From the IMG/VR virus record IMGVR_UViG_3300031687_001264: a DNA stretch of 64,000 nucleotides; one strand, written 5' to 3'. Origin of the DNA: a virus. Taxonomy: Duplodnaviria > Heunggongvirae > Uroviricota > Caudoviricetes. How positions within the stretch are numbered: position 1 is the stretch's first letter; each line of letters opens with the position of its first letter. The position numbers were made by a program, and so were the translations under genes. A model generated the notes under the pieces. The model did not search any database and was not told the origin of the DNA. It worked only from the letters and a program-made list of their open reading frames with translations. This document shows positions 1 through 64,000 of the stretch, piece after piece.

Positions 1-240
1 GTGGTATTAGCACCAAGTTACTTTGAGCAGTTAATCACATTAGGTGTTCTATTCCAAGTACTTAACGCATTTGGTAGAGTAGAAGGTTCAATGACATTCT
101 TTATTGATAGATGGACAACGATTGTTGACTTCCAATCAGTGATTAAACGATTGCGTGAATTCAACAAAGTATTGGATGAAGCAGAATTGAATCCTACACC
201 ACCAGTAAAGAAGAAACGAGCATATCGTAAGAAAGCATAA
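1..240 (+). CDS. hypothetical protein, 3' end only (lysine-rich C-terminus)
   Basis: ORF runs off the window start. Followed by a rho-independent terminator. Confidence 0.4.
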   Translation: MVLAPSYFEQLITLGVLFQVLNAFGRVEGSMTFFIDRWTTIVDFQSVIKRLREFNKVLDEAELNPTPPVKKKRAYRKKA

Positions 241-252
241 CACATCTTATGT

Positions 253-283
253 AAAAAAAGACGCTAAATGCGTCTTTTTTATT
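253..283. terminator. rho-independent terminator, probably bidirectional
   Basis: Hairpin aagacgc-taaat-gcgtctt flanked by an A-run and a T-run. Confidence 0.6.
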
Positions 284-306
284 GCATTTATTTTTTACTC
301 AAACAC

Positions 307-335
307 TTGACAAGTAAGACGCATTGCGTTATAAT
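307..335 (+). promoter_or_regulatory. sigma70-type early promoter (TTGACAAGTAA ... 17 nt ... TATAAT)
   Basis: TTGACA at 307-312 and TATAAT at 330-335. Belongs to the repeated promoter family. Confidence 0.6.
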
Positions 336-368
336 AGTTAAGTAAGTTAATTAAAGCGAGAAAGATTC

Positions 369-680
369 ATGAAAGCAGTAGTTCGTATTGAAGTTTCAAA
401 AGCCCATCCAACTGCAAAGTTTTTAACTGTTCGTGATTACCCTGTGCTAGTTGCAAATATCAAAGGCAAAGGTAAGGATGACATTCAGCGTAAAGTAGAT
501 CGTTTAACAGATAAAGTTCGTCGTGAAGAAGGTGTTCAGTATATGGGTTCTACTACTCTGTTCAACAAAGAAATGTCTGGGCTTGGCTTTATTAAGTACA
601 GTAACAAAAACGGATTTACTGGTAACTGGAGTAAGTGCAAAAAAGATTTGGAAATGTTTTCCACACTAAGGAGAGCATAA
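369..680 (+). CDS. hypothetical protein
   Basis: ORF downstream of the promoter at 307. Confidence 0.45.
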   Translation: MKAVVRIEVSKAHPTAKFLTVRDYPVLVANIKGKGKDDIQRKVDRLTDKVRREEGVQYMGSTTLFNKEMSGLGFIKYSNKNGFTGNWSKCKKDLEMFSTLRRA

Positions 681-1564
681 TGATAACAAATATTAATTCT
701 AAAGACGATATCGCTAATCATAAAGATTACATACTTGAACAAGAACATTGGCTTGCTGATTTAAAAGATCCCGTCATACAACAACATATGGCAAAAAACT
801 TTCAAAGTGCCGCAGTCTTTGACGAAGCATTCACCAAAGAAGAAATAGAGTGGATTTATGGCTTCGCTTTCAGTCGTTGTACCACAGTAAGACATAATGA
901 TAACGGTACTATGTTTATCAGTGGTAACTTACAAGGTGTTTATGAAAAGTTTGCTGATAGAATTAATCAAATGATTCCTGGAGCAGAAAACTCACCATGT
1001 GTAGGAGGTAACTTTTTCATTACTCCTAGTCAGTATGGTTTACACAATGATAGCACACGTGAAAGCGATTGGGTTCAAAGTTTAGAAAGAACACCTCGCG
1101 ATAGCGATAGACGTAAATGGATTCCGTGGCGCAACATGATCATTCCACTATTTACTGCACCTAGTGGCATTGATAGTCATGCTACATTCTTTGATCAACG
1201 ACATGCTGATTTTGCACACGTATATCATCATGGTAAGAAAGCAAATCAAACAGTTGCTACCACATATCCCATAGCAGATGATCACGGTAAACTAGATTTC
1301 CGCTTATTGGATGGTACAGTGCAATCAACAGAAGATAATCTACGTAAGTATAATGTTGAACACCATGAAGAGTATCTATATTATACCCCTTACAGGAGAT
1401 TGACAGGACTTACACCAGAGTTAACATGCGAATGGAAACCAGCAAGTCCTATTGTATTTGATGCTGTACAATTACATGCAACCAATAAAGGATTCAAAGA
1501 TCAAACTCATTGGACTACTAAAATGGGATTGTTACTTACATTTATGAAAGAAGTACCACAATAA
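679..1564 (+). CDS. hypothetical protein
   Basis: Long ORF. Start moved to the ATG at 679, which sits after the RBS aaggagag. The track start at 635 has no RBS. Confidence 0.5.
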
Positions 1565-1582
1565 ATTAAAGAGAGCATTATT

Positions 1583-1822
1583 ATGACTGAATTTATATTA
1601 TTAATTTTTTTGACAGTGTCGTCCGAAGGGCATGATACCGCTTTAAACAAACTATATCCTCGTACGTTCGTGTCAAGAGAAGAATGTATCGCAATGACAG
1701 TCGATACTACCGCAAGAACACACCTTTATCGTTATTTGACAGAACAAATTATTGGTACTCAAACTATTGTTGATATGCGATTCAGTTGTCTACCAGTAAC
1801 GAAGAAATCAGCCAATGGCTAG
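1583..1822 (+). CDS. hypothetical small protein, hydrophobic N-terminus
   Basis: ORF with RBS gagag. Overlaps the next ORF in another frame. Confidence 0.3.
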   Translation: MTEFILLIFLTVSSEGHDTALNKLYPRTFVSREECIAMTVDTTARTHLYRYLTEQIIGTQTIVDMRFSCLPVTKKSANG

Positions 1823-2178
1823 ATCTCCAAAAACTGATAAAAAGTTTTCAGTGTGTCGCACTATGGAAGAAGCACGTGGATAACATTAGAACACAATATA
1901 TATGCAGACTATTCCCGAACGGTGTAATTAGAGAAGAGCAATGGGGATATGATCCGATAAATGCCGAGAATCATCGTGGAGACTATGAATACATAGTTAG
2001 GTGGCATCGCCTAGATGGACCGGCACATATCGTGTATAATAAGTTGGGTTATATCACGCGATATAAATGGTGGGTCAATGGTGAACTAATAACTAGTGAC
2101 GTATTAGAAAAATACTTTGTGGATGCACTAAACCCAACAGACGAAGAGATATTTATATTTAAAATGGCTAAAGTATGA
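1786..2178 (+). CDS. hypothetical protein with MORN-like repeat and C-terminal DEEIFIFKMAKV tail
   Basis: ORF with TTG start and no in-frame ATG. C-terminal half is paralogous to 30819..31070. Confidence 0.4.
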   Translation: MSTSNEEISQWLDLQKLIKSFQCVALWKKHVDNIRTQYICRLFPNGVIREEQWGYDPINAENHRGDYEYIVRWHRLDGPAHIVYNKLGYITRYKWWVNGELITSDVLEKYFVDALNPTDEEIFIFKMAKV

Positions 2179-2372
2179 TTAAAAATAAAATAAATCCTAG
2201 ATGGTTTCGTGTAACACGACCTATTGGTAGTTTGATAAGTCGTTCGGCAGATGTAGATGAGCATTGGTGCGAAAAAAATTGCATCGGTAAATTCACAAAC
2301 TCTCCGATGGGATCGAACTTCTGGTTTGAGAAAGAAGAAGATGCAATGATGTTTAAAATGGCAAACAGTTAA
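2175..2372 (+). CDS. hypothetical small protein (ends EEDAMMFKMANS)
   Basis: ORF with ATGA overlap onto the previous gene. Shares the C-terminal tail motif. Confidence 0.4.
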   Translation: MIKNKINPRWFRVTRPIGSLISRSADVDEHWCEKNCIGKFTNSPMGSNFWFEKEEDAMMFKMANS

Positions 2373-2378
2373 AACTAG

Positions 2379-2407
2379 TTGACAAGTAACACTCGTCATG
2401 CTATAAT
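2379..2407 (+). promoter_or_regulatory. sigma70-type early promoter
   Basis: TTGACAAGTAAC at 2379, 17-nt spacer, TATAAT at 2402-2407. Confidence 0.6.
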
Positions 2408-2440
2408 AACTGACATCATGAATATAAAGGATTTAATAAA

Positions 2441-3412
2441 ATGAAAATTATTGCAGGTAACAGTAACAAAAAAATGGCACTTGCCATTGCAGAAAGGTGC
2501 TTTGCGTCACTCGTATCCGCAGATATCAAAACATTTGCAGATGGTGAATCAAGTGTACAGTTTAACGAGAACATTCGTGGCGAAGATGTTTTCATCATTC
2601 AATCAACGTCTACTCCTGTTAATGACAATCTTATGGAATTGTTGGTTATGATTGACGCTGCAAAACGTAGCAGTGCAACTCGCATTACCGCAGTAATGCC
2701 ATACTTTGGATATGCACGCCAAGATCGTAAGAGTGCATCCCGTACTCCCATCACAGCAAAACTAGTAGCAGACTTACTAACAACAGCGGGCGCAGACAGA
2801 ATCCTTACAATGGACTTACACGCAGGACAAATACAGGGATTCTTTGATATTCCAGTCGATGATCTAACATCCCGTATTGCGTTTGCTAAAGATATTAAGA
2901 AGCAATTCTTCAAAGAAGGTGCTGACGTAACCGAGATTGAAACTGTATTTGTAAGCCCAGATGCAGGCGGTACAGTTCGTGCACGTAAGTTTGCTGACAT
3001 GTTTGGTGGTGATATTGCCATTGTAGACAAGCGCAGACCACGTGCTGGTGAAAGTGAAGTTATGGGATTAATTGGCGATGTCAAAGGACAACACGCTATT
3101 CTAGTAGACGACATTATTGACTCAGGTGGTACATTATGTAATGCTGCTCAAGCAATCATGGATGCTGGTGCACTTAGTGTTAGGGCATATATTACACATG
3201 GTGTACTTAGTGGTACTGCTTGTCAACAAGTTGAAAAGAGTGTACTCACTGAACTAGTAATCACTGACAGCATTGAATTTAATTGTCCAGCAGATCATAC
3301 AAAAACTAGAACAGTAAGTGTAAGTCAAATGTTTGGTGAAGCAATTCGTCGTGTCACTAACGAAGAAAGTGTCAGTAGTTTATTCACCCAACTAGTAAGA
3401 CCTATAGTATGA
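2441..3412 (+). CDS. prs: ribose-phosphate pyrophosphokinase (PRPP synthetase)
   Basis: [16 protein letters not shown] motif and PRPP-binding loop DDIIDSGGT. 323 aa. Confidence 0.9.
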
Positions 3413-4152
3413 AGATTAAGTATATGAGCGATCTTCATTTGGAGTTCGGTCAACTAAATGAAGAACCAACTGATAATGCAGATGTATTAATATTAGCAGG
3501 CGATATTAATATTAAGGGAAGAGTAGGTTGGATTAATGAACAAATTGAAAAATATAAGCACGTTATCTATGTTACTGGCAACCACGAATATTATAACTCT
3601 AATATTTCTCATCTCGATAGTAGATTAGAAGAAAATTTAGATCCACGTATACATTTCCTACAAAATAAATCAGTGAAGATAGAAGACACTATGTTTCATG
3701 GTTCTACTCTTTGGACTGATATGACATTAGCTGATGAATACTTCATTAATAGAGGTATGTCGGATTTTAACGTCATTAGTATTAATAATGATGATGTAAT
3801 TAATAATGGTTTTCGTAAATTCAGAACACATGACTCTAAAGTAGAACATTATGCTGCTATGGAATATCTAAAAGCGAATGTAAAGAAAGGTGATGTAGTG
3901 ATTACTCACCATGCTCCATCATTCAAATCGTCGTTGGATTGCTTTATAGGAAGCACATTAAATCCTGCTTTCGCAACTGATTTATCAGCATTCATTATGG
4001 ACTACAGGCCTAAGTTCTGGATTCATGGTCATATGCATAATACATCAGATTATATGATTAGTGGCACTCGTATATTGTGTAATCCTAGAGGGTACATTCA
4101 TGAAGAAAATCATGAATTTGATGTTAACAAAACATTTGAAATAGGAGAATAG
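3409..4152 (+). CDS. calcineurin-like metallophosphoesterase
   Basis: Motifs DLHLE, GDINIKG and GNHEYY. Confidence 0.6.
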
Positions 4153-4153
4153 T

Positions 4154-4369
4154 ATGATAACAATTTTTGAATTTTTAGCATTTGGTGTAGTTAGTGTTAT
4201 GTGGTTTATGGTGGTTACATCATTAAGCACCATAATATATGGTAATAGGCCCACAGATAAACAAGTTCTTATTATATCAGTATTTGCAGGTCCATTTGCG
4301 TGGGCAATATTCGCCTCAATATACGCATATGAATATTATGATAAGATAGTATCAAAACTAGGTGAATAA
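4154..4369 (+). CDS. small membrane protein
   Basis: Two hydrophobic segments. Tightly packed with neighbours. Confidence 0.4.
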   Translation: MITIFEFLAFGVVSVMWFMVVTSLSTIIYGNRPTDKQVLIISVFAGPFAWAIFASIYAYEYYDKIVSKLGE

Positions 4370-4607
4370 TCGTAGTAAAGCACGCAGTAAGAAACAAGAA
4401 AAACTACGTATTGAGCGAGAATATCCAATCATCATGGAAATTAATGTTGGTCAACATAGATCGATTGATTGGCGAGCAATTGATAAAGTAGTTGATTGTG
4501 TCTTTATATCTTATGCATCTACTCGCATGCAGGCATCTTATCTACCATATGGTGTAATACGATTTAAAACAATACAAGATATGTTTCTAGTAAAACTAAT
4601 ATTATGA
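4362..4607 (+). CDS. hypothetical protein
   Basis: ORF only. Confidence 0.3.
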   Translation: MNNRSKARSKKQEKLRIEREYPIIMEINVGQHRSIDWRAIDKVVDCVFISYASTRMQASYLPYGVIRFKTIQDMFLVKLIL

Positions 4608-4625
4608 AAAAAGAGATATAATTTA

Positions 4626-5087
4626 ATGCACGATAAGATGTTTGACCACGTAGTTGCTAGTACTATACTTGCTGATTTATGTGATGAAAGTTATTATGAT
4701 GTATGTCCGTGTACGATGACTGCTCCATTGATTAATACTAATGAGTGCCCATTATGTAATGGACATGGTGTGTTGATTATGACTGACTACGATGTCATAT
4801 TAGCAGATACTTATTTTACCAAAAAATCACTCACGCCAATTAACAAAGTGAGTCGCGCAGAAGTTGGTAGGTTTGATACGGTCACAATTGATGGTGTAGA
4901 ACATGAATTTCATAAGCCTATAACGCAAAACGAACAAACGGTTCGACTGCGCATAGAGGTCAGACACGATGAATTGGAAGACAAGTATGAAGATCTATTG
5001 AACGAAGGTAACAAATTAATGTTAGCAGAAAACGCATATAAGGATTTACTAGAAAAATGTGAATTACTTGAGAAATTAAAAAACTAG
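4626..5087 (+). CDS. hypothetical protein (CPC...CPLC motif, coiled-coil C-terminus)
   Basis: ORF with possible zinc-binding cysteines. Confidence 0.4.
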   Translation: MHDKMFDHVVASTILADLCDESYYDVCPCTMTAPLINTNECPLCNGHGVLIMTDYDVILADTYFTKKSLTPINKVSRAEVGRFDTVTIDGVEHEFHKPITQNEQTVRLRIEVRHDELEDKYEDLLNEGNKLMLAENAYKDLLEKCELLEKLKN

Positions 5088-5089
5088 AC

Positions 5090-5119
5090 TTGACTTATCT
5101 TAAAGTCTTTGCTATACTA
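5090..5119 (+). promoter_or_regulatory. sigma70-type promoter (TTGACT ... 18 nt ... TATACT)
   Basis: Hexamers at 5090-5095 and 5114-5119. Confidence 0.45.
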
Positions 5120-5160
5120 CTACATAAGCAATATCGCTTATTAAAACTAAGGAATTAAAA

Positions 5161-6072
5161 ATGAACGAAACAACTCGAACACGTAGGTCCCCAGGAGCCA
5201 AAATCGCCATTGGTGCATTCGCCGCAATCGTTGCAATTGTTGTGCTTATAGTCGCATTCAATGCATGGACAATTGTAGGTGTAGGTAAAGAGAAAGTAGG
5301 TGCTACTTTTGGTAAAGTGCACGAGTCTGCACTAGGATCAGGCTTCTATATTGTTAACCCACTTGCAGACTTTGAACGTTACGACTTGCAAGAAGTTACG
5401 TATACATGGGAAGACTTGGGTGTACCAGCACAAGATAATCTAAAAACATCAATGGACGTTGCTATTACTGGTCATTTTATATCTGGTATGACAGCAAATG
5501 TACGTGAAAATATTGGTTCTAGCGATGGATTTATGGCATCACAAGTAAATCGCAGGGTGCCTGCTATGATTGTTGAAGTAGGTAAAGAACTTGCTGTTGT
5601 TTCACAAGACTTTTATGGTGAAACTACTCTTGCACGTATGGAAACTGAAATCAAGTTCCGACTTAATAAAGAACTACAGCAACGTGGATATCAAATTACT
5701 ACTGTGAAGTTCTCAGATATCAACTTACCACAAGTAGTAACAGCAGCAATCGTAAAAACTAAGCAACGTCAACAAGAAGTTAACGAGCAGTTGGCTAAGT
5801 TGAAAATCGCTGACTTGCAAGCACAAGAGAAGACAGCAGAAGCACAGGCTGCATCTAAGTCTGCCGCATTTAATGCAACAGCAGCAGAGTTAACAGCAGA
5901 TGCAGAATTATATCGCATTCAACGGGTCGCAGAAGGTAACTTAGCACTATCAGCGTCAGTTACAGACAAATTGATTGAATTGAAAGAAGCAGAGGCAGGT
6001 CTATTGTGGAATGGTGTTATGCCAACTACCATGCTAGGTGCAACTCCAAATGTATTAATGAATCTTAAATAA
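5161..6072 (+). CDS. SPFH/band-7 (HflC/stomatin-like) membrane protein
   Basis: N-terminal transmembrane helix, VGVGKEKVGATFGKV motif and an Ala/Gln-rich coiled coil. Confidence 0.55.
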   Translation: MNETTRTRRSPGAKIAIGAFAAIVAIVVLIVAFNAWTIVGVGKEKVGATFGKVHESALGSGFYIVNPLADFERYDLQEVTYTWEDLGVPAQDNLKTSMDVAITGHFISGMTANVRENIGSSDGFMASQVNRRVPAMIVEVGKELAVVSQDFYGETTLARMETEIKFRLNKELQQRGYQITTVKFSDINLPQVVTAAIVKTKQRQQEVNEQLAKLKIADLQAQEKTAEAQAASKSAAFNATAAELTADAELYRIQRVAEGNLALSASVTDKLIELKEAEAGLLWNGVMPTTMLGATPNVLMNLK

Positions 6073-6086
6073 AAAGGAACTGTAAC

Positions 6087-6461
6087 ATGACAGAAGAGAA
6101 TACCGAAGTTAAGTCAGTAGGTGAAATGATTAAAGAGGGTTCAATGAATCCTCGCGATATTCACTCAGAATGGGAAAATAACAAAGATGCACTCATTACA
6201 AAACTACAAGAAAGTATTGTAGAAGTTACATTCCTAAAAGTGAATGGTGACGAACGAGTTATGACGTGTACACTGCGCAACGATATTAAGCCTGCTGCAA
6301 CTAAAAAAGATCCATTGTCACAAGAAAAAGTTCGTAAGATTAGCGAAGAAGTTCTTAGTGTATGGGATGTTAAAGCAGAAGGTTGGCGATCATTTCGCTG
6401 GGGTTTAATTCGCGCTGTAAATGAAGCATCTAACGTAATTGTAGAAAAGGAACTAGTATAA
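6087..6461 (+). CDS. hypothetical protein
   Basis: ORF with RBS aaaggaac. Confidence 0.45.
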   Translation: MTEENTEVKSVGEMIKEGSMNPRDIHSEWENNKDALITKLQESIVEVTFLKVNGDERVMTCTLRNDIKPAATKKDPLSQEKVRKISEEVLSVWDVKAEGWRSFRWGLIRAVNEASNVIVEKELV

Positions 6462-6706
6462 TGGGTAAAGTATTTACTATCATGAGTGAACAGAATCAGA
6501 ATCCAGTGGCTACACAATGTATTGACACTGATGATTCTACTAAATCTTGGACAGAAGCAGGTCAACAACGTACACGAAATGCACGTGACAAAATTCGTCT
6601 TGCACTAATTCAATCTAGGAAAGACGGCGAAGCAGGTAACGAAGCGAAGGTATTAGAAGCAGCAGAATTGCGATTGCAACTAGTGGCATTTGATGCTGGT
6701 AAGTAA
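6461..6706 (+). CDS. hypothetical protein
   Basis: ORF with ATG overlapping the previous stop codon. Confidence 0.4.
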   Translation: MGKVFTIMSEQNQNPVATQCIDTDDSTKSWTEAGQQRTRNARDKIRLALIQSRKDGEAGNEAKVLEAAELRLQLVAFDAGK

Positions 6707-6766
6707 CCGTAACACATAAATTCGCAAAGAATTGCGATGTAATTAAATTAAAAAAGGTAGAATACA

Positions 6767-6946
6767 ATGAACGAAATTCATCAACAAATCGTAGAAGCAT
6801 ATGAAGCATACTTAACAGAACATGCATCATGGGAAGATAAAGGCGTTAAGGCAGCAGCAGCGCGTGCACGTAAAGCACTTGGCGATCTTGGTAAACTTAC
6901 CAAATCTCGACGCAGCGAAATACAAGACAAAAAGAACGCAATGTAA
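6767..6946 (+). CDS. hypothetical small protein (59 aa)
   Basis: Not in the ORF track. RBS aaaaggtag. Sequence MNEIHQQIVEAYEAYL... Confidence 0.35.
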   Translation: MNEIHQQIVEAYEAYLTEHASWEDKGVKAAAARARKALGDLGKLTKSRRSEIQDKKNAM

Positions 6947-7222
6947 TTTACAGCAAATGATAAATATGAGGGTCAGTAATATGATCCTTATACAATCAAA
7001 TTGCAACTCGACACATTCGAGTGAAGGATCACTGATAATATAGTGAGGTTGAATTTAAAAAAGGTTATGAATTTTTTAGAAGTGGCATTTCTGGTGTCTG
7101 GTTGTGGTGGAGTTATAGCATTACATGAGTATGTAATATATAGAGAAGATATCGATGAACACGATCGATATGATGAAGAAGATCAATACGAAGATTGATA
7201 AATAATTATATAGGTATATAAT

Positions 7223-7684
7223 ATGAAATTAAGTAAAAATTTCACAGTAAGTGAATACACAAAATCATCAACTGCAACTCGTAGATGCATTGATAATTCA
7301 ATGACTCCAGAACATCTAGTAAGTGCTAAAGCCTTATTTGAAAATGTAGTTCAACCAGTAAGAGATCACTTTGGTCCTACTGTTATTACATCTGGATACC
7401 GATCAGATGCATTAAATGATGCAATTGGCGGTGCACGTGGTTCTCAGCATTCAAAAGCAGAAGCCGCAGATTTTGAAACAAAATATTCTACAGTAGAAAC
7501 TGCACAATGGATTGCAGATACTTTAGACTTTGATCAACTAATCTTGGAATTTTATGTTCCCGGTGACCCTAACTCAGGTTGGACTCATTGTAGTTATAAA
7601 TCAAAGGCGGAAAATAGAAACCAAATCTTAACCGCAGTCAAGGAAGATGGTAAAACCGTTTATAAACATGGAATCGTAACATAA
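7223..7684 (+). CDS. peptidase M15 family cell-wall peptidase (probable endolysin)
   Basis: SGYRS...GGARGSQH...AADFE, the pattern of an L-Ala-D-Glu peptidase. Confidence 0.6.
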   Translation: MKLSKNFTVSEYTKSSTATRRCIDNSMTPEHLVSAKALFENVVQPVRDHFGPTVITSGYRSDALNDAIGGARGSQHSKAEAADFETKYSTVETAQWIADTLDFDQLILEFYVPGDPNSGWTHCSYKSKAENRNQILTAVKEDGKTVYKHGIVT

Positions 7685-7718
7685 TTAGAATTGGTATAAT
7701 AACCCAAGGAAATAAAAT

Positions 7719-7925
7719 ATGAGTACATTAGATAGTTTAACACACCATAAAGAAGTACTAGAACAACGTCATCGTTTATTAGATAAGGTCATTGCTGACA
7801 TGTATAAACAAAATTCAGATGATGTATTACTACATACTATGAAAAAAGAAAAGTTACAACTACGTGACGAAATTGAAGTAATGAATATTCAATTGGAACA
7901 AAATAAATCAAAAACTTTCAATTAA
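7719..7925 (+). CDS. hypothetical coiled-coil protein
   Basis: ORF with RBS aaggaaataa. Confidence 0.4.
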   Translation: MSTLDSLTHHKEVLEQRHRLLDKVIADMYKQNSDDVLLHTMKKEKLQLRDEIEVMNIQLEQNKSKTFN

Positions 7926-7928
7926 CAC

Positions 7929-7957
7929 TTGACAAGTAACTCATATTGTTATATAAT
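7929..7957 (+). promoter_or_regulatory. sigma70-type early promoter
   Basis: TTGACAAGTAAC at 7929 and TATAAT at 7952-7957. Confidence 0.6.
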
Positions 7958-7982
7958 ATCTATATTAAATAAGGAAGTAATT

Positions 7983-8075
7983 ATGTTTTGGTTATTACAC
8001 GCAGCAGCATTAATCGTTATGCCTCTTGCATTATTTGTGACTATACCACTACATCTCATTTCTAATCAACTATAG
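7983..8075 (+). CDS. 30-aa hydrophobic peptide (MFWLLHAAALIVMPLALFVTIPLHLISNQL)
   Basis: RBS taaggaag. Lies between two cell-wall hydrolase genes. Confidence 0.35.
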   Translation: MFWLLHAAALIVMPLALFVTIPLHLISNQL

Positions 8076-8091
8076 TTAAGGAATTAACAAT

Positions 8092-8745
8092 ATGAAATTT
8101 TTACTTGTATGTTCATTTTTGACGTTATTAGGTGCAGCGGCTTACGGTGAATTTGGAATGGCATCAGGAAAATTGCTCGTACCTGCAAAGATTGATTTAT
8201 CAGAAGATGAGTCTTGGATAAAGATTCAAGGTCGTTCTGATAGAAAATTCTTTCTGACTAATCCAGAGAAGCATCCCCAAATCTTTTGCCTTGCAAAGAA
8301 TATATATTTTGAAGCAGGTATTGATAGTCGCGCTGGCATGTACGCTGTGGCAGATGTAACATTAAATCGTGTAACAGACTCACGATGGGGTAATACAGTA
8401 TGTGATGTTGTTCATCATGGAGCAAAAAAAGAGAGTTGGAAAACAAAGCAAGATCCTACTCTTCCTGATTCATTACGAATATATTATCCTGTTAAGAACA
8501 AGTGTGCATTTTCATGGTATTGTGACGGCAAGCCAGACACCATCCCTTATGGAAGCACCAACTGGATTAAATCACAACACATAGCATGGGATATTTACAT
8601 GAATGGTAATTATAGTGGAATCACAGAAGGATCTACCCACTACCATGCATCGTATGCTACATTCGGACAAGGTGATTGGCGCAAAGATCGTGGCATGCAA
8701 TTCATAAGTCTTATAGGACAGCACATCTTTTATCGGTGGAACTAA
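8092..8745 (+). CDS. secreted SleB-like cell wall hydrolase
   Basis: Signal peptide plus AKNIYFEAG...VADVTLNRV (Hydrolase_2-like). Confidence 0.55.
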   Translation: MKFLLVCSFLTLLGAAAYGEFGMASGKLLVPAKIDLSEDESWIKIQGRSDRKFFLTNPEKHPQIFCLAKNIYFEAGIDSRAGMYAVADVTLNRVTDSRWGNTVCDVVHHGAKKESWKTKQDPTLPDSLRIYYPVKNKCAFSWYCDGKPDTIPYGSTNWIKSQHIAWDIYMNGNYSGITEGSTHYHASYATFGQGDWRKDRGMQFISLIGQHIFYRWN

Positions 8746-8921
8746 TGAGTATTGAAAATAGTGACGACGAAGCAGTAACCACAATTAATAAAGTGATCAA
8801 GTTAGTATATGCACGATGGGACAATGGTCACATTGACGCAATGCAACGAGACATCTTAATAAATCAATTAAAAAATACATTATATGCCTTAACAGGCAGT
8901 GATGATGATAAATATTACTAA
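8745..8921 (+). CDS. hypothetical small protein
   Basis: TAATG overlap. The track ORF extends 5' to 8676. Confidence 0.3.
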   Translation: MSIENSDDEAVTTINKVIKLVYARWDNGHIDAMQRDILINQLKNTLYALTGSDDDKYY

Positions 8922-8954
8922 ATACAACAGTATTACAATTTAAAGGAGAAACTT

Positions 8955-9272
8955 ATGTTTACTACAACAACAACTTATGAAAACAACGCAGGATGGGATA
9001 CCATAGAAGAAGCACTCACTGAAATTAATGAACTAATGACTGCAACAAAAACTGAACAGGATCAGATTAAACTCGATGAGTTAGAGTCTACTAATGATTT
9101 GATCTGGGGTGTACCTACGCTAAGCAGTGATGGAGTCACATATACATCGGTGATAACTGCAAGTCAACATGCACTGGATGTAATGGAAAGCATGTCTGCT
9201 GATTCTGGAGCAACCACTATGTATGATACAATTCAAAAATTTCAGTCTGACTGGACACCAGTGGTCGAATAA
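8955..9272 (+). CDS. hypothetical acidic protein
   Basis: ORF with RBS aaaggagaa. Confidence 0.45.
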   Translation: MFTTTTTYENNAGWDTIEEALTEINELMTATKTEQDQIKLDELESTNDLIWGVPTLSSDGVTYTSVITASQHALDVMESMSADSGATTMYDTIQKFQSDWTPVVE

Positions 9273-9607
9273 TGACTCAATGGCATGGCGGCAAAGGTGA
9301 TTTAAGACGCGCTTCTACCTACGGTTCTAAATTTGGTGATAATTATGACAAAATTTGGGGCAAAAAAGAAGCGACATTTGAGAAGACGAAGTCATCAGTG
9401 TCAGATGATGACTTACGTCCAATCGATGGAAGACTTGTCGAAGCAGATGAATGTGTGTGTCATAAATGTATTACGGACAATAAATTAATTGATTCTAGTG
9501 GATTCTTAATAAGCGTCTCTGGTAGGGTAGTATGCCCAGAGTGCAAATCAACACGATGTACTCACGCACAAGATCATAATAACAAATGTGGTGGTTGGTC
9601 ACTGTAA
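9272..9607 (+). CDS. Cys-rich zinc-ribbon-like protein
   Basis: CVCHKC...CPECK...C motif. Its 3' end forms the left copy of a 35-bp direct repeat. Confidence 0.45.
   Translation: MTQWHGGKGDLRRASTYGSKFGDNYDKIWGKKEATFEKTKSSVSDDDLRPIDGRLVEADECVCHKCITDNKLIDSSGFLISVSGRVVCPECKSTRCTHAQDHNNKCGGWSL
9573..9607. repeat. 35-bp direct repeat, copy 1
   Basis: atcataataacaaatgtggtggttggtcactgtaa. Copy 2 at 10251..10285 has one mismatch. Confidence 0.8.
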
Positions 9608-9652
9608 TAGGTACCGTGACAGTACACCATGTATGAATAATGGGAAATTAGT

Positions 9653-10216
9653 ATGCAAGGAAGAACAGAATACACGCACGACAAATTACATGAGACAATT
9701 CGATGCCAACGAAATTGGGATTGGGATAATCAAGTAACACCAGAGCATTTAGCAATTCTTGATGAATATGTAGCAAAGCCTGCGCAACAACAAGGTGAAC
9801 GAATGTTTAGTGTTGCACGAATTCATAATGATATGGAAAAAATATCTGACATACATGACAATTTAAACAAAAGTAATACTCAAGTACTGGCCCCTTTGGT
9901 GTATATTTGGTTTCCACTTGACGAACACGTCTGGGATCACCACCTTCAAGCAGGGTTTCATGCAGGAATTATATCTAAATTAGCAAACGAGTTGGGGTAT
10001 GCTACTGGGTTTTGTGGTTGTGGAGCAAGTGAAAATAGTGAATGGTCTAGTATTACAGAAAAATATAACCTAACACCAGTAGAAGATTATAAAGATCCTA
10101 TTTTTATATTAAGTATAGGACACGGAAAACCTGATACTCCATACAACAAAGACCATCTTGAAAATTTTATTCATACGCACCATCGATATGATCACGCACC
10201 AGTAAAAACAGTATAA
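9653..10216 (+). CDS. hypothetical protein flanked by the direct repeats
   Basis: ORF only. Confidence 0.45.
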   Translation: MQGRTEYTHDKLHETIRCQRNWDWDNQVTPEHLAILDEYVAKPAQQQGERMFSVARIHNDMEKISDIHDNLNKSNTQVLAPLVYIWFPLDEHVWDHHLQAGFHAGIISKLANELGYATGFCGCGASENSEWSSITEKYNLTPVEDYKDPIFILSIGHGKPDTPYNKDHLENFIHTHHRYDHAPVKTV

Positions 10217-10250
10217 TTTAATATAGGCATATGCTACGTGACACTAGTAT

Positions 10251-10285
10251 ATCATAATAACAAATGTGGTGGTTGGTCACTTTAA
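10251..10285. repeat. 35-bp direct repeat, copy 2 (intergenic)
   Basis: 34 of 35 nt identical to 9573..9607. Confidence 0.8.
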
Positions 10286-10335
10286 GATAAGTGGTCGACG
10301 ATTCACAAAATTCGCAGTTACTAATGGAGATTAAA

Positions 10336-11550
10336 ATGTCGAATCCAACATATATGGATTATTCATCAACGACCCCAGTTGATCCACGGGTCGCCAAAAA
10401 AATGGCAGATTGTTTAACAATGGAAGGCAACTTTGGCAATCCTGCATCACGTTCACATACGTACGGATGGGAAGCAGAAGCAGCCGTTGATAAAGCACGC
10501 AAACAAGTGGCAGATTTGATTGGAGCAGATACACGAGAGATTGTATGGACATCAGGCGCAACTGAATCAAACAATCTAGCACTTAAAGGCATTGCTCAGT
10601 TTTATGCAAAACGTGGTAAGCATATTATTACGTTACGAACAGAACATAAAGCAATACTAGATACTTGTCGTCAACTTGAGCGTGAGGGATTTGAAGTAAC
10701 TTACTTAGACCCAATGCCCAACGGTTTACTAGACATTGAAGTGTTTAAAAATACAATCAGAGAAGACACCATTTTAGCATCATTTATGCATGTTAATAAT
10801 GAGATTGGTGTTATACAAGACTTACACGCCATTGGTGATATCTGTAGAGAACATAAAGTATTCTTCCATGTTGACGCTGCTCAATCAGTAGGCAAAATGC
10901 CAATTGACTTAGCAACGCTCCCAGTAGATTTAATGAGTTTTTCCGCACATAAGATATACGGACCTAAAGGCATGGGTGCATTGTATGTATCACGTAAACC
11001 TAGAGTTCGTCTTGAAGCACAAATGCATGGTGGTGGTCATGAACGCGGTATGCGTTCTGGTACATTAGCAACACATCAAATTGTTGGCATGGGCGAAGCA
11101 TTTGCTATCGCACAAGAAATGATGGCAGAAGAAGAAGTTAGAACACGCGCACTTAGAGATAGGTTATACGCAGGCTTTTCAGATATGGAAGAAGTAGTAG
11201 TTAATGGTGATTTTGAACAGCGTATTGGCAGCAACTTAAATATCAGTTTCAATTACGTAGAGGGTGAATCTCTATTAATGGCAATCTCTAATATTGCAGT
11301 ATCTTCTGGTTCTGCATGTACATCTGCAAGTCTTGAACCATCATACGTTCTTAGAGCGTTAGGACTTAGTGACGAATTAGCACACAGTTCAATTCGATTT
11401 AGTGTTGGTCGTTATACAACAGAAAAAGATGTAGATGATGCAATTATTCTAGTACGACAGAAAGTAGAAAAATTAAGAGACTTATCACCATTATGGGACA
11501 TGTACAAAGATGGTGTTGATTTAAGTACGGTACAATGGGCTGCTCACTAA
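10336..11550 (+). CDS. iscS: cysteine desulfurase IscS/NifS
   Basis: N-terminus [13 protein letters not shown] with the IscS-like PLP fold. 404 aa from the ATG after RBS ggag. Confidence 0.9.
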
Positions 11551-11595
11551 TAAGCAACCCTAAATAATAGTAAATTAACTAAGGAATATAATTAT

Positions 11596-11979
11596 ATGAG
11601 TTACAGTAAGGCAGTATTAGATCATTACGAAAACCCACGCAACGTAGGTAAGATGGATGAATCTGATGAAAATGTAGGTACAGGAATGGTAGGTGCACCA
11701 GCATGTGGTGACGTAATGCGTCTACAAATCAAGGTTAGCGATGAAGGCATCATTGAAGATGCTAAGTTCAAAACCTATGGGTGTGGTTCTGCAATTGCAT
11801 CAAGTTCATTGGTGACAGAAATATTAAAAGGTATGGATTTAGACGAAGCAGTTTCTATTTCTAATAGTGAAATTGCACAAGAACTTGCATTACCACCTGT
11901 TAAAATTCACTGTTCTGTATTAGCAGAAGACGCTATCAAAGCAGCAGTCGCAGATTATAAAGAAAAGCACGCCATCTAA
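11596..11979 (+). CDS. iscU: Fe-S cluster scaffold IscU
   Basis: APACGDVMRL, YGCGSAIASSS and HCSVLAE motifs. Confidence 0.9.
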   Translation: MSYSKAVLDHYENPRNVGKMDESDENVGTGMVGAPACGDVMRLQIKVSDEGIIEDAKFKTYGCGSAIASSSLVTEILKGMDLDEAVSISNSEIAQELALPPVKIHCSVLAEDAIKAAVADYKEKHAI

Positions 11980-12275
11980 TGTGGGACATCATACAAAGCA
12001 TGTCATCAGATAGACTCTGGATATGGACTGCATTGGCTGGTAGTATTTTCGGTGCATTGTTTATAGCATGGATTACTGATACTCGTGTCGCTCTATGGAC
12101 TTATGGTAAATGGTCTACATTACTAAATTATCTAGTAACTAAATGGGGTTGGACATGGTTTCAAGAAGATCCCAATGCATGGAAAAAACTAAACCCTAAT
12201 CTATCTAATAAGATAGTTGATCTAGAATCTCGCATTATCGAACTAGAAAACAAAAAAACATTAGAGGACAAGTAA
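11979..12275 (+). CDS. small membrane protein
   Basis: N-terminal transmembrane helix and coiled-coil tail. Confidence 0.4.
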   Translation: MWDIIQSMSSDRLWIWTALAGSIFGALFIAWITDTRVALWTYGKWSTLLNYLVTKWGWTWFQEDPNAWKKLNPNLSNKIVDLESRIIELENKKTLEDK

Positions 12276-13058
12276 TTGGCAACCACATATGAAACTGTGT
12301 TAGAAGTAATTCATTACACAGACGAATTATTTTATTTCAAAACAACACGTAATCCAGGATTCAGATTTAAAGATGGTGAATTCGTTATGATGGGTTTAGA
12401 TCATTTCTCAGAAAAACTTCAAAAGAATAAACCTATATTGAGAGCATACAGTATTGCTTCTCCATCGTACGCTGAATACTTAGAATTCTATAGTATCAAA
12501 GTACAAGATGGTCCGTTAACAAGTAAATTACAGCATGTTAAAGTAGGTGACAAAATCCTAGTAGGTACTAAACCAACTGGTACATTAGTCCCAGATAATG
12601 TCAAGCCAGGTCGTAATCTATATATGTTAAGTTCGGGCACTGGCGTAGCACCATTTATGGGGTTAGCACGTAGTCTTGATATTTACGACAACTATGATAA
12701 TGTAATATTGGTACACGGTACTAGAAAGATCGAAGATTTAGTTTGGAAAGATATGTGGTTAGGTCTTAACGAACACGAATTGTATGGTGAGTTAGTGCAG
12801 AATAAATTCCATTATTACGCAACGGTTTCTCGTGAAGAATATGAGAATGAAGGCAGAGTAACTACCGCACTATTCGATCATTCGATAGAAGACAAGTTAC
12901 AGTTACCACATCTTGATTCTGAATTCGATAGAGTTATGATTTGCGGGTCTATTCCATTCAATGAGGATTTACAAAATCATCTACTTGAAAAAGGATTCGT
13001 TGAAGGTAACATGAGTGATCCAGGCACATTCGTAGTAGAACGTGCATTCGTAGGATAA
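12276..13058 (+). CDS. fpr: ferredoxin/flavodoxin-NADP+ reductase
   Basis: RAYSIAS FAD motif and SSGTGVAPF NADP motif. TTG start. Confidence 0.75.
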   Translation: MATTYETVLEVIHYTDELFYFKTTRNPGFRFKDGEFVMMGLDHFSEKLQKNKPILRAYSIASPSYAEYLEFYSIKVQDGPLTSKLQHVKVGDKILVGTKPTGTLVPDNVKPGRNLYMLSSGTGVAPFMGLARSLDIYDNYDNVILVHGTRKIEDLVWKDMWLGLNEHELYGELVQNKFHYYATVSREEYENEGRVTTALFDHSIEDKLQLPHLDSEFDRVMICGSIPFNEDLQNHLLEKGFVEGNMSDPGTFVVERAFVG

Positions 13059-13063
13059 CAATA

Positions 13064-13087
13064 GCCCAGTTTAACTGGGCTTTTTTA
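13064..13087. terminator. bidirectional rho-independent terminator
   Basis: gcccag-tttaa-ctgggc followed by T6. Sits between convergent genes. Confidence 0.65.
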
Positions 13088-13891
13088 TTTGCGTTGTTTA
13101 ATCTTTTCAATATAATTAGTACTTAGGTGATCATAAATCCCATCAAAAAATTGAAACTTACTCCATGCTTTAAATGTACCTTTTACTTTATCAACAAATC
13201 GTTGCCACCAAGTAAGATCAGTTAATATTTTAAAATCATAAGTTATATAATTTAACTGTCCAACATGACGATAATATCCTAATATCGGAACTTGTGGTAT
13301 AATGTCATTATTGTTTACGAAGCGATATGCTTCTATGTTATCAAACTGTACACCCCATTCCTTATTGCCTGTTCTTGGGCATCCATATGTATACAATACC
13401 AAATCTGCGTCTAATTTAGCCACCCTACTTGCAAGGATAGTTGCCATTGCAGCACCTAGACTATGTCCTGTTATAACAAGTTTTTTAGTGGTTACTCGCT
13501 TACCTAACCATTTAATGATTGATGGGTATAACTTATCAATTTCTGTTTTAAATCCATAGTGTACATAACCAACTGTTTCACTATCGGATGGCCATGCTTT
13601 AATGTCTGCTAACATATCTTTTGCTTGTGTTGGCTCGGTTCCTCGTAATGCTATAACTATATAGTCTGGCATAACAATACCATATCCTTGTGCACTATCG
13701 TTTGTAAAAAACTTGATACTAGAATATTTTATATTATTATCTTTTAAGTATGCAGACATTCTTGCTTTATCATAATATGCTTCATCGCATAAATGTGCAC
13801 ATAATTCTGCAATTTTCCAATCTACTTCTTTATTTTGTGGCATGTAATATCTCCAATTATGTATATATTTAGTCAAATAAAGTGTTGACAA
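13085..13891 (-). CDS. class 3 (fungal-type) lipase
   Basis: GHSLGAAMA nucleophile elbow. Confidence 0.75.
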   Translation of the reverse strand: MSTLYLTKYIHNWRYYMPQNKEVDWKIAELCAHLCDEAYYDKARMSAYLKDNNIKYSSIKFFTNDSAQGYGIVMPDYIVIALRGTEPTQAKDMLADIKAWPSDSETVGYVHYGFKTEIDKLYPSIIKWLGKRVTTKKLVITGHSLGAAMATILASRVAKLDADLVLYTYGCPRTGNKEWGVQFDNIEAYRFVNNNDIIPQVPILGYYRHVGQLNYITYDFKILTDLTWWQRFVDKVKGTFKAWSKFQFFDGIYDHLSTNYIEKIKQRK

Positions 13892-13903
13892 GTAAGGCTT
13901 CTT
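13875..13903 (+). promoter_or_regulatory. sigma70-type early promoter
   Basis: TTGACAAGTAAGG at 13875 and TATAAT at 13898-13903. Confidence 0.6.
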
Positions 13904-13944
13904 ATTGTATAATGGTTACATAAGTTAATAAAGAGAGCAAGACT

Positions 13945-14085
13945 ATGAACAATGAAGAAATCATGCAGAAGATTGAACAGGCTGAACGTTACGTAAATTC
14001 ATTACATGGCAATACATCTGATATTAAGATGAAGAAGTATGCTATCAACAAAAAAATTAATAAATTAAAAGCACAATTAGTATAA
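13945..14085 (+). CDS. 46-aa coiled-coil peptide
   Basis: RBS aaagagag. Lies between two copies of the early promoter. Confidence 0.35.
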   Translation: MNNEEIMQKIEQAERYVNSLHGNTSDIKMKKYAINKKINKLKAQLV

Positions 14086-14092
14086 TTAGGGG

Positions 14093-14122
14093 TTGACACG
14101 TAAGGCTCCTTATAGTATAATG
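14093..14122 (+). promoter_or_regulatory. sigma70-type early promoter (TTGACACGTAAGG variant)
   Basis: TATAAT at 14117-14122. The downstream 30 nt match the promoter at 13875. Confidence 0.55.
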
Positions 14123-14160
14123 GTTACATAAGTTAATTAATGAAAGAAAGAGAGAACGAT

Positions 14161-14553
14161 ATGAGTACTAGAAGCGCAATTGGTTACATGACTCCAAACG
14201 GTAGTGTTCGTGCAGTATATTGTCATTTCGATGGCTACGTTACTAACGGTGTTGGCGAAACACTAGTTACCGAATGGCAGGCGGCTTATCGTGTAGCACA
14301 GTTAGTTGAATCAGGTGATATGAGTCAACTAGGATACGATCTTACAGATTGCATCATATATGGTCGTGATCGTGGTGAAACTGATGCATCTACTAATGAA
14401 TTTGAGTCAGTACTTGAATACATCAAGTTTTATGATGATTGTGAATACTTCTACTTATATACTCGTGACGGTTGGTTAGTTCAGACTGAGGCAGGCGGAA
14501 GATTTACTCGCGTTGACACATATCTACAAGCAGAAAAAAACATGGCGGTATAA
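14161..14553 (+). CDS. hypothetical protein
   Basis: Start moved to the ATG after RBS gaaagagag. Confidence 0.45.
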   Translation: MSTRSAIGYMTPNGSVRAVYCHFDGYVTNGVGETLVTEWQAAYRVAQLVESGDMSQLGYDLTDCIIYGRDRGETDASTNEFESVLEYIKFYDDCEYFYLYTRDGWLVQTEAGGRFTRVDTYLQAEKNMAV

Positions 14554-14555
14554 TA

Positions 14556-15104
14556 ATGAGTAAAGAAATCTTGGCAGAAACGGTTGCTCACACTGCTCAT
14601 GCAGCAGTCGGACAATTAAGGAAATACAGTGATGAACCATACATTGTTCATCCTCGTGAAGTAGCAGAGATTGTTAGGTTTTACGGTGGATCTACTATTC
14701 AAATTCAAGCCGCATTCCTTCATGACGTGGTAGAAGATACTTCACTTACAGTTGATTTCATATCTAAAATGTTTGGTACAGAAGTCGCTACAATGGTAGA
14801 TTGGCTAACTGATGTATCTGTTCCCGACGATGGTAACAGGAAAATTAGAAAAGCACTTGATCGCGCACACTTAGCAGATGCTCCTTTAGAGGCTCAATTT
14901 GTAAAAGTTGCTGACTTGATTTCAAACTCCAAATCTATATGCGAGGCTAATGAAGGGTTCACAATAGTCTATATGCAAGAAAAAGAATTATTGTTACGTG
15001 ACATGACCAAAATTCACGGGACTGACATATACAATCGTGCAATGCGATTACTAGAACAATATTATGTGGGAACACCACATGAACCGTTATTAACAGGAGA
15101 ATAA
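14556..15104 (+). CDS. small alarmone hydrolase (RelA/SpoT-type HD domain, (p)ppGpp hydrolase)
   Basis: HP...AAFLHDVVEDT HD_4 signature. 182 aa with no synthetase domain. Confidence 0.75.
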   Translation: MSKEILAETVAHTAHAAVGQLRKYSDEPYIVHPREVAEIVRFYGGSTIQIQAAFLHDVVEDTSLTVDFISKMFGTEVATMVDWLTDVSVPDDGNRKIRKALDRAHLADAPLEAQFVKVADLISNSKSICEANEGFTIVYMQEKELLLRDMTKIHGTDIYNRAMRLLEQYYVGTPHEPLLTGE

Positions 15105-15105
15105 A

Positions 15106-15276
15106 ATGATAACACAAGATGACATCGATGCTTTTGCAGATAACCAAGAACTTCCAAAAATAACTCGTGTAGAAGTTATTGGAAATGATGGTAGATTGCT
15201 TGTTAAGTATGTTAAGAATGCTAGAATCAGTATGCAAGATGATTACAGCACTTTAAAGATATTCTTAGAAGAATGA
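15106..15276 (+). CDS. hypothetical small protein (56 aa)
   Basis: RBS aggaga. Not in the ORF track. Confidence 0.35.
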   Translation: MITQDDIDAFADNQELPKITRVEVIGNDGRLLVKYVKNARISMQDDYSTLKIFLEE

Positions 15277-15321
15277 GCATGATGCAGGAAGAGTTTAAAC
15301 TCAAAGCAAAAAGAAGAAACA

Positions 15322-15765
15322 ATGGGGAAATTTTTAATGACTATGTCACTAGTAGGTCCAGGACTAACAACTACATCTTATAAGAAGCGTAAGCAAACTA
15401 ATCGTACTAAAGTGCAGCAATCTATATTTGAAAACCAACATCGAGATCACAATAAGCGTATGAAGCAAAGTGGTGCACATGATCAAATGATGTCGTTAGC
15501 AGAATATGATTTGTATGTACGTGGTAACTACAAACCTAAAGCAAAGAAGTTCAAGGAACTTGTTCCATCGGCTGCATTTCAGCGTGATACAAAACAATAT
15601 CCTAGCAAGGGAACTGGCATTGGTGTAGCATCTAAAAAAGAATCGCCTGCGTATACTGGTGAACAAAAACTACTTGGCATCGCTACAATGCATAAAAGTA
15701 ACATGGTTCCTATATTTGAAGATAACAAACAGATGGCAATTGAAATTGCAAGGATGAGACGATGA
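15322..15765 (+). CDS. hypothetical basic protein
   Basis: ORF only. Confidence 0.4.
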   Translation: MGKFLMTMSLVGPGLTTTSYKKRKQTNRTKVQQSIFENQHRDHNKRMKQSGAHDQMMSLAEYDLYVRGNYKPKAKKFKELVPSAAFQRDTKQYPSKGTGIGVASKKESPAYTGEQKLLGIATMHKSNMVPIFEDNKQMAIEIARMRR

Positions 15766-15986
15766 GCGATATTAAATTTACAACAGCAGGTGATTATATG
15801 AAGGATGTAGACATGATCGAAGAAGAAACAATTAATGAAGTAATGACAGAAAAGGCAGCAGCAGAACGTTTGCGCAAAAGTGAAGCGGCTCGTGCTAAAC
15901 GCAAAGCAGTAAAAGAAAAAAAGGAATTAAACCGTGGTGTTTTTGATAAATCAAAACTAACCTATACAGACGGAGATAATACCTAA
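15762..15986 (+). CDS. hypothetical protein
   Basis: ORF with overlapping start. Confidence 0.4.
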   Translation: MSDIKFTTAGDYMKDVDMIEEETINEVMTEKAAAERLRKSEAARAKRKAVKEKKELNRGVFDKSKLTYTDGDNT

Positions 15987-16037
15987 TAGCAGAAGAGTTG
16001 CTATTGTTTGTCGCTGAAAAAGAAGTGGTAGAGGAAG

Positions 16038-16223
16038 ATGAATATGAAGATGAGTAATTGTTGGGATATGTATGAACCTGATGTTGTGGAGTATTACGAT
16101 ACTCCTCTCAGGGATTTTGACTACGTTGAGAAACAACGGTTACAGAATAAAAGAGATGCAGGGGTGAAGCAATGGCATAAGCCAAGCATGCCTAAGCAAT
16201 TACCAGATGGAGATAACACATAA
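16038..16223 (+). CDS. hypothetical protein
   Basis: ORF only. Confidence 0.3.
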   Translation: MNMKMSNCWDMYEPDVVEYYDTPLRDFDYVEKQRLQNKRDAGVKQWHKPSMPKQLPDGDNT

Positions 16224-16471
16224 TGATACAAACTATTTTTGGGTTAATGTTGCTAGTTGGTGTGGGATTCGTATTTGGCGTTAGCGAATCAACAGTTAGA
16301 ACTACACTACCAGATTACGAAATGGCAGTTGGTTTATGCGTTTTCAACGATGGTGTCGATTTCATGACAATTAATAGCGAAGATAATAACGATGATTATA
16401 TGGAATTAGTTACTTGCAACAACGGTGCTGAATTCAAACTGAAGCCACCATCGAAATATTTTGATGAATAA
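16223..16471 (+). CDS. small protein with N-terminal transmembrane helix or signal peptide
   Basis: ORF with hydrophobic N-terminus. Confidence 0.4.
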   Translation: MIQTIFGLMLLVGVGFVFGVSESTVRTTLPDYEMAVGLCVFNDGVDFMTINSEDNNDDYMELVTCNNGAEFKLKPPSKYFDE

Positions 16472-17186
16472 AGATCAAGTAATTAAATCAAATTGGTTTG
16501 ATAAATTTCATATCGGCAATGACAAACCCGGCACTTATCACTTTCGTGAAGAAGGAGAAAAACGTGTCTGGGAATCAAATAAAATAGAAGCAACTAAATT
16601 AGGATGGAGTGAACACAATGTTACGTACAATATTAACGAACATGGTTATAGAGGCGCAATTGAACCAGGAGTGGGTGTTGCTGCCGCTTTCGGTTGTAGT
16701 TTTACATTTGGTTCAAGCGTAGACGAAAATCAACATTGGCCCTATATATTAGACATTGCAAACTGTGGTCAACCCGGCAGTTCTAATGACAAAATTGCAC
16801 GACTCGCAATTAGTTATATAAATACTTTTAAGCCTACTGATATCTATGTCTGCTGGACATTTCCACAACGTAGAGAATGGGTAGATGAAAAAGGCAATGT
16901 GATTGCATTTAAGAATGTAACACCCGTAGAAGCCTCTCAAATGTTATCACAAACTTGGGTAAGTTGGGATAACGCACTATTGTATCTTAGTAATGATTTG
17001 TGGGATGAATATAATTATATCAAGAACATAATGCTACTAGAAGGTGTTTGTTCTATGAATAATATCAAATTACACCAAACAAGTGTATTAGATATGAACC
17101 ACACACAATACCCATACGGAAGGGATTTAACCCATCCAGGACCTGATTGGCATGTTATCATCGCAGAACAATTTCTCAATAATTAA
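16461..17186 (+). CDS. SGNH/GDSL-like hydrolase (putative)
   Basis: Candidate SGNH blocks GCSFTFG, GQPGSSND and DWH. Confidence 0.35.
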   Translation: MMNKDQVIKSNWFDKFHIGNDKPGTYHFREEGEKRVWESNKIEATKLGWSEHNVTYNINEHGYRGAIEPGVGVAAAFGCSFTFGSSVDENQHWPYILDIANCGQPGSSNDKIARLAISYINTFKPTDIYVCWTFPQRREWVDEKGNVIAFKNVTPVEASQMLSQTWVSWDNALLYLSNDLWDEYNYIKNIMLLEGVCSMNNIKLHQTSVLDMNHTQYPYGRDLTHPGPDWHVIIAEQFLNN

Positions 17187-17835
17187 TAACTGGTTTAATA
17201 ACCATATCTCATTAGGTGGCAGTGTTCATATAGTACATGACACTGTTTCACTTATCGGTTCGCCCAAACCATATCTAACTGATATCTATGATAGATTCTC
17301 AAAACTAACATTCGAAGATGTAGAGCATTTCATGGGCTCTCGTATCTTAGACAATTCAATGCCCAATCGTGCATTGATCGAAGATGCAACTAAGTTGTAT
17401 TATCTAGAAGAACAAATCAAACAAGACAAACTAATATTCAAACCGCAACTATTACACGAACCTTGGGCAGATAGATATCGTGTTCATCCTGGTTCGGGTC
17501 GTATCGCAGCAATGTGGAAATGTGATCCCATAAAACCTATAGAAAGCATCTATATTCACTTCAATGAAGACATATTTACTATCCCTCAGAATAGCACCGA
17601 AGTGAGGTCCTCAGAGGCTTTCTTAGACGCAATCACGTATAAGGCGACTAATAGCATAGATTGTACAGTGGAACCAGCGTTAAAACGTACGGAACGAGAC
17701 ACCGAATGGAATCCAACAATAGTAAGTACCGTAAATTGGGAATTCATTCGTTATAGTGAAGGGAAATATTTCTTGGAATATAAGCAAGCATGGCGTGACT
17801 ACGCACTCGACTTATGGTTACTACTTAATCGCTAG
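17152..17835 (+). CDS. hypothetical protein
   Basis: ORF only. Confidence 0.4.
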   Translation: MLSSQNNFSIINNWFNNHISLGGSVHIVHDTVSLIGSPKPYLTDIYDRFSKLTFEDVEHFMGSRILDNSMPNRALIEDATKLYYLEEQIKQDKLIFKPQLLHEPWADRYRVHPGSGRIAAMWKCDPIKPIESIYIHFNEDIFTIPQNSTEVRSSEAFLDAITYKATNSIDCTVEPALKRTERDTEWNPTIVSTVNWEFIRYSEGKYFLEYKQAWRDYALDLWLLLNR

Positions 17836-18525
17836 ATTAGATCTAACCCAGTCATGCATTTCAGGCGTGTTATGCGCATTGATAACTAACCAATAACTAT
17901 CTTTAGTACTTGCATTAAATAATGCATGCTCTAATGTAGTGTTCACTGCATATAGTTGGCCCATTTCAAAATAAAGCGGCTTATCTTCTAACATAAATCT
18001 AAACCACGGATTTGTAGTATTAGATAACGCCATTATTAATCTAAACGTATCCACATTTTCACCACGACTATCTCGATGTGGTGGGAAATAACCGCCTGGC
18101 GATACTCTCAATATATGCGTTCTACCACATAAATGTAATATATCACCAAGTAACTCTTTCATTGAAGTGAGATCATACACAGGGGTAGTTTTATCAAAAT
18201 CTTTTTCACTGTAATCTGTATTATATTTTCTATTCCATTCATACAGACTATTCAATGCGGGACCAGATTGATTTAAACCACTTTCATTTATTACACATAG
18301 ACCGTCTCGCTTAATATGTGGTTTAAATTCATTGTATTGTTCCCATTTATCGTCAAACTGTGATAGTTCTTCCATAAATCTGCTAGTATTAATACTCTTA
18401 TCTAATAAGATTTGATTTCCTAAATTAAAAATTACAGACATATAACTATTCCTTAAAAGATGTATCGCCGGGAAACAATGGTAATTGTGTACCTGGCGCA
18501 CGCTTAGGTATCTTACTATCTGCAC
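17821..18525 (-). CDS. Asp/Asn beta-hydroxylase-family 2OG-Fe(II) oxygenase
   Basis: PGGYFPPHRDSRGE ... TLEHALFN ... LVINAH. An HxD...H facial triad with spacing typical of the AspH/LpxO family. Confidence 0.5.
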   Translation of the reverse strand: MQIVRYLSVRQVHNYHCFPAIHLLRNSYMSVIFNLGNQILLDKSINTSRFMEELSQFDDKWEQYNEFKPHIKRDGLCVINESGLNQSGPALNSLYEWNRKYNTDYSEKDFDKTTPVYDLTSMKELLGDILHLCGRTHILRVSPGGYFPPHRDSRGENVDTFRLIMALSNTTNPWFRFMLEDKPLYFEMGQLYAVNTTLEHALFNASTKDSYWLVINAHNTPEMHDWVRSNLAIK

Positions 18526-19663
18526 TACTCACGCACGCATTAGTCGTACATACTGTGGGTGCATCAAATAACTTGAAACCTGTTTCTATATTTCCTAACG
18601 GCTGATCTACGCAACTATAACTACGCTTCACACTACCATCTGGTTCTCTGATAATAATACTACGATGACCAGATGAACATTCCCAGCCCTTGAATTTATT
18701 AAAACCAAATGCGTTGAATCGTTCAGCCTGATCCATGAACCAATGCTTGTTATCTTTATCCATGAACTCAACTTGAAAATGCTGAGGCACTGTTACATTC
18801 TCTTCCCAATACAACGGATCCCCATCTTTCTTAAATGTAGGTGTCGGGCGTGTAACCAACTGAGTCTTTTTCGCTTTATCTTCTGTATAACCACGCTGTG
18901 GCATACCGTTGTGTAATCGCTCCATCTGCTCTGCGGTGTAACCATCTACTATCTTACTAGCAGTAGGATCAGACATAGGCTTTAATGTACAGTTGATTCC
19001 CTGATTATGAAAGAATAACGCATTATCCCAATCTCGCTCAAACCATTCTGGAACCATCACTTGATTGATAGTTACTTGTACATCATGTTCTTGACAGAAT
19101 ATTAACTTATCAGCAAAGACTTGCATCTTTTCTCTAGTGTCTAAATGCTCTGTGTGCAAACTTGCTGTAATACTTGCTCTATGAAATGGTGCGACATTCT
19201 TAACATAAGTCTCAAACCACTTCATGGGACGTGACATATTAGTTGTCATGTGAACTGATGTGTAATTAGTGTTATCTACATCATCTGCAAGGTGTTTCAT
19301 TATATCCAAATATCCCGGATGGAATGTTGGTTCACCCCCGCTTAAACTAAAGTGAAAACTATTGAAACCATTGTCTCGTGCTTGACGCTTAATCTCGTCA
19401 ACTGTACGTAAACATAACTCAGTAGGTCTAAAGTCTTTCTTATCACTACGAGCGTAAGGCCAGCAGTAACTACAACGATAGTTACAATAGCGTCCCAGTA
19501 ACCAACTAATACTGAATAAATCGCGATGAAGCATTGTGCGTTGCCCTACTCTTACTAAATCATCAAATGGTATTTTAGTAAAATCGTATGTACTGTATTT
19601 TAAATCTTCGCTCATTTTAGATGCACCATGAAATCTTTTTATCGCCATAATATTCTCTAGCAA
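18446..19663 (-). CDS. radical SAM enzyme with C-terminal SPASM/twitch domain (canonical order)
   Basis: CNYRCSYC, SGGEP and C-terminal C...DGSV...C..PLGNI...C..C. Confidence 0.75.
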   Translation of the reverse strand: MLENIMAIKRFHGASKMSEDLKYSTYDFTKIPFDDLVRVGQRTMLHRDLFSISWLLGRYCNYRCSYCWPYARSDKKDFRPTELCLRTVDEIKRQARDNGFNSFHFSLSGGEPTFHPGYLDIMKHLADDVDNTNYTSVHMTTNMSRPMKWFETYVKNVAPFHRASITASLHTEHLDTREKMQVFADKLIFCQEHDVQVTINQVMVPEWFERDWDNALFFHNQGINCTLKPMSDPTASKIVDGYTAEQMERLHNGMPQRGYTEDKAKKTQLVTRPTPTFKKDGDPLYWEENVTVPQHFQVEFMDKDNKHWFMDQAERFNAFGFNKFKGWECSSGHRSIIIREPDGSVKRSYSCVDQPLGNIETGFKLFDAPTVCTTNACVSSADSKIPKRAPGTQLPLFPGDTSFKE

Positions 19664-20054
19664 AGCCTTCTGCTATGAGCATGTGTCTTAAACTCTTGCC
19701 ATCTATAATGATATCACCAAGTACTCGACCACCATACTTGTCCCATTTATAAATGGCTACTTGTATAACCGTTGCTGCATTTAACATATCTTTAGTAAAC
19801 TGTGACGCTTCTTCACCCCATGCTGCTTCTTTAGGACATTCTGCTCTCCAACTTTTTTCTGGAGTATCTACACCATATACACGAATACTTAATTCCTGCT
19901 TCAATGGTGCTGGTAAAAAGGTAGCTTCAAATGCAACGGTGTCGCCATCAATCACTCTTGTAATCTTATAATCGTAGATGGTCATCTCTACTTCTTTTGC
20001 CATTGCTGGCATTGTTGATAGTATTGCAATTAATAAAATTATAATCGTTCTCAT
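19617..20054 (-). CDS. secreted thermonuclease (SNase-like)
   Basis: Signal peptide plus VIDGDT, RVYGVDTPE and DKYGGRVLGD. Confidence 0.7.
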   Translation of the reverse strand: MRTIIILLIAILSTMPAMAKEVEMTIYDYKITRVIDGDTVAFEATFLPAPLKQELSIRVYGVDTPEKSWRAECPKEAAWGEEASQFTKDMLNAATVIQVAIYKWDKYGGRVLGDIIIDGKSLRHMLIAEGFAREYYGDKKISWCI

Positions 20055-20989
20055 GCTGTCTCTCCGTTAATGTAGTATTTATTATAAAGTATATCGTATG
20101 CGTCTACGACCTGTTTGTAACGCCTACCATATATCTGTGCTGCTTCTTTTAATATATCACTGTTACTTACACCTAAGTAATCAAGTATAACATCTGTATT
20201 TTTAAACCATTCAACGTCTGCTACTAAATGATCAATTTTATCTTCTTCTATATAGGATAATGACTCATTTTGAACAAACACATCTTCGTAATCGTGTTTT
20301 TCTTCAAATAGCCTATGGAACGAATACTCAAATTCAAAAATACCATCACCAGTGTTATCGTCTATGTGACTTAGCGATTTCTTCAAATCCCAATGTGCAA
20401 AATTTAATTGCCACATATATTTCAACTTACCATCGTGAAAATCCTCTATACATTTGTCGTGATAATCTCTATACCAAACTTCTTTCCATTTGCCAATAAT
20501 ATCTCCGTCCATTAGCATGTGATCTTCCCACCACAACTGCGTTTGTTCAATTATCTCATCTTCTGTTAATTCAATAAATGCATATTGCGTTATATAGAAC
20601 ATTGCACTTTGTTCGGTTGTGACTTGGGTGAATATGAGTTTGTCAGCAATTGGTGCGAACCTTGAATCATATGTAGCACCGAAATAATTACTCCACACTT
20701 TATATTGAAAATCTTCATTAAATTTAAAATATTCGGAAAGGCAATCAATCCCACCATCTGTTTCTGTTTTATTTTCCATCATTCTAAGCGTTTCTTGATG
20801 ACTATAATATAAATCTTGATCAATAAGATGGGTATATCGGTTCTCTTCAACTATGGTTCCAATTGCTAGTCGTTCAGGTGTTGGCTTTAATCCAGAATAG
20901 ATTTGAGGACCAAATCTATGATCTTGTGCAAGCCACCAATGAATCGCAGGTGCATGTGCATTTACTACTTGATATATTCCGATGTTCAT
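20051..20989 (-). CDS. hypothetical acidic protein
   Basis: ORF translationally coupled to the upstream 38-aa ORF. Confidence 0.5.
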   Translation of the reverse strand: MNIGIYQVVNAHAPAIHWWLAQDHRFGPQIYSGLKPTPERLAIGTIVEENRYTHLIDQDLYYSHQETLRMMENKTETDGGIDCLSEYFKFNEDFQYKVWSNYFGATYDSRFAPIADKLIFTQVTTEQSAMFYITQYAFIELTEDEIIEQTQLWWEDHMLMDGDIIGKWKEVWYRDYHDKCIEDFHDGKLKYMWQLNFAHWDLKKSLSHIDDNTGDGIFEFEYSFHRLFEEKHDYEDVFVQNESLSYIEEDKIDHLVADVEWFKNTDVILDYLGVSNSDILKEAAQIYGRRYKQVVDAYDILYNKYYINGETA

Positions 20990-21102
20990 AGTGCAAGGTA
21001 ATTAGGCATAGCCATGATAGGCGATGATGTTAAAATTATAGCCAATGTGACTGACGCCACTTTAGCCAATAGCACTACTGCTTGCTTAATATATATTTTC
21101 AT
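20986..21102 (-). CDS. 38-aa hydrophobic peptide (MKIYIKQAVVLLAKVASVTLAIILTSSPIMAMPNYLAL)
   Basis: Not in the ORF track. RBS aaggaa 6 nt upstream. Stop overlaps the next gene's ATG (ATGA). Confidence 0.4.
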   Translation of the reverse strand: MKIYIKQAVVLLAKVASVTLAIILTSSPIMAMPNYLAL

Positions 21103-21111
21103 AATTATTCC

Positions 21112-21762
21112 TTAATTTTTTGAACGGTTAATCCATTCTTCATCTGTCACTTGTATAGGATCAATACTTAATTCATTCAATGACAGATGTTCAGGCAATA
21201 TCATCGCATATTCAATACAATCTACCGCTTCTTCAAATGTCATCAACTTGCGTCCTGGATGCTTGTCTGCGTTATTCGGCAATGTACCAAACGTAACATA
21301 ACTCACCTTTGGGCCACCTTGCCAGATACTTTTCAATCCCATAGCGTTACTCGCACTACGTAATGCTTTCTTCTCTTGTTGATATGTCCAATCCGACCCT
21401 TTTGTAGCCCTGTCCGTGGTGGACCCGACAGACACTATATGTAGGGATTTCCGGGCACTCTGTGCGGTTTTATATACTACATCTAGTAGCAGTGCCTGAT
21501 GGTACTGCCATAGTGCACTACAGTTAATAAAAATGTCGTATTCTAGTGCTTTATTTGCAACAGTTTTTTTCACATGATTCAATGTTAGATCATGGTCACT
21601 GATGCTTTGACTAATAAAATCTGTCTGTGGATATCGTTTTAATATCTCACTCGCTAGACCAATCTCTGGATTACCTGTACATAATATTTTCTTATTAGTT
21701 AAATCAATCACTTTACTTTCCTTTTTACTACTGGACGCAACGTCCATATTTCTTTTGTACAT
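21112..21762 (-). CDS. short-chain dehydrogenase/reductase-like
   Basis: Rossmann motif CTGNPEIGLA and YQQEK (YxxxK). Confidence 0.45.
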   Translation of the reverse strand: MYKRNMDVASSSKKESKVIDLTNKKILCTGNPEIGLASEILKRYPQTDFISQSISDHDLTLNHVKKTVANKALEYDIFINCSALWQYHQALLLDVVYKTAQSARKSLHIVSVGSTTDRATKGSDWTYQQEKKALRSASNAMGLKSIWQGGPKVSYVTFGTLPNNADKHPGRKLMTFEEAVDCIEYAMILPEHLSLNELSIDPIQVTDEEWINRSKN

Positions 21763-21813
21763 CGGTGTGGCATATCGTCAACGTAGGTACCACAATATGG
21801 GCATAGAATCTGA

Positions 21814-23076
21814 TTAGTTATTGTCATTGATTTGTCCTTTAAATTCTGGACATGATTCTACTAACGTACCACGTTGCAATTCATCCATCTTCAAATTATA
21901 ATCAATAAATTCTTGCCAGTGTTCAGCATGTGTATTCCCAGCATTTAAATACTTAATCACATCGTCTACCTTAGGCCATGCTTTATGACTTTTTAAATTA
22001 TACAATGCCAACGTCTTTAAATGATGTGGCAATACTTGTATATTCATACTACGCGGATGGTTTAATATATTGAAATATAACTGATCATGTTCTAATCCAC
22101 GTGATTCCGCAAACTCGATAACCTCGTGTAGTGCACATACATTCAATGCTTGTACCGTACAATGAATCTGAATATATACATTATCCAATTTAGATAATTC
22201 ATCAAAATTCTTTTCTACTATATGCCAATGACTAGGGTAACGAATATATCTGTCACGCGCACCAATTGCATCAATTGAGCAATTTAATTGTACACGCTTG
22301 AAATGTGACCAATATTCGATCATCTTCGGTGGCACATTAGTTAGGTTGGTGTTGTACTTTAAACGAATGCCCGATGCAAGATCATTTTCAATACAATAGT
22401 CTAACAACTTATATTGACTAACTGCCAATGTAGGCTCACCACCAGTTAAATAAATTTCTTCAACCGTATGAGCAATTTCAGTGAATGTAATACCTGTCTT
22501 TTCCCAATCTGGCCATTCAGTCATGGTATTCATGAATTCTAATGTGTCTTCATCCAATTTCTTTGGTGGATCTAAATATGCTGCATCAACTACTTTATTC
22601 CAATCTTTAACCCACATGCTACTTGCCCACGGATTACACATGCGACATTTTAGGTTACATAAGTTACCCAAGCGTAAGTCAACATATTTCACATCAACTG
22701 GAATTTCAACATCTATCTTCACATCTTCTTTCAGCCACTTTTCATTAAATCCTGCTCGCGCACTACGAATGCCAGCATCTTCTTCTCTGAAACAACGCGC
22801 ACACATATCTGGTCGCTCACCATCGATGAACTGTTTTCTGATAGTTGTATAGGTTGGGCTATTCCATACTTCATCTAAATCATGCTTGTAGATTTTATAT
22901 GGCTTGCCATTCTCTTGTAATATTGTGTTCTCACCGGGCGTGCTATTACAGCATACTCGATAAGATCCCGCAGCATTAGTTGCTACGTGCATAAAGGGTA
23001 AAACACAGAACGTGTCACTTACTTTTTTTGTCATTGGTTTAAATCCATTTTGTATAATCTTTGCCATCACTATCAT
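21814..23076 (-). CDS. radical SAM enzyme with N-terminal SPASM-like Cys domain (paralog 1)
   Basis: FCVLPFMH...RVCC...CARC, then CNLKCRMC and LTGGEP. Confidence 0.7.
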   Translation of the reverse strand: MIVMAKIIQNGFKPMTKKVSDTFCVLPFMHVATNAAGSYRVCCNSTPGENTILQENGKPYKIYKHDLDEVWNSPTYTTIRKQFIDGERPDMCARCFREEDAGIRSARAGFNEKWLKEDVKIDVEIPVDVKYVDLRLGNLCNLKCRMCNPWASSMWVKDWNKVVDAAYLDPPKKLDEDTLEFMNTMTEWPDWEKTGITFTEIAHTVEEIYLTGGEPTLAVSQYKLLDYCIENDLASGIRLKYNTNLTNVPPKMIEYWSHFKRVQLNCSIDAIGARDRYIRYPSHWHIVEKNFDELSKLDNVYIQIHCTVQALNVCALHEVIEFAESRGLEHDQLYFNILNHPRSMNIQVLPHHLKTLALYNLKSHKAWPKVDDVIKYLNAGNTHAEHWQEFIDYNLKMDELQRGTLVESCPEFKGQINDNN

Positions 23077-23971
23077 CTAGTATCATTACATGATCAATCA
23101 ATTGTTGTTTATTATCTTGATCATCCAATGCACCCGGAGCCATGTATGCGGGACTAATCAAATCACTCGCTCTATTGAAGTGAATATCGTGACTTGTCGC
23201 CCAATCATTCACTTCGTGAATGTTATTAATATTTAGTACACTTGGTAAACACGTAATACATATACTCGTATTATCAGGTGAACTCTTGTGTATGTCAATG
23301 ATATTATTACTTACTTGTTCCCAGTTTGCTCCTCGTCTAAGGTATTCAAAACGCTCACCTATGGCATCTACACTTGCAACTATTATAACACGTTTAAACG
23401 ATTCGAACAAGGGATAATATGCATTAATATCTATTGTTCCATTAGTAATGAATTGTAATTCAATCGTAGATGAAACGTCTGCATCGATCAGATATTTAAT
23501 TATCTTCTTTACTTGTGGTATCATGAATGGTTCACCACCTGTAAATTTAAGAATCTTTGCAAAATGCAATTGTGGGTATATCTGCTCAATATCTTTGTGC
23601 CAACCTGTATTTGCTTTGCGCTTACCAGTTTTTACTGCCCACGAACTTGAACTATAACTATCACATGAGACGCACGTGAGATTACACGTGTTGTTAATCT
23701 TTAAGTCCCATTGCTCTGTGCCAATGCTATCTGCTAGTACATCATTCATATACATTCGATAACTCTTACCATTTGATTCTTCATCTTGTTGGCACTCTAT
23801 GCATTCAGGCAACCAACCTCGCAATGACTCAACATAGTATTTGTTGTGCAACGATTCCCAATCATCGGTAATTGCAACACCAGATGATGCCGCATTCCAA
23901 GCACAGCATGGTCTAACTTCGCCTGTTACGCCTATCGTTACTGCATGTTTAAACGCCAAGCATTTTGGCAT
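23039..23971 (-). CDS. radical SAM enzyme with N-terminal SPASM-like Cys domain (paralog 2)
   Basis: CLAFKH...RPCC...PECIEC, then CNLTCVSC and FTGGEP. Confidence 0.7.
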   Translation of the reverse strand: MPKCLAFKHAVTIGVTGEVRPCCAWNAASSGVAITDDWESLHNKYYVESLRGWLPECIECQQDEESNGKSYRMYMNDVLADSIGTEQWDLKINNTCNLTCVSCDSYSSSSWAVKTGKRKANTGWHKDIEQIYPQLHFAKILKFTGGEPFMIPQVKKIIKYLIDADVSSTIELQFITNGTIDINAYYPLFESFKRVIIVASVDAIGERFEYLRRGANWEQVSNNIIDIHKSSPDNTSICITCLPSVLNINNIHEVNDWATSHDIHFNRASDLISPAYMAPGALDDQDNKQQLIDHVMILDDSDGKDYTKWI

Positions 23972-24704
23972 AGCCGCGATTCACCTGTTGTTTAAATTCA
24001 TCACTAGGACCACCATCAAAGATCATATGTATCCTTGGTTCTTCACTTTTATTCCATACAGAATGCTTATATCCTGTATTCAATTTCATCACTGAACCTG
24101 CTTCAAATGGAACAATACCCATACCTTCAAATACGAATTCGCATCCATCTGGATTGTTTAATGCTACATTAGTTGCACCTACTCCAACTGGATTAGGTCT
24201 ATCGTTGTGAATGCCCAACCAACCATCTGGTAACAGTGCCATGAACCTTACACGAGCAAACTGGTTGTACAACATTTCATCTTGCATCCATTGTACTGTT
24301 TTAGGGCAAAATTTAGCAATATCAGTCCAGTCACTATGGGTTTCTTCATAATCATCTGGTAAGTTATAATCTTCTGCACAATTAGTATGTACACTGCTTA
24401 TTCCATGAATCGACAAACTCAACCACCCCGAACTACAAGGACGGTGTGCAGTAAAGCATGACGTATATAACAAATTATTTGCTTCTTCAAACAAATCCTT
24501 GTGTGGTACATTAATTTCTGGTATCGATATATATGGAAAACGGGTATTGTCCATGATGTAATCAACATCGTGCTCACTTTCTTCTAAAAAATTCCCTGCA
24601 TCTAATATTTTAAAATCAGGTTTAATAATTCTATTTTCTTCATGCCATATAATTGATTCATCATCAATTTCTTCCCTATCTAAAGGTGATCCTTCAAACC
24701 ACAT
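23949..24704 (-). CDS. Asp/Asn beta-hydroxylase-family 2OG-Fe(II) oxygenase
   Basis: GIHNDRPNP ... YKHSVWN ... RIHMIFD. Paralogous to 17821..18525. Confidence 0.5.
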   Translation of the reverse strand: MWFEGSPLDREEIDDESIIWHEENRIIKPDFKILDAGNFLEESEHDVDYIMDNTRFPYISIPEINVPHKDLFEEANNLLYTSCFTAHRPCSSGWLSLSIHGISSVHTNCAEDYNLPDDYEETHSDWTDIAKFCPKTVQWMQDEMLYNQFARVRFMALLPDGWLGIHNDRPNPVGVGATNVALNNPDGCEFVFEGMGIVPFEAGSVMKLNTGYKHSVWNKSEEPRIHMIFDGGPSDEFKQQVNRGYAKMLGV

Positions 24705-24714
24705 AATTTATCTC

Positions 24715-26274
24715 CTATTGTTCAAATGTTAATGTTTCATTATTGGTTGTACTTATAATAGCCCTTGATGGACATGTTAAGTCGTTATCGTTTATATCAG
24801 TGCCCGAAAACCAACAATCATCATGCAATTCATTTAATTTAGTTATTAAACTAATGAAACTCAATTCCATTGCAAACGGTTTACTAAGCATCTTTGGCAC
24901 AATATAACTATAGATATTAGATGTCCACATCAATGTTCTTTTATTTTCTACTGCTTCAAATAATTTATCATGTCCATATATTAAATCACATTCAATTACT
25001 TCCCAGTTGCTCTGTCTGATTCTATCCCATACTGATAACCAATTAGTATCTCCATCAAATTGCTGTATTACGTTTGGCCATCTCTCAAAAGTCAAATCTC
25101 TTAAATTTCCATTTGCATCTGGATGCTGTTCAATCCATGCATCGACAAACTCAGGATAGTTTATACCATCCCATTGTTCTAACATATCTCGTTTGAATTT
25201 ACAACTCAATGGATCAAAATCATATAACACAAATTTCGTGTCTTTTGTAAAACCATACTTGTATGCATAGTAGAATAATTTAAAGCCCGCAGTTGCACCA
25301 ACATATTGATCAAATACCGTTCCTTCAATTTGTTCTGCAATACCAGGCTGACTAGATTCTGTATTTACAAAATATATAGGACTATCTGGTGCGAACATCT
25401 CTCTTATCATTCGATTTGCTTGAAATGTTAGTTTATCACTGTCAAACGGTAAACCTTGTATAGCCTTCTCAAATTCAATTGAACCAACATGCGGCTTCAT
25501 CGTGGCTAAACAATTCATAAAATCTGCACTCAATCCTGGGACAATTAGTTCTTGTCGCAATGACCATGTCAATAACGGATTGCACAATTTATGATGGTAT
25601 TGTTCATTAAATTCTTCGTGTGTTATCCACGTATTCCATGTAGCATGTTTGATATTTAATCGTGCACCACCAAGTTTTACAATACCAAATAAACTATCCT
25701 CAAAATCTTCAACTATTCCTTGTTTTCTAGTAACCCAATTGTCACTTGGCTTTTCATGTCGTGTACCTTGACGAGAATACCGATCTGCGGGATCTTGATT
25801 GTATAATACATCAGCGGGATCTTGTGCACCTTGCTCATACCACGTATCTAAATTAATCAGTATGATGTTTCTTTCAAAATGAGAATATCTTTCATCATCG
25901 GTTTGTAATATATTTCCTGCAACTATCCATTTAGTGATATCAAATTCTTCATTAATACGATTTATTTCATCAAGTAATTTTAAGTTAACATCATCAGATG
26001 CTGACCAAGTGCCGTCAAACCACATACATGCATAACGATATCCTAATTTGCGCATAGCGATCATCCAACTAATTTCGGATTGTCCTACAATGTTAACTAT
26101 GCCTCCCCGAAGATGATTATTATGTTCTACCTCTGCTATTTCACGTAACTTTTGCTTTAATATAGGTGTGTCACTTAATTCAATACTATCAGTGTTATTT
26201 GAATTGAATGCGTGAACTATTGGCCATGAATTTTCTCCATGATAATAATTCCACAGACTCTGTCCTTTCTTCAT
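24715..26274 (-). CDS. hypothetical 519-aa protein
   Basis: Largest island protein with no recognisable motif. RBS aaggacg. Confidence 0.5.
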   Translation of the reverse strand: MKKGQSLWNYYHGENSWPIVHAFNSNNTDSIELSDTPILKQKLREIAEVEHNNHLRGGIVNIVGQSEISWMIAMRKLGYRYACMWFDGTWSASDDVNLKLLDEINRINEEFDITKWIVAGNILQTDDERYSHFERNIILINLDTWYEQGAQDPADVLYNQDPADRYSRQGTRHEKPSDNWVTRKQGIVEDFEDSLFGIVKLGGARLNIKHATWNTWITHEEFNEQYHHKLCNPLLTWSLRQELIVPGLSADFMNCLATMKPHVGSIEFEKAIQGLPFDSDKLTFQANRMIREMFAPDSPIYFVNTESSQPGIAEQIEGTVFDQYVGATAGFKLFYYAYKYGFTKDTKFVLYDFDPLSCKFKRDMLEQWDGINYPEFVDAWIEQHPDANGNLRDLTFERWPNVIQQFDGDTNWLSVWDRIRQSNWEVIECDLIYGHDKLFEAVENKRTLMWTSNIYSYIVPKMLSKPFAMELSFISLITKLNELHDDCWFSGTDINDNDLTCPSRAIISTTNNETLTFEQ

Positions 26275-26304
26275 TTTTCGTCCTTATCGTCTGATTTCAT
26301 ATGT

Positions 26305-26640
26305 TCATTTATTCCCACAAAAATAGGAACAAACTGTTGGTGGATTATCACTATCAAATCCTTCATCCCATAGATATGTCCAAAATAAATTATGCTTCGT
26401 TACATTTTCGACTCCATGTACTACAGCATTATTCCAATCAGGATCTTCTTCATTAAGTTTATCCAATACGGTATCAGTAAGATCAACATGACTATTGGAA
26501 GACTTTTTTAGTTCAGTAGCATAATAACAACATGGCCAGACCCTGCCCGCTACAGTTATCTCAAATTGGCGCTTCACTTTATCGTCTTTTGTCTCACATG
26601 CGACTATACACTCAATGTTATTTTTATTAGATTCCTTCAT
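26305..26640 (-). CDS. stand-alone SPASM/twitch-like Cys-rich protein
   Basis: CIVAC...GRVWPCC...VCSYFC. Same pattern as the N-terminal domains of the paralogs. Confidence 0.5.
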   Translation of the reverse strand: MKESNKNNIECIVACETKDDKVKRQFEITVAGRVWPCCYYATELKKSSNSHVDLTDTVLDKLNEEDPDWNNAVVHGVENVTKHNLFWTYLWDEGFDSDNPPTVCSYFCGNK

Positions 26641-27325
26641 ACCGTACTCCTAGATTTTGAAATCGCTGCTTTAATTCTTCTATTACGTGATGCTCGTCGC
26701 GTTCACGCAAACGCATTGCATATTCAAGATCTACTATAAAATTCATCTCGATATCAAGTTCACCTGCGTGTAAATATGCTTCTTCTATTTGATGTATATT
26801 CCATTCAAATAATATAAACTGCCATCGCGTCTCACCATCATTATCATTAAACGCTCGCATATTGGCATATGCCTTATCAAATACTACACCCTCTCTATAT
26901 TTCCAATTAGTATCATGATCTAATCCATCAATACCAAATATAATACTCAGTCTTCCAGAATATTTTTTAGCAATTGTTGCATACCAATTAGCATTTCTAA
27001 GACCTCCATTGGTACTTATAATCATAGATACATCTTTATCTTCATCTGCTAACACATATTCCATCATTTCATTAATATGCGGATTCATCATGGGATCACC
27101 ATATTGTCCACATAACTTAACATATCGTACTTTATTAGATACATTATATTCGCTGGAAAAAATCATTTTAAATGTTTCAAGCGACATATGCTCTTGTACT
27201 AACCAATCAACAGGTTCACCAGTATCAGGATTAGTACGTGGACACCGTCTACATCTTGCATTGCAATATGTAGTTATTTCCATTTCCACTTTATGAGCGT
27301 CTACATCGTCGTACTTATATATCAT
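26627..27325 (-). CDS. short radical SAM enzyme (core only)
   Basis: CNARCRRC at residues 20-27. 232 aa with no auxiliary Cys domain. Confidence 0.65.
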   Translation of the reverse strand: MIYKYDDVDAHKVEMEITTYCNARCRRCPRTNPDTGEPVDWLVQEHMSLETFKMIFSSEYNVSNKVRYVKLCGQYGDPMMNPHINEMMEYVLADEDKDVSMIISTNGGLRNANWYATIAKKYSGRLSIIFGIDGLDHDTNWKYREGVVFDKAYANMRAFNDNDGETRWQFILFEWNIHQIEEAYLHAGELDIEMNFIVDLEYAMRLRERDEHHVIEELKQRFQNLGVRYEGI

Positions 27326-28541
27326 TATTGATGTCTATTAAAAAATCAGTAAGTGGCATATCAAGATATTGTTCTATCATCTCACTTAATTTAATCTTAG
27401 GATTGTATCTATTTTCTAAATCACGTGTGTACTTACGCATCTTAGTATATTGTATATAATCTCGTTGATTATTTTCCATATAAGTAGCAAATGTATCCAT
27501 CTCTGGATGTTCTTTTTCATGCTTTCGTAATTTATTAATAATAGCCGATCTATAAGGCTCAGGCCATATCGCTGGGCTTAGTATCTTTGGTGTATGTAAT
27601 ATGTTAGCAGTAATGAATGTCAATTCAATGTCACTCTGCTTCCAGTATTCATAAAATTCTGGCATCTGAAATATATTATGTGCTTGTATAGTAATACCCA
27701 ATGCTAAGTCTATATGCTCTATGTCATTCAATACACTCAGATTAGATTCTACTGTACTCCAATCACCACCTTCACGAATGTAATCATAAACATCATTGAC
27801 ACCATCAAGTGATACTTTGATATTAACATGCTTGAATTGACTCCAAATTTCTAGCAAATTATATTTTTTAAATGTTAGATGACTCAGATTAGTAGCATAT
27901 CGCAATTTGATCGTAGATCGTAGATGCTCTGGTATCGATTCAAGTAAGTCGTAATGCTCTTGATTAATGATAGGTTCGCCACCAGTGAATTGTAATACTT
28001 TAACTGTATCCCAGAACCCATCCCATTTGCCTATGCTATCAAACAACGTAGTTGGTCGTAGGAGACGTGTTTCGTGATGCTCTGTACCCATATACTTCTC
28101 AATGATGTCTAAGTCCTGTACGCGCTTGTACGAACTATGTGTACTACACATAATACATTTCAAATTACAGAAGTTAGAAACCTTCAACTCTATCCACAAT
28201 GGTGGATTATCTACAGAGTAATCATCATTGAGTTTGATCAAGTCTTTATAATTATCCCAATCATCGTCAAACCATTGCTGTCTATTTGATACAACACCAC
28301 TTGCTTCATTATGCCAACATACATCACACTCTGATGGTATCTCATTGCTAGTGAGTGCCCTACGAAGTTCTTTGTAGTTGTCATTATTCCATGTGTCTTC
28401 AATAGCAGCACCCGGCTCATTGAAAATCTTAGTTTGTGCTTCACAGCAAGGTACTATATCGCCGCCCGCTGATCCGTAAGTATGCATGAATGGTATCATA
28501 CAAAATGATGTTGTTTTTGCTAGTTCATTAATATCTTTCAT
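27315..28541 (-). CDS. radical SAM enzyme with N-terminal SPASM-like Cys domain (paralog 3)
   Basis: FCMIPFMH...IVPCC...SECDVC, then CNLKCIMC and FTGGEP. Confidence 0.7.
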   Translation of the reverse strand: MKDINELAKTTSFCMIPFMHTYGSAGGDIVPCCEAQTKIFNEPGAAIEDTWNNDNYKELRRALTSNEIPSECDVCWHNEASGVVSNRQQWFDDDWDNYKDLIKLNDDYSVDNPPLWIELKVSNFCNLKCIMCSTHSSYKRVQDLDIIEKYMGTEHHETRLLRPTTLFDSIGKWDGFWDTVKVLQFTGGEPIINQEHYDLLESIPEHLRSTIKLRYATNLSHLTFKKYNLLEIWSQFKHVNIKVSLDGVNDVYDYIREGGDWSTVESNLSVLNDIEHIDLALGITIQAHNIFQMPEFYEYWKQSDIELTFITANILHTPKILSPAIWPEPYRSAIINKLRKHEKEHPEMDTFATYMENNQRDYIQYTKMRKYTRDLENRYNPKIKLSEMIEQYLDMPLTDFLIDINNDI

Positions 28542-29661
28542 TTAATAATTTCTTATATCCTTGTATATATTCTTCTGCATCATTATTACGTAAATCAAAC
28601 AATTCGTGCATTTGATCTAAATAAATTTCACTATTATCTGGTGCGTTATTTGTTTTACATAATGAAATTAATAATGTATATGCTTTCTTTAATTTCCAGT
28701 GACAGTCTTTGTATTGCTCTTCTACTATCGCTCTCAAATTATTCTTATATGTATCTGTCTGATGCGCAATACTCAACCAATCAGGCTCATGTATAGTCTG
28801 TAACATTACTGGTACACCTATCTCAAATCTTGCCCATCTCATTAGATCTATTAACACTGGTGCATTTAATACACCAACTGTGCAAGCGACAAATACTTCT
28901 ACCTTGTCGTATTTAGTTCCCAATTCTGTCCATTGCTTCAGTACAGATTCAATAGCAGGGAATTTGGATGGGTGACGTAATATATCGTTTAATTCGCCAA
29001 CTGCATCTATACTATTCGTAATTCGCAAGTTATTGAATTCTAATAGATAATCTAAGTTCATCTTCGCTGGCCAGTATGTGCAATTCGTAAATATCTCAAT
29101 ATCGATCTGAGGTGCAATACCACTATCTACCAATCGTTTAATGAATCGTAAAAACTGCTTATGCATGAACGGCTCACCACCTGTCACTTTCATATATTTC
29201 AAATGAGATAGTTGATCCATGGATAGTGCATCTAAATCATATTCTCTATTCTTTGCAAAATGTTCTAATACTTCAACCATCACTAAATCAATCGCTAGTG
29301 CGTCTTTATCCCATGTATGACTATACTCAGGTCCGCAACCAACACATGCAAGATTACATAGATTGCCCACTGTAATCTCTAGATATTCTAATTGGATTGA
29401 ATCTGTGAAATCATCAAAGAATTCGTCTGCTTCTGTTCGCATACTAGTAAGACCAGTATCTTCATCGGCTTTGCATTTCCAGCAACCCTCATGCCATTCG
29501 TTCCTTAACATCGTCTCGCGAATATCTTTAAACACATACTTGTTATCATCATCAGATAAGTAACGATCATGAAATTTACAACATGGTGTAGCGGGAGTAC
29601 CGTTTGCAAGCATTGCTGCTTTGAACGGATATGCACAAGCGTTACTCGGCAAATTTGCCAT
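28528..29661 (-). CDS. radical SAM enzyme with N-terminal SPASM-like Cys domain (paralog 4)
   Basis: CAYPF...TPCC...EGCWKC, then CNLACVGC and VTGGEP. Confidence 0.7.
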   Translation of the reverse strand: MANLPSNACAYPFKAAMLANGTPATPCCKFHDRYLSDDDNKYVFKDIRETMLRNEWHEGCWKCKADEDTGLTSMRTEADEFFDDFTDSIQLEYLEITVGNLCNLACVGCGPEYSHTWDKDALAIDLVMVEVLEHFAKNREYDLDALSMDQLSHLKYMKVTGGEPFMHKQFLRFIKRLVDSGIAPQIDIEIFTNCTYWPAKMNLDYLLEFNNLRITNSIDAVGELNDILRHPSKFPAIESVLKQWTELGTKYDKVEVFVACTVGVLNAPVLIDLMRWARFEIGVPVMLQTIHEPDWLSIAHQTDTYKNNLRAIVEEQYKDCHWKLKKAYTLLISLCKTNNAPDNSEIYLDQMHELFDLRNNDAEEYIQGYKKLLNERY

Positions 29662-30559
29662 TATTTTTATACCTCTTTAGTGCTTTCGCTAAGTTGATGC
29701 GATTGTATGCGCGATCACGATGGAACATATCCCATTCTGGTGTATCAGGTGCTTGGGCAATATGTATCGTATTAGTCTCTTGCAATCCATAATGTTCACA
29801 TACAATTTTATGTGCTTCTCTATATTTGTTAGGCATAGTATCTGGGCTGAACTTTTTCATTAACGCATTAGACAATGCTACATTCAAATGAATACCGTGA
29901 TTCCATTCTGTCTGCACTCGCATACCACAACGCTCTTCATCTAAACGACTGAACACAATACCAGCACGCCAGTTACCACCACTTAATCCTTTACCAGTGC
30001 TGAATGCAACCATCTTAATACAATCATGTGACAAATCAACATCAATATCAAAACAAGTTCCAAACCATGCACAATCTACCAGAATAGGAATATTCTTTGC
30101 TGTACACTCTTCAATCAACCAATCCCATCGCTCGTGCTTGCGTCCGTTACCACTGAATGGAATACTAACGATAACCGCATCACCTACGGATAACCCAGTA
30201 TCGTCAATGCTATCTGACCAATTCATTTCTGGTCCCAACCATACATCACGGTTATACGGATATTCACCACGGAACACCTTTAAGTTCTGTCCAGTAGCGA
30301 TGCACCAATACTGCCACCATTCTAATGCTTGTGTAGTACCTAAACTAACATAACGATCAGGATATGTATCTAACCCAGTAAAGTTATTTAATTTGCTGCT
30401 TTGTATCCATTTGGGATATAATTCTAAGAATTCTGCTGGTGCTGTACCCACTTCTGCCAAATTCATATTTGGCAATACTTCATCTTGTATATAGTCAATA
30501 AATGGTTGATTCCAAATACTGTTGCCTGTCTTACCGAAATCTGGGTTGTTACTCATCAT
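29642..30559 (-). CDS. PLP-dependent aminotransferase-like (DegT/ArnB-like fold)
   Basis: ILVDCAWFG ... AFSTGKGLSGGNWRAGIV resembles the DegT active-site lysine region. Confidence 0.4.
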   Translation of the reverse strand: MMSNNPDFGKTGNSIWNQPFIDYIQDEVLPNMNLAEVGTAPAEFLELYPKWIQSSKLNNFTGLDTYPDRYVSLGTTQALEWWQYWCIATGQNLKVFRGEYPYNRDVWLGPEMNWSDSIDDTGLSVGDAVIVSIPFSGNGRKHERWDWLIEECTAKNIPILVDCAWFGTCFDIDVDLSHDCIKMVAFSTGKGLSGGNWRAGIVFSRLDEERCGMRVQTEWNHGIHLNVALSNALMKKFSPDTMPNKYREAHKIVCEHYGLQETNTIHIAQAPDTPEWDMFHRDRAYNRINLAKALKRYKNNGKFAE

Positions 30560-30819
30560 GTATTCCTTGTTAGTCCTAGTGCTATTGCATTATCAAATGT
30601 AATAGGATGTGCGCTTACAACGAGCATAAAGAAATCTCTCGCTTCATCGTAATCATTAAATATAGATTCAAATACTATTTCACTTGTTGTACCACTAAGT
30701 GTAACACTATATTTGTCTGTAATTGTTTCATCCGAATATGTGAGTATAACTAAATCGTTATTAGCACCCATATTGTCTTTGAAGTCTTCTGTCGTTTTTA
30801 TATATTGTCGTTTTATCAT
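30556..30819 (-). CDS. hypothetical small protein
   Basis: ORF coupled to neighbours. Confidence 0.4.
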   Translation of the reverse strand: MIKRQYIKTTEDFKDNMGANNDLVILTYSDETITDKYSVTLSGTTSEIVFESIFNDYDEARDFFMLVVSAHPITFDNAIALGLTRNT

Positions 30820-31070
30820 TATAAATATGCCATCTTTAATAAAAATATTTCTTCATCTGGTAGGTCAACTAGAGTAACCCATTCATTGAATGTATAATTA
30901 ATTCCATCAATCCACCATGCAGCGTGACCATCAGGCCATATAACCGCAGGTCCAATCTCATTATGCCATATACACTCATCGTCGTATATGTAGCCGCAAT
31001 ATTCTCTATGATGTACGATCACGATACCATCGTTTGTTACTACAAATGTGCAAGTTGCACTATCTGACAT
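30819..31070 (-). CDS. MORN-like small protein with C-terminal DEEIFLLKMAYL tail
   Basis: Paralogous to 1786..2178. Confidence 0.45.
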   Translation of the reverse strand: MSDSATCTFVVTNDGIVIVHHREYCGYIYDDECIWHNEIGPAVIWPDGHAAWWIDGINYTFNEWVTLVDLPDEEIFLLKMAYL

Positions 31071-32310
31071 AACTCTCGATTTCTGGTATATACTGCAATG
31101 TTTCTGTTTTTCGTAATCTATCTAAATCGTCAGTGTACCTTAGAAACCAATTCCATTGCTTATCAGATTCTTGATCATCTTCGTTTGATAACATTAACCC
31201 ATTACGAATGGATTCAATACCTGTCTGATATCCACCTTCATCTGAGTTTGCACTAGTAAGTGGCCACATTTCTAAATTAGGGATATGCTTTATTTTATCA
31301 TACGCCAATGCTTTCAACTCTTCTGGCATATTTCCTATATTCAAATAGCCAGGATGAACTACCACGTTACTCATCGAAATACTTGCACGATGCGCATGAT
31401 GGGTAGCAAACCATTCCCAGACTTTATCTAAATTAAATATATTGGTAATCATTACCGTAACAGCAAACACTACCTCTACATTTGGGATATCGTAGAATTT
31501 TTCTATGTTCTCGTTCAATTGATCCCATGTGTAACTAGGACCGCCACGAATAATACTATATAATTCATCAGTTGCTTCTACACTAATTAATAATTCTACA
31601 TGCTTAAAGTGACTGAATAATTCTCTAAATTCTTCTTTGAATACGGTTGCATTTGTACTGATGTCTAATGATACGCTACTTGCAATACCATTGTCTACAA
31701 ACCATTGCAATACTGATAAACAGATTTCATCATACAACGGCTCACCACCACGCAGTGCCACCCATTGCAGATTGCGAAAATACTCTGGATTCTTAAATAG
31801 ATTATCCATGAAGTCTATACTTGCACCATGATAACCTATTGGCTGTTTACTCCAATATTCTGGCTTTTCTCTATTAAGAGATTTACCATCTTTAGTCCAG
31901 CCTGTACTTACGAACGGATCACAATGAATACATGCTAGATTACATTTATTACTAAGAGTAAAATCAAGATACCTAATATCAGGAACAGAATCTACTGTAA
32001 GATCTTTACTCGCAACCTTTGTTTCATGATCAATTCTATCCCAGAAATATAAACGACGACTGCGCCCAACTTTCTCTTTCTTCACGCAACCCTGACATGA
32101 TTCTGGAATCTCACGCTTACGATGTGATTCTCTCAATTCAGTGTATGCATCTCCCTCTAGTATTTCACGCAATGATTGCTTACCAATATTACCTAATTTA
32201 CCTTTATAGATAATGTCTGGGATGACGTTACCACCCCATTTAACAGTTAATGCGTGCCAAGGTGCTAAACAGGTAGGTAGATCTTTTCTATTTACGAATG
32301 TGTTTTTCAT
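31060..32310 (-). CDS. radical SAM enzyme with N-terminal SPASM-like Cys domain (paralog 5, divergent)
   Basis: CLAPWH...ESCQGC, then CNLACIHC and LRGGEP. The CC pair is absent. Confidence 0.65.
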   Translation of the reverse strand: MKNTFVNRKDLPTCLAPWHALTVKWGGNVIPDIIYKGKLGNIGKQSLREILEGDAYTELRESHRKREIPESCQGCVKKEKVGRSRRLYFWDRIDHETKVASKDLTVDSVPDIRYLDFTLSNKCNLACIHCDPFVSTGWTKDGKSLNREKPEYWSKQPIGYHGASIDFMDNLFKNPEYFRNLQWVALRGGEPLYDEICLSVLQWFVDNGIASSVSLDISTNATVFKEEFRELFSHFKHVELLISVEATDELYSIIRGGPSYTWDQLNENIEKFYDIPNVEVVFAVTVMITNIFNLDKVWEWFATHHAHRASISMSNVVVHPGYLNIGNMPEELKALAYDKIKHIPNLEMWPLTSANSDEGGYQTGIESIRNGLMLSNEDDQESDKQWNWFLRYTDDLDRLRKTETLQYIPEIESYVR

Positions 32311-33072
32311 TTAATTTATAGAACCTATGTTACGCCTGTTTATTTCCTTTAATTTTTCATAAGATATACGTGCTGCTGTTTCTATGTTAATCTCACAATC
32401 ATCTAATACAGTATTATACGTTAATTTTTTATAAACGTCATATGTACTATTATAATACTCAAACAGCAAATTATAGTCAGCGCCAATCTTTGCGGCTTCA
32501 TACAAAGTTTCTACAGCATCTATTACTAGGCATTCACCTATGTATTGTGAATCGTGAATTTGACCAAGAATGCAATCATCCCAATCAATAATAATCCAAT
32601 CACCAATATCAAACTGCAATATATTACTACGTCCGCCGTCAACATTACAATAAGGAAATATCTTCAGATTTGTTTCTATATATTTTGGAAATACGTGTTT
32701 ATTATACATATCCATATCGTTGTATATTGAGGATAATGGGTTAGAGTCATTCTCCAACCAAGATAAATTTTTGTCTAATTCAAACCCGTAAGGAACTCTT
32801 GTCATTTTATACTTAATAAAAGAATTTGAGTTTGACTCATTACCATTCCAAGAATAATCTAGTCTTTCAATAATTTCCCAATCATCATGTATTAGTTTTT
32901 TAGGGTGTAATGAATTTATTAGATCAATTTGTCCTTGAATACATTCTTCATCAATAGCTGGTATTATTTTTACAATAAAATTACCATCGTCATATGCCCA
33001 CCTTGGCATATGACATGATCTCTCATTAGGATCACCGGGTTCGAACTTATCTGGCATTAATTTCTTATACAT
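32311..33072 (-). CDS. hypothetical protein
   Basis: ORF only. Confidence 0.45.
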   Translation of the reverse strand: MYKKLMPDKFEPGDPNERSCHMPRWAYDDGNFIVKIIPAIDEECIQGQIDLINSLHPKKLIHDDWEIIERLDYSWNGNESNSNSFIKYKMTRVPYGFELDKNLSWLENDSNPLSSIYNDMDMYNKHVFPKYIETNLKIFPYCNVDGGRSNILQFDIGDWIIIDWDDCILGQIHDSQYIGECLVIDAVETLYEAAKIGADYNLLFEYYNSTYDVYKKLTYNTVLDDCEINIETAARISYEKLKEINRRNIGSIN

Positions 33073-33074
33073 TA

Positions 33075-33305
33075 TTAAAACAGTTCTCTTAATAATTTCT
33101 CTTCTGCTTTCTTCTTTGTACGACGATTTACGTCTGCTGCTGCAATTTCTCGCTGCATGTAATCTTCAAACATATTTTTCAGTTCATTCTCTTCTAAATT
33201 CACAATCTGTGATTTAATTGAAGATAACACTTTTGTTACACTCATATCTGTACTTTTATTAATCTCATCTTGGATGATATTTGTTACTACGTCTGCATTA
33301 ATCAT
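33075..33305 (-). CDS. hypothetical small coiled-coil protein, first gene of the island
   Basis: RBS agggga. Promoter lies upstream. Confidence 0.45.
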   Translation of the reverse strand: MINADVVTNIIQDEINKSTDMSVTKVLSSIKSQIVNLEENELKNMFEDYMQREIAAADVNRRTKKKAEEKLLRELF

Positions 33306-33357
33306 GGTAATCCCCTATAAGTTTTATATATATGTATGTATTATAACATTGATACTA

Positions 33358-33386
33358 TTATATACTATGTTTATATGTTCTGTCAA
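33358..33386 (-). promoter_or_regulatory. sigma70-type promoter reading into the radical-SAM island
   Basis: Minus strand cTTGACAgaacatataaacatagTATATA in the 86-bp gap upstream of 33305. Confidence 0.45.
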
Positions 33387-33391
33387 GGTAT

Positions 33392-34393
33392 TTATTTACG
33401 AATTATTACTTCAAATGGCGTGATACCATCTCTCCAGGTCCCAGCAAAATCTTTTATAATTACATCACAATTATTAGATTCCATAAATTTAGTTACACCA
33501 TCTAGATCTGCTACTACTTCGGATAGTGTAATTAAATAACAAGGATCTGCATTCTTATCTGCTGCTAAGAACATCATATGTTCTATACCATTGTATCGCC
33601 AGTTATATCCTATACGGGTATCTTCATGCTGCACAAATCCATCATGTCGTATAGAATCCCATAAGTAGAATCTGATATCTGCTACATCTGCTGACATAAT
33701 ATCATTCATTGTAGTACCTACTACATTCATATTATCATCTACAACTACTGCACACCCATCAAATACTGTAGTGCCAGACTGTGTCAATATCTTAAACTGA
33801 TCTGCACATACGTCAACCGTATGGATGAACTCGCCAGATACACTCCTAAATTCTACCACTTCGCCACGAACAATAATATTCAATCGCACACCGTCCATCA
33901 TCTGTTGTACCACGCAAGGAAACGAGATGTTTTTCATATTCTCTTCCGTGTATTCACTAGCACATTGCACTGGATAACCTTTTATTAAATTATTCCATAC
34001 AGTGTTGATAGTATCTGCATCAAGTCCCCAATCGCATTCGTTTTTCATGATTGCGACAAATATTGGCACTTCTTGATCGTTCATATGTGTCACTGCTAGA
34101 TTACATGCGAATTTTGCTTCTGATGTTGTGTATTTGTTATTTAAAATTTCTTCAAATAAATGCATGAATCTTGGGATTCCCATGCCATGCATTTTGCCAG
34201 CGTTCAGTGGTGTCCAATCTTTCATATCAAATTGAAGCATTGGATCATATGCAAAGGTAACTAACATTTTGATCAATGAGTTTTCTTCATATTTTTCTAA
34301 TATTAATAATTTTTCTTCTTGAGTTGTCGCTAATGTCAATGCATCTGCGACTCTACGTATTGTTGCTATTCTATTCATAACAGTATTTAGCAT
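33392..34393 (-). CDS. ATP-dependent ligase-like nucleotidyltransferase with Lys-to-Met change in motif I (MMDGVR)
   Basis: QQMMDGVRLNIIV ... FRSVSGEF ... FDGCAVV resemble ligase motifs I, III and IV. Confidence 0.35.
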   Translation of the reverse strand: MLNTVMNRIATIRRVADALTLATTQEEKLLILEKYEENSLIKMLVTFAYDPMLQFDMKDWTPLNAGKMHGMGIPRFMHLFEEILNNKYTTSEAKFACNLAVTHMNDQEVPIFVAIMKNECDWGLDADTINTVWNNLIKGYPVQCASEYTEENMKNISFPCVVQQMMDGVRLNIIVRGEVVEFRSVSGEFIHTVDVCADQFKILTQSGTTVFDGCAVVVDDNMNVVGTTMNDIMSADVADIRFYLWDSIRHDGFVQHEDTRIGYNWRYNGIEHMMFLAADKNADPCYLITLSEVVADLDGVTKFMESNNCDVIIKDFAGTWRDGITPFEVIIRK

Positions 34394-34430
34394 GAATAAA
34401 TACCTATATAATTATAGGAGATAAACTATA

Positions 34431-34709
34431 TTGAAATATTATATTTTGATTGACCCACACAAACCAGACTACTGTAAATTGGGTATCACGAAAGATCCAG
34501 AACAACGCATAAAGGCATACCGAACGGCTGCGCCAGATTGTTACTTCAAGAAAATATATGACATCCCCGACATTATACATGAGCGTACAATACTAAAACT
34601 ATTGAAAGAATCATTCAAAGTTAATAGAGAGTATGTACATTGTAACCCTATCATCGTACAGAATATAATAGAAGGTTATTTTACCGATGTTGATATAGCA
34701 TACACTTAA
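34431..34709 (+). CDS. T5orf172/GIY-YIG-superfamily small protein
   Basis: YYILID...YCKLGITKDPEQRIKAY. Lone plus-strand gene. Confidence 0.45.
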   Translation: MKYYILIDPHKPDYCKLGITKDPEQRIKAYRTAAPDCYFKKIYDIPDIIHERTILKLLKESFKVNREYVHCNPIIVQNIIEGYFTDVDIAYT

Positions 34710-35453
34710 TTTAAAGACGAGAGAATGCACTTAGTAGTTAATCTGATTGATGACAAAAAATAGACAATAAAAAAGGCGCAATAAGCACCTATTTTTTAAA
34801 TTCGTTTATATCAGTAATGATTTACACGTTTCTGATATGGCGCAGAACCACGTTGAATGTTTTGCTGTCTATGTTCAAGATTAGATAAACTAGATGCACT
34901 TGACAGATACTGCTCTTCCTGTGTTGGTGTATGTAATTTTTTATTCAATCGCTTCAGTACTCGTTTGATTCTACTCATTATGATAATTCCTCTTTTGATG
35001 GGACTTTGCCCTTGTTGTTTAACATATGGTTATATACCATTTGCCAATCGTTCTTGTATTCAATTCTCGCCCAGCTTTCCAATTCTCTATTAGCCTTGGT
35101 AATAGCAGAGCGTTTTGCGAATTTTGTTCGCACTCTTTGTAATATTGACATTGTATGTCCCTCCAGTATGATTTAATAATCAGTACACATTATAGCATAC
35201 TAACACCTTTATTTATACTAAAGTATTACATAAATGGTAGTTATATAGTATATATTTGTTATTCATACCATTTATATAGACTGAGAATATCATGTTTTTT
35301 ATTTTACTAAATACAAGTGATGATTTAAGAACATGTTTCTAAGAAAATCAGACATCTATGCAAAGCGCAATATAACACCAACTCGGGAGGTGAGAACCGC
35401 ACGCGCTTTTGTAGTCACATATGTTGATCTCGCATAGATGTTATCCCTCTACC

Positions 35454-35930
35454 TCATATCCAACGCAACTTAAATAATAAGGCATCTTTTTCTGACTTGA
35501 ATGCCATGAACACTTCTGGATAAGTATTGTGTAATGCAATCGCCACGGCATCTACATCAGTGCTTATCACGAATTTAGAATTTATAAATTTACCATGTAT
35601 GCGATCAAGTCTAAACTCATCTGTACAATGCTCTTTACACCAATCAGTCAATTCATATGGGGTGGATGCAAATGGATGATACCATGATGGGAAATTAGTG
35701 ATGACAGCCCATCTTACATGAACAATAGACTTGTATCCAAAATAATAATCTACAAGATTGGGGGCAGATTTATCCCTGCAAGTATCATATACATGATTAT
35801 ATTGTTCCCAACTTGTACAGTTATGTTTCTTTAGATATCGCTTATCAACCCTGCGTTTATAGCGTGATCGTATGAAATCCAGTATCATGAATGGTGAACA
35901 CCAAAATGCTTCAATGTGCGCTGTACACAC
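35454..35930 (-). CDS. hypothetical Cys/His-rich protein
   Basis: ORF overlapping the exonuclease gene. Confidence 0.45.
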   Translation of the reverse strand: MCTAHIEAFWCSPFMILDFIRSRYKRRVDKRYLKKHNCTSWEQYNHVYDTCRDKSAPNLVDYYFGYKSIVHVRWAVITNFPSWYHPFASTPYELTDWCKEHCTDEFRLDRIHGKFINSKFVISTDVDAVAIALHNTYPEVFMAFKSEKDALLFKLRWI

Positions 35931-36427
35931 AATGCTTGTACTTTACAATCTTCCATCGCATTATGCGCTTCAAACTCAATCGCCTTACGAGGATCAATTT
36001 CCATAAGTCCTAGCAATGTACGACTATCTCTAATTCGCCAAAAACCAGACCACGGAATATGATGATCATACTGGCGATACATGTTTTCAAGAATACCGAA
36101 ATCAAACTGCGGACCCTGTGCCCAAATATGAGAGGGACCAACTTGCCATTTACACAACGCTTTTAATACATCAATTACAGGCGTACGATTAGGATTGTCA
36201 AGTTCTTCAAGTAACATTGCGCCATTTGTTTTAGCCCACCATGCAATTGTTTCATCAGTAGTGCTACGAGTATCTAACTGTTCTGCTATATCTAGACTGT
36301 AATAGAATTCATCCCATGTACCACGAGATTCATCGTTGGGATCAAATTTAACCCCACCAATAGTAAGTACCACGGCATCTGTATCAGTGCCCAATGTTTC
36401 AATATCAATCATTGCATGTGTTGTCAT
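35885..36427 (-). CDS. DEDDh 3'-5' exonuclease (DexA/RNase T-like)
   Basis: MIDIETLG and HNAMEDC motifs. Confidence 0.6.
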   Translation of the reverse strand: MTTHAMIDIETLGTDTDAVVLTIGGVKFDPNDESRGTWDEFYYSLDIAEQLDTRSTTDETIAWWAKTNGAMLLEELDNPNRTPVIDVLKALCKWQVGPSHIWAQGPQFDFGILENMYRQYDHHIPWSGFWRIRDSRTLLGLMEIDPRKAIEFEAHNAMEDCKVQALCVQRTLKHFGVHHS

Positions 36428-36436
36428 GGTATATTC

Positions 36437-36772
36437 CTAAAATAGTAATTTAAATATGAATGCATCATTTTGGTTTTCAAACAAAAACTGATGCTTATTG
36501 TTGTCTCCCTCTAATCGCTTAATGACATTCCACGATTGTAGATAGATATTATTTGTGCACCATTTCTGCATTTCTTCTGTATTAGTAGCGGTGATTCGAA
36601 CATCTAATCCTCTAGAGAACCAACTATGTTTATGGTCAATGCAATGCCAAACTGTCCAATCTTTATGTGCTTTTCCATATAATCGAATGTTCTTACGTTC
36701 AGTCGGATTGTATTGAGAAAAATCAACTTCGCTTATTTCTTTCTGTTTATCTGTTAACATATTATATTCCAA
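36437..36772 (-). CDS. hypothetical protein
   Basis: TTG start at 36772, or ATG at 36760. Confidence 0.4.
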   Translation of the reverse strand: MEYNMLTDKQKEISEVDFSQYNPTERKNIRLYGKAHKDWTVWHCIDHKHSWFSRGLDVRITATNTEEMQKWCTNNIYLQSWNVIKRLEGDNNKHQFLFENQNDAFIFKLLF

Positions 36773-36788
36773 ATCTAGTATAACAACT

Positions 36789-36817
36789 ATTATAACAGAG
36801 TATAATCATCTTGTCAA
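36789..36817 (-). promoter_or_regulatory. sigma70-type early promoter (minus strand)
   Basis: Reverse complement gives TTGACA ... 17 nt ... TATAAT. Confidence 0.5.
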
Positions 36818-36901
36818 CATATAAAAGGATAAATAGATATAGAAGTGCGATTCACTGGACGGCAATCCCTAATCGCTTTAATACTAAACAGGAGTATCAA
36901 C

Positions 36902-37177
36902 ATGAATATTTATCAATCCCAAAATAACATCTACTACGTTTACCAATACCTACGCGAAGACAATACACCCTACTATATCGGCAAGGGCAAAGAAGACCGC
37001 GCATGGTCAAATAACCCCAATGCTGGTGGATTATCTGATGAACATAAGAAAAATATATCAATAAATGCCAAGAATAGACCAACTGGTAAATGCCCACATT
37101 GCGGTAAAAAAGCAACCAACCAAAATCTTTCACGGTGGCACAATAATAACTGCAAGAAAAAAGGGATTCTGCAATAG
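36902..37177 (+). CDS. truncated GIY-YIG homing-endonuclease-like protein (seg-like)
   Basis: NIYYVYQYL...YYIGKGKEDR plus zinc finger CPHCGKK...WHNNNCK. The middle of the catalytic domain is missing. Confidence 0.55.
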   Translation: MNIYQSQNNIYYVYQYLREDNTPYYIGKGKEDRAWSNNPNAGGLSDEHKKNISINAKNRPTGKCPHCGKKATNQNLSRWHNNNCKKKGILQ

Positions 37178-37219
37178 AATCCCTTTTATAACTTCTTCTA
37201 AAAGACGCTAACTTCTGCG

Positions 37220-38332
37220 TTATGAATCTAAAACCAGCCTTCCGTATTTATCAAAAAAGTCTTGGAAACGAGCAATCTTGCTTTGCTGCGGTACAAGCCC
37301 GTAGTTTTTCATCGCGATTCGTGATGCCATGATAACCATTTCAGTTTCGAAGTTATCCATCATGTAACTAATAAAGTTACTGAATGATTCATCAAAAATA
37401 GTTGAATCTTTAGTCTCTTTGCACTTATCAGAGCGATCCTTCAACTCATAACACATACTAGTAGCAAGTGCATACATCGCTGAAATCTCTTTGGTTTTTA
37501 GAGTAGACACTTTACCATCTAAAACATCAGACGGATTAGGTAGATCACTAGCAATCTTGCGATGTGCCATGAACTTGATCGCAGTACCTTCGCCAACACA
37601 ACCTGCTACAATATCAGTCTGTAAACCTTCTGGCAATACACCTGCCTCGCCATCAAGGAATTCACCAACATAAGTCCATGAACGAGGTGTTGCAAATCCA
37701 CGCGACGATGACTTAGGATCAAACTGATACAAATCGTTCTTTGCAAAGTTCAAGAAACCTACCACATCAGAATTGATTTTTTTATCTACTGCCCAGTTAA
37801 ACCAATCGTCAAAGTCTACACGCAACTCAAAGTGAACAAAACGGTTTTCCAACGGCTTAGGCATACGATACGATACACCCTTGTCAGACTCACGGTTGCC
37901 TGCTGCCATCACAACAACATTTTCTGGTAACACATATTGACCAATCTTACGATCAAGAATCAACTGATATGCTGCTGCCTGTACACTAGGCGCTGCTGAG
38001 TTAAGTTCGTCAAGGAACAAGATAATTGTCTCATACTGTGCAGACAATTCTGCGGTAGGTAGATCAGATGGTGGTAGCCATTGCATAGTACCTGTATCAA
38101 CATTAGGCACAGGATAACCACGAAGATCGGTAGGCTCAAATAATGCCAAACGCATATCAATTACTTTGGTAGTACCAAGTACACCAGAATCAGCAATAGA
38201 TTTAACCATTTCCGATTTGCCAATACCAGGAGGTCCCCACATAAAGATAGGACGCTTTTGACGGAATGCAATCGGTAGAATCTGATTTGCTTCTGACATC
38301 TTGATAGTACGAGTTTGCGTTACATTAGACAT
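37220..38332 (-). CDS. MoxR/CobS-like AAA+ ATPase
   Basis: Walker A GPPGIGKSE and Walker B LFLDELN. 370 aa. Confidence 0.7.
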   Translation of the reverse strand: MSNVTQTRTIKMSEANQILPIAFRQKRPIFMWGPPGIGKSEMVKSIADSGVLGTTKVIDMRLALFEPTDLRGYPVPNVDTGTMQWLPPSDLPTAELSAQYETIILFLDELNSAAPSVQAAAYQLILDRKIGQYVLPENVVVMAAGNRESDKGVSYRMPKPLENRFVHFELRVDFDDWFNWAVDKKINSDVVGFLNFAKNDLYQFDPKSSSRGFATPRSWTYVGEFLDGEAGVLPEGLQTDIVAGCVGEGTAIKFMAHRKIASDLPNPSDVLDGKVSTLKTKEISAMYALATSMCYELKDRSDKCKETKDSTIFDESFSNFISYMMDNFETEMVIMASRIAMKNYGLVPQQSKIARFQDFFDKYGRLVLDS

Positions 38333-38376
38333 AATACTTTTCCTTTTAGGATTTACTTAATTTAATTTACTTAATA

Positions 38377-38405
38377 ATTATAACAAATAACTGAGAGACT
38401 GTCAA
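38377..38405 (-). promoter_or_regulatory. sigma70-type early promoter (minus strand)
   Basis: Reverse complement TTGACAgtctctcagttatttgtTATAAT. Confidence 0.55.
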
Positions 38406-38422
38406 CTCTTTTCGACAACTAT

Positions 38423-38752
38423 TTAAAGATAACGCGGACCTGTCCATTGAACAGTATAACCACCATCAACAATGTTACCACGAGGCTTATTGCGTGCTGG
38501 AGTAGAATAACCTGCTGCCATTAAGATATCGCCTTTTTTAAATTTAACATCATCATCAACATTAACAACGAAGCCCCATACAGCACGATCAGTCATTACT
38601 TTTATGTATTTTTTACCAACTTTGTAAGACAACCCATCATTGAAGTCTTTAGTCATGCGCTGACGAATTTCAGACTTACCACCAACAAACAAGTAGTCTG
38701 CTTTGATGTTGTCTAACAAGGTATTCATTTCAGTGCTAAGTACAGTATTCAT
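38423..38752 (-). CDS. hypothetical protein
   Basis: ORF with its own promoter. Confidence 0.45.
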   Translation of the reverse strand: MNTVLSTEMNTLLDNIKADYLFVGGKSEIRQRMTKDFNDGLSYKVGKKYIKVMTDRAVWGFVVNVDDDVKFKKGDILMAAGYSTPARNKPRGNIVDGGYTVQWTGPRYL

Positions 38753-38788
38753 AATCTTTCTCGCTTTGCTTTATTAACTTACTTAATA

Positions 38789-38817
38789 ATTATATCAAGA
38801 ATCCTTACTTTTGTCAA
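38789..38817 (-). promoter_or_regulatory. sigma70-type early promoter (minus strand)
   Basis: Reverse complement TTGACAaaagtaaggattcttgaTATAAT. Confidence 0.55.
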
Positions 38818-38833
38818 GCGTTTTCAAGTATTT

Positions 38834-39979
38834 TTATGAAAATAAATTACGAGAAATTATTACTTTCATAATCTCGCTCGTGCCTGCATATATACGCTGA
38901 ACGCGTGAATCAAGGAATGCTCTCGCCACTGGATATTCCATCATATATCCATAACCACCATGTAATTGTAAACACTCATCAATCACTTTACATTGTAGTT
39001 CAGAAGTCATCAACTTTACTTTTGCTGCCGTAACATCATCTAACTTACCTTCTACTAACAGTTCAAGACAACGATCAACGAACACTTGTGCTACTGTAAT
39101 GTCAGTATCCATTTCTGCTAACTTGAACTGAGTGTTCTGAAAAACTGCAATAGGTTTGCCAAATGCTTTACGCTCTGCTGTATATGCAATAGTCTGCTGT
39201 AGAATAGACTGTGCTGATGCAATAGCACCTACCGATACTGACATACGCTCGGTTGGTAATTCACTCATAAGCATAATGAAACCCATACCTTCACTTCCCA
39301 ATAGGTTCTCTACTGGAACGCGAACATTATCAAAAAATAATTCAGAAGTATCTTGCGAATGTAATCCGATCTTCTTCAAGTTCTGACCACGAGAGAATCC
39401 GACACTATCTGCTTCTACTAAGAATAGAGAAATTCCCTTTGCGCCCGCTGTCGAATCAGTCTTTGCAACTACTAACACTAGATCAGCATGTTGACCATTA
39501 GTAATGAATACTTTAGAACCATTCAATATATAATCGTTGCCATCTTTTACTGCTGTCGTTTTAATACCTTGCAAATCTGATCCTGCTGCTGGTTCTGACA
39601 TAGCAAGTGCTAATACAATATCGCCCGTAATACATCCCGGAAGATATTTTTCTTTTTGTTCTTGTGTACCATAATTCATTATATATGGAACAGTGATATC
39701 CGAATGAATACTAAAACCTACCGCTGGACTAATAAATCCCATCGCTGATAGTTCTTCACCGATGACAGCGTTGACTCGGAAATCTGCTTCCATTCCACCA
39801 AACTCTGCTGATACATTAGGTGATAATAATCCCGCTTCACCTGCTTTACGCCACATTTCACGATCTACTTGACCATCTTCTTCCCATTGCTCATAGAATG
39901 GAGCAATATGCTCAGTCGCAAAACTACGCACTGCATCTCGGATTAGATTGTGTTCTGTTTCAAAAATTGTTCTTTCCAT
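38834..39979 (-). CDS. acyl-CoA dehydrogenase
   Basis: ACAD C-terminal signature ...RIYAGTSEIMKVIISR. Start set at MERTIFE after RBS agagg. Confidence 0.8.
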   Translation of the reverse strand: MERTIFETEHNLIRDAVRSFATEHIAPFYEQWEEDGQVDREMWRKAGEAGLLSPNVSAEFGGMEADFRVNAVIGEELSAMGFISPAVGFSIHSDITVPYIMNYGTQEQKEKYLPGCITGDIVLALAMSEPAAGSDLQGIKTTAVKDGNDYILNGSKVFITNGQHADLVLVVAKTDSTAGAKGISLFLVEADSVGFSRGQNLKKIGLHSQDTSELFFDNVRVPVENLLGSEGMGFIMLMSELPTERMSVSVGAIASAQSILQQTIAYTAERKAFGKPIAVFQNTQFKLAEMDTDITVAQVFVDRCLELLVEGKLDDVTAAKVKLMTSELQCKVIDECLQLHGGYGYMMEYPVARAFLDSRVQRIYAGTSEIMKVIISRNLFS

Positions 39980-40094
39980 TTCTTTACCTCTTGTATTGCA
40001 TTGTATTTGTATAACCAACAAGTAATCTGAATATTCCACCAATGGGAGCGTAGAATATAAAGATACCTATATTGTTCGTGCTTAGGAAACATTA

Positions 40095-42737
40095 TCAAAA
40101 TTCAAATAAATCAGAGAATGTGTTATTCGCTGCTGCTGATTGCAAATCCCATTTCAACACACCGATTAGATTTTCAATCTTCTTGGTGATAATAGTTTCT
40201 TCCATTAATCCATCATCGAATGGTAGTTCTTTAAACCAATCAGGAATACGCTTAGTGTCAGTAGGATAACCAATACTAGTCATACCCATCGGATTCTTCT
40301 TCAACTTACACACAATCGTTTTCATACCATCAGTGATATCAATACTATATGCATCATCATTGATATGTTTCAAACGATTCCAATTGATTGCTGCCATCGC
40401 ATGACCAACACCACACTTACCAATCTTATTATATTTCTTTGTATGATTAGTCAAGTTGTTTACACGCTTAGGTGTACCCTTCTGCCAACTATCCATTGCC
40501 CTGAACTCACTACGGAATGCCACAATACGATCTATTACGATAGGCTCGTCAACACTGGTTAGTACCATTTCAAGAATCTCTTTCAAGAACTCTTGCATGA
40601 ACTTAGGTGTATCACTACGCTTCAAGTCAAGTCCCATCGCTTTGATTTTGCCGGGCTTGTCATCTACATCAGTTCGCTTTCCCTCGTCGTCAATCACCAT
40701 AAGTGCATAACGCTTCTTTTTTACAAAGAGACCAGAACTCGCAACAACTTCACGACCCGCTGCGATGATCGTTCCTAACGCGTGTGTAGCATGGAATGTG
40801 TCTTGCATGAATTTAGCAAAAGAAGTATCAACCTCTTCGCATACCGCATCGTAATACGCAATCATTGTATCTTTATCCCAGTTAATCGAACCATCTTCGA
40901 TTTGATCTTTTAGGATAGGATATGCACTAAAGTACGCAGAGTCAGTATCACCATATACAATAGATTTACCTACGTGATTGTATTCACCAGCAATAACTTC
41001 ATTCACTTTCGCAGACATATGTCGAGCAATGCAACGACCTGTCAGTGTAGTCGACTGACCCAATCGCTCATCAAAGAAACGAGATCCAGGGTTTAGTAGG
41101 GCACCATACAATGAGTTAAGCAAGATCTTTTTAACTAACTGTCGTTTATCCCAATATGCAAATTTATCGCCACCTTCATCGCGAGAATCACGTGCTTTTG
41201 CTTGTAGTACCTTTCGTTCTGCATACCAAGTTTCAAGCAATTGTGGAACAATGCCTTTCTTCTCATGTGTGAATAATGTACCGTTTGCTGTAAGTATCCA
41301 AGGTTGATCACTTTCAAATACAAGTTCGTAGATTTCTGCACCAGATAAAGTATGAGCAGTACCATCTTCAAATTCAAGTGTCAGTAATGACGTGGTGTTC
41401 TTTTCCATAACCATTTCATATTCTATACAAGCAAATCTACCTTCCCAAGCCTTTGGTACGTTTAAGTCATGCTCTTCAAGCATCTGTCTAGTATGTGTGT
41501 GCTTTATCTGACCAATAATTGTCTCGGTAGACATATTACATGCACGCAAGATAGACGGATATAATGAATTCAAGTCAATTGATGCGATGTCTCTATGAAC
41601 ACCCTTCACAGGAGTTGCTACATACGCTCCTGCTGCTGCAATAGGCTTTTCTCCACGCTTCTTGTCAGGTACAATTAAACCGTTTGCATGTGCTTCATTA
41701 ATGATTGCCTGATCAATCTGTGCAACTGATCCCATTGTTGTTGGTAGTAGAACAGTGTTTGAGTGTGCAATAAGATTTGCCAAATCAATAAATTGAAGTT
41801 TCTCATCTAATCGAACCATCAAGTCAACATCTTGTATACTATACTGAATGAACTTAAAAAAGTCATTATGGTATAATTGATCTAGTGTTCCTTCGTATTC
41901 AACCTTTTGATCACCTAATTCATATTCACATATAGCATCCAATGAGTATGAGTGCATTTCGTGATATGTATATTTACGATACAATTCAAGATAATCAAGA
42001 TGTATACGACCAATCAAATCATATGTCTGTGTTTCTTTTCCGTATTTAACAACTTCTTTCTGCTTTGGAAACTGATCCCATAAACATAATTGTCGTGTGT
42101 GACTCTTACTCAATATACGCGCTATACGATTTACTGTATACGGAATATCAAATCCCTCACTGTTCCAACCCGTCAACACATCTGCTTCTTGAATTAACTC
42201 CAAGAATGATATCAACATTGACTCTTCAGTCTCACACAAGATAGCATTGTCAAACCTATCAACAATCGCTTGTGCATCTTCCTCAGTCATTGTACTAGGC
42301 TTGATTGCCAAACACACTGTTTGTTTCATCCAACTCATATGCACCGATATAGCAGTAATCGCGTTAAACGGATCATCTGGCGGCGCATAACCTATCTCTT
42401 TATTAAAGTCTGTCTCGATATCGAATAATGCTACGTTGAGTGTGGGTGGTTCAGCATCAAGATAATTATCTGCGAGACATCGAAACACTGGGTTTGTGTC
42501 ACTCTCAAATAAACCTTTACGATGATGCAACTTCTTCTCTGCGGCAAATTTACGACCAGAATTACACACCACTCGCTCTAACGAATCACCAAAGATCGAA
42601 GTATATTTTCCCTTCGGTGACGGATAGTACAATGTATGATGCGCAGGATATTCAAGAAAACGACGGACACCATTCACACGTTCCACCACATGAATGATAT
42701 CCTTGTCACGATCAATTAACCCGTCGACATAACTCAT
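40095..42737 (-). CDS. family B DNA polymerase (T4 gp43-like)
   Basis: Exonuclease motif FDIETD, SLYPS and YGDTDS. 880 aa. Confidence 0.9.
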   Translation of the reverse strand: MSYVDGLIDRDKDIIHVVERVNGVRRFLEYPAHHTLYYPSPKGKYTSIFGDSLERVVCNSGRKFAAEKKLHHRKGLFESDTNPVFRCLADNYLDAEPPTLNVALFDIETDFNKEIGYAPPDDPFNAITAISVHMSWMKQTVCLAIKPSTMTEEDAQAIVDRFDNAILCETEESMLISFLELIQEADVLTGWNSEGFDIPYTVNRIARILSKSHTRQLCLWDQFPKQKEVVKYGKETQTYDLIGRIHLDYLELYRKYTYHEMHSYSLDAICEYELGDQKVEYEGTLDQLYHNDFFKFIQYSIQDVDLMVRLDEKLQFIDLANLIAHSNTVLLPTTMGSVAQIDQAIINEAHANGLIVPDKKRGEKPIAAAGAYVATPVKGVHRDIASIDLNSLYPSILRACNMSTETIIGQIKHTHTRQMLEEHDLNVPKAWEGRFACIEYEMVMEKNTTSLLTLEFEDGTAHTLSGAEIYELVFESDQPWILTANGTLFTHEKKGIVPQLLETWYAERKVLQAKARDSRDEGGDKFAYWDKRQLVKKILLNSLYGALLNPGSRFFDERLGQSTTLTGRCIARHMSAKVNEVIAGEYNHVGKSIVYGDTDSAYFSAYPILKDQIEDGSINWDKDTMIAYYDAVCEEVDTSFAKFMQDTFHATHALGTIIAAGREVVASSGLFVKKKRYALMVIDDEGKRTDVDDKPGKIKAMGLDLKRSDTPKFMQEFLKEILEMVLTSVDEPIVIDRIVAFRSEFRAMDSWQKGTPKRVNNLTNHTKKYNKIGKCGVGHAMAAINWNRLKHINDDAYSIDITDGMKTIVCKLKKNPMGMTSIGYPTDTKRIPDWFKELPFDDGLMEETIITKKIENLIGVLKWDLQSAAANNTFSDLFEF

Positions 42738-42992
42738 TTACAGAGTGCGTCCAGTGATCTCAAGGATATCTTCCAGTTCACTGAAATCTTCACGGTTCTT
42801 TTGAAATTCTGATTTATATGCAATACGGATTGCTTTGTTTAGAATTGCAGGTTTTACATCTAGTTCTTCTGCAATTGCTGCTACGGTATCCTTTAGACCT
42901 TCTTTTAACACATTCACTTCTTCTGTGATATGCATGCCTTCAGTGATAATTTGCTTTAGTTTTTTTACGTCTTCTGGTGAAAAATGAGCCAT
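42738..42992 (-). CDS. hypothetical protein
   Basis: ORF abutting the polymerase start. Confidence 0.45.
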   Translation of the reverse strand: MAHFSPEDVKKLKQIITEGMHITEEVNVLKEGLKDTVAAIAEELDVKPAILNKAIRIAYKSEFQKNREDFSELEDILEITGRTL

Positions 42993-43137
42993 TTTGATAT
43001 TCTCTTTAAATTAATGAATATGCATATTAGTCAATGCATTACACTATAATACACTATAAACACAGAGTTGTCAATTGATTTTTTAGGTTATTTACAAAGA
43101 GAATGATAATTGCACTGAGTAGTGCAATCAAGGGATA

Positions 43138-44190
43138 CTACAAGTCTAATACAACTCCAGTGGAAAATGGTGCATTAGTAACCACTAGTCTTAAATTGTT
43201 TTTATGCGTTTCTGGATTCTTTAATAACTTAGACAAGCCTAATGTATTTTTTTCATCATATGCTACTTGAACTGTCTGGTTATCTGCTAAGTCACGCTTA
43301 CGCATTCTAAAATAGAAATTACCTATTTTATTAATATACTCTTCTACTGTATAGAATTTTCCATTTAAATTCAATATATTATTATCACCAACTTCACCAA
43401 TAGCATTCATAGGACCCACATACATATAATCAATAGGACCGCCCATTTCTTCGTTACCTCTCATGATGCTTTCTACATAATCATCTGGTACACGAACAAA
43501 TATTTCTGGAATATGCTTTGCTGCGATAATATCACCATTGCTTAATCCCAATTCATTCTTCATAAACTCTTCAATTCTTGCGAATATCTTTTTGAATAAA
43601 TCTGGGGCTACTGAATTAATGCCCGCTGCACCACCACCACCTAATGAAGGAGCAGTTGTTCCTTTCATTGAGATACCATAATCTTTACCAGTACTATCAG
43701 TTATGAATATATCAATGTATCGTTCTTTGTTCATTGCATTCATTCCCTCATTACTACGGGATGACTGCGCTGTAATACCCATTGTGTCAATAACACTGCC
43801 TGGGTTATTATTGATAATGTTTATTAAACCATATTCTTGCTTTTCAGAAGTTTCTTTTTTACTACCAATACCACCGAATTCTTTTGTTTTCAGTAATTGA
43901 GTGAGTCGTATTGAACCACCATCTACCAACTCAAATATCGCTGGTATATCATTCTTCTGCAAACGCTCAATCACATCTGAATCATTAACTAACACAATAG
44001 ATGGCTCAGTCTCTCCAACTTTTACAAATGGAGAACCCGATTGGATTTTTGCTATGAATGTTTCCAAACGTTTGCCTCCATATTTGCGTAACTCTTGTTG
44101 AGTTAGCGATGCTTCTTGTAAAAATTGTATTGCTTTCATAATAGTTCTCTTATTAAGATGGTATGCACTTATTGCACTGACATGAATCAC
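43138..44190 (-). CDS. hypothetical protein
   Basis: ORF only. Confidence 0.5.
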   Translation of the reverse strand: MIHVSAISAYHLNKRTIMKAIQFLQEASLTQQELRKYGGKRLETFIAKIQSGSPFVKVGETEPSIVLVNDSDVIERLQKNDIPAIFELVDGGSIRLTQLLKTKEFGGIGSKKETSEKQEYGLINIINNNPGSVIDTMGITAQSSRSNEGMNAMNKERYIDIFITDSTGKDYGISMKGTTAPSLGGGGAAGINSVAPDLFKKIFARIEEFMKNELGLSNGDIIAAKHIPEIFVRVPDDYVESIMRGNEEMGGPIDYMYVGPMNAIGEVGDNNILNLNGKFYTVEEYINKIGNFYFRMRKRDLADNQTVQVAYDEKNTLGLSKLLKNPETHKNNLRLVVTNAPFSTGVVLDL

Positions 44191-44313
44191 ACACTTTAAT
44201 TCGTCTAGGCGGTTCGCCCAAGATGGTTAGTGTGCGATATTTTGCGGCGTGTCCATGACAGATTCCACCACATTGCTTGCATTCTGTCTTACTTTCCAGT
44301 GAGGGTTCAAACA

Positions 44314-45351
44314 TTACTTTTTCGCGTTTAATTTTGCTTTCTTTCTAGCAGATTCAAACATAGATGATGCCTGTTCTGCAACATGTACAGTATCTAGCAA
44401 ATATGCTGATACACCAGCCGTTGATTTTAATTTCCAAATCGCTGCTGCTTTGGTTGCTGCTTCATAACTAGTAGATGCTTTAACTTCAATTGGTTGCTTC
44501 TTTACATGAAGCACTTTATACGGACGCAATGCTTCTTCTTCTGTAACACCTACTACAGTTGGTGCTAGTGGTAGATTTTCAAGAGATTTAACTGCATCGT
44601 AACCTGTCTTGATCTCAGTAATGATCTCGTACGCTGCGCGTAACTTATCAAGCACTTCTTGTGATACTTCTTCTTCATCTTGTACCATTTTGTGTAGACG
44701 TGTTGCACTTTTTGCAAGCATGTACAATGTGTACTTAGCCATTACACCAGTGTCTTCTTCTTCACTTAATACGCCTTCGTTAATTTTTTTGTTTGTCATG
44801 GGGATTTCCTGTTTGGTTGATTCTTCAATTTTACGAATTACGTTGTAGCCTTGGCTATCATCAATTCTGTATGTGTCGTTATGTACTGGGATAGATTTTC
44901 TAGATTTACCAAATCCTACAATTACTGTTCGCTTATCTTTATCAAGATTGACTCCTACTATTTCTGCTACATTAGTATCATCAATTTCAATATAAACTGT
45001 ATCACCACGTCCAATCAAGTTAGAAACTTCTTGTGATAACGGTAATGTTGAGTTTTTACCAGATTCATCAAATTGGCTGCCATGCTTTATTGATTTACCT
45101 GACATCTTGCGCCACCATTTTTTCATCTTACTTGATAACTTCTTACGATCCGCTGGATCTCGTATATCAAATTCATCAGTATATGAATCAATAATTTCTA
45201 TAATAAACTGCTGCTCACTAGAATCGTGTATATTATATAGATTTATAATCTCAGTTCCATATTCTATTGCATCTGCGCCGTACATGTGATTCCAATTCGC
45301 AAGGTCTTTTTTCTTTATTTTTGTGTTTTCACTTAATTGATTAAATCTCAT
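44314..45351 (-). CDS. hypothetical protein
   Basis: ORF only. Confidence 0.5.
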   Translation of the reverse strand: MRFNQLSENTKIKKKDLANWNHMYGADAIEYGTEIINLYNIHDSSEQQFIIEIIDSYTDEFDIRDPADRKKLSSKMKKWWRKMSGKSIKHGSQFDESGKNSTLPLSQEVSNLIGRGDTVYIEIDDTNVAEIVGVNLDKDKRTVIVGFGKSRKSIPVHNDTYRIDDSQGYNVIRKIEESTKQEIPMTNKKINEGVLSEEEDTGVMAKYTLYMLAKSATRLHKMVQDEEEVSQEVLDKLRAAYEIITEIKTGYDAVKSLENLPLAPTVVGVTEEEALRPYKVLHVKKQPIEVKASTSYEAATKAAAIWKLKSTAGVSAYLLDTVHVAEQASSMFESARKKAKLNAKK

Positions 45352-45353
45352 TT

Positions 45354-45581
45354 CTATTTCTTATCCAGTTTGTATTGCCTAAAGCCTTTAAATGATTTAT
45401 TTGATTTTCCTGAACCTAAATGTCCTTTCGGATCAACTGCCTTTCTAGAAGCCATTTTGGTAGTTCCGGGAGTCATTGGAAACGAAACACTGGCTATATT
45501 GCCTGCCATTGTATCACCTGCTGCTGCCTCTTCACTTATAATTTCATTAATTTTCATAATATTATTTATGCAATAATGCAC
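45354..45581 (-). CDS. hypothetical small protein
   Basis: GTG start after RBS aaggag. Confidence 0.4.
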   Translation of the reverse strand: MHYCINNIMKINEIISEEAAAGDTMAGNIASVSFPMTPGTTKMASRKAVDPKGHLGSGKSNKSFKGFRQYKLDKK

Positions 45582-45582
45582 T

Positions 45583-45816
45583 TTACTCCTTATCTGTTTG
45601 CTTAACTAATTGCTTCGATATACGTCTATCTTGCTTTTTGCTAGACTTCTTCGCTTTCTGTTTCTTTGCAACTACTGTCCTATGTTCATATAATTCATAA
45701 TCTTCTTCGTCTTTATGTTCTAGTCCTGTCCATATTTTTGCATCTTCTTTTGCAACACTATTCATAGGACCATGTAAATCTTCGATGTCATGGTGTTCTA
45801 CTTTCTTGTTAGCCAT
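45583..45816 (-). CDS. hypothetical basic small protein
   Basis: ORF only. Confidence 0.4.
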   Translation of the reverse strand: MANKKVEHHDIEDLHGPMNSVAKEDAKIWTGLEHKDEEDYELYEHRTVVAKKQKAKKSSKKQDRRISKQLVKQTDKE

Positions 45817-45839
45817 AAATTGTCTCCCTACATAACTAT

Positions 45840-46220
45840 TTATCTATAAAATTGAACTCTCATCTTTGCATTATTTGCAACTTTTAAACTCGCTTTATTA
45901 TCTGGGTTAATCATGCACCACAATTGTCTATCGTAAAATATTTCTTTTATTTCCTTAATCGCTGCGGTCGCTATACCATTATTTTGATATATACTTGCAA
46001 CCAAATATGCAGTCTCGTGTGTATCTTTTATCTCTATTGCACCTGCAAGTATACCACCGTTAATCCAAATACCCCATGTATTATACTCAGTAATAAATGA
46101 TAACGCTACTTCTTTTGTAAATGGCCACGTGATGTATGCTGCTTCTGCTATATCTTTCTTTACGATGGCTTGCAGTTTATATACATCAGTAGCCTTTAAT
46201 CTACATACAGTAATATTCAT
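45840..46220 (-). CDS. GNAT-family acetyltransferase (putative)
   Basis: YQNNGIATAAIKEI resembles GNAT motif A. Confidence 0.4.
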   Translation of the reverse strand: MNITVCRLKATDVYKLQAIVKKDIAEAAYITWPFTKEVALSFITEYNTWGIWINGGILAGAIEIKDTHETAYLVASIYQNNGIATAAIKEIKEIFYDRQLWCMINPDNKASLKVANNAKMRVQFYR

Positions 46221-46726
46221 TATTTCTCTATATCTTGTTCACTTATGGTTACATTTGGATACTGCTTATTAAATACCTTCACCAATGCTCGTCTGTCAAA
46301 ATCATGTGCAGTACGCCTTGATACTAACGCTGCTAGTTTGTTTAAACCATACGATGGGAATTCCACATGAAAACTAGACATCATTTCTGCTGCTTTATTA
46401 TACATCTTTGCATGTGATGGAAGCACCATACCCATTAATGCTCCTATAGACTCGTCTAAGACATTATCTGTGGTTGCGGCGAGTCTAATGTCATTGGTGT
46501 ACTCAATTTCGTTAACAATGCCATTAGCGATACGTACACTTGCTCTATCCATCATACGCTTCACTTTCATGATGCCTTTACCAGTTTTAAACAATCCTTT
46601 CAACACTGGAACTGTCATAGTCAATGCTGCGCTTAATGCTACTATCTCTTCACCAGACAATGACATCAATGTCTTTGCTATTTCCATAGCGTCTTCTTTA
46701 ATGGTAACTACTTCATTAATTTTCAT
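46220..46726 (-). CDS. hypothetical protein
   Basis: ORF only. Confidence 0.45.
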   Translation of the reverse strand: MKINEVVTIKEDAMEIAKTLMSLSGEEIVALSAALTMTVPVLKGLFKTGKGIMKVKRMMDRASVRIANGIVNEIEYTNDIRLAATTDNVLDESIGALMGMVLPSHAKMYNKAAEMMSSFHVEFPSYGLNKLAALVSRRTAHDFDRRALVKVFNKQYPNVTISEQDIEK

Positions 46727-46728
46727 TC

Positions 46729-47727
46729 TTATTCTCCTAGTCCCATATTAAATAATTTATGAGATGAACTGCCGCCCAATATAGGCGGACCCTTCTTTGT
46801 TATTTTGTTTCCGAACTTTGCTGCTTGTCGCTCAGTTTCACCCGGCTTTACATCTACTGTGGTATTAACGCCCTGTACAATCTTTCCATCTTCTACTATT
46901 GATTCGTTTACTTTAAACTCCCAAGAGTCAATTTTGCTAGGAACAATAACACCACGAGGCGCTGAATATCTACTTACATCTAGCGTATCTTGCCACCATA
47001 CTCCATCAAGTCCTGCTTGCTCTGCATATAAGGGTAGAACAAAATCTAGTACACCAGTTGCTTCCATGCGTTTCTGTCTTGCTGCTTTTTTCAGTTTATC
47101 AGTTGGAACAATCCCACCCTTGTCTACTTCAACGTCATAGTGTTCTAATTCACCATCATATTCATATTCTGCATCTGCCATTGAGGTGAATGTTTGACAT
47201 AAAGTATCTTCCATTTCATCATCGTAAGCACATACTGTAACCGTTTCTTGCTGGGCTAAGTATTCATTTTCAATTGCCCATTGTTTGATTACTTCGTCAT
47301 GCGAATCTGTAAGTGCATGTGCATTTAGGAATCTGTTTCCATTTTTGATAGCACTATATGTATCCCCAGTTACATGTCCTCTAGCAATCTTTTTCCAATC
47401 TTCTGGATGGGTACTCACGCTCAACCCTGCGCCCTCATATCCATCACGCTTCTTTGACGCATCTAATGTGCCAACATGATATAAATCTTTCACTGATGTA
47501 ACTGGCAATGCCGGCGATTGGTCTTCTTGTACCAACTTACTATGACGATCCTTAAATACTTTCTTGTCACCTTTCGTCGTCTTCATAACAGGATGATTAT
47601 TCTTGTCTTTAGTGAATCCCTTTACTACCGCTTTACTATTCTTGAATTTACCAACCAATACCTCATCGCCTACTTCTATATCAGGCAATTCTAATTTTGC
47701 TGGTTCTACTATTTCGTTTATTTTCAT
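46729..47727 (-). CDS. hypothetical protein (possibly virion-associated)
   Basis: ORF in the late block. Confidence 0.45.
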   Translation of the reverse strand: MKINEIVEPAKLELPDIEVGDEVLVGKFKNSKAVVKGFTKDKNNHPVMKTTKGDKKVFKDRHSKLVQEDQSPALPVTSVKDLYHVGTLDASKKRDGYEGAGLSVSTHPEDWKKIARGHVTGDTYSAIKNGNRFLNAHALTDSHDEVIKQWAIENEYLAQQETVTVCAYDDEMEDTLCQTFTSMADAEYEYDGELEHYDVEVDKGGIVPTDKLKKAARQKRMEATGVLDFVLPLYAEQAGLDGVWWQDTLDVSRYSAPRGVIVPSKIDSWEFKVNESIVEDGKIVQGVNTTVDVKPGETERQAAKFGNKITKKGPPILGGSSSHKLFNMGLGE

Positions 47728-48590
47728 ACGTGATCCTTTAGTTCATCTGGAATACCAACTGCACCTACTTGTGCATTATTTGCAAAATTTGCAAATATCG
47801 TATTTTTATCTTCATCTGTGAAATTCTGTGTTACCGCATCTACCAATGTCTCAAGACTATACAACACATCACTATCACCTAGGTTTAATACATCTGCAAT
47901 CTGCTCATCTGTCTTCCAAGGTCCAGCAATTATTGTGTTCTTGTTTTTTGCTGTGAATCCATTACCATCTTTTCTTGGTACTGGTGTACGATTAACACGA
48001 ACTAATCCATCTCTTGGGCTAAACATAAACATTTCTGTTTCTTCATATCGTCCGTCTGGTAGTTGATTACCACGATTTTCTCTATTAAATACTGCTGCAA
48101 TTGACGCAACCATAATGTTACGATGCATACCTTTGTACTTACTTGAACGACCATCATCTGACATTCCTGCTTCATGTGGTGAATGATAATACACCTTCAT
48201 CCAATCAGGATCGCCTGGCATAAAATCAACTTGGACAAAACCAGTTCTATCTTTTCCATCAACTTCTTTACTGTCATCATAATCTTGTATTTTTACTTTT
48301 GTCATGATAACACTACTCTTTGACGTATCAATTATTTCTGGAATAGTCTTTAATTTTTCATAGAAGGCTGGGATATCTTCTGCTGGGATATTTAATGCTA
48401 CATCAATATCACCTGAAAATTGCTTCTTACCCACTGAACCTAATACATTGTTAAGCAAATCAATACCTAACACTTTCTCTAATGATTGCAATGTGGGAGT
48501 TATTTCGGATACATGGATTGCACCAACTCCTGGGAACGCGCCCTTACCTTCTGTGATTCTCATTGAACCATCAAATTCATTTAATCTCAT
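47724..48590 (-). CDS. hypothetical protein
   Basis: ORF only. Confidence 0.45.
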   Translation of the reverse strand: MRLNEFDGSMRITEGKGAFPGVGAIHVSEITPTLQSLEKVLGIDLLNNVLGSVGKKQFSGDIDVALNIPAEDIPAFYEKLKTIPEIIDTSKSSVIMTKVKIQDYDDSKEVDGKDRTGFVQVDFMPGDPDWMKVYYHSPHEAGMSDDGRSSKYKGMHRNIMVASIAAVFNRENRGNQLPDGRYEETEMFMFSPRDGLVRVNRTPVPRKDGNGFTAKNKNTIIAGPWKTDEQIADVLNLGDSDVLYSLETLVDAVTQNFTDEDKNTIFANFANNAQVGAVGIPDELKDHV

Positions 48591-48593
48591 AAT

Positions 48594-48833
48594 CTAATCC
48601 TTTTCATACGGCTTTTCGCCTGTCATTTTTGGCAACGAAAACCATAGTTTAAACCATTCGGGCGTGCCAGGCTTGATGTCATGCTCTCGTTCAAGTTTAC
48701 GTTTTTCTGAACCCGTAATTGATATATTAGATTCATCATCTCCGTCTACAATATCCTTATCGGTATTGTACGGTTGATAAATTCCTGCTAATATTTTTAG
48801 TTGTTTAATTTCTTCTTCTAAAGACATGGACAT
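48594..48833 (-). CDS. hypothetical small protein
   Basis: Late-promoter-like ATAAATACT upstream. Confidence 0.4.
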   Translation of the reverse strand: MSMSLEEEIKQLKILAGIYQPYNTDKDIVDGDDESNISITGSEKRKLEREHDIKPGTPEWFKLWFSLPKMTGEKPYEKD

Positions 48834-48903
48834 GACATAATACCTCTATTAATTATAGTAGTATTTATGCTGTTGTTTAATTTACTGAGAGTTTTAAAGT
48901 ACA

Positions 48904-49305
48904 CTAACTTCTGCACAATGCTTCAAGCATCTTGAAATAATCCCAAGCATCTTGAACTGCGGGTGTCATATGTTCTTCTAACGGTATAATGTTGTACCAA
49001 TAATTTGGCAAACTACTTATTGAATCTAGCACGTGTGTGCGTTCTCGTTTTACTAATTTTCCATCAAATAACAAATCATCTATCAAATTGTGAACATCTT
49101 CTTTATCGTAGAAATTCAATTTATGTCTGTTATTTCCCATCATCAAATGAATAGGATCAATCGTATTCTTCCAGAATATATTCCATTGGTCGTCATCTCT
49201 GAAATCAATTTCAACGCAAGTTACTATTAGTAACACATCGCTATAATCTACTTTCTTTTCTAGAATATCGCTCAAGCAACGGACTAAATCAAATCCAAGT
49301 AACAT
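48904..49305 (-). CDS. hypothetical protein
   Basis: ORF only. Confidence 0.4.
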   Translation of the reverse strand: MLLGFDLVRCLSDILEKKVDYSDVLLIVTCVEIDFRDDDQWNIFWKNTIDPIHLMMGNNRHKLNFYDKEDVHNLIDDLLFDGKLVKRERTHVLDSISSLPNYWYNIIPLEEHMTPAVQDAWDYFKMLEALCRS

Positions 49306-49571
49306 TACTTATTTTGTAACAACTTTATGTTTAATATGAAATTTTCAACAATCAATTTTGTGACCGTTGCAAGTAACACTACTTCGTGATCATCTGGGCT
49401 TCGCATCATATGATCAGACAATACCTGATTCGCTATGAGGTTATATGCTGACTCTTCACTCACATTTAACTCTTCCCAATTAATGGGATCTTCAATTTCT
49501 ACTTCTCTTGCGATTTCTACTAATTGCTCTACTGTGGGTATTTTATTATTCATACTTATATTTAGTATCAT
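49305..49571 (-). CDS. hypothetical protein
   Basis: ORF only. Confidence 0.4.
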   Translation of the reverse strand: MILNISMNNKIPTVEQLVEIAREVEIEDPINWEELNVSEESAYNLIANQVLSDHMMRSPDDHEVVLLATVTKLIVENFILNIKLLQNK

Positions 49572-49884
49572 TACGAGAATTTATTCGGGGTAGGTTAATA
49601 AAGAACGCTGTTTCAATCTTATCAATATCGGTTGTAGACAACCATGCGGTGATAGCAAGACGATAGCAATCAGATGCATGATCTAACTCAAATCTTATAT
49701 CAAGATTATTAGGGTCTTCTATATTACATAGATGTTTACCTAAAGCATCATTCACATACCAATCAGATAGATATGGGTAATATCCCATCTTCTCACGTGG
49801 TGGTGTTTCTGCGTGTATCTGATATTCGTAACGTGAGATGGTTATTACATGTACGGTAACGTGTAGCATTTCTATTATTTTCAT
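49546..49884 (-). CDS. hypothetical protein
   Basis: ORF only. Confidence 0.4.
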   Translation of the reverse strand: MKIIEMLHVTVHVITISRYEYQIHAETPPREKMGYYPYLSDWYVNDALGKHLCNIEDPNNLDIRFELDHASDCYRLAITAWLSTTDIDKIETAFFINLPRINSRNDTKYKYE

Positions 49885-49920
49885 AAAGAATATTATAACA
49901 CAATAATGATACTACGTCAA

Positions 49921-50550
49921 CTAGATTATTCCGCGTCTTTCTAACCATTCCAATATTTCATTATTATCAAACTCTGGTGCGCGACGATGCGTTTCTGTAA
50001 GACTATCCCAATCTCGCAATGCTGGATGCGTTTTTTCTGATGAATTGAAATAAGATCCATGTCTCCAACCTTCAGACACTTTCTCACTAACCCAGCGATT
50101 ATGATGCCACTTCTTCATATCAAACACTGCTTGATTTTTTACATCTTCATCAATATGAACTGAACTATCCATACTTCCCATTATACCAGCATCATATTGA
50201 CTAGACAATTCAATATCAAAATCACCATCAAATTGATAATCCCAGACATTAACAATAAACAATGCTTCTTCTGCTGTGATATCACGTGTTAACGGGACAA
50301 CATATGTATGAGGGAAATCGCAATCTGCACAATGACCATACTCCATGCCTATTAGATCTTCACCTAACTGATACTTTAATACTGTTTCAATTGGTGAAAA
50401 TTCCTTAACTGCCTTATACCAAGTTAATGCTTGTACTTGTGTTAACGGCTCTGCTGTTTTTAATTGAATGTGATGCTGATAATACATTTTACTTAATCCT
50501 TTTGTTTTTATGTTTTTTGTGAATCTGAACTCACATACAGACCAAACCAT
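49921..50550 (-). CDS. hypothetical protein
   Basis: ORF only. Confidence 0.45.
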   Translation of the reverse strand: MVWSVCEFRFTKNIKTKGLSKMYYQHHIQLKTAEPLTQVQALTWYKAVKEFSPIETVLKYQLGEDLIGMEYGHCADCDFPHTYVVPLTRDITAEEALFIVNVWDYQFDGDFDIELSSQYDAGIMGSMDSSVHIDEDVKNQAVFDMKKWHHNRWVSEKVSEGWRHGSYFNSSEKTHPALRDWDSLTETHRRAPEFDNNEILEWLERRGII

Positions 50551-50801
50551 GCTGCGCCTGCACCCACTATGACTGATACTAATCCCGCTTGTGCCATGTT
50601 AGGATCTTCTAGTAGCATGAACCATTGCGATACATCATATAACAAATAGATATATACACTAATGAATGCTCTTGGAAACAATCTCAATCTATCAAACCAA
50701 TATGGAAATGCTTCTAGCATACTTACTTTACCGTCTTCATTTAAATCTGTATTTGACATATTTACTTCCTCTATTATATGATAGTATTTATATAAAGTCA
50801 A
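50508..50801 (-). CDS. small membrane protein
   Basis: Exact TATAAATA late promoter upstream. Two transmembrane segments. Confidence 0.45.
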   Translation of the reverse strand: MTLYKYYHIIEEVNMSNTDLNEDGKVSMLEAFPYWFDRLRLFPRAFISVYIYLLYDVSQWFMLLEDPNMAQAGLVSVIVGAGAAWFGLYVSSDSQKT

Positions 50802-50805
50802 GCCG

Positions 50806-50846
50806 TAAAAAAACCGAGCATGCAGGAAAACATACTCGGTTTTTTA
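50806..50846. terminator. bidirectional rho-independent terminator
   Basis: ccgagcatg ... catactcgg hairpin with A7 before and T6 after. Confidence 0.6.
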
Positions 50847-50866
50847 ATTAACTTAAAACGTTAGTC

Positions 50867-51172
50867 TTATAGTCCGCCGTCAGTAACAGTTGCTGCTGCG
50901 AAAACGCCGCCAGTTGCCTGTACTGCTGTTTGTAGGTCTGCTGCTGTCCAAGATGAACCTTCAACATAAACGTTGAATGCGCCTGATGCAAATACGCCAA
51001 GTCCCAATGATGTGCCTTTCATCTGTACTGCTTCGATGAATGCTTCCATGTCTTCGCCTGGTGCTACTTGTGCGTCTGCACCTGTTGCGCCTGCTATTGC
51101 AAAAATTGATACTGTTGCACCAAAGTTAACTACGTTAAATTCGATTTCGTTTGCTGGATTACGTGTTGCCAT
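50867..51172 (-). CDS. small Ala/Gly/Thr-rich putative virion protein (paralog A)
   Basis: Strong RBS aaaggagtc. Flanked by terminators. Paralog of 51293..51559. Confidence 0.55.
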   Translation of the reverse strand: MATRNPANEIEFNVVNFGATVSIFAIAGATGADAQVAPGEDMEAFIEAVQMKGTSLGLGVFASGAFNVYVEGSSWTAADLQTAVQATGGVFAAATVTDGGL

Positions 51173-51244
51173 GTTTATGACTCCTTTTTAATTATCTGTG
51201 CTTTTGCACTATATGTATTTATCTTTTTAATTATTTCTGGCCAA

Positions 51245-51270
51245 TAAAAAACCACCCGAAGGTGGTTTTA
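51245..51270. terminator. bidirectional rho-independent terminator
   Basis: aaccacc-cgaa-ggtggtt with flanking A-run and T-run. Confidence 0.65.
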
Positions 51271-51292
51271 AAATTGTTAATTTCAACTTAGA

Positions 51293-51559
51293 TTAGTATG
51301 CAAGAACTGCTACTGTGTAACCTGTCAATGCTGCTTCTAGGTCTGCTGCTGTCCAAGCGCCGTCATTTTCGATTGCGATGTTAAGAGTAGTATCACCAAG
51401 TGCACCGATTAAAACGATTGTTGCTTTTTGTGCTACTGTCACGGTGATTGCTTCTAGGTCTGTTGCAACGATTGCCCCGCCTGCTGTTAGTGTGAAGTGA
51501 TCTACAGATCCTGTTACGAATTGTCCTACTGCCCATGTGTTGTTTACTTTAGTTGTCAT
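51293..51559 (-). CDS. small Ala/Gly/Thr-rich putative virion protein (paralog B)
   Basis: Shares AWTAADLEAALTG with paralog A (SWTAADLQTAVQATG). Same 5' leader. Confidence 0.55.
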   Translation of the reverse strand: MTTKVNNTWAVGQFVTGSVDHFTLTAGGAIVATDLEAITVTVAQKATIVLIGALGDTTLNIAIENDGAWTAADLEAALTGYTVAVLAY

Positions 51560-51564
51560 AATTT

Positions 51565-51620
51565 GACTCCTTTAATTTTAATTTTGTGTGCTTTTGCACT
51601 AATTGTATTTATCTTTTATT
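51565..51620 (-). promoter_or_regulatory. late promoter (ATAAATAC) plus conserved 5'-UTR hairpin GUGCAAAAGCAC
   Basis: Leader nearly identical to 51178..51230, upstream of paralog A. Confidence 0.5.
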
Positions 51621-51628
51621 GAAAATAA

Positions 51629-54070
51629 TTATCGTGTTACTTCTGTTAGTTCAACAAATACAACCCAGTCTACAGTAGTAGCGGCTGCGCCTTGAACTGT
51701 AACTGTCATTCTATCGTTAACGCTATCGACTGATACTACACCAGTGAATCCAGAATCACTATCTTGTGTTACTTCATAACTATTATTTCCGATTGCAACC
51801 AAATTACCTGCCATCTTGTGAACAATTCCAGTAACTTTAAAACTATCATGTACAGTGCCACTAGTAGCAACATAGGTAGCAGTAAATTTAGCAGTTGTAT
51901 TATCAGATAATGTAATATAAGTACTATCACTAAATGATACTTCTGTTTCTATTGCATCAGTAGTTTGTATTGCAAATACCAAGTCACGTTTCTGTGCAGT
52001 AGTTGATACCCCACTTGCTACTTGTCTAATGTCTGCTCTAAACTCAACATTATGAGTGAAGTTTCTATCACCAGTAATATCTGGTTCTGCCCATCGGTTA
52101 TTAACAAAATCTTCAGTTGCTAACCCGGCAATACTCGGAATATAAGGCTTATTGGCTAGGTCTAAATAATTACCACTAAACAGTACTGGTAAATTTATTA
52201 GCGCATTGTAATCGCCAGTAAACAATGTCGGCGAGTTTGTAAAGTTGTTATAATCTAATGCAAGATCACCTAAGTCAATCTGGTTTCCGTTACTTAATGC
52301 TAATACATTGTCGACTAATGTAAGTGACAACGATGCAGATTGTTCTGTTGGAGTATTGTATAAATCATTATAATCACCACTAAACAATATAGGACGATTC
52401 ACTAAATCATTATAGTTTCCACTAAAGTGGTTTCCGCGTTCTACTAATTTCTGTATTGTCCAACTTTCTCTAGCATATCCTTCTAAATCAATTGTGCCAT
52501 CTGTACTAAATGATGATAATTGCGATGTGACATAATCTTTACTTGCCCAGTTTTCTGATAAGTCTACATTCTCCCACATTGAACTCAATGCATTGTACAT
52601 AAGAGTATGTGTATTTGCTTCTGTACCGTCTATTGCAACATCATTTAAGTCATTTATTGAACTAATGGCAGCGATACTTGCACTGCTAATTGCATTAGTC
52701 ACATATGTTTCTGTTGCCAATCCTGCAATACTTGGGATTGTCGGCGTGTTAGTTAAATCGTTATAATTGGTCGTTCCACCACCGCCTAACAAACTTGTGG
52801 TATCCGTTAAGTCACGTACGTCTGTTGGTATAGTTGGGTGTACGATTGCTGAAATAGCAGTGTTTAGTGAAGTAGTAGTTGCATATGAACTTAAATCAAC
52901 TGTTGGTTGATAATCTGCCAATGATGTTGCTAACTCTGCATCTGTTACATAACTAGACAAATCAATAATACCACCACCAGCGACATTTGCAATTTGTTGA
53001 TCTACATATGAAATCGTTGATAATCCAGCAATACTTGGAATAATTGGCTGATCTGTCAAATCAGTATAACTACCACTGAATATGATAGGTGTACCGATCA
53101 AATCAGCAAAATTGCCACTGAATACTGTAGGCTTGTTAGTTAAATCTGTATAGTCACCACTGAATAAAGAAGTCGTTAATGCATACCCACTTAAATCAAT
53201 AGATGGCTGATAACTTGCTAATGTATTCGCAAGATAACCCGTTGTTACCAAATCTTGTGGTACATTAGTTAGATCAGTATAACTACCACCGAACACAGAC
53301 GATGTCAATGCATATCCTGCAAGCGAACTAGTTAATGAAGTTGAAGTTACATAATCACTAAGATCAGTACCACTTACATTTGCAATTTGCTGATCAACGT
53401 ATGCTATGGTTGAATGCGCAGATAAATCCGTCGTAAGTAGCCCAGTTGTGTCTGTTAATTCATTTACATCAGTTGGCAAACTACTTATCAATGCATGTGC
53501 AGATAAATCAGTTGCTGGATGTGTTACTGCTGCAATTTGTTGATCTACATACGCAATCGTAGATAATCCATCAATACTTGGAATAATTGGTACATTGAGT
53601 AAATCACTATAACTACCACTGAATATTGTAGGTGTGCCAACCAAATCAGCAAAATTTCCACTGAATACAGCAACTGCTGCTACTTGTTGATCTACGTATG
53701 CACTAGTTGCATATGATGCCAATGATGGTGTGTTTGTTACATTGGTATAATCTACAACTGGTACATATGCAGCGAATAATGATTGTACTTGCGCATCGGT
53801 TGCATATGATGACAAATCAATAGCGTCGCCATTGCTTGCACCTGCTATTGCATGGGCATCAATTGCTGAATTAACATCCGCAAGTGAAATGACATCAAGG
53901 TCATTGAAAAACTCACTTAGTGCAAACGTATTACCAGATGCTGGTACATACATTTTCTTTGTTGCGTCATACTTTAATAAATCACCATGCGTTACTCGCA
54001 TTTCGGTATCAACGATACCTGATTGTGATCCATCAGTGACTGCACGTGGCCTTGCTGCGTTAATTGCCAT
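51629..54070 (-). CDS. tail fibre protein with internal repeats
   Basis: 813 aa. Repeated units SG(N/S)(F/Y)xDLxxxPxI(F/P)S and DLSxYATxxxL. Confidence 0.7.
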   Translation of the reverse strand: MAINAARPRAVTDGSQSGIVDTEMRVTHGDLLKYDATKKMYVPASGNTFALSEFFNDLDVISLADVNSAIDAHAIAGASNGDAIDLSSYATDAQVQSLFAAYVPVVDYTNVTNTPSLASYATSAYVDQQVAAVAVFSGNFADLVGTPTIFSGSYSDLLNVPIIPSIDGLSTIAYVDQQIAAVTHPATDLSAHALISSLPTDVNELTDTTGLLTTDLSAHSTIAYVDQQIANVSGTDLSDYVTSTSLTSSLAGYALTSSVFGGSYTDLTNVPQDLVTTGYLANTLASYQPSIDLSGYALTTSLFSGDYTDLTNKPTVFSGNFADLIGTPIIFSGSYTDLTDQPIIPSIAGLSTISYVDQQIANVAGGGIIDLSSYVTDAELATSLADYQPTVDLSSYATTTSLNTAISAIVHPTIPTDVRDLTDTTSLLGGGGTTNYNDLTNTPTIPSIAGLATETYVTNAISSASIAAISSINDLNDVAIDGTEANTHTLMYNALSSMWENVDLSENWASKDYVTSQLSSFSTDGTIDLEGYARESWTIQKLVERGNHFSGNYNDLVNRPILFSGDYNDLYNTPTEQSASLSLTLVDNVLALSNGNQIDLGDLALDYNNFTNSPTLFTGDYNALINLPVLFSGNYLDLANKPYIPSIAGLATEDFVNNRWAEPDITGDRNFTHNVEFRADIRQVASGVSTTAQKRDLVFAIQTTDAIETEVSFSDSTYITLSDNTTAKFTATYVATSGTVHDSFKVTGIVHKMAGNLVAIGNNSYEVTQDSDSGFTGVVSVDSVNDRMTVTVQGAAATTVDWVVFVELTEVTR

Positions 54071-54081
54071 TTTTTAACTCC

Positions 54082-54453
54082 TTAAATCATTAATACTATT
54101 TTGTTTACCGAGCCATGCACTGATGGATCATATGTCTGATCAACCAAATACGTTCTGTCTATTTTTGCACGTACATATACAAAATTACCAACAAATGTGA
54201 CACCTTCTGTTGCCGATGTGCCATCTATCTGCAAATATTCAGTTGCTGTTGCTAATGCAATATTGAACCAATCGGCTTCTGTTGGAGAATCAAGCAATGT
54301 TGCTTGTAACCAAATACGACCCGTGAAATTATTTACATGAAAACTAACGGTATGTAAACCATCACTGTATCCATAAAATCCATCACCTCTGGCTTTATCG
54401 CCTGTGTATGACATTTCTGCCTTGTTTGTTAAAATTACTGTTGAACTAGCCAT
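54082..54453 (-). CDS. hypothetical structural protein
   Basis: ORF directly downstream of the fibre gene. Confidence 0.45.
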   Translation of the reverse strand: MASSTVILTNKAEMSYTGDKARGDGFYGYSDGLHTVSFHVNNFTGRIWLQATLLDSPTEADWFNIALATATEYLQIDGTSATEGVTFVGNFVYVRAKIDRTYLVDQTYDPSVHGSVNKIVLMI

Positions 54454-54462
54454 TTTATTCTT

Positions 54463-54636
54463 GTCCGTCTAATGTTTCAATTTCAATCAATACACCAACA
54501 CCAGCCAATTCTTCAATTACTGCTGTAAGTTGGGCGATTGCTTCGCTATCTAATACTTCTATTGATTCTTCACCATCTTTTAACAATTTACTTGCTTTAA
54601 TCACGATGACTGTTTCTGCTATCTTAGCCATAAGAT
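54463..54636 (-). CDS. 57-aa small protein
   Basis: Not in the ORF track. RBS taggagtatctt and ATAAATACTATT upstream. Confidence 0.35.
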
Positions 54637-54693
54637 ACTCCTATTCTAATAATAGTATTTATCATTAAAGAGATAGCGTTAACTATGTTGTGA

Positions 54694-55167
54694 TTATGGC
54701 GTAGCTGGTACGAATGTAGCGGGGATTAGTTGTATCCATGATGTTCCGTCATATCCTTCAAACATTTTGGTTTCTGTATTGAAAAACATCTGTGCTTCTA
54801 CGGGGTTGGTAGGACGTTGTGCTTCTGTACCTTTTGGTAGTACGAACTCAGTCGTGCTTATATTCATGACATCTGTGTTGATAACAGACGCATTGATTGT
54901 ACCAACGTCTAGTGTACCTTTTACCAGACTTGCGTCCATTGCACTGACATCATTGTTAGTCTGTGAACTTAACGTAATCGAATCAATTAGAATGAATTTT
55001 CCAGAATCGGAATCTTTTATCAGTCCAGCATAAGATGATGCACCGATTCTTCCTAAGAATCCCACATCTTCTGGGGTAGTTCCTGATTTATTTAATATAA
55101 GTAAAGAATCATCAAATGCTGTGTCTGTACTTATTAAATTTGTTGTTTGTATGCCTCTAAATGCCAT
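54694..55167 (-). CDS. tail-fibre-related protein
   Basis: AQRPTNPVEAQMFFNTETKMFEGYDGTSW motif. Late promoter upstream. Confidence 0.45.
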   Translation of the reverse strand: MAFRGIQTTNLISTDTAFDDSLLILNKSGTTPEDVGFLGRIGASSYAGLIKDSDSGKFILIDSITLSSQTNNDVSAMDASLVKGTLDVGTINASVINTDVMNISTTEFVLPKGTEAQRPTNPVEAQMFFNTETKMFEGYDGTSWIQLIPATFVPATP

Positions 55168-55225
55168 TGGATTAATCTCTCTTTATAATAATAGTATTTA
55201 TCATTATAAAGAGAGTACTTAATGA

Positions 55226-56647
55226 TTAGTATTGCATATCTGGATCAATCGCCCAGTGAGTCGTTGGTTGGTCGTGGGTTAACCCACAAGCGATATCGTA
55301 CAGGGTACGCACGCCAAATCCTACTGCACCTTTTGGTGTTGTATCTTTAGGACTATCAGTCCATGCCATTCCAGCAATATCCAAATGCGCCCATGGAGTA
55401 TCACTATCAACGAAACGATATAAGAACTCTGCTGCTGTGGTAGAACCACCATACGGACCACCAATGTTCTGCATATCTGCAATAGGCGAATCAATCATCT
55501 TATTCCATACTTTGCCCATCGGCATACGGAAATAATTCTCTCCCGCATCTGAACCAACTGATGCAATATGACTAGCGAAACCAGTAGAATTACTAAACAA
55601 GCCTGCTGCTTCGTGACCCAGTGTTACCAAAATAGCACCAGTTAATGTTGCCAAATCAATGATCTCTGATGGCTTGTATTCATTTTGTACATATGTTAGA
55701 ATATCAGCAAGTACTAAGCGACCTTCTGCATCTGTATTCAAGTTCTCAACTGTTTGACCATTCAATGACCCAATCACATCTCCTGGACGGGTTGCACCAC
55801 CAGACGGCATGTTTTCTACAAGTCCTACGATTCCTACTACATTGGCTTTTACATTCTGTGAAGCAATTGCATGCATAGCACCAACCACTGCTGCTGAACC
55901 ACCCATGTCAGTCTTCATATCACCCATACCCTTTCCAGGCTTTAGTGAGATACCACCAGAATCAAATGTAACACCTTTTCCTACTAGAGCAAGTGGTGCT
56001 GCATCTGTACCAGCATTCATGTATTCCATCACAACAACATAACTGTCACGATCAGAACCTTCACCAACACTCAATAGTAGATCAAATCCTAGTTTACGTA
56101 GAAACTTCTCATGCATGACCTTTACCGTTACACCTAACGGTGTTAACATTTGGTTGATACGATCCGCGTACTCTTCTGGATACAGTTCGTTACCCGGCTC
56201 AGTAACTAGGTCACGTGCTAAGAATACACTTTCTTCAATGGTTTTTATTGAATCTGTACCGTGAATATATGTAAACGCATCACTTGCGTAATCTGTCTTG
56301 TACTTGCTGAATGAGTATGCAGCAAGACGTGCACCTTCGATGATAGACGCAGAGGTCTTATCATTAAACTCAAAATAAACATGACTGCGCTTTTTATTAT
56401 ATTTGGAAAAACATTTACCACCAAGATTACGGAATTCGTCATCTGTCGCTGCTGTTGTTTTTACAATAAGCACTGCGTGTACAGACAATCCAGATGGATA
56501 TGATACTTCAATCATATCATCATCTTTACTGGAATTGTTCATATCCCATGCTGCTTGTAACTGTCCCTTAGTTGCTTTGTCTAATACTTTGTAATACTTT
56601 GATTTATATTCAACTACGATTGCTGAATTATTTTCATATTCGCTCAC
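55226..56647 (-). CDS. pepA: leucyl aminopeptidase (M17)
   Basis: NTDAEGRLVLAD signature. Confidence 0.85.
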   Translation of the reverse strand: MSEYENNSAIVVEYKSKYYKVLDKATKGQLQAAWDMNNSSKDDDMIEVSYPSGLSVHAVLIVKTTAATDDEFRNLGGKCFSKYNKKRSHVYFEFNDKTSASIIEGARLAAYSFSKYKTDYASDAFTYIHGTDSIKTIEESVFLARDLVTEPGNELYPEEYADRINQMLTPLGVTVKVMHEKFLRKLGFDLLLSVGEGSDRDSYVVVMEYMNAGTDAAPLALVGKGVTFDSGGISLKPGKGMGDMKTDMGGSAAVVGAMHAIASQNVKANVVGIVGLVENMPSGGATRPGDVIGSLNGQTVENLNTDAEGRLVLADILTYVQNEYKPSEIIDLATLTGAILVTLGHEAAGLFSNSTGFASHIASVGSDAGENYFRMPMGKVWNKMIDSPIADMQNIGGPYGGSTTAAEFLYRFVDSDTPWAHLDIAGMAWTDSPKDTTPKGAVGFGVRTLYDIACGLTHDQPTTHWAIDPDMQY

Positions 56648-58920
56648 ACTGCCTCCAGTTCTTTATTTGTTATTAACACTTCACCGTCTGTATAACTGAT
56701 CATCAGTTTTTCAGAGATGGTGTCATTCATAATATGCTTTGCTAATGGTAATTTAATACGCTCGTTAATTAGTCGTGACAGCGGTCGTGCACCCATCGCT
56801 GGATCATAACCTTCTGTTTCAAGGAATACTAATACACTTTCATCCCATTCAATCTCAACACCACGTGCTGCGATATAACCTTCTAATTGTCCCAAGAACT
56901 TTAGTACGATACTGCGCATATATTTTAATTTTAATGCATTAAATTGTACAATACCATCTAAGCGATTTCGGAATTCTGGTGCAAAGAATTTGTTGATTGC
57001 TTCATTAACTGCTAACGCGTTATATGCTTGATCACCAAATCCAATCGCTTTCTTTGAACCTTCACGTGCACCTAAGTTAGATGTCATAATGATGATTGAA
57101 TTCTTACCCGATACCTTTTTACCTGTACTAGACGTGATTACACCATCATCCAATAATGCTAATAATACTGACATAATATCTGGATGTGCTTTTTCTACTT
57201 CGTCTAACAACAATACGCAATTTGGTGAATCTTCCAATGCAGTGATCAACAAACCATCTCCCGCTTTGCCGTCACCATGTCCGACATAACCAGGAGGTGA
57301 ACCGATTAACTTAGATACTGAATGTGCTTCTTGATACTCACTCATATCAAATCGTACAAGTTTCATATCCATCGATTCTGATAATCGCTTCGCTGTTTCA
57401 GTTTTACCAACACCAGTGGGACCAGTGAATAGATAACTTGCGATAGGCTTGTTTGGTTCTTTTAATCCTGCTAAACTAATGGTAATTGAATTGATTACAC
57501 GATTGATCGCTTCTTCTTGTCCAAATACATTGTTTCGTAGGAATGTCTCTACTTGAGTATGTTTATTACTTGTTTGTTCTTCTGCTTTAGTTCCCAAATG
57601 CTCTGCTGGGATACCAGTATAGCGAGATAATTCTGCACGAATTGCTTCGTCAGTTATCAATGTAACTTGATCGTCGCTAGGTTGAATCTTATTGAATGCA
57701 CATGCGCGATCAATTACATCAAATGCCTTATCTGGTAATTTCTTATTAAATACATACTCTGCACTTAAATCAACTGCCAAATCACACGCAGATGGTTCAA
57801 TCTCAAACCCATAATGAATTTCATATGACATTGCTGCATTACGCAGAATCACTTTTGCTTCTTCTACAGATGGTTCTTCAATATTAATCTTAGTGAATCG
57901 TCGTGCCAATGCTGCTTCTTTTTCAAATAATTTACGATATTCTTGATCTGTGGTTGCACCAATTACTTTTAATTTGCCGCTAGATAATGATGGTTTTAGT
58001 AAATTACCTGCGTCCATTCCACCTGACCCGCCACTCGTAGATCCTGCTCCGATCACCATATGAATTTCATCAATGAACAATATGACATCGTCGCGCTTTT
58101 CTAATTCTTCTACAAGTAATTTCATGCGTTCTTCAAAATCACCACGATACTTAGTACCTGCAACCAATTTTGCCATATCGAGCATCAATACTGTTTTGCC
58201 TTTAATAACATCTGGTACTTCATCTTCTACGATAAGTTTTGCTAATCCTTCTACAATAGCAGTTTTACCAACACCACTACCACCTACCAATACTGCATTG
58301 GATTTCTTCTTACGTGCTAATGTTTGTACAAGATCTCGCAACTCATCACGACGACCAACTACATCATCATAATTACTCGATTCTTCATTCATATTAACAG
58401 TGAATTGCTCAAGCGCAGTTGGTGCTGCTGCTTGACGTGATGGTGCACTAGTGGTGCGGGCGCCCGTGCCATCGGACAACGCATCGCCAACTGCCATATT
58501 CACGTCATGTAACCATGCTGACAATGAATGCTTATCTAACCCACACTCGTATGCGTAGTGTGCAGTTACTGATTGCTCTTCTGACAAGATGCTCAACAGT
58601 AAATCAACATTGTTGATTGATTTCTTTCCGTAAAATACAGCCTGTGTCATAGCACGATTGAATACTCGCTCTAACATCTGTGTCTTACGTGGTGTGACCT
58701 CTTCATCTGATGACATAACCAATTCATCGCATTCTGCTGCTAGATAATCTTCAATCGCTATTTGGATACTCTCACAATCTGCTTGTATTTCATAACACAT
58801 AATACGTACTGCTGTGTCATCTAAAATGACCAAAGCCAAATGCTCTAGCGTCACATATTCATGCTTGTGACTTTTCGCTAGATCAATTGCGCGAACTACA
58901 ATGTTTTCAATTTCTGACAT
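56644..58920 (-). CDS. clpA: ClpA-like AAA+ unfoldase (Clp_N domain plus two AAA modules)
   Basis: GVGKTAIVEGLA and GPTGVGKTETAKRL. 758 aa. Confidence 0.85.
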   Translation of the reverse strand: MSEIENIVVRAIDLAKSHKHEYVTLEHLALVILDDTAVRIMCYEIQADCESIQIAIEDYLAAECDELVMSSDEEVTPRKTQMLERVFNRAMTQAVFYGKKSINNVDLLLSILSEEQSVTAHYAYECGLDKHSLSAWLHDVNMAVGDALSDGTGARTTSAPSRQAAAPTALEQFTVNMNEESSNYDDVVGRRDELRDLVQTLARKKKSNAVLVGGSGVGKTAIVEGLAKLIVEDEVPDVIKGKTVLMLDMAKLVAGTKYRGDFEERMKLLVEELEKRDDVILFIDEIHMVIGAGSTSGGSGGMDAGNLLKPSLSSGKLKVIGATTDQEYRKLFEKEAALARRFTKINIEEPSVEEAKVILRNAAMSYEIHYGFEIEPSACDLAVDLSAEYVFNKKLPDKAFDVIDRACAFNKIQPSDDQVTLITDEAIRAELSRYTGIPAEHLGTKAEEQTSNKHTQVETFLRNNVFGQEEAINRVINSITISLAGLKEPNKPIASYLFTGPTGVGKTETAKRLSESMDMKLVRFDMSEYQEAHSVSKLIGSPPGYVGHGDGKAGDGLLITALEDSPNCVLLLDEVEKAHPDIMSVLLALLDDGVITSSTGKKVSGKNSIIIMTSNLGAREGSKKAIGFGDQAYNALAVNEAINKFFAPEFRNRLDGIVQFNALKLKYMRSIVLKFLGQLEGYIAARGVEIEWDESVLVFLETEGYDPAMGARPLSRLINERIKLPLAKHIMNDTISEKLMISYTDGEVLITNKELEAV

Positions 58921-59591
58921 TCTCTTAACCTTAATATAAATTGATCGATACTAGTATCAGTATCTAATGTTGGGATTTTTGTATTTACAATAATGTGCAA
59001 AGCTGCACGCTTCTTTGTTAGTTTATTCATCAATCCCTTTTGTGGAACAACAATAACTTTACCATCTGACGTTCCCGCTGGAATTTCTATTTCTAAATGT
59101 TCATCACACGGACCTACTACTGGAATTACACTGCCTCGCATTGCATCTACAATATCAATTGTGATATTCATTATAAGCGATAAACCGTGTCTTGTCAATG
59201 CTTTATGTGATAATTCTTTGATATTAACAATATATTTGTCAATAGGTGTGTTCACTTTATACTTATCATCTAACTTAGATCCTGCTGGTATTGTTACTTT
59301 TAATATCTCGCCAGTATCTGTCTCAATGTAATCATCTACACCTTCTATCTGCTGCTTGATTGTTAATTTTACATTTACCAAATGTGTATGTGGAGTTACA
59401 ATAATAGGTACAATAGTACTCTTTCGTAATTGCTCGTATGCTACCGCAATACGATTGAAATCAACCGCTTTACCACCACGATCTGGATGATGCTTCATTG
59501 CAAGTTGCTTAAATGCGTGTTTTATCTCTTCCTGGGACGAAGTTGTCGCGATGTTTAGTATATCCCAAGGATTGCTGTTTGTTTGTTTCAT
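58896..59591 (-). CDS. J-domain (DnaJ-like) protein
   Basis: HPDRGG within KHAFKQLAMKHHPDRGG. Confidence 0.7.
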   Translation of the reverse strand: MKQTNSNPWDILNIATTSSQEEIKHAFKQLAMKHHPDRGGKAVDFNRIAVAYEQLRKSTIVPIIVTPHTHLVNVKLTIKQQIEGVDDYIETDTGEILKVTIPAGSKLDDKYKVNTPIDKYIVNIKELSHKALTRHGLSLIMNITIDIVDAMRGSVIPVVGPCDEHLEIEIPAGTSDGKVIVVPQKGLMNKLTKKRAALHIIVNTKIPTLDTDTSIDQFILRLRECQKLKTL

Positions 59592-59752
59592 AGTGTTTCT
59601 TATTGTCGAAATAGTGTGTTCCTATAAACTATTTCGTCAACGTTGCCATATATCTCATTGCTCAACAATGAACAATCACACTTCTAGTGTAACTGTATTT
59701 AACTAGGTTTCTACATGAGTTATACATCACTATATATAAACTGCGTTTTTTA

Positions 59753-60220
59753 CTAGTCATTAAATATCTTTAGCACTTTGTCAGCAATATCTGCTTCAAC
59801 GGGAACTGGAATAGTTACATCGCGATTATCGTTGTAATCATCGACATTAGTATTTATACCCTCGTAGTACGATTTGTATGCTGCTATGATTGATTTTTGC
59901 TCTGCTACTAATTTTAATATATCGGCATTATTCAGACTTAAATTTTCGTACCCAATATCAGTTAATGCAAATAAGGCAATATTACTGTTTACTTTTTGTA
60001 ACTCTAACATCACTTCATCCATATTAGCAAGCGTCACTATCACGAAATCTACATCACGCAATTCCAACACAGTAGCATCTGGTAATATTAAATTAGGCTT
60101 GTCAATGGGTGCTGATTGGTATGTAACTGTCTTTGGTACAGATGAACAACTACTTAGGAATATAGTTGGGATTAGCAATGTCAGGACAACTGCTATTCGT
60201 TTGACTTTTCTTAACTGCAT
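59753..60220 (-). CDS. outer-membrane lipoprotein, possible o-spanin
   Basis: Lipobox LSSC. Overlaps the 3' end of the upstream transmembrane and coiled-coil gene. Confidence 0.4.
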   Translation of the reverse strand: MQLRKVKRIAVVLTLLIPTIFLSSCSSVPKTVTYQSAPIDKPNLILPDATVLELRDVDFVIVTLANMDEVMLELQKVNSNIALFALTDIGYENLSLNNADILKLVAEQKSIIAAYKSYYEGINTNVDDYNDNRDVTIPVPVEADIADKVLKIFND

Positions 60221-60620
60221 TTAATTCTTCCTTTGTTAGTGGTGAACCACTTACTATCTCAAAACATCTTAGCACATCTTTAGTGCCATTGTCAACAATC
60301 TTCTCTACTAATCCAGGCTTTGCTTCTGCTAATGCACCTAGTTCATGTCTACTTAATTTAGCCTGTAGATCTTTAACTCGTAGGTTCGCTTGTTGAAATT
60401 TAGTAGTCACAACCGAAAACTGTGCTTTAACATTTATCAAATCAACTTGTACTGCTTTCAATGCCGTATCAGTGGATTGTCGTGCTTGTTCCGATTGTGC
60501 TGCACTGACTGCATATGCTTGAATTTGTGCTTGGGTATATTTATAATATTGCCATGCACCATAACCAACTGCGCCGAAGATCACTGCTGCTATTAGATAT
60601 ATTTTAATACGTGAAAACAT
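60150..60620 (-). CDS. N-terminal transmembrane plus coiled-coil protein, possible i-spanin
   Basis: Transmembrane helix then coiled coil. Overlapped architecture with the lipoprotein gene. Confidence 0.4.
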   Translation of the reverse strand: MFSRIKIYLIAAVIFGAVGYGAWQYYKYTQAQIQAYAVSAAQSEQARQSTDTALKAVQVDLINVKAQFSVVTTKFQQANLRVKDLQAKLSRHELGALAEAKPGLVEKIVDNGTKDVLRCFEIVSGSPLTKEELNAVKKSQTNSSCPDIANPNYIPK

Positions 60621-60841
60621 TATTTGTTCCTATATACGATTCTACATTTTGTCAAATCATATGGTGATATTTCTACTTCAACGTTATCATCTAGAAGTAC
60701 ATTGATATTCATTTTTCGCATCTTACCACTCAAGTGTGCTAGAAGAATATGTTGATTCGCTTCTAACTTAACTCTAAATTGGGCATTTGGTAGGCACTCG
60801 GTTACAGTGCCCGTTACTCTTATTGTTTCTTCCTTAGCCAT
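60620..60841 (-). CDS. infA: translation initiation factor IF-1
   Basis: [13 protein letters not shown]...HLSGKMRK...[15 protein letters not shown]. 73 aa, close to bacterial InfA. Confidence 0.9.
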
Positions 60842-61341
60842 TAGTAATTAGTTAGAAACTTAATTCGTTCTGATATTACTTTTGCATCTGCATCAGTTGC
60901 AATAACATATTCATAACTTGAGGTGTGTACTGCTTCTTCAAACTCTTCATGTGTCCATTCTTTTGGAATAGTGTCTTTGTAAGAAACAAATTGCCAATAA
61001 GCAACTTCATTGTCAACATTGAGAATGTCTTGCAACATCACATCAATTAACTTGAATAGGAAACTGTTACGATTGTATTCAACAAATACCGTGTATTTTC
61101 CTTCTGGTGTAGGACCCACTGATACATCAACATCTATTGCATCTTTGTGCCCAGTCTCTATGAACTGACTAAGATCTGAGGCTGCTTCAATATGATCAAC
61201 TTCAAGTGCGACTACAACAATGTTCTTGTCATCTCCAATCTTACTTTTGTATTGATCAATACTAACCACATTGCTTACAAGACCACGTAGATCATTGTAC
61301 TGCATTGCTTCATTAAGTGTCGTCTGATATGATTGCATCAT
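60841..61341 (-). CDS. hypothetical protein
   Basis: ORF only. Confidence 0.45.
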
Positions 61342-61834
61342 CGTCTCCTAAATTTTGATCATATGCTTGCTCGACTGAATGACTATCAAACTGCATATCA
61401 TCTACTTTCACACGACTTGTCTCAACTGTATCGATTAAACCACGTGGTACTTCAAGCGTAACCAACCATACTGGACGTTCAATCTTCTTTGCTCTACGCT
61501 TGTTCGAATGATTTGGGTCTATCTCAGTATCTTCTGGCTCGATTAATTTTGCTGCTGTAGTAAGTGTATCTTTTGTATAGAATACCTTACAACCATTGTT
61601 AAGCAATCGTTCTGCTCCAGTAGGATCTGGCATCATCTTATGCGGATATAACAAAGTCACTGTTACCCAATAACGCTCGATATGCGGACCGTCTACGATT
61701 TCGCCTTCAATCCAGTTCTTATATGCATACACATTTAATGACTCTAATACACCATCAATTTGCATTAATGTTTCTAATGCCGAATTTCGCTTGATGTTCT
61801 TACCCAACTGGGCAATGATGTCTGTTTGTTCCAT
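61313..61834 (-). CDS. hypothetical protein
   Basis: ACTAAATACT upstream. Confidence 0.45.
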   Translation of the reverse strand: MEQTDIIAQLGKNIKRNSALETLMQIDGVLESLNVYAYKNWIEGEIVDGPHIERYWVTVTLLYPHKMMPDPTGAERLLNNGCKVFYTKDTLTTAAKLIEPEDTEIDPNHSNKRRAKKIERPVWLVTLEVPRGLIDTVETSRVKVDDMQFDSHSVEQAYDQNLGDDDAIISDDT

Positions 61835-61997
61835 AGTATTCTCCTAACTATTAATATAACAGTATTTAGTCTTTTTTATTAATTGACTTACTGTATATTA
61901 ATTATATATGTTGTTAATGTGAGCATTAAAAAAATGCTAAATAATAGTGTACGAGCAAGTATGAGGCACACTCACTAAAACTTAAAAGGAGTTTTTA

Positions 61998-62738
61998 ATG
62001 GCCAGACGAGCAAGAAAAACAAAAAACCAACAACGTCAAGATCACGATGTTAAACAGGACGTTATTCAACTTAATGGAATGAAGCGCAGAGAGCGATTCG
62101 TTACCATGATTCCAAAAAACCGCAGACAAGAAGACTACATCGAATTACTCGATGACAACAATAGACACATAGTATTCGCAATGGGACCAGCGGGAACAGG
62201 AAAAACCATGCTAGCAGTTTTAGCCGCTATTCGAGCATTCAAAGCAGGCACATGTGAAAAAATAGTCATTACACGACCCGCAGTTAGTGTAGACGAACAA
62301 CACGGCTTTCTTCCAGGCAGTCTAGTAGAAAAAATGGCTCCATGGACTCGACCAATATTCGACGTATTTGAAGAATATTGGACACCACAAGAAATCGAAA
62401 GTATGGTAGAAGATGGCGTTATCGAAGTCGCACCACTCGCATACATGAGAGGACGCACATTTAAAAATGCATGGATCATCGGAGATGAAATGCAAAACGC
62501 CACACCAAGTCAAATGAAAATGCTTCTAACACGTATCGGCACAAATAGTCGCATCTTCGTAACAGGCGATCTCGCACAGCACGATAGAGGGTTTGAAGCG
62601 AACGGTCTAAAAGACTTTTTAATCCGACTTAAAGAACAAAAAAGTGATATGATCGGTGTCATTGAATTCGAAAAACAAGACATAGAACGACATATCGTAG
62701 TACAAGCCATATTAACAATTTATGGTGATGAAGACTAA
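61998..62738 (+). CDS. phoH: PhoH-like ATPase
   Basis: GPAGTGKT and the PhoH block AYMRGRTF. RBS aaggag. Confidence 0.85.
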   Translation: MARRARKTKNQQRQDHDVKQDVIQLNGMKRRERFVTMIPKNRRQEDYIELLDDNNRHIVFAMGPAGTGKTMLAVLAAIRAFKAGTCEKIVITRPAVSVDEQHGFLPGSLVEKMAPWTRPIFDVFEEYWTPQEIESMVEDGVIEVAPLAYMRGRTFKNAWIIGDEMQNATPSQMKMLLTRIGTNSRIFVTGDLAQHDRGFEANGLKDFLIRLKEQKSDMIGVIEFEKQDIERHIVVQAILTIYGDED

Positions 62739-63311
62739 TTAACCGAGGATTTCCTCGACTATATCTGCCCAAGTACTCGCTCGTACTATTCTTTCATCAC
62801 TATATGCAGCATTATGAGGATGGTCAATTAAAATTGATTTCAATCCCAAATCTGCGCCCAACACAGCATTAGACCACTTATCCTCAATCCAATACATTTC
62901 ACTACCGCGATAGTGTTCTAGTTCTTCATCTTTATCAGCACCCGTATCAAGGCAGATTACATCAACAAATGCATCACCGTATAACTCTTTCAAGTTGCGA
63001 ACACGCAATGCTTTTGACTTTAGATCTAAACTTAAACTAGTGATTGCAACAAACTTGTAGCCCGCTTCAACCAACTTCGCAATACCAGAACGTGAATCAC
63101 GCATCGCTGGTAAAGATGCCATCCAACCACAGTTGTTAAACTCATGTATTAAACGCTTTCCTTCTGCTTTCTCAATACCATACATAACGGAAATGTCATA
63201 TACTGCAAACTGTTGTTGTACATATCCTTTAGTAGCCATCCATTCTTGGAAAGATGCTTCCCAATCTAGACACACTCCGTCGCAATCTGTCAATATAATT
63301 TTATCTTTCAT
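62739..63311 (-). CDS. HAD-superfamily phosphatase/nucleotidase (putative)
   Basis: Motif I LTDCDGV. Confidence 0.5.
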   Translation of the reverse strand: MKDKIILTDCDGVCLDWEASFQEWMATKGYVQQQFAVYDISVMYGIEKAEGKRLIHEFNNCGWMASLPAMRDSRSGIAKLVEAGYKFVAITSLSLDLKSKALRVRNLKELYGDAFVDVICLDTGADKDEELEHYRGSEMYWIEDKWSNAVLGADLGLKSILIDHPHNAAYSDERIVRASTWADIVEEILG

Positions 63312-63342
63312 AGTCTTGCTCTCTTTATTAACTTATGTAACT

Positions 63343-63371
63343 ATTATATAACAATGAGCCTTACTTGTCAA
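63343..63371 (-). promoter_or_regulatory. sigma70-type early promoter (minus strand)
   Basis: Reverse complement agtgTTGACAAGTAAGGctcattgtTATAAT. Confidence 0.6.
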
Positions 63372-63388
63372 CACTAATTATAATAAGT

Positions 63389-63991
63389 TTACAAATTCTC
63401 ATTCTTTATTTGCTCTTCTTGATCACTCTTAATTGCTTCAAGCCATTCACCAACAAGCCCGGCTTGAGTATTATTAATTGTTTCCCATACTTCTTCATCG
63501 AACACATCTGCTGCTTCATCAACCCATTCATCATCAACATAAGATTCTTCTGTCAACTGTTCAGATTCATTAATGACAAGATGAATGATTTCTTCAGAAA
63601 CATATTCAATCCAATCAGACATGTCATCGCCTTCATATATATCTGCGCCAAAGAAGTTTGGTGCTTCATCCTCATACATAATAGATGTAATAATTTTAGG
63701 ATCATATTCTACAAGAATACCTAGTAGTTTCTGCAACCCCTGTGCTGGCGCTGACCAAGCAGATTCTCCTACGAAATATACATCACCCTCTTCGACAGAG
63801 TAGTCCTCAAAATAACTCCACTTAGGACCTATGTTATTGGTAGTCCACTCATACTTTTCTGTCTCTTCATATGTCAGGTCATCCTCAACAAAGATATCAG
63901 AAAACCATTTGTGTGGTGCATCCTCGCGAATACGCCCAAACATCTCTTTCAGTTTTGTTCGTGCATCATCATTGATTTGATGGAATTGCAC
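63389..63991 (-). CDS. hypothetical very acidic protein
   Basis: ORF near the window edge. Confidence 0.45.
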   Translation of the reverse strand: MQFHQINDDARTKLKEMFGRIREDAPHKWFSDIFVEDDLTYEETEKYEWTTNNIGPKWSYFEDYSVEEGDVYFVGESAWSAPAQGLQKLLGILVEYDPKIITSIMYEDEAPNFFGADIYEGDDMSDWIEYVSEEIIHLVINESEQLTEESYVDDEWVDEAADVFDEEVWETINNTQAGLVGEWLEAIKSDQEEQIKNENL

Positions 63992-64000
63992 ATAAAAGTG

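Follow-up and report, generated by a model that had tools for sequence, protein, structure and literature searches.

Iron-sulfur (Fe-S) cluster assembly in bacteria such as Escherichia coli, and in the Pseudothioglobus locus L229, is encoded by the ISC operon (iscR-iscS-iscU-iscA-hscB-hscA-fdx). Parts of the assembly machinery are also present in marine T4-like environmental viral genomes, which carry IscU, A-type carrier, SufA/SufE and NifU as auxiliary genes (Nishimura et al. 2017, PMC5332604; PMC8940887). Some of these genomes hold many radical-SAM (rSAM) genes, up to 12, and it has already been proposed by the authors that viral assembly proteins serve virus-encoded Fe-S proteins (PMC5332604). 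Viral iscS has been entered in AMG catalogues without analysis of its genome context (PMC5704599, PMC7288430). In addition, a single ferredoxin-NADP reductase (FNR) has been reported in the jumbo cyanophage PhiMa05 (PMC8093824) and SufB in amoC-phages (bioRxiv 10.64898/2026.06.18.733297); both were interpreted as photosynthesis or host mimicry, and neither is paired with IscS/IscU. PhiMa05 gives no match at E<=1e-5 in the phage collection to the FNR described here and therefore presumably encodes a different FNR class.

The locus analysed here lies in a stretch of 64,000 nucleotides (the window) from an uncultured marine giant (jumbo) phage, whose phage origin is indicated by a T4-type PolB, PHROG matches and the presence of the same sequence among IMG/VR contigs. 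Host-derived Fe-S assembly genes are thus found within a bona fide viral genome; the surroundings are phage-like on all related contigs, and 18 metagenome contigs carry the identical IscS protein with unchanged gene order. Like the genomes of the earlier study (PMC5332604), this is a marine tailed phage with a gammaproteobacterial-type IscU. However, those genomes carry scaffolds or carriers only, whereas here IscS and an NADPH-ferredoxin reductase are added. Co-occurrence of viral IscU or A-type carriers with rSAM genes is already published, and it is the addition of IscS and FNR that differs here.

Compared with the bacterial ISC operon, the phage IscS and IscU are orthologue-grade and are present in the same IscS to IscU order. 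However, the phage has only these two, the first two assembly genes of the seven, and they come from different donors. IscR, IscA/A-type carrier, HscB, HscA and isc Fdx were not found in the window (motif scan; phmmer with Pseudothioglobus operon seeds) or in about 10 kb on either side, while the host locus L229 contains IscR, an A-type carrier, HscB/HscA and the isc ferredoxin. The missing partners make the phage set a sub-module and not a complete ISC system. Relative to the host isc locus examined, the phage adds an Fpr-type FNR, which is absent there, together with nitroreductase-fold, Cys-rich and membrane ORFs, and the set stands under a predicted phage early-type promoter instead of IscR control.

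The mitochondrial core ISC machinery (NFS1-ISCU, FDX2, ferredoxin reductase) combines, as the phage set does, a desulfurase, a scaffold and an NADPH-dependent reductase, and the phage IscS and IscU match their human counterparts with E-values of 1e-150 and 1e-56, respectively. The analogy is compositional only: the phage is without ISD11/ACP, frataxin and FDX2, and its reductase belongs to a different family from the mitochondrial one, which is of the adrenodoxin-reductase type. Laboratory isc co-expression from pDB1282 follows the same logic, as extra ISC genes are provided when Fe-S enzyme output exceeds supply (PMC9576991); however, pDB1282 carries iscSUA-hscBA-fdx, whereas the phage carries only iscS, iscU and the reductase.

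The predicted isc-fnr transcription unit

IscS, IscU and FNR are the last genes of one plus-strand unit, which also includes ORFs for a Cys-rich protein, a nitroreductase-fold protein and a 98-aa membrane protein. The features of the unit are as follows.

7929..7957, plus strand: predicted sigma-70 promoter with perfect consensus, TTGACAAGTAA...N17...TATAAT; no other such site lies closer upstream of the isc-fnr genes
9272..9607, plus strand: Cys-rich ORF of 111 aa with seven Cys (CxCxxC...CxxCx4Cx9C) conserved in the alignment
9653..10216, plus strand: ORF of 187 aa with a predicted nitroreductase fold, immediately upstream of IscS
10336..11550, plus strand: IscS, predicted PLP-dependent cysteine desulfurase of 404 aa (ATG start, GGAG 7 nt upstream)
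11596..11979, plus strand: IscU, Fe-S cluster scaffold of 127 aa (TIGR01999, 221.7 bits, cutoff 192.4)
11979..12275, plus strand: ORF of 98 aa whose sequence suggests a single N-terminal membrane helix
12276..13058, plus strand: ferredoxin/flavodoxin-NADP+ reductase (FNR) of bacterial subclass I (Fpr/FprA type), 260 aa (TTG start)
13063..13081, bidirectional: intrinsic-terminator-like hairpin with an 8-bp stem, 5 GC pairs and a T-run on the plus strand

The promoter is the probable start of an early transcription unit spanning 8092-13058. Perfect TTGACA-N16-18-TATAAT sites occur 11 times in the window, all on the coding strand, against 0.22 expected, and none of 100 shuffles reached 11. No terminator-like site was found on the plus strand from 7957 to 13063, and the unit is closed by the hairpin, which lies between the FNR stop codon and a convergent lipase gene. 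Within the unit, IscU starts 45 nt after IscS, the start of the 98-aa ORF overlaps the IscU stop (ATGA), and the FNR start codon directly follows the stop of the 98-aa ORF. Beyond the right end of the window, at ~1-6 kb, contigs of the same phage encode a single-domain rhodanese and QueC.

The phage IscS scores 735.7 bits against the NCBIfam equivalog NF010611 (cutoff 548) and 721.2 bits against TIGR02006 (cutoff 643.2). The related NifS, DndA and SufS models were rejected, with scores below their cutoffs (445.5 vs 530.75, 430.6 vs 480 and 150 vs 475 bits, respectively). Alignment with the E. coli IscS structure 1P3W is gapless over residues 2-404 and reveals that the PLP-binding lysine K206 (SAHK206), the persulfide cysteine loop SSGSAC328, R220/R223/R225 and the C-terminal tail are all kept. 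From the E. coli literature we take the tail to be the IscU docking site and the R220/R223/R225 patch to be the docking site of Fdx/CyaY/IscX. As judged from this alignment, the phage IscS retains the residues needed to form a persulfide on Cys328 from cysteine. Its closest origin is in SUP05/Pseudothioglobus-type bacteria (87% identity to Pseudothioglobus IscS), and it nests within Thioglobaceae sequences.

Comparison of the phage IscU with the E. coli protein (2L4X) indicates that it retains the cluster-building ligands C37, D39, C63, H105 and C106 and the HscA-binding motif LPPVK99-103. The nearest cellular IscU is Oceanospirillales-type (about 83%), whereas Thioglobaceae IscU reaches at most 76%. 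IscS and IscU are therefore of different origin, and the pair has been put together in the phage. One relative (L012) has the order IscU-98-aa ORF-FNR without IscS. The different donors and this arrangement indicate stepwise assembly in phages, an argument that the combination itself was selected.

The FNR contains the motifs RAYSIAS 56-62 (RAYS56-59), GPLTS79-83, SSGTGVAPF 119-127 (GTGVAP121-126) and MICGS and the C-terminal VVERAFVG. Residues 5-259 align with solved subclass-I structures at E-values of 1.7e-78 (6RR3), 1.4e-73 (2QDX), 9e-73 (1A8P) and 6.7e-71 (2BGI). In Pfam, NAD_binding_1 is matched at 42.2 bits (cutoff 22) and FAD_binding_6 at 18.1 (cutoff 21.1); the N-terminal domain aligns throughout to solved FPRs. 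Assignment to the E. coli-type Fpr (subclass II) was rejected: the FNR gives 104 bits against NF008178 (PRK10926; cutoff 390), because this model represents subclass II, and 1.8e-22 to 1FDR. The full-length structural matches and the motifs identify the FNR as a complete subclass-I Fpr. Homologues are present on 40 IMG/VR contigs and among thousands of metagenome proteins. In the gammaproteobacterial NADPH-Fpr-ferredoxin/flavodoxin chain, its full-length counterparts are the A. vinelandii FPR (1A8P) and P. aeruginosa Fpr (1.4e-73). However, no ferredoxin or flavodoxin gene was found in the 84 kb examined, which comprise the window and about 10 kb of each flank. In the relative L003, an Nfu carrier and an FdI-type (Fer4+DUF3470) ferredoxin precede IscS. 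FdI is the physiological partner of subclass-I FPR.

Family cutoffs, residues and structures thus agree with the sequence-only reading, which had placed iscS, iscU and an FNR-type reductase with RAYSIAS and SGTGVAPF motifs here; its gene list omitted the 98-aa ORF. The three proteins look intact and catalytically complete, and dN/dS values of 0.054 for IscS (measured against the sister phage L052), about 0.10 for IscU and about 0.08 for FNR, compared with 0.14-0.29 in flanking genes, point to strong purifying selection in the phage lineage.

The 98-aa ORF (dN/dS 0.23-0.29) has no family matches (Pfam and NCBIfam among the searches). In L012 and L052 it also follows IscU, and in L001 it lies close to IscS. 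The 111-aa Cys-rich protein (dN/dS 0.15-0.19) is presumed from its cysteines to be metal-binding; it has no match in Pfam, NCBIfam or PDB, only 6 close homologues in 5.8 billion proteins, and an AF2 model that is unusable (pLDDT 40). In the close relatives L052 and L012 its gene is directly upstream of IscS or IscU. The 187-aa ORF is predicted to have the fold of a nitroreductase/FMN-dependent NAD(P)H oxidoreductase: its AF2 model is of medium confidence (pTM 0.70, mean pLDDT 65.6), and the top 50 Foldseek hits in PDB consist without exception of nitroreductase-family flavoproteins (lowest E 5e-7, TM about 0.6-0.66). Membership of the nitroreductase family (PF00881) was not supported, as no Pfam or NCBIfam match was obtained and the similarity is at fold level only.

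The radical-SAM island and the neighbourhoods of related genes

The sequence-only reading had described an island about 5 kb away and counted seven or more rSAM enzymes. Seven such ORFs are present between 18446 and 32310, and 5.4 kb separate the nearest of them from the FNR stop codon. All features of the island are on the minus strand.

17821..33386, minus strand: radical-SAM island with seven rSAM ORFs (CxxxCxxC and Pfam/NCBIfam radical-SAM matches)
18446-19663, 21814-23076, 23039-23971, 26627-27325, 27315-28541, 28528-29661 and 31060-32310, minus strand: the seven rSAM ORFs
17821-18525 and 23949-24704, minus strand: Asp/Asn-hydroxylase-like cupins
19617-20054, minus strand: SNase
20051-20989, minus strand: o20051, with no assigned role
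26305..27325, minus strand: split SPASM-type rSAM, consisting of a core (26627-27325, 232 aa) and a Cys-rich C-terminal partner (26305-26640, 111 aa)
33357-33386, minus strand: the island's own predicted perfect sigma-70 promoter

Five of the seven rSAMs pass the N-terminal twitch model NF033640 (375.2, 313.1, 252.8, 226.0 and 186.1 bits, cutoff 170), while rSAM1 (42.7 bits) and rSAM4 (42.5 bits) fall under it. The split pair gives generic SPASM-class matches. Of the ~350-aa rSAMs adjoining FNR, IscS or IscU in relatives, residues 1-190 are covered by rSAM4 and residues about 240-340 by o26305. In a ~60%-identity clade the o20051-SNase block is the invariable neighbour on the upstream side of FNR. 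The isc-fnr unit and the island are on opposite strands and form separate transcription units, with a perfect sigma-70 promoter of one and the same class in front of each. This shared class is compatible with co-timing of the two units without demonstrating it.

Co-location was scored within 10 kb (+-10 kb) of the anchor gene at 27 non-redundant FNR-bearing viral loci; 65 loci from two control anchors, drawn from a wider phage range, served as controls, and the statistics are nominal, without phylogeny correction. An Fe-S assembly gene (IscU, IscS, SufBD or A-type carrier) is present at 13 of the 27 FNR loci (48%) versus at most 8 of 65 controls (12%; nominal p = 0.0006), and an rSAM gene at 10/27 (37%) versus 6/65 (9%), which is roughly a 4-fold enrichment (nominal Fisher p = 0.005). 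Since FNR tracks Fe-S assembly genes more often than rSAMs, it looks to be at least as much a component of Fe-S biogenesis as a supplier of reductant to rSAMs. Three FNR clades are co-located with three kinds of Fe-S assembly genes, namely IscU/IscS, SufB+SufD (L308) and A-type carrier. At seven of the 27 loci, L055 and L309 among them, neither an rSAM nor an Fe-S assembly gene is nearby.

The rSAMs travelling with FNR and Isc genes belong to one short SPASM-type family, whose member in the window is the split pair. In relatives, the rSAM starts 10-13 nt after FNR (L017, L024) or IscS (L029), or 340-383 nt after IscU (L002, L004). From these spacings, translational coupling of FNR to the rSAM is probable in several relatives. 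In L391/L392, a 49% homologue of the nitroreductase-fold ORF and an rSAM of this family are part of one co-directional gene run.

By contrast with the FNR loci, 70 non-redundant viral twitch-rSAM islands contain no FNR, IscU or IscS and a single A-type carrier within 10 kb. The 72 IscU-anchored viral loci show no rSAM enrichment (5/72 within 10 kb); in the same interval IscS is found in only 2, FNR in 2 and an A-type carrier in 47. These two sets suggest that phage rSAM islands normally use the host Fe-S supply.

The gene identifications of the sequence-only reading and its biochemical logic, in which ISC provides clusters and Fpr reductant, are right. Its further claim, that the isc/fpr locus is functionally linked to the island, stands in part. 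The co-location of FNR with Fe-S assembly genes supports a link of the locus to Fe-S assembly, and the rSAM enrichment and the 10-13 nt spacings support one to a single rSAM family. However, a link to the whole island is not established, as the five twitch rSAMs are outside the FNR-coupled family and their kind of island lacks these genes within 10 kb elsewhere. The sequence-only reading had also stated that isc/fpr genes occurring without rSAMs at a similar frequency would count against the link, and within +-10 kb this was found in part: 17/27 FNR loci are without an rSAM.

A proposed supply route and its alternatives

We consider it fairly probable that the locus is a phage-encoded Fe-S biogenesis booster with its own NADPH-linked electron input and a host-type early promoter, and its purpose is probably to provide more clusters and electrons for the phage's own iron-sulfur enzymes. 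IscS would make a persulfide on Cys328 from cysteine, and IscU would build the cluster, which host HscA/HscB chaperones may release through LPPVK. FNR could reduce a small carrier with NADPH, probably the host isc-operon ferredoxin or a flavodoxin; a host carrier is probable because the 84 kb examined encode none. The Arg220/223/225 patch of IscS may dock ferredoxin. The reduced carrier would feed electrons for persulfide sulfur reduction on IscS/IscU, might also drive the coupling of [2Fe-2S] into [4Fe-4S] clusters, and could re-reduce the [4Fe-4S] clusters of rSAM enzymes. The IscA, HscBA, Fdx and ApbC steps would be left to the host; the likely host has a full iscRSUA-hscBA-fdx operon to supply the missing parts. 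Being behind a phage promoter, the phage copies would escape the IscR feedback that acts on the host operon. In vitro, NADPH, FNR and Fdx are enough for IscS/IscU to assemble clusters (Yan et al. 2015, PMC4547094); flavodoxin is known to reduce rSAM clusters, and Fe-S enzymes that are overexpressed outrun the cell's cluster supply if an isc operon is not expressed with them (PMC9576991). Among the possible clients, phage Fe-S enzymes have the best support, in particular the SPASM-type family of 26305-27325. The island rSAMs as a whole are candidate clients, the twitch-type enzymes (about two clusters each) being plausible additional consumers.

It may be instead that IscS, IscU and FNR sustain host Fe-S energy metabolism (respiration, sulfur oxidation, central metabolism), NADPH/ferredoxin balance or oxidative-stress tolerance with no special tie to phage rSAMs, a reading which we judge unlikely. 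Viral IscU, A-type carrier, SufE and NifU are common in ocean viromes and are usually so interpreted (PMC5332604, PMC8940887), and such a role would fit the absence of rSAMs near most FNR loci and 67/72 IscU loci, the 69/70 twitch-rSAM islands without a nearby Fe-S assembly gene, the complete genome of the cultured Phage C48C1, where the 18 kb of context around IscU contain no gene annotated as rSAM or FNR, and FNR adjoining glutaredoxin among NAD/nucleotide genes (L055, L309). However, it leaves unexplained why, in several diverged phages, rSAM genes begin 10-13 nt behind FNR or IscS, why they are enriched at FNR loci and why a nitroreductase-fold ORF accompanies the same rSAM family. Host maintenance and an Fe-S booster can both hold.

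That the isc-fnr and rSAM genes merely share a hypervariable accessory region, their proximity being a by-product of tolerated insertion sites, seems quite improbable to us. Gene order is heavily shuffled among relatives: L052 has three additional genes separating the 98-aa ORF from FNR, an allele switch is present within FNR in L009, and FNR/IscU are > 100 kb from a twitch rSAM on the 205-kb contig of L026/L322. Unrelated genes (SNase, HD_4, ClpP, lipase, glutaredoxin) recur in the same neighbourhoods, so that some proximity may reflect only a common accessory-gene region. However, this shuffling keeps uniting one pathway from different donors and systems (ISC, SUF, A-type carrier, Nfu, ferredoxin), which is a classic signature of functional coupling. 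With spacings of 10-13 nt and stop/start overlaps, the genes are expected to be co-transcribed and are probably coupled in translation, and the enrichment over the two control anchors is significant at the nominal level.

There is a slim prospect that the genes form a private multi-donor pathway for the one viral SPASM-type rSAM family, in which IscS/IscU would load the enzyme and FNR would reduce it directly or through a phage-specific carrier (the seven-Cys 111-aa or the nitroreductase-fold protein), with no canonical ferredoxin or flavodoxin. Finally, a role of IscS mainly in giving persulfide sulfur for tRNA, DNA or cofactor thio-modification, perhaps via the rhodanese beyond the window and with FNR serving an unrelated redox need, is the most doubtful of all: IscS is a general sulfur hub whose IscU/TusA competition affects phage lambda replication (PMC3296357, PMC11302665), rhodanese and QueC are encoded past the window and the DndA score reaches 430.6 bits though under its cutoff, but an intact IscU follows IscS in the same unit with both strongly constrained, IscS adjoins IscU, Nfu, ferredoxin or rSAM genes and not thiolation enzymes in relatives, the window has no tRNA genes, the IscS equivalog cutoffs are passed where those of DndA and NifS are failed, and the rhodanese is about 51 kb away.

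Implications for marine phages and their hosts

If the proposed supply of clusters and electrons is correct, some abundant uncultured ocean phages carry sulfur mobilisation and NADPH-driven electron input that stand outside host IscR control. With the IscS phylogeny, a host can be assigned to a jumbo-phage lineage without a cultured relative, and the rSAM family located 10-13 nt from FNR or IscS provides a concrete handle on the large unexplained rSAM sets of marine phages. Phages would then actively re-engineer Fe-S cofactor supply in hosts with small genomes, such as SUP05/ARCTIC96BD-19, whose part in marine sulfur and carbon cycling is important.

The isc-fnr unit and its promoters

The positions that the sequence-only reading gave for IscS, IscU and FNR are exact in the window, and both motifs attributed to the reductase (RAYSIAS and SSGTGVAPF) are present in ORF 12276-13058. 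A 98-aa ORF between IscU and FNR had been overlooked; its stop and start codons overlap at one end and abut at the other. The unit and the accessory genes around it are as follows.

2441-3412: PRPP synthetase, accessory gene
5161-6072: Band_7/SPFH protein, accessory gene
6767-6946: Hc1 histone-like protein, accessory gene
7929-7957, + strand: perfect sigma-70 promoter
8092, + strand: cell-wall hydrolase, followed by small ORFs
9272-9607, + strand: Cys-rich ORF
9653-10216, + strand: ORF, predicted flavoenzyme
10336-11550, + strand: IscS, 404 aa
11596-11979, + strand: IscU
11979-12275, + strand: 98-aa ORF
12276-13058, + strand: FNR (Fpr-type ferredoxin-NADP reductase)
13063-13081: bidirectional hairpin
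13085-13891: class-3 lipase, convergent on FNR
14556-15104: HD_4 (RelA/SpoT-like HD) hydrolase, recurring 5-8 kb from FNR in many relatives

IscS is equal in length to the E. coli protein and starts at ATG 10336, with GGAG 7 nt upstream; GTG 10291 would be an upstream extension. Its scores exceed both NCBIfam equivalog cutoffs for IscS (735.7 vs 548 and 721.2 vs 643.2), while the identities NifS, DndA and SufS were rejected on scores under their NCBIfam cutoffs. Alignment with E. coli IscS is gapless, and K206 (the PLP lysine), the loop around catalytic Cys328, the R220/R223/R225 patch and the C-terminal tail that binds IscU are all kept. IscU likewise passes its equivalog cutoff (221.7 vs 192.4) and retains C37, D39, C63, H105, C106 and LPPVK. 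FNR has a TTG start, and metagenome annotators likewise give it 260 aa. Its full length matches solved subclass-I bacterial ferredoxin-NADP reductases (E 1e-71 to 1e-78), whereas the match to E. coli Fpr is weak (1.8e-22); this places the protein, as judged from sequence, in the Azotobacter/Pseudomonas subclass of Fpr, which is why its score on the E. coli-type NCBIfam model lies below the cutoff. Comparison of the window with the sister phages L052 and L012 gives dN/dS values of 0.054 for IscS, ~0.10 for IscU and ~0.08 for FNR, against higher values of 0.14 to 0.29 for flanking phage genes. The unit is under purifying selection and its catalytic and docking residues are intact.

The promoter at 7929-7957 heads a co-directional run up to FNR, inside which no terminator-like site was found (scan up to 13063), and a strong bidirectional hairpin closes the unit five bases past the FNR stop, opposite the convergent lipase gene. 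The organisation of the isc-fnr unit is operon-like. Perfect TTGACA-N16-18-TATAAT sites number 11 in the window against 0.22 expected, a count reached in 0 of 100 shuffles, and all lie on the coding strand (+ strand: 307, 2379, 7929, 13885 and 14093; - strand: 33357, 36789, 38377, 38789, 59170 and 63343). An extended -35 region, TTGACA(A/C)GTAA, is common to six of them. A generic sigma-70 scan yielded no more sites than the shuffles, and only the perfect consensus forms an informative promoter class. Judging from these 11 sites, all on the coding strand, one class of genes is evidently transcribed by the host sigma-70 RNA polymerase, and the perfect sites are probably the phage early promoters. 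The radical-SAM island is a separate unit in the opposite orientation with its own perfect promoter (33357-33386). Scans of the window for tRNA genes and Rfam families were empty.

ORF 9653-10216 has no sequence-family match. The top 50 PDB matches of its model (medium confidence, pTM 0.70) are solely nitroreductase/FMN-oxidoreductase structures, and it is predicted to be a second flavoenzyme of the unit. Seven cysteines are conserved in the Cys-rich ORF, which lies directly 5' of IscS or IscU in the two nearest relatives. Its identification as a recognisable carrier was abandoned, as it has no PDB sequence match, only six close homologues and an AF2 model with pLDDT 40.

Genome setting and origin of the genes

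The family-B DNA polymerase of the window is of T4 type and shares 43-49% identity with its counterparts in the giant myoviruses Phosso, Atu_ph07, Vibrio phage 2.275.O, GAP32, CBB and 121Q; PHROG-type phage proteins and a ClpA/B-like chaperone with DnaJ are also encoded. No match was obtained by megablast when the locus was compared with 50,697 phage records, which leaves it without a close cultured phage. The identical IscS protein occurs on 18 metagenome contigs in the same gene order, and near relatives are present in IMG/VR. Protein matches of IscS, IscU and FNR to named phages were discarded as evidence, nearly all being bacterial contigs under phage names. The mislabelled records (H1-H49 and H79-H91 of the deposited phage collection) include the multi-contig 'Acinetobacter phage MD-2021a', Listeria, Staphylococcus and Enterococcus fragments and two Salmonella WGS contigs. 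Such bacterial contigs are a contamination of deposited phage records that inflates apparent AMG counts.

Several other features of the genome were observed. An acyl-CoA dehydrogenase with three full domains (402 aa, 38834-40042, - strand), unusual in a phage, adjoins the DNA polymerase. A block at 55226-59591 (- strand) encodes an M17 leucyl aminopeptidase (PepA-like, 473 aa), the ClpA/ClpB-like double-AAA+ protein (758 aa) and DnaJ (231 aa), and ClpP lies ~7 kb past the left window end; the phage is therefore equipped with proteostasis genes of its own. About 1-6 kb past the right window end, the same phage (L395, 3505-9225) encodes a single-domain rhodanese sulfurtransferase, RtcB RNA ligase, QueC, which belongs to the 7-deazaguanine pathway, and an AMP-binding enzyme. 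Another contig, L009, is 99.9% identical to the window up to a point inside the FNR gene and from locus position 12215 (window 12550 onward) carries an FNR allele that has diverged (57% protein identity overall); the switch marks either a mosaic produced by recombination or a chimeric assembly.

A search of one genome per species among 185,579 prokaryotes found the best IscS matches in SUP05/ARCTIC96BD-19 (87% in a Pseudothioglobus chromosome, 88% in a single-cell genome), as against 72-75% identity in other gammaproteobacteria. Neighbour joining nests the phage IscS sequences within Thioglobaceae; that of the viral locus L029 groups with a different Thioglobaceae genome, which suggests a second capture. 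IscU is ~83% identical to the Oceanospirillales-type protein and at most 76% to that of Thioglobaceae, and the IscUs of other phages form groups of their own. Single-event capture of a host iscSU operon was rejected, because IscS groups with Thioglobaceae but IscU does not. The close relative L012 has IscU, the 98-aa ORF and FNR without IscS. The differing origins of IscS and IscU, together with this gene order, indicate that the set was assembled stepwise in phages and was not taken as a host operon. Recent transfer was also rejected: phage and host IscS are saturated at synonymous sites, and GC is ameliorated, the locus (37.8%) being nearer to the phage (36.6%) than to the host locus (40.9%).

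The Pseudothioglobus locus holds a complete iscR-iscS-iscU-iscA-hscB-hscA-fdx operon, then a convergent apbC/mrp-type gene, and such a host could provide all the steps that are missing from the phage. The SUP05-lineage host is an assignment that we infer from one gene.

Association of FNR with Fe-S assembly and radical-SAM genes

The radical-SAM island, seven ORFs with CxxxCxxC from 18446 to 32310 on the strand opposite to isc-fnr, was found as earlier described, and five of the seven pass the cutoff of NCBIfam NF033640 (N-terminal twitch-domain radical SAM). The isc/fpr genes had been proposed to supply this island with Fe-S clusters and reductant. FNR homologues of 45-92% identity occur on 40 contigs of IMG/VR and in great abundance in metagenomes, and all seven Pfam-annotated FNR contexts are phage-like, including a contig labelled as a 'Ca. 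Endolissoclinum' MAG. This contig (L055, ENA NODE_1701, 75 kb, protein P0053, deposited under 'Candidatus Endolissoclinum sp.') encodes Endonuclease VII, a clamp loader, DNA ligase and MazG; it is clearly phage, so the FNR named after Candidatus Endolissoclinum is mis-attributed.

Neighbours within 10 kb on either side of anchor genes, counted as non-redundant loci, with a radical-SAM detector seeded on SPASM/twitch/B12 classes
Anchor; loci; radical-SAM; Fe-S assembly and other genes
FNR; 27; 10 (37%); 13 (48%) (IscU, IscS, SufB/D, A-type carrier)
ClpA/B-like (control); 65; 6 (9%); at most 8 (12%)
PolB (control, too small to be useful); 6; 1; 0
IscU (environmentally heterogeneous IMG/VR set, closest relatives not among the matches listed); 72 among the matches listed; 5; A-type carrier 47, IscS 2, FNR 2, glutaredoxin 21
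Twitch radical-SAM; 70; all (2-12 ORFs each); A-type carrier 1, IscU, IscS, SufBD and FNR 0

A radical-SAM or Fe-S assembly gene is nearby at 20 of the 27 FNR loci (74%). Against the ClpA/B-like control, whose loci come from a broader range of phages, Fisher tests give p = 0.005 for radical-SAM and 0.0006 for Fe-S assembly genes, values that are nominal and phylogeny-uncorrected, relatives not being independent. The partners vary with the FNR clade: IscU/IscS at ~60% and 92% identity, SufB with SufD at 56% (L308), and an A-type carrier 1.6-6 kb downstream of FNR in the 46-49% clade. In L308 (3390-6565), SufB, a short SufD-like protein and a DAO-family FAD oxidoreductase lie upstream of SNase and FNR, and these SUF genes are the counterpart of the ISC genes of the window. 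Elsewhere, a 138-kb viral contig (L003, 8966-11212) has an FdI-type 7Fe ferredoxin (Fer4+DUF3470), an Nfu-type carrier (NifU C-terminal domain) and IscS contiguous in this order; the same ferredoxin type is found on 12 other viral loci, 6-9 kb from a ClpA/B-like gene and never adjoining FNR. In the viral locus L001, IscS lies between DnaJ and a ClpA/B-like gene. No ferredoxin or flavodoxin was found in the window and ~10 kb on each side by Cys-motif scan and seed searches. The phages thus differ in the subset carried (IscS, IscU, Nfu, A-type carrier, SufBD, ferredoxin, FNR, glutaredoxin), a pattern expected if such genes strengthen a single host pathway at various points.

The radical-SAM genes near FNR or Isc mostly belong to a single family, in a ~350-aa or a split form. 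The ~350-aa form starts 10-13 nt past FNR (L017, L024) or IscS (L029) and 340-383 nt past IscU (L002, L004), and the split form, in which a 232-aa core is accompanied by a separate Cys-rich partner, lies 0.5-1.9 kb from FNR or IscS. In the window, ORF 26627-27325 aligns to the N-terminal part of the 350-aa form and ORF 26305-26640 to its C-terminal part, and the two are therefore a split member of the family. The nitroreductase-fold ORF (9653-10216 in the window) has a counterpart that accompanies the family in L391/L392, and NCBIfam profiles give this radical-SAM family no specific function. FNR is recurrently associated with Fe-S assembly genes and this one radical-SAM family.

In the reverse direction, FNR, IscU, IscS and SufBD are absent within 10 kb of all 70 non-redundant twitch islands, and on one 205-kb contig (L026/L322) the isc-fnr genes and a twitch radical-SAM gene are >100 kb apart. 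The proposed link is partly supported, for FNR with Fe-S assembly genes and one radical-SAM family but not for twitch islands on the 10-kb scale, and the case for service to the whole seven-gene island is weaker than had been supposed.

Twitch-type radical-SAM genes, present on at least 594 viral (IMG/VR) contigs, nearly always lie in islands of 3-12 radical-SAM ORFs per 20 kb (L311-L390), often with Asp/Asn-beta-hydroxylase-like cupins of two types (24/70 and 21/70 loci). These islands are a very common viral gene system. An ORF without family match (20051-20989, 312 aa, sometimes duplicated), followed by a staphylococcal-nuclease homologue, forms the proximal island end in the window (19617-20989, - strand); upstream of FNR in the ~60% clade, no neighbour recurs more constantly than this pair (L019-L029, L308, L310). 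In the 92-94% relative L052 (7769-9958), an Asp/Arg-hydroxylase-like cupin, a methyltransferase and a 245-aa ORF, genes of the same kinds as in the island, are inserted between the 98-aa ORF and FNR. In a 249-kb phage contig (L053/L054, 4041-9946), the genes ahead of FNR encode a KedN5-like B12-dependent radical-SAM C-methyltransferase and AMP-binding proteins resembling acyl-CoA ligases, a hint of tailoring chemistry on small molecules or peptides.

Possible role of the unit

IscS produces persulfide sulfur and the cluster is assembled on IscU. Early in infection, the phage unit would probably boost both the synthesis of clusters and the supply of reductant, free of IscR, while drawing on host Fdx/Fld, HscBA and carriers. 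The radical-SAM enzyme of 26627-27325 and its like would be the most specific clients of the unit, and the twitch-type enzymes of the island may be additional consumers. NADPH, FNR and Fdx are enough to drive cluster assembly by IscS/IscU in vitro (PMC4547094), radical-SAM clusters require a low-potential donor such as flavodoxin, and overproduced Fe-S enzymes exceed the cellular supply without isc co-expression (PMC9576991).

General host maintenance as the role of the isc-fnr genes, a reading that leaves the tie to one radical-SAM family unaccounted for, appears unlikely. It is less likely still that isc-fnr and radical-SAM genes are merely co-resident in an accessory-gene region; the radical-SAM starts 10-13 nt past FNR or IscS speak against it. 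A sulfur-relay role of the phage IscS, for which the rhodanese just past the window end could be the acceptor, is very improbable beside the intact IscU that follows IscS in the same unit.

Viral genes for IscU, A-type carrier, SufE and NifU were described in 2017 in marine T4-like genomes (PMC5332604; also PMC8940887), where Fe-S assembly genes coexist with up to 12 radical-SAM genes and the same functional suggestion was made (PMC5332604). Viral AMG catalogues list iscS, one jumbo cyanophage has an annotated FNR, and amoC-phages carry SufB. C48C1 is the sole cultured phage with a close IscU, and no FNR or radical-SAM gene was seen nearby. We found no description in the literature of IscS, IscU and Fpr in one operon or of its mosaic origin, of an FNR-Fe-S assembly association across ISC, SUF and carrier partners, of tight coupling to one radical-SAM family, or of a SUP05-lineage origin of IscS. 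The isc-fnr unit belongs to a known class of viral auxiliary genes, and the role proposed for it, although already anticipated as an idea, is specific, testable and ecologically relevant.

What the first reader, a model, noticed from the sequence alone, without database searches (positions are those of the whole stretch)
17821..33391. 15.5-kb phage island with seven radical-SAM enzymes, two 2OG oxygenases and PLP/SDR enzymes
The window's richest region is a single co-directional minus-strand block of about 19 genes. Genes are tightly coupled, most with overlapping stop and start codons, and the block begins at a sigma70-type promoter at 33358..33386.

Seven ORFs carry both CxxxCxxC and a GGEP-type SAM motif: 18446, 21814, 23039, 26627, 27315, 28528 and 31060. 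Two more are Asp/Asn beta-hydroxylase-family oxygenases. The block also has a DegT-like PLP enzyme, an SDR, a secreted SNase homologue, a 519-aa unknown and a 38-aa peptide.

Seven radical-SAM genes in one phage operon is unusual. SPASM-type radical-SAM enzymes and AspH-family hydroxylases usually modify peptides or proteins. That suggests a RiPP-like or virion or host-protein modification pathway. The PLP and SDR enzymes also allow a small-molecule route, such as nucleotide or sugar hypermodification. I could not place the system in a known pathway.
Basis: partly seen in the sequence, partly recalled or inferred. Interest (0 to 1): 0.95.

Follow-up and report, generated by a model that had tools for sequence, protein, structure and literature searches.

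The report
Radical-SAM-rich modification operon in marine jumbo phage
A marine jumbo phage carries a tightly packed 20-gene operon with seven iron-sulfur "radical SAM" enzymes plus hydroxylases, a sugar-transferase/methyltransferase-like protein and helper enzymes; the same uncharacterised toolkit recurs in many ocean phages and in predatory Bdellovibrio-type bacteria, and most likely builds or decorates an unusual sugar-bearing molecule.

Summary
A single minus-strand operon (17821-33305) follows a perfect sigma70 promoter. It encodes seven radical SAM enzymes, two AspH-type Fe/2OG oxygenases, an SDR, a PLP enzyme and a secreted nuclease.

Refinements:
- Five rSAMs belong to NCBIfam NF033640, the N-terminal twitch family, not canonical SPASM. 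I found no characterised member.
- One rSAM is split into a core (g12) and a stand-alone twitch protein (g11).
- The PLP enzyme resembles class I/II aminotransferases, not DegT.
- The 519-aa unknown folds as a GT-A-like domain plus a class-I methyltransferase. Its family is repeatedly fused to AspH domains.

The 12-gene core is syntenic in many marine viral contigs, which carry a median of 6 and up to 12 rSAM genes per ~20 kb. It also occurs on Bdellovibrionota chromosomes, where N-twitch rSAM pairs sit in operons with GT2 glycosyltransferases. No conserved precursor peptide or RRE was found. The phage also encodes IscS, IscU and an FNR-like reductase nearby.

Best reading (confidence about 0.4): a radical-SAM-driven glycoconjugate or sugar-tailoring pathway whose target is unknown. 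RiPP or protein modification and small-molecule routes remain open. Two papers mention such rSAM cassettes without assigning a function.

The parts
33357..33386 (-). Sigma70-type promoter TTGACA-18-TATAAT heading the operon
   Evidence: 12/12 consensus match and the only perfect match in 17000-34600. The sequence was read directly, with an AGGGGA ribosome-binding site before the first ATG. Function not tested.
33075..33305 (-). g20, 76-aa ORF of unknown function; not conserved in related loci
   Evidence: No Pfam hit. No blastp homologue in 164 related loci.
32311..33072 (-). g19, 253-aa unknown, lineage-restricted. K35...D145xxxxN150...D163-W-D-D resembles a small kinase-like signature; this is inference only.
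   Evidence: Only 13 homologues among 5.8 billion proteins. Invariant residues come from alignment A8. No Pfam, PHROG or PDB match.
31060..32310 (-). g18, N-terminal-twitch radical SAM enzyme (416 aa). Its orthogroup has only 3 N-terminal Cys.
   Evidence: NF033640 252.8 bits (cut-off 170) and SPASM 41.6 bits at residues 14-75. CNLACIHC and GGEPL motifs. C14, C72 and C75 are invariant and the CC pair is absent. Orthologues are 63-68% identical in syntenic loci.
30556..31070 (-). g17 (83 aa, 30819-31070) and g16 (87 aa, 30556-30819): variable small ORFs inserted between conserved genes
   Evidence: No homologues in related loci. In L008, L009 and L021 the flanking genes abut directly.
29642..30556 (-). 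g15, short (304 aa) fold-type-I PLP-dependent enzyme, aminotransferase class I/II-like
   Evidence: The profile of 28 orthologues hits aminotransferase 3if2 (E=0.0024) across the PLP-Lys segment. S186, K189 and D161 are invariant. No DegT Pfam hit. Conserved next to N-twitch rSAMs in 21 viral and 14 bacterial loci.
28528..29661 (-). g14, N-terminal-twitch radical SAM enzyme (377 aa)
   Evidence: NF033640 226 bits. Radical_SAM 29.5 bits. The C..CC..CxxC pattern plus the CX3CX2C triad are invariant.
27315..28541 (-). g13, N-terminal-twitch radical SAM enzyme (408 aa)
   Evidence: NF033640 313 bits. SPASM at residues 14-76 and Radical_SAM 41 bits. Cys pattern invariant.
26627..27325 (-). g12, radical SAM core (232 aa) lacking its own auxiliary-cluster domain
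   Evidence: Radical_SAM 31 bits. Single-chain homologues of 330-365 aa cover g12 and then g11 in that order.
26305..26640 (-). g11, 111-aa Cys-rich stand-alone twitch-like partner of g12 (split enzyme)
   Evidence: Weak SPASM hit. It aligns to the C-terminal 80-90 residues of the single-chain homologues. The split is conserved in L007, L040, L034 and L018. Conserved Cys are C11, C37, C38, C104 and C108.
24715..26274 (-). g10, 519-aa two-domain protein: N-terminal GT-A-like domain plus C-terminal class-I SAM methyltransferase-like domain
23949..24704 (-). g09, AspH-family Fe(II)/2OG oxygenase (251 aa), always adjacent to g10
   Evidence: Asp_Arg_Hydrox 44.2 bits. H166, D168 and H214 are invariant. 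Adjacent to g10 in all syntenic loci.
23039..23971 (-). g08, N-terminal-twitch radical SAM enzyme (310 aa, short C-terminus)
   Evidence: NF033640 186 bits. Radical_SAM 42 bits. Cys pattern invariant.
21814..23076 (-). g07, N-terminal-twitch radical SAM enzyme (420 aa)
21112..21747 (-). g06, short-chain dehydrogenase/reductase-like (211 aa)
   Evidence: The profile of 19 orthologues hits SDRs (farnesol dehydrogenase 7w61, E=2.6e-10). G25, N26, G30, Y122 and K126 are invariant.
20986..21102 (-). g05, 38-aa hydrophobic ORF; not conserved
   Evidence: Translation is hydrophobic and contains no Cys. No homologues in related loci.
20051..20989 (-). g04, 312-aa unknown; not conserved in related loci
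   Evidence: No Pfam, PHROG or PDB hit. No homologue in the loci.
19617..20054 (-). g03, staphylococcal-nuclease homologue with N-terminal signal-like leader; probably a passenger gene
   Evidence: SNase 50.4 bits. Present in only 3 related loci, and in L007/L040 on the opposite strand outside the cassette.
18446..19648 (-). g02, radical SAM enzyme (400 aa) with a C-terminal 4-Cys auxiliary-cluster domain; the most conserved gene of the cassette
   Evidence: Radical_SAM 50.3 bits. 70-78% identical in phage loci and 55-61% in bacterial loci. The triad plus C324, C346, C367 and C372 are invariant. No specific NCBIfam or PDB relative.
17821..18441 (-). g01, second AspH-like Fe(II)/2OG oxygenase (206 aa)
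   Evidence: Asp_Arg_Hydrox 19.6 bits, below the cut-off. The HxD...H triad is conserved in the joint alignment. Orthologues are present in 15 viral and 3 bacterial loci.
10291..13058 (+). Probable support module outside the flagged range: IscS-like cysteine desulfurase (10291-11550), IscU scaffold (11596-11979), FNR-like flavin reductase (12276-13058)
   Evidence: Aminotran_5 283 bits and NifU_N 179 bits. NAD_binding_1/FAD_binding_6. The link to the operon is inferred. It is consistent with the co-occurrence of rSAM and Fe-S assembly genes in marine T4-like genomes (PMC5332604).

Best explanation
The block is one transcription unit encoding a conserved enzyme cassette. Its most likely job is to build or decorate a carbohydrate-bearing molecule by radical chemistry.

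Seven radical SAM enzymes each pair the SAM-cleaving [4Fe-4S] cluster with one auxiliary-cluster (twitch-type) domain:
- five with the domain at the N-terminus;
- one with it at the C-terminus;
- one split into core plus separate twitch protein.

Inferred roles:
1. The rSAMs carry out successive C-H activations (oxidation, epimerisation, dehydration or C-C/C-X bond formation) on a sugar or sugar-amino-acid scaffold.
2. The PLP enzyme and the SDR carry out the transamination and keto-reduction steps.
3. The two AspH-type oxygenases hydroxylate the scaffold or acceptor.
4. The GT-A-like/methyltransferase protein is physically fused to AspH in relatives. It acts on the hydroxylated product by transferring a group to it or methylating it.
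5. The phage's own IscS, IscU and FNR-like reductase supply clusters and electrons.

Shown: the domain identities, the conservation and synteny of the cassette, the AspH fusions, and the glycosyltransferase neighbourhoods in bacteria.

Inferred: the carbohydrate nature of the substrate, the order of steps and the target. Candidate targets are a virion surface protein or glycan, or the host envelope.
For: - Operon structure and promoter.
- Seven rSAMs with auxiliary-cluster Cys sets conserved within each orthogroup.
- The five N-twitch paralogues are only 23-28% identical to each other. Each has a 38-75% identical orthologue in the same order in L003, L007, L008, L009, L021 and L040. This points to old, specialised paralogues, that is, a multi-step pathway.
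- g10 is GT-A-like plus a class-I MTase by structure.
- g10 is always next to AspH. Its family is fused to AspH in L067, L093 and L136, and in 6 of 50 superfamily members scanned; one member is fused to an rSAM.
- PLP and SDR assignments come from profiles. Both co-occur with the rSAMs in viral and bacterial loci.
- On Bdellovibrionales chromosomes a conserved operon reads unknown-GT2-GT2-NTwi-NTwi. A GT1/GT28 gene lies between N-twitch genes in L088. A NodU/CmcH carbamoyltransferase family co-occurs in 12 loci.
- Nearest solved folds of g07 include the sugar/nucleoside twitch enzymes BlsE (top hit) and AprD4.
- No conserved small ORF and no RRE domain.
- IscS, IscU and FNR are encoded 5-7 kb away.
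- Pelagimyophage genomes carry rSAM cassettes beside glycosyltransferases in a variable host-recognition region (PMC7029224).
Against: - I found no functionally characterised member of NF033640, so the substrate class is guilt by association only.
- The PLP enzyme resembles amino-acid (class I/II) aminotransferases rather than DegT sugar aminotransferases.
- AspH-family enzymes typically hydroxylate protein or peptide residues, or lipid A (background knowledge).
- The phage operon has no recognisable nucleotide-sugar synthase, flippase or polymerase.
- The operon lies beside replication genes, not tail-fibre genes.
Confidence: 0.4

Rival explanations
1. Protein or peptide (RiPP-like) maturation. 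The twitch rSAMs install cross-links, epimerisations or other C-H functionalisations on a phage or host protein. The AspH enzymes hydroxylate Asp/Asn residues. g10 then methylates or glycosylates the hydroxylated residue. The substrate is encoded elsewhere, for example a virion protein.
For: - NCBIfam secondary hits of the rSAMs are mostly to peptide maturases, though far below cut-offs.
- AspH family membership, including the triad.
- g10's GT-A-like domain resembles the protein-modifying transferases Fringe and collagen galactosyltransferase. The AspH-g10 fusions recall hydroxylase-glycosyltransferase pairs such as LH3.
- The PLP enzyme is closest to amino-acid aminotransferases.
Against: - No conserved small ORF in the cassette: g05, g16, g17 and g20 have no homologues in 164 related loci.
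- No RRE/PqqD domain, leader peptidase or exporter turned up in the Pfam/NCBIfam scans.
- The bacterial neighbourhoods are rich in glycosyltransferases.
- The rSAMs carry twitch domains, not the SPASM domains typical of peptide maturases.
Confidence: 0.25
2. Biosynthesis of a diffusible small molecule made during infection, such as an aminoglycoside-, pseudo-sugar- or nucleoside-type compound. It would be used for host takeover or competition. Predatory Bdellovibrionota would share the pathway for the same reason.
For: - The enzyme palette matches aminoglycoside/nucleoside antibiotic clusters (background knowledge): twitch rSAMs, PLP aminotransferase, SDR, Fe/2OG oxygenases, methyltransferase, and in relatives carbamoyltransferase and glycosyltransferases.
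- BlsE and AprD4 are among the top folds. A carbamoyltransferase family co-occurs.
- g02 is highly conserved at 70-78% identity, which suggests a universal small substrate.
- The distribution is restricted to two kinds of bacterial 'predators'.
Against: - No exporter, resistance or regulatory gene in the phage operon.
- No scaffold-forming enzyme was recognised, such as an inositol or 2-deoxy-scyllo-inosose synthase or a nucleotide-sugar synthase.
- The GT2 pairs in the bacterial operons look more like polymer or glycoconjugate synthesis.
Confidence: 0.2
3. Hypermodification of the phage's own DNA, either base decoration comparable to the thymidine hypermodification pathways that use a PLP enzyme and an rSAM isomerase, or a 7-deazaguanine system.
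For: - The operon lies next to the DNA ligase, DNA polymerase and PRPP synthetase genes.
- PLP plus rSAM plus transferase-like and methyltransferase folds are found in known DNA hypermodification clusters (background knowledge).
Against: - No dNMP hydroxymethylase, 5-hmdU DNA kinase, DpdA/TGT or QueC/D/FolE homologue was detected in the block. QueE-type hits are far below cut-off.
- The same toolkit sits among housekeeping genes on Bdellovibrionales chromosomes, in operons with GT2 enzymes.
- Seven to twelve rSAMs far exceeds any described DNA-modification pathway.
Confidence: 0.07

Closest known systems
NCBIfam NF033640 'twitch domain-containing radical SAM protein' (N_Twi_rSAM)
   Same: Five ORFs (g07, g08, g13, g14, g18) score 186-375 bits over essentially the full model, against a cut-off of 170. 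They share the domain order of N-terminal Cys-rich twitch domain followed by the CX3CX2C core.
   Different: The family carries only a generic name. Neither the PDB sequence search nor the literature searches found a characterised member. Here five deeply diverged paralogues (23-28% identity) act together in one operon. One orthogroup (g18) has lost the CC pair.
Twitch-domain sugar/nucleoside radical SAM enzymes (BtrN, BlsE, AprD4)
rSAM cassettes and Fe-S assembly genes reported in marine T4-like phage genomes (Nishimura 2017, PMC5332604; Zaragoza-Solas 2020, PMC7029224)
   Same: Multiple rSAM genes (up to 12) in marine myovirus genomes. They co-occur with IscU/ATC-type Fe-S assembly genes, glycosyltransferases and an AspH-family gene.
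   Different: Those papers only list the genes. They describe no cassette architecture, family assignment or function. I did not test whether their genomes carry this exact syntenic module. The present phage is a Rak2/Atu_ph07-like jumbo relative: its DNA polymerase is 43-49% identical to theirs.
Hydroxylase-glycosyltransferase pairs acting on proteins (collagen LH3/ColGalT1)
   Different: The hydroxylase here is AspH-type, not lysyl-hydroxylase-type. The GT-A-like domain lacks a clear DxD and carries an extra methyltransferase domain. No collagen-like or EGF-like substrate was identified.
RiPP radical SAM/SPASM maturase clusters
   Same: Radical SAM enzymes with auxiliary clusters, encoded in an operon with tailoring oxygenases.
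   Different: No precursor peptide, RRE, protease or transporter was found. The rSAMs have twitch rather than SPASM domains.

Membership tests
Radical SAM superfamily (PF04055) | CX3CX2C cluster motif plus a glycine-rich SAM-binding (GGE) motif and a partial TIM-barrel core | tested here: met
NF033640 N-terminal twitch radical SAM | Full-length match above the curated cut-off (170 bits), with the Cys-rich domain preceding the rSAM core | tested here: met
   g07 375, g13 313, g18 253, g14 226 and g08 186 bits. g02 and g12 match only partially (about 42 bits) and are not members.
SPASM-domain radical SAM enzymes | C-terminal 7-Cys motif binding two auxiliary [4Fe-4S] clusters | tested here: not met
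   The Pfam SPASM model matches only its first half, and at the N-terminus. Only 3-5 Cys are conserved per domain, enough for one cluster.
RiPP biosynthetic gene cluster | A precursor peptide gene conserved with the maturases | tested here: not met
   The small ORFs g05, g16, g17 and g20 have no homologue in 164 related loci. In L008, L009 and L021 the neighbouring enzymes abut without small ORFs. A substrate encoded elsewhere cannot be excluded.
RiPP biosynthetic gene cluster | RiPP recognition element (PqqD-like), leader peptidase or exporter | tested here: not met
   No such Pfam or NCBIfam hit in any of the 20 ORFs.
AspH-type Fe(II)/2-oxoglutarate oxygenase (PF05118) | Cupin fold with the HxD/E...H iron triad | tested here: met
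   g09 scores 44.2 bits, above the cut-off. g01 scores 19.6 bits, below it. H166, D168 and H214 are invariant across 28 sequences of both families.
Short-chain dehydrogenase/reductase | N-terminal glycine-rich dinucleotide motif and a catalytic YxxxK | tested here: met
   G25, N26, G30, Y122 and K126 are invariant. The profile hits SDR structures at E=2.6e-10. No Pfam hit for the single sequence.
DegT/DnrJ/EryC1 sugar aminotransferase (PF01041) | Match to the family model | tested here: not met
   No Pfam hit for g15. The profile's only PDB matches are class I/II aminotransferases and ACC synthase.
Fold-type I PLP-dependent enzyme | Schiff-base lysine in an S-x-x-K context and the pyridine-N aspartate | tested here: inconclusive
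   S186, K189 and D161 are invariant and align with the FSLSK and ID-x-A-Y motifs of aminotransferase 3if2, but the E-value is only 0.0024 over 90 residues. No structure model was made.
GT-A glycosyltransferase | GT-A Rossmann-like fold | tested here: met
GT-A glycosyltransferase | DxD metal/nucleotide-sugar binding motif | tested here: inconclusive
   Only one near-universal acidic residue, D87 in WFDG, at the end of strand 81-85. There is no second conserved Asp.
Class I SAM-dependent methyltransferase | Rossmann-like MTase fold with a glycine-rich motif I and an acidic residue after strand 2 | tested here: met
7-deazaguanine / thymidine DNA hypermodification clusters | QueC/QueD/FolE/DpdA, or dNMP hydroxymethylase plus 5-hmdU DNA kinase | tested here: not met
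   None was detected in the block. QueE models score 16-31 bits against cut-offs above 200. The rest of the genome beyond the window was not examined.

The most novel reading that the evidence does not exclude
The N-terminal-twitch radical SAM family is a functionally new class of enzymes. Working in sets of 5-12 specialised paralogues with AspH hydroxylases and a GT-A/methyltransferase protein, they would assemble a heavily C-H-functionalised glycoconjugate, or an entirely new type of modified biopolymer. Marine jumbo and T4-like phages and predatory Bdellovibrionota would both deploy it at the predator-prey interface, for example on virion or cell-surface decoration for recognition or evasion. 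The phage would bring its own Fe-S assembly line to power the pathway.
Probability: 0.3. Interest if true: 0.85.

Novelty: new variant of a known kind. Interest (0 to 1): 0.7.

Why it matters
Radical SAM enzymology advances mainly by finding families with new chemistry. Here a large family (NF033640) has no characterised member and no close solved structure. It appears in a conserved, compact and apparently abundant operon, which defines a tractable set of co-functioning partners.

For phage biology, this would be one of the most enzyme-dense auxiliary pathways known in a phage: up to fourteen predicted [4Fe-4S] sites (inferred from conserved Cys sets) plus the phage's own IscS/IscU. It implies a costly function that selection maintains across many ocean phages.

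The shared distribution with Bdellovibrionota raises a testable question about gene flow and common needs among bacterial predators. Identifying the product would show whether marine phages glycosylate or otherwise chemically armour their virions or remodel host surfaces. That bears on host range, superinfection exclusion and marine iron demand.

Tried and rejected
- Megablast of the whole block against 50,697 phage records found no match. tblastn of two rSAMs found only 21-30% identical hits in Vibrio (KVP40-like, K566) and Ralstonia jumbo phages. K566 has four distant N-twitch rSAMs but none of the partner genes.
- A single-protein pattern scan of IMG/VR with g10 found nothing. The alignment-based scan with g07 worked.
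- PHROGs gave no hit for any non-rSAM gene of the block.
- PDB sequence searches gave nothing useful for g10, g02, the g07 profile, g19 (single sequence and profile) or g04.
- The guess that g19 is kinase-like rests on a motif only and found no profile support.
- I tested whether two families that accompany the rSAMs in other loci are split versions of g10's two domains. These are c6 (DxD-containing) and c2 (weak spermine-synthase-like MTase motif). hhalign found no relationship, probability below 1%.
- A conserved 73-aa protein family (c12) occurs in 15 related loci and was considered as a possible precursor. It is absent from the window and is uniformly conserved along its length, so it does not rescue the RiPP model here.
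- Literature searches for N-terminal SPASM/twitch rSAMs, Bdellovibrio rSAM paralogues and phage-encoded SPASM enzymes returned nothing relevant.
- The AlphaFold database fold library was unavailable.
- No tRNA genes are present to hint at the host.

Full report
**What the window is**

The window comes from an uncultured marine jumbo phage. Its family-B DNA polymerase (40095-42737, minus strand) is 43-49% identical to those of Rak2/121Q-like, Atu_ph07, Phosso and Vibrio 2.275.O jumbo phages. The flagged block has no nucleotide-level match in 50,697 phage records. The identical region occurs on metagenome contigs in 41 blocks of the assembly index, the longest read being a 115-kb ENA contig (L001).

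**Check of the observation**

Twenty co-directional minus-strand ORFs run from 33305 down to 17821. Twelve of the 19 junctions overlap and the largest gap is 66 nt.

The operon starts 50 nt downstream of a perfect TTGACA-18-TATAAT promoter (33386..33357). This is the only 12/12 match in 17.6 kb and lies in the gap after the DNA ligase gene. The operon ends convergently against a plus-strand gene.

Six have GGEP and one has the variant GQYGDP.
- All seven hit Pfam Radical_SAM, and six reach the gathering score. The seventh is rescued by a 253-bit NCBIfam hit.
- Both AspH-like ORFs keep the invariant HxD...H triad, although one is below the Pfam cut-off.
- The SNase homologue is confirmed.
- The SDR and PLP assignments fail in Pfam. 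Profiles built from orthologues support them.

**Anatomy**

Five rSAMs (g07, g08, g13, g14, g18) are full-length members of NCBIfam NF033640, 'twitch domain-containing radical SAM protein' (186-375 bits, cut-off 170).

- Their Cys-rich domain is N-terminal. The Pfam SPASM model matches only its first half there.
- Four orthogroups keep an invariant C...CC...CxxC set. The g18 orthogroup keeps only three Cys. This is enough for one auxiliary cluster, so these are twitch enzymes, not SPASM enzymes.
- g02 is a different rSAM with four invariant C-terminal Cys.
- g12 is an rSAM core whose auxiliary domain is the separate 111-aa protein g11. Single-chain homologues of 330-365 aa cover g12 and then g11, and the split is conserved in four other loci.
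- The five N-twitch paralogues are only 23-28% identical to one another.

g10, the '519-aa unknown', gave a confident AlphaFold model (pLDDT 87.9).

- Viral GT25/Fringe-like proteins are the domain-level matches in BFVD.
- Only one acidic residue (D87) is conserved where a DxD would sit, so transferase activity is unproven.

g15 is a short fold-type-I PLP enzyme closest to class I/II aminotransferases, not DegT. g06 is an SDR with invariant Y122/K126. g04, g05, g16, g17, g19 and g20 have no assignable function.

**Conservation**

An alignment-based scan with g07 found at least 562 relatives in IMG/VR and 137 in GTDB genomes. I called ORFs in all 166 fetched loci and compared them.

A 12-gene core is syntenic in L003, L007, L008, L009, L021, L025 and L040. 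The order is:

NTwi(g18) - PLP - NTwi(g14) - NTwi(g13) - g10 (often two paralogues) - AspH - NTwi(g08) - NTwi(g07) - SDR - rSAM(g02), plus AspH2 and g12/g11.

- Each window protein has a 38-78% identical orthologue in these loci.
- g02 is the best conserved, at 70-78% in phages and 55-61% in bacteria.
- The small ORFs, g04 and g19 have no homologue in any of the 164 related loci, so they are lineage-specific insertions. The SNase recurs in only 3 loci and, in L007/L040, on the opposite strand outside the cassette.
- Related viral loci carry a median of 6 and up to 12 rSAM genes per ~20 kb, and 34 of 84 have seven or more. Seven is therefore typical for this group.

In cellular genomes the subfamily is found almost only in Bdellovibrionota MAGs, including 2.5-3 Mb contigs with several loci. 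There the rSAMs sit with the same PLP, AspH and SDR families among housekeeping genes such as EF-G, glutamate dehydrogenase and RlmN.

**Functional links**

- g10 and AspH are adjacent in every syntenic locus. They are fused in L067, L093 and L136.
- A full HMMER search shows the g10 superfamily is rare: 505 representative clusters among 1.84 billion.
- Of 50 members scanned, 6 carry an AspH domain, 1 an rSAM domain, and single members a Methyltransf_24, a GNAT or a RibD_C domain.
- In a conserved Bdellovibrionales operon, two N-twitch rSAMs directly follow two GT2 glycosyltransferases.
- A GT1/GT28 gene lies between N-twitch genes in L088.
- A NodU/CmcH carbamoyltransferase family co-occurs in 12 loci.

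**Structure of the rSAMs**

**Support genes**

Five to seven kb from the operon, the phage encodes three likely support genes on the plus strand:
- an IscS-like cysteine desulfurase (10291-11550);
- IscU (11596-11979);
- an FNR-like flavin reductase (12276-13058).

Seven two-cluster enzymes would need up to 14 [4Fe-4S] clusters, so a functional link is plausible but inferred. A homologue (77% identity) of another family that accompanies rSAM cassettes elsewhere lies at 635-1564.

**Interpretation**

The best-supported reading is a multi-step, radical-SAM-driven pathway that tailors and transfers or decorates a carbohydrate-bearing molecule. The support comes from:
- the GT-A-like/MTase protein coupled to AspH;
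- the PLP and SDR partners;
- the glycosyltransferase-rich bacterial neighbourhoods;
- the absence of any RiPP hallmark.

I put this at about 0.4, because every step from 'enzyme family' to 'substrate' is guilt by association.

A protein or peptide modification pathway with a distant substrate (about 0.25) is favoured by the AspH family's usual targets, the Fringe/collagen-GT-like fold and the amino-acid-type PLP enzyme. A diffusible aminoglycoside- or nucleoside-like metabolite (about 0.2) fits the enzyme palette and the 'predator' distribution, but the operon lacks export or resistance genes. DNA hypermodification (about 0.07) fits only the genomic position.

**Relation to what is known**

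The literature held here mentions such genes only in passing. One paper lists a marine T4-like genome with 12 rSAM genes and Fe-S assembly genes (PMC5332604). Another notes rSAM cassettes next to glycosyltransferases, and a core AspH gene, in pelagimyophages (PMC7029224). Neither gives a family assignment, cassette architecture or function. Other searches found nothing.

I therefore rate the finding as a real, conserved and uncharacterised system built from known superfamilies. It is a new variant of virus-encoded biosynthetic/modification cassettes, and it is of high interest to radical SAM enzymology and marine phage biology.

Noticed in passing
window 10291-13058 (+): The phage encodes an IscS-like cysteine desulfurase (Aminotran_5, 283 bits), IscU (NifU_N, 179 bits) and an FNR-like FAD/NAD reductase in a row, 5-7 kb from the rSAM operon. 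This would be a self-supplied Fe-S assembly and electron-donor set.
   Followed up: partly
window 635-1564 (+): This 309-aa ORF is 77% identical to a protein family (c13, 292 aa) that sits inside rSAM cassettes in 12 other loci. It contains HxD...H-like motifs suggestive of another oxygenase, but has no Pfam hit. Here it lies 16 kb away from the operon.
   Followed up: partly
window 26305-27325 (-): An rSAM enzyme is split into a core (g12) and a separate twitch protein (g11) with a 14-nt overlap. The same split is conserved in four other phage loci, whereas most homologues are single chains.
   Followed up: yes
L082, L127, L118, L009 (related loci): Some related loci carry 10-12 radical SAM genes in about 20 kb. 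These include a contig binned as Rickettsiales (L127) and one on a 1.27-Mb Parcubacteria contig (L118). The MAG assignments of the short contigs may be phage contamination.
   Followed up: no
L010, L013, L014, L017, L019, L023, L029, L082, L087, L127 and others: A strongly conserved 73-aa protein family (c12, consensus ...ATNNNI..FN.QAHHNSQNWY...YG.LPSK.GPGKD.KL) accompanies rSAM cassettes in 15 loci. It is absent from this window and its function is unknown.
   Followed up: partly
L020:8511-9995, L034:12305-14155: Some related cassettes also contain B12-binding-domain radical SAM enzymes (class B methylase-like), which this window lacks.
   Followed up: no
window 2441-3412 (+), 13085-13891 (-), 14556-15104 (+): Auxiliary genes near the operon: a PRPP synthetase, a class-3 lipase (the only minus-strand gene in the plus-strand block) and an HD-domain (HD_4) protein.
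   Followed up: no
window 56644-58920 (-) and 37220-38332 (-): A large AAA+ ATP-dependent protease-like protein (phrog_4871, E=8e-229) and a MoxR/AAA-type ATPase (phrog_1297) lie in the replication-side block.
   Followed up: no
window 34431-34709 (+): A lone plus-strand 92-aa ORF sits between minus-strand genes just upstream of the ligase. The source annotation gives a weak T5orf172 (GIY-YIG-like) hit, so it is possibly a homing-endonuclease remnant.
   Followed up: no
window ~17800: GC skew flips sign exactly at the convergent junction at the end of the operon, positive before about 18 kb and negative after. This tracks the switch in coding strand.
   Followed up: no
L107/L132/L137 (Bdellovibrionales) and L003 (Tara phage contig): A truncated class-II aminoacyl-tRNA-synthetase-like gene (tRNA-synt_2, D/K/N type) lies next to the rSAM/GT operon in the bacteria. 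A 276-aa version lies near the cassette in the phage contig. This could be an amino-acid-ligating partner.
   Followed up: no

Follow-up and report, generated by a model that had tools for sequence, protein, structure and literature searches.

Twitch-type domains ahead of the radical SAM core in five neighboring enzymes of a marine giant phage

Radical SAM enzymes bind a [4Fe-4S] cluster in a CX3CX2C loop and cleave SAM to yield a 5'-deoxyadenosyl radical. The archetypal four-Cys twitch enzyme, BtrN (the butirosin 2-deoxy-scyllo-inosamine dehydrogenase), acts on a carbocyclic sugar together with an aminotransferase. Its cluster ligands are spaced C-x17-C...C-x2-C, and the C-x17-C of the proteins described here would be spaced identically. 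The single auxiliary cluster of BtrN is fully ligated by four Cys within a hairpin-plus-helix module (PMC9012708, PMC6231123). MoaA (GTP 3',8-cyclase) is a three-Cys twitch enzyme, and in both proteins the twitch domain is C-terminal. The published SPASM motif of anSME, PqqE, SuiB and CteB has seven Cys, the first four of which correspond to the C-x12-G-x4-C...C-x2-C motif found here (PMC6231123). The twitch domain precedes the core in the NCBIfam family NF033640 ("N_Twi_rSAM, twitch domain-containing radical SAM protein"), which comprises about 6,900 50%-identity clusters (E ≤ 1e-30) and is found on at least 562 IMG/VR contigs; the conserved N-terminal Cys of this megacluster have already been remarked upon (PMC9477430). 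Since a sequence search returned no solved structure for this family and we found no biochemical study in the literature, we infer the N-terminal cluster binding and all of the chemistry discussed below. In phages, T4-like marine environmental viral genomes have been described in which Fe-S assembly genes occur alongside as many as 12 radical SAM genes; one of these genomes, 183 kb in size, has 12 of them as well as a gene for an A-type carrier (Nishimura et al. 2017, PMC5332604). The passages of that paper on radical SAM/SPASM proteins describe neither an N-terminal twitch architecture nor a cassette.

The DNA analyzed here is a stretch of 64,000 nucleotides (the window) from an uncultured marine giant phage. 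It contains seven radical SAM genes, five of which, neighboring one another, encode proteins with an N-terminal twitch-type domain. Each of the five is a single uninterrupted reading frame on the minus strand. The first, o21814 (21814..23076, 420 aa), has its twitch segment, C24-x12-G-x4-C42(C43)...C92-x2-C95, at 22792..23007, as checked by translation and in an AF2 model, followed by the cluster motif CNLKCRMC (22636..22659; C140-x3-C-x2-C147) and GGEP at residue 212. In o23039 (23039..23971, 310 aa), the twitch (C4, C22/23, C57 and C60; 23792-23962) precedes CNLTCVSC (C96..C103; 23663-23686) and GGEP at 145. In o27315 (27315..28541, 408 aa), the corresponding elements are C14, C32/33, C72 and C75 (28317-28502), CNLKCIMC (C125..C132; 28146-28169) and GGEP at 187, and in o28528 (28528..29661, 377 aa) they are C9, C27/28, C60 and C63 (29473-29637), CNLACVGC (C102..C109; 29335-29358) and GGEP at 161. 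Finally, o31060 (31060..32310, 416 aa) has C14, C72 and C75 (32086-32271), lacks the second Cys, and continues with CNLACIHC (C123..C130; 31921-31944) and GGEP at 188. These positions bear out, in all five, the initial annotation's placement of the radical SAM motif and GGEP downstream of the N-terminal Cys region.

That annotation had also described one N-terminal pattern for all five, including a P(F/W) element, a Pro-preceded CC and a conserved Trp. Only the Cys framework, C-x12-G-x4/5-(C|D)...C-x2-C, located some 100 residues upstream of CX3CX2C and GGEP, is common to the five, and within the N-terminal region nothing is invariant except the first Cys and the C-x2-C. P(F/W) is missing from o23039, o21814 has RVCC with no Pro ahead of the CC, o28528 has a G-x5-C spacing, and the Trp is found in only three of the five. 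In o31060, the CC is replaced by PDIIY, and the second ligand Cys assumed for every member is an Asp that is kept in the phage and Bdellovibrionota orthologues. A search of 561 six-frame ORFs with the regular expression C.{9,15}G.{4,5}[CD]...C..C...C...C..C matched exactly these five ORFs (three with the strict CX9-15GX4C form), and gave no match in 200 residue shuffles.

All five ORFs scored above the curated NF033640 cutoff of 170 bits (375, 186.1, 313.1, 226 and 252.8 bits for o21814, o23039, o27315, o28528 and o31060, respectively), with near full-length coverage of the profile. The permuted order is thus already that of a curated family: the N-terminal twitch layout is real, but, contrary to what had been implied, it is not new. 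At the family level, the five do not differ from NF033640; they are set apart by being phage-borne, by falling into five distinct subfamilies, by the Asp variant in o31060 and by the absence of the C-terminal helical tail from o23039, the shortest of the five, which matches profile positions 5-332 of 398 and lacks the C-terminal ≈65.

When the N-termini were compared with SPASM and twitch profiles, the proposed similarity was found. Pfam SPASM (PF13186, gathering score 21.5) matched three of the five above threshold: o21814 with 27.0 bits, o27315 (residues 14-76) with 22.6 bits and o31060 (residues 14-75) with 41.6 bits. The match to o23039 was sub-threshold (E 0.021), and o28528 gave none, either at full length or as an N-terminal fragment at E ≤ 10. 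The Pfam Radical_SAM match is positioned behind the N-terminal SPASM match, and the o31060 N-terminus can be aligned with SPASM regions that are C-terminal in canonical families (GeoRSP_SPASM, 205-269 of 293, E 2e-7). The AF2 model has the canonical hairpin-plus-helix topology; in o21814, a hairpin (E30-33/E38-40) lies between C24 and C42/43, followed by helices and then C92/C95. This order of Cys, hairpin and helices matches the published twitch topology (PMC6231123), which supports the family identity. At the level of sequence, then, the N-terminal ≈100 residues are a SPASM/twitch-type auxiliary Fe-S domain ahead of the core. As judged from its motifs, the domain is a twitch, or half-SPASM, rather than a full SPASM, since the C-x2-C is present alone and CX2CX5CX3C is absent. 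Compared with anSME, PqqE, SuiB and CteB, the window proteins thus share the first four of seven Cys but lack the CX2CX5CX3C...C half that holds the second auxiliary cluster, carry the domain N-terminally and have no peptide-recognition domain. Beyond the superfamily level, there is no detectable sequence similarity to BtrN, in which the twitch is C-terminal, whereas here it is N-terminal. All scores were far below the MoaA cutoff, and o31060 retains a conserved Asp where the ligand is missing.

The initial annotation had further suggested that the permuted order was amplified as a paralog family. This did not hold up: the five are only 23-28% identical to one another, while o21814, o23039, o27315 and o28528 have 41-65% identical orthologues, arranged in the same order, in each of the two contigs compared (L002 and L006); o31060 has an orthologue (65%) in L006 only. 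From these identities, the five are old, distinct subfamilies that travel together, not recent duplicates. The same subfamilies and accessory genes are also found in Bdellovibrionota chromosomal contigs, so that Bdellovibrionota share the cassette with one clade of marine jumbo phages.

The cassette is tightly packed and co-directional, with neighboring genes overlapping by 1-38 nt. Besides the five, it comprises two radical SAM genes, a stand-alone twitch-like protein, aminotransferase-like and glycosyltransferase/methyltransferase-like proteins, cupins and a possible Rossmann protein, all on the minus strand. One of the radical SAM genes (18446..19663, 405 aa; Pfam Radical_SAM 50 bits) is conserved more strongly than any other gene in the cassette, with orthologues 65-78% identical. 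It had been offered as the canonical domain order; its four C-terminal Cys (C329, C351, C372 and C377) are indeed invariant across orthologues, but it had no SPASM or twitch HMM match (Pfam SPASM even at E ≤ 10). The canonical order is seen more clearly in a split pair made up first of a core-only protein (26627..27325, 232 aa; Radical_SAM 31 bits; orthologues in L006) and then, overlapping it by 14 nt, a 111-aa twitch-like protein with VWPCCYY...CSYFC (26305..26640). The latter matched SPASM below threshold (E 0.0096) and an HMM of the five-paralog twitch with E 0.0077, while its 137-aa L006 orthologue reached 24 bits with SPASM, above the gathering score. The PLP fold-type-I aminotransferase-like protein (29642..30559, 305 aa), which has a parallel in the aminotransferase partner of BtrN, belongs to a family in which 6 of 18 members match PF00155 (best E 9e-6), K190 in FST.KGL is invariant, and co-occurrence with radical SAM genes extends over 19 viral and 15 genome loci. 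The 519-aa protein at 24715..26274 is predicted to combine two folds, one resembling GT-A glycosyltransferases and the other methyltransferases. A cupin resembling Asp/Asn beta-hydroxylases of the Fe/2OG oxygenase family (23949..24704; PF05118 E 2.4e-11) co-occurs at 29 viral and 8 genome loci, and a second cupin-like protein (17821..18525) matched PF05118 below the gathering score (E 8.7e-4). The possible Rossmann/SDR-like protein (21112..21762, 216 aa), which co-occurs at 22 viral loci, had no Pfam or PHROG match and a weak, non-significant SDR match (E 0.022); a Rossmann-type CTGNPEIGLA motif was noted in it by eye only.

About 6 kb from the cassette, on the plus strand, are genes for an IscS-like cysteine desulfurase (10291..11550; PF00266 E 4.8e-84) and an IscU Fe-S scaffold (11596..11979; PF01592 NifU_N E 4.7e-53), followed by an FNR-like NAD(P)-binding oxidoreductase (12276..13058; PF00175 E 1.4e-10), a possible electron donor. 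These three probably support the cassette. IscS and IscU together with seven radical SAM genes agree with the gene combination described in PMC5332604.

It is very probable that the five are genuine N_Twi_rSAM members with an N-terminal twitch, representing old subfamilies in a shared cassette. Each would be a radical SAM enzyme of the SPASM/twitch subgroup to which a one-cluster twitch module is fused N-terminally instead of C-terminally. This module would bind one auxiliary [4Fe-4S] cluster through the Cys before the beta-hairpin, the Cys after it and the C-x2-C past the next helix, and by analogy with BtrN, anSME and SuiB, the substrate radical would pass an electron to this cluster. Members of the o31060 subfamily, with Asp in place of the second Cys, could ligate the cluster through that Asp or, like MoaA, leave one iron open to bind substrate. 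The role of the cassette is more tentative. We give slightly less than an even chance to a pathway in which a sugar, or a molecule derived from one, is tailored step by step by radical chemistry and then transferred by the GT-A-like protein; the tailoring steps could include oxidation and then transamination, epimerization or dehydration. This reading draws on the aminotransferase-like protein, on the predicted GT-A-like fold, on another locus (L009) in which a glycosyltransferase and a methyltransferase adjoin paralogs, and on the sugar-acting BlsE and AprD4 (sugar nucleosides and aminoglycosides) being among the nearest solved cores, although with ≈200 residues aligned at 6-16% identity, the resemblance is at the fold level only.

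As the initial annotation had itself allowed for, the N-terminal Cys region might instead be a zinc ribbon or other non-Fe-S domain unrelated to SPASM/twitch; two Cys pairs could in principle bind zinc, and Pfam SPASM gives no above-threshold match to two of the five N-termini. This is very improbable: the five full-length proteins had no zinc-ribbon family match (E ≤ 0.1), nor had the o23039 and o28528 N-terminal fragments scanned alone (E ≤ 10), while the three SPASM matches, the spacing, which fits CX9-15GX4C...CX2C, the curated twitch name and the predicted hairpin-helix topology all argue for a twitch. The chance that an error of reading frame or assembly produced the domain order, or that this phage recently amplified the five genes locally, is close to nil. 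Nothing but the clustering of the paralogs speaks for it. The intact ORFs speak against an artifact, which is refuted by an independent 115-kb assembly with the same gene calls, by the same neighbors on the 23 inspected carrier contigs (the exact protein has entries in 43 index blocks of the collection) and by the same order in 536 of 541 twitch-bearing ORFs from 167 loci, in which the twitch lies ahead of CX3CX2C; amplification is refuted by the identities given above.

Many SPASM/twitch enzymes are peptide or protein maturases, and the five could likewise act on RiPP-like peptides or on virion or host proteins, with the cupin hydroxylating Asp or Asn. The cores are weakly similar to many RiPP maturases (NCBIfam), SkfB, CteB, SuiB and EpeE are among the structural neighbors, and two small ORFs (83 and 87 aa) lie within the cassette. 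The Asp_Arg_Hydrox family of the cupins, known mainly for hydroxylating proteins or lipids, and an HtrA-like protease in L006, which would fit protein or peptide substrates, both speak against a sugar. Still, we consider such a role unlikely, if worth keeping in view: Pfam and NCBIfam gave no RRE/PqqD-type or other peptide-recognition domain, the two small ORFs are not conserved, with 0-1 matches in related loci, the conserved partners are instead the aminotransferase-like and GT-A-like proteins, and at L009 a glycosyltransferase and a methyltransferase are found next to paralogs. Glycosylation of phage DNA is an established theme, so that the GT-A-like protein, in a cassette flanked by an SNase-like nuclease, DNA ligase, DNA polymerase and PRPP synthetase, might also point to hypermodification of phage DNA or nucleotides. 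We regard this as improbable, because Bdellovibrionota chromosomes hold the same cassette without phage DNA-replication genes, and no known base-modification family, QueE included, matched beyond generic core similarity. The polymerase of the window is closest to those of jumbo phages such as Phosso, Atu_ph07 and Vibrio 2.275.O (44-49% identity).

Five uninterrupted minus-strand open reading frames (ORFs) of the window, named by their lower coordinate as o21814, o23039, o27315, o28528 and o31060, encode radical SAM (rSAM) proteins in which a Cys module precedes the CX3CX2C motif, as seen both in Cys maps and by regular expression. In all five ORFs, the first Cys is followed by 17 residues that include a Gly. 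A Cys-Cys pair follows this stretch in four of the ORFs, while o31060 has Pro-Asp at the same place. C-x2-C lies 33-48 residues downstream, CX3CX2C another 36-48 residues on, and GGEP further on. The CX3CX2C cluster, which carries out SAM cleavage, occurs as CNLKCRMC, CNLTCVSC, CNLKCIMC, CNLACVGC and CNLACIHC, and GGEP is present in every ORF. A regular expression combining the Cys module with CX3CX2C matched exactly these five among 561 six-frame ORFs and gave no matches in 200 shuffles. The initial annotation had thus picked out a real module, but its pattern was over-specified: P(F/W) is absent from o23039, the Pro before Cys-Cys is absent from o21814, the conserved Trp is seen in only three of the five, and o31060 lacks Cys-Cys. 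The same order, twitch (the one-cluster half of a SPASM auxiliary Fe-S module) followed by CX3CX2C, was found in 536 of 541 twitch-bearing ORFs from 167 related loci. A reading-frame artefact as the cause of the domain order is excluded by the integrity of the ORFs, by their recurrence in independent assemblies and by the sharing of this order among nearly all related ORFs.

The assignment of the N-terminal region to the SPASM/twitch type was borne out by profile searches and by a predicted structure. The Pfam SPASM model PF13186 scored at or above its gathering score (21.5 bits) in three of the five ORFs: o21814 (residues 24-95, 27.0 bits), o27315 (14-76, 22.6 bits) and o31060 (14-75, 41.6 bits). 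The score for o23039 was below threshold (15.5 bits), and PF13186 gave no match to o28528. Among the NCBIfam models, the C-terminal SPASM part of GeoRSP_SPASM (positions 205-269 of 293) aligned with the N-terminus of o31060 (E = 2e-7), as did positions 235-310 of 326 of the NirJ2 model. The arrangement C-x12-G-x4-C...C-x2-C matches the SPASM motif as published, CX9-15GX4C-gap-CX2CX5CX3C-gap-C, over its first four Cys (PMC6231123). CX9-15GX4C is strictly present in o21814, o23039 and o27315, with GX5C in o28528 and GX4D in o31060. The second half of the motif (CX2CX5CX3C...C) is absent from all five ORFs, which have C-x2-C alone and no more Cys before CX3CX2C; the module is therefore a one-cluster twitch domain rather than a SPASM domain. 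In an AlphaFold2 model of o21814 built from 31 sequences (pLDDT 81.3, pTM 0.80), DSSP placed C24 before a predicted β-hairpin (E30-33/E38-40), followed by C42/43, a helix (H74-84) and C92/C95, with a regional pLDDT of 74-94. The same hairpin, helix and two-Cys layout has been described for BtrN and SkfB (PMC6231123). No zinc ribbon or other domain family matched the N-terminal region in the Pfam scans. The module probably binds a [4Fe-4S] cluster near the active site, where it may have a redox or substrate-binding role.

In classical twitch enzymes, the domain is C-terminal to the barrel, whereas in the five ORFs it spans residues ~4-95, ahead of a core that begins at ~96-140. Because of this N-terminal position, the five ORFs are filed not with the classical enzymes but in the NCBIfam family NF033640 (N_Twi_rSAM, "twitch domain-containing radical SAM protein"; 398 positions, curated cutoff 170 bits). 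The scores were 375.2 (o21814), 186.1 (o23039), 313.1 (o27315), 226.0 (o28528) and 252.8 bits (o31060). Four of the ORFs cover the profile almost completely (1-395, 2-387, 3-396 and 4-397), while o23039 spans only positions 5-332, reflecting a shorter C-terminus. The rSAM core is included in the NF033640 match in all five, and the partial (β/α)6 barrel of the radical SAM superfamily is present. The generic rSAM model PF04055 (gathering score 29.5 bits) scored 36.3, 42.3, 41.1 and 29.5 bits in four ORFs, the last exactly at the cutoff, and 26.4 bits, below it, in o31060. MoaA, anSME, mycofactocin and other named equivalogs reached at best 20-47 bits versus cutoffs of 180-650. The permuted order is thus an already curated architecture and not the novelty that had been implied; the five ORFs are new phage members of a kind that is biochemically untouched. 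Reviews still treat SPASM/twitch modules as C-terminal extensions (PMC9012708), and the RadicalSAM.org paper records that in part of the SPASM/twitch megacluster the extra conserved Cys lie on the N-terminal side of the barrel, and that structures are lacking (PMC9477430). Our literature searches (N-terminal SPASM/twitch, NF033640, jumbo phage, Bdellovibrio) returned nothing on this family, and single-sequence and profile searches of the PDB found no solved relative of the rSAM proteins or of the two partner proteins described below (305 and 519 aa).

The branch with an N-terminal module is very large. A profile of the five paralogs retrieved 6,889 cluster representatives (50% identity) at E ≤ 1e-30, and no fewer than 562 contigs of IMG/VR encode relatives. 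The full-length fold is also matched, with TM scores of 0.65-0.77, by about 20 UniProt entries assigned to "uncultured Caudovirales phage". Many of the top family matches are ~800 aa long with two matched stretches; these are apparently tandem fusions of two N-twitch rSAM units, or read-through gene calls. What the window contributes is a biological setting rather than the architecture, which was already curated: a conserved cassette of five to nine paralogs with aminotransferase-like, GT-A-like and oxygenase partners and its own Fe-S assembly genes.

The cassette is a co-directional block at 17821-32310 (-). In order of transcription it comprises o31060; two small ORFs (87 and 83 aa; 30556-31070); a 305-aa PLP-like protein (29642-30559); o28528 and o27315; a core-only rSAM and a 111-aa twitch-like ORF; a 519-aa protein (24715-26274); a cupin matching Asp_Arg_Hydrox; o23039 and o21814; a possible Rossmann protein and an unannotated 312-aa ORF (20051-20989); an SNase-like nuclease; and finally an rSAM (18446-19663) and a second cupin-like protein, all on the minus strand. 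Overlaps of 1-38 nt at most of the junctions make co-transcription of the genes probable. For the majority of the accessory ORFs, searches of PHROGs, Pfam and NCBIfam produced no significant match. The 305-aa protein is short and divergent, with an invariant Lys190 in "FST.KGL"; 6 of the 18 members of its family match Aminotran_1_2 (best E = 9e-6), and it is found together with N-twitch rSAMs at 19 viral loci and 15 cellular ones. Pfam, PHROG and NCBIfam gave no match to the 519-aa protein. Its AlphaFold2 model (pLDDT 82) shows a resemblance to GT-A glycosyltransferases, among them enzymes of giant viruses and chloroviruses, and a weaker one to class-I methyltransferases. Two paralogs of this type are adjacent in related loci. 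A kinase suggested by eye from a motif in ORF 32311-33072 had no HMM support and was dropped.

The twitch module also occurs outside the five ORFs. The stand-alone 111-aa ORF (26305-26640, -) overlaps the core-only rSAM (26627-27325, -) by 14 nt. The equivalent region of the related marine contig L006 (14223-15928) reads core, 137-aa twitch, core, and the 137-aa orthologue scores above the SPASM threshold; a third locus (L116) has a stand-alone twitch of 101 aa (SPASM E = 7e-9). At another locus (L097, 2534-3373, +), a 280-aa protein carries the twitch after CX3CX2C (SPASM E = 4.6e-15), the sole case of canonical order among the 541 ORFs. The occurrence of the module both on its own and at the C-terminus shows that it is mobile, and the core-only and stand-alone pair is possibly the unfused state of the twitch-core architecture.

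This pair is also the real instance of canonical order in the window, which had previously been assigned to the rSAM at 18446-19663 (-). That gene is the most conserved in the cassette, with orthologues of 65-78% identity in ~40 viral loci, and it does have four invariant, twitch-like C-terminal Cys (C329, C351, C372 and C377; C-x13-G-x7-C...C-x4-C with "PLGNI"), but SPASM and twitch HMMs did not detect a domain there. An auxiliary-cluster domain at its C-terminus is plausible.

In o31060, D32 (twitch at 32086-32271, -) stands at the position of the second auxiliary-cluster Cys. An Asp is kept at this post-hairpin position, as "PD", "AD" or "SD", in both phage and Bdellovibrionota orthologues, which suggests ligation by Asp or, alternatively, an open iron site in this subfamily. 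In MoaA, the cluster is held by three Cys and the substrate binds at the free iron (PMC9012708).

The initial annotation saw the five ORFs as an amplified paralog family, but a local amplification did not hold up: they are mutually only 23-28% identical, and positional orthologues (41-65% identity) occur in the same order in the marine contigs L002 and L006, with o31060 represented in L006 only. From one to eight paralogs per ~20 kb are usual in viral and cellular loci. About 70 of the 80 best cellular loci (L008-L087) were Bdellovibrionota MAGs, an enrichment that may be biased because the genome scan was seeded with an alignment of o21814 orthologues and two peptides (GNLCNLKC and LKYNTNLT), which favor the o21814 subfamily. 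The Bdellovibrionota contigs recovered include some of 2.5-3 Mb, and these genomes often have several paralog clusters; a 3.0-Mb contig and a 2.5-Mb chromosome, for example, carry three loci each. The subfamilies and accessory genes at these loci are those of the window. On a 3-Mb Bdellovibrionales contig, three paralogs have a glycosyltransferase and a methyltransferase as neighbors.

The window also encodes, at 10291-13058 (+) on the opposite strand, some 6-10 kb upstream of the seven-gene rSAM island, an IscS-like cysteine desulfurase (Aminotran_5, E = 4.8e-84), IscU (NifU_N, E = 4.7e-53) and an FNR-like NAD_binding_1 oxidoreductase. A SufE homologue was looked for in the window and not found; in L002, SufE adjoins the cassette. 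The pairing of Fe-S genes with rSAM genes agrees with the T4-like marine viral genomes described in PMC5332604, in which genomes with Fe-S assembly genes carry many rSAM genes, up to 12. The point of most interest is a conserved cassette, self-sufficient in Fe-S supply, that is common to abundant marine jumbo phages and Bdellovibrionota.

The window as a whole has ~36% GC and no tRNAs. Its phage-type genes include those for a family-B DNA polymerase (phrog_262, E = 1.6e-201), an ATP-dependent DNA ligase and a 758-aa ATP-dependent protease (phrog_4871; 56644-58920); it also encodes a PRPP synthetase (2441-3412), an SPFH/Band-7 protein (5161-6072), a Peptidase_M15 and cell-wall hydrolase (7223-8745), a class-3 lipase (13085-13891) and an HD_4 (RelA/SpoT-type HD) protein (14556-15104). 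Three jumbo phages (340-490 kb), Sinorhizobium phage Phosso, Agrobacterium phage Atu_ph07 and Vibrio phage 2.275.O, have polymerases that share 44-49% identity with that of the window. At the DNA level, the 20-kb island had no megablast match among 50,697 phage records. The metagenome collection lists the exact o21814 protein in 43 of its index blocks, and at least 23 contigs, including a 115-kb ENA contig, carry it with the same neighbors. We read the window as part of an uncultured but widespread marine jumbo-type phage.

Because of the partner genes (PLP-like, GT-A-like and cupin), the neighbors in Bdellovibrionales and the Fe-S genes, we tentatively favor a multi-step radical tailoring pathway acting on a sugar or sugar-derived molecule, although our confidence in this substrate class falls short of even. 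In such a pathway, oxidation by an rSAM enzyme would be followed by transamination, following the logic of BtrN, and the GT-A-like protein would then transfer the product. Second in likelihood, though well below even odds, is modification of peptides or proteins: Pfam and NCBIfam scans of the five ORFs revealed no RRE/PqqD-like peptide-recognition domain, and there is no conserved precursor-peptide gene. Related loci do not conserve the small ORFs at 30556-31070, which are therefore unlikely candidates for a conserved precursor peptide. Modification of nucleic acid, the other role considered, appears improbable.

Taking the tailoring pathway further, a more speculative and rather doubtful proposal is that the cassette encodes an undescribed multi-step radical pathway that marine jumbo phages and predatory Bdellovibrionota exchange and that, in the course of infection or predation, makes or tailors an unusual sugar or glycan or some other decoration of the surface or virion. 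Its parts would be the five N-terminal-twitch rSAM subfamilies, the rSAM with four C-terminal Cys, the split core and stand-alone twitch pair, and the PLP aminotransferase-like, GT-A/methyltransferase-like and cupin oxygenase proteins, with Fe-S clusters supplied by the phage IscS and IscU. The o31060 subfamily would then have an Asp-ligated or open-site auxiliary cluster, and the stand-alone twitch genes would capture stages in the fusion of the module to the N-terminus.

Searching with o21814 by tblastn yielded just five cultured or deposited phage records. Among the cultured carriers are the Vibrio phages K566 and K567, with four clustered N-twitch paralogs; in K566 (255 kb; OZ196521.1, 161548-168284) these are annotated merely as "radical SAM domain-containing" or "hypothetical". 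Since such cultured carriers exist, both the pathway and the role of the N-terminal auxiliary cluster are within experimental reach.
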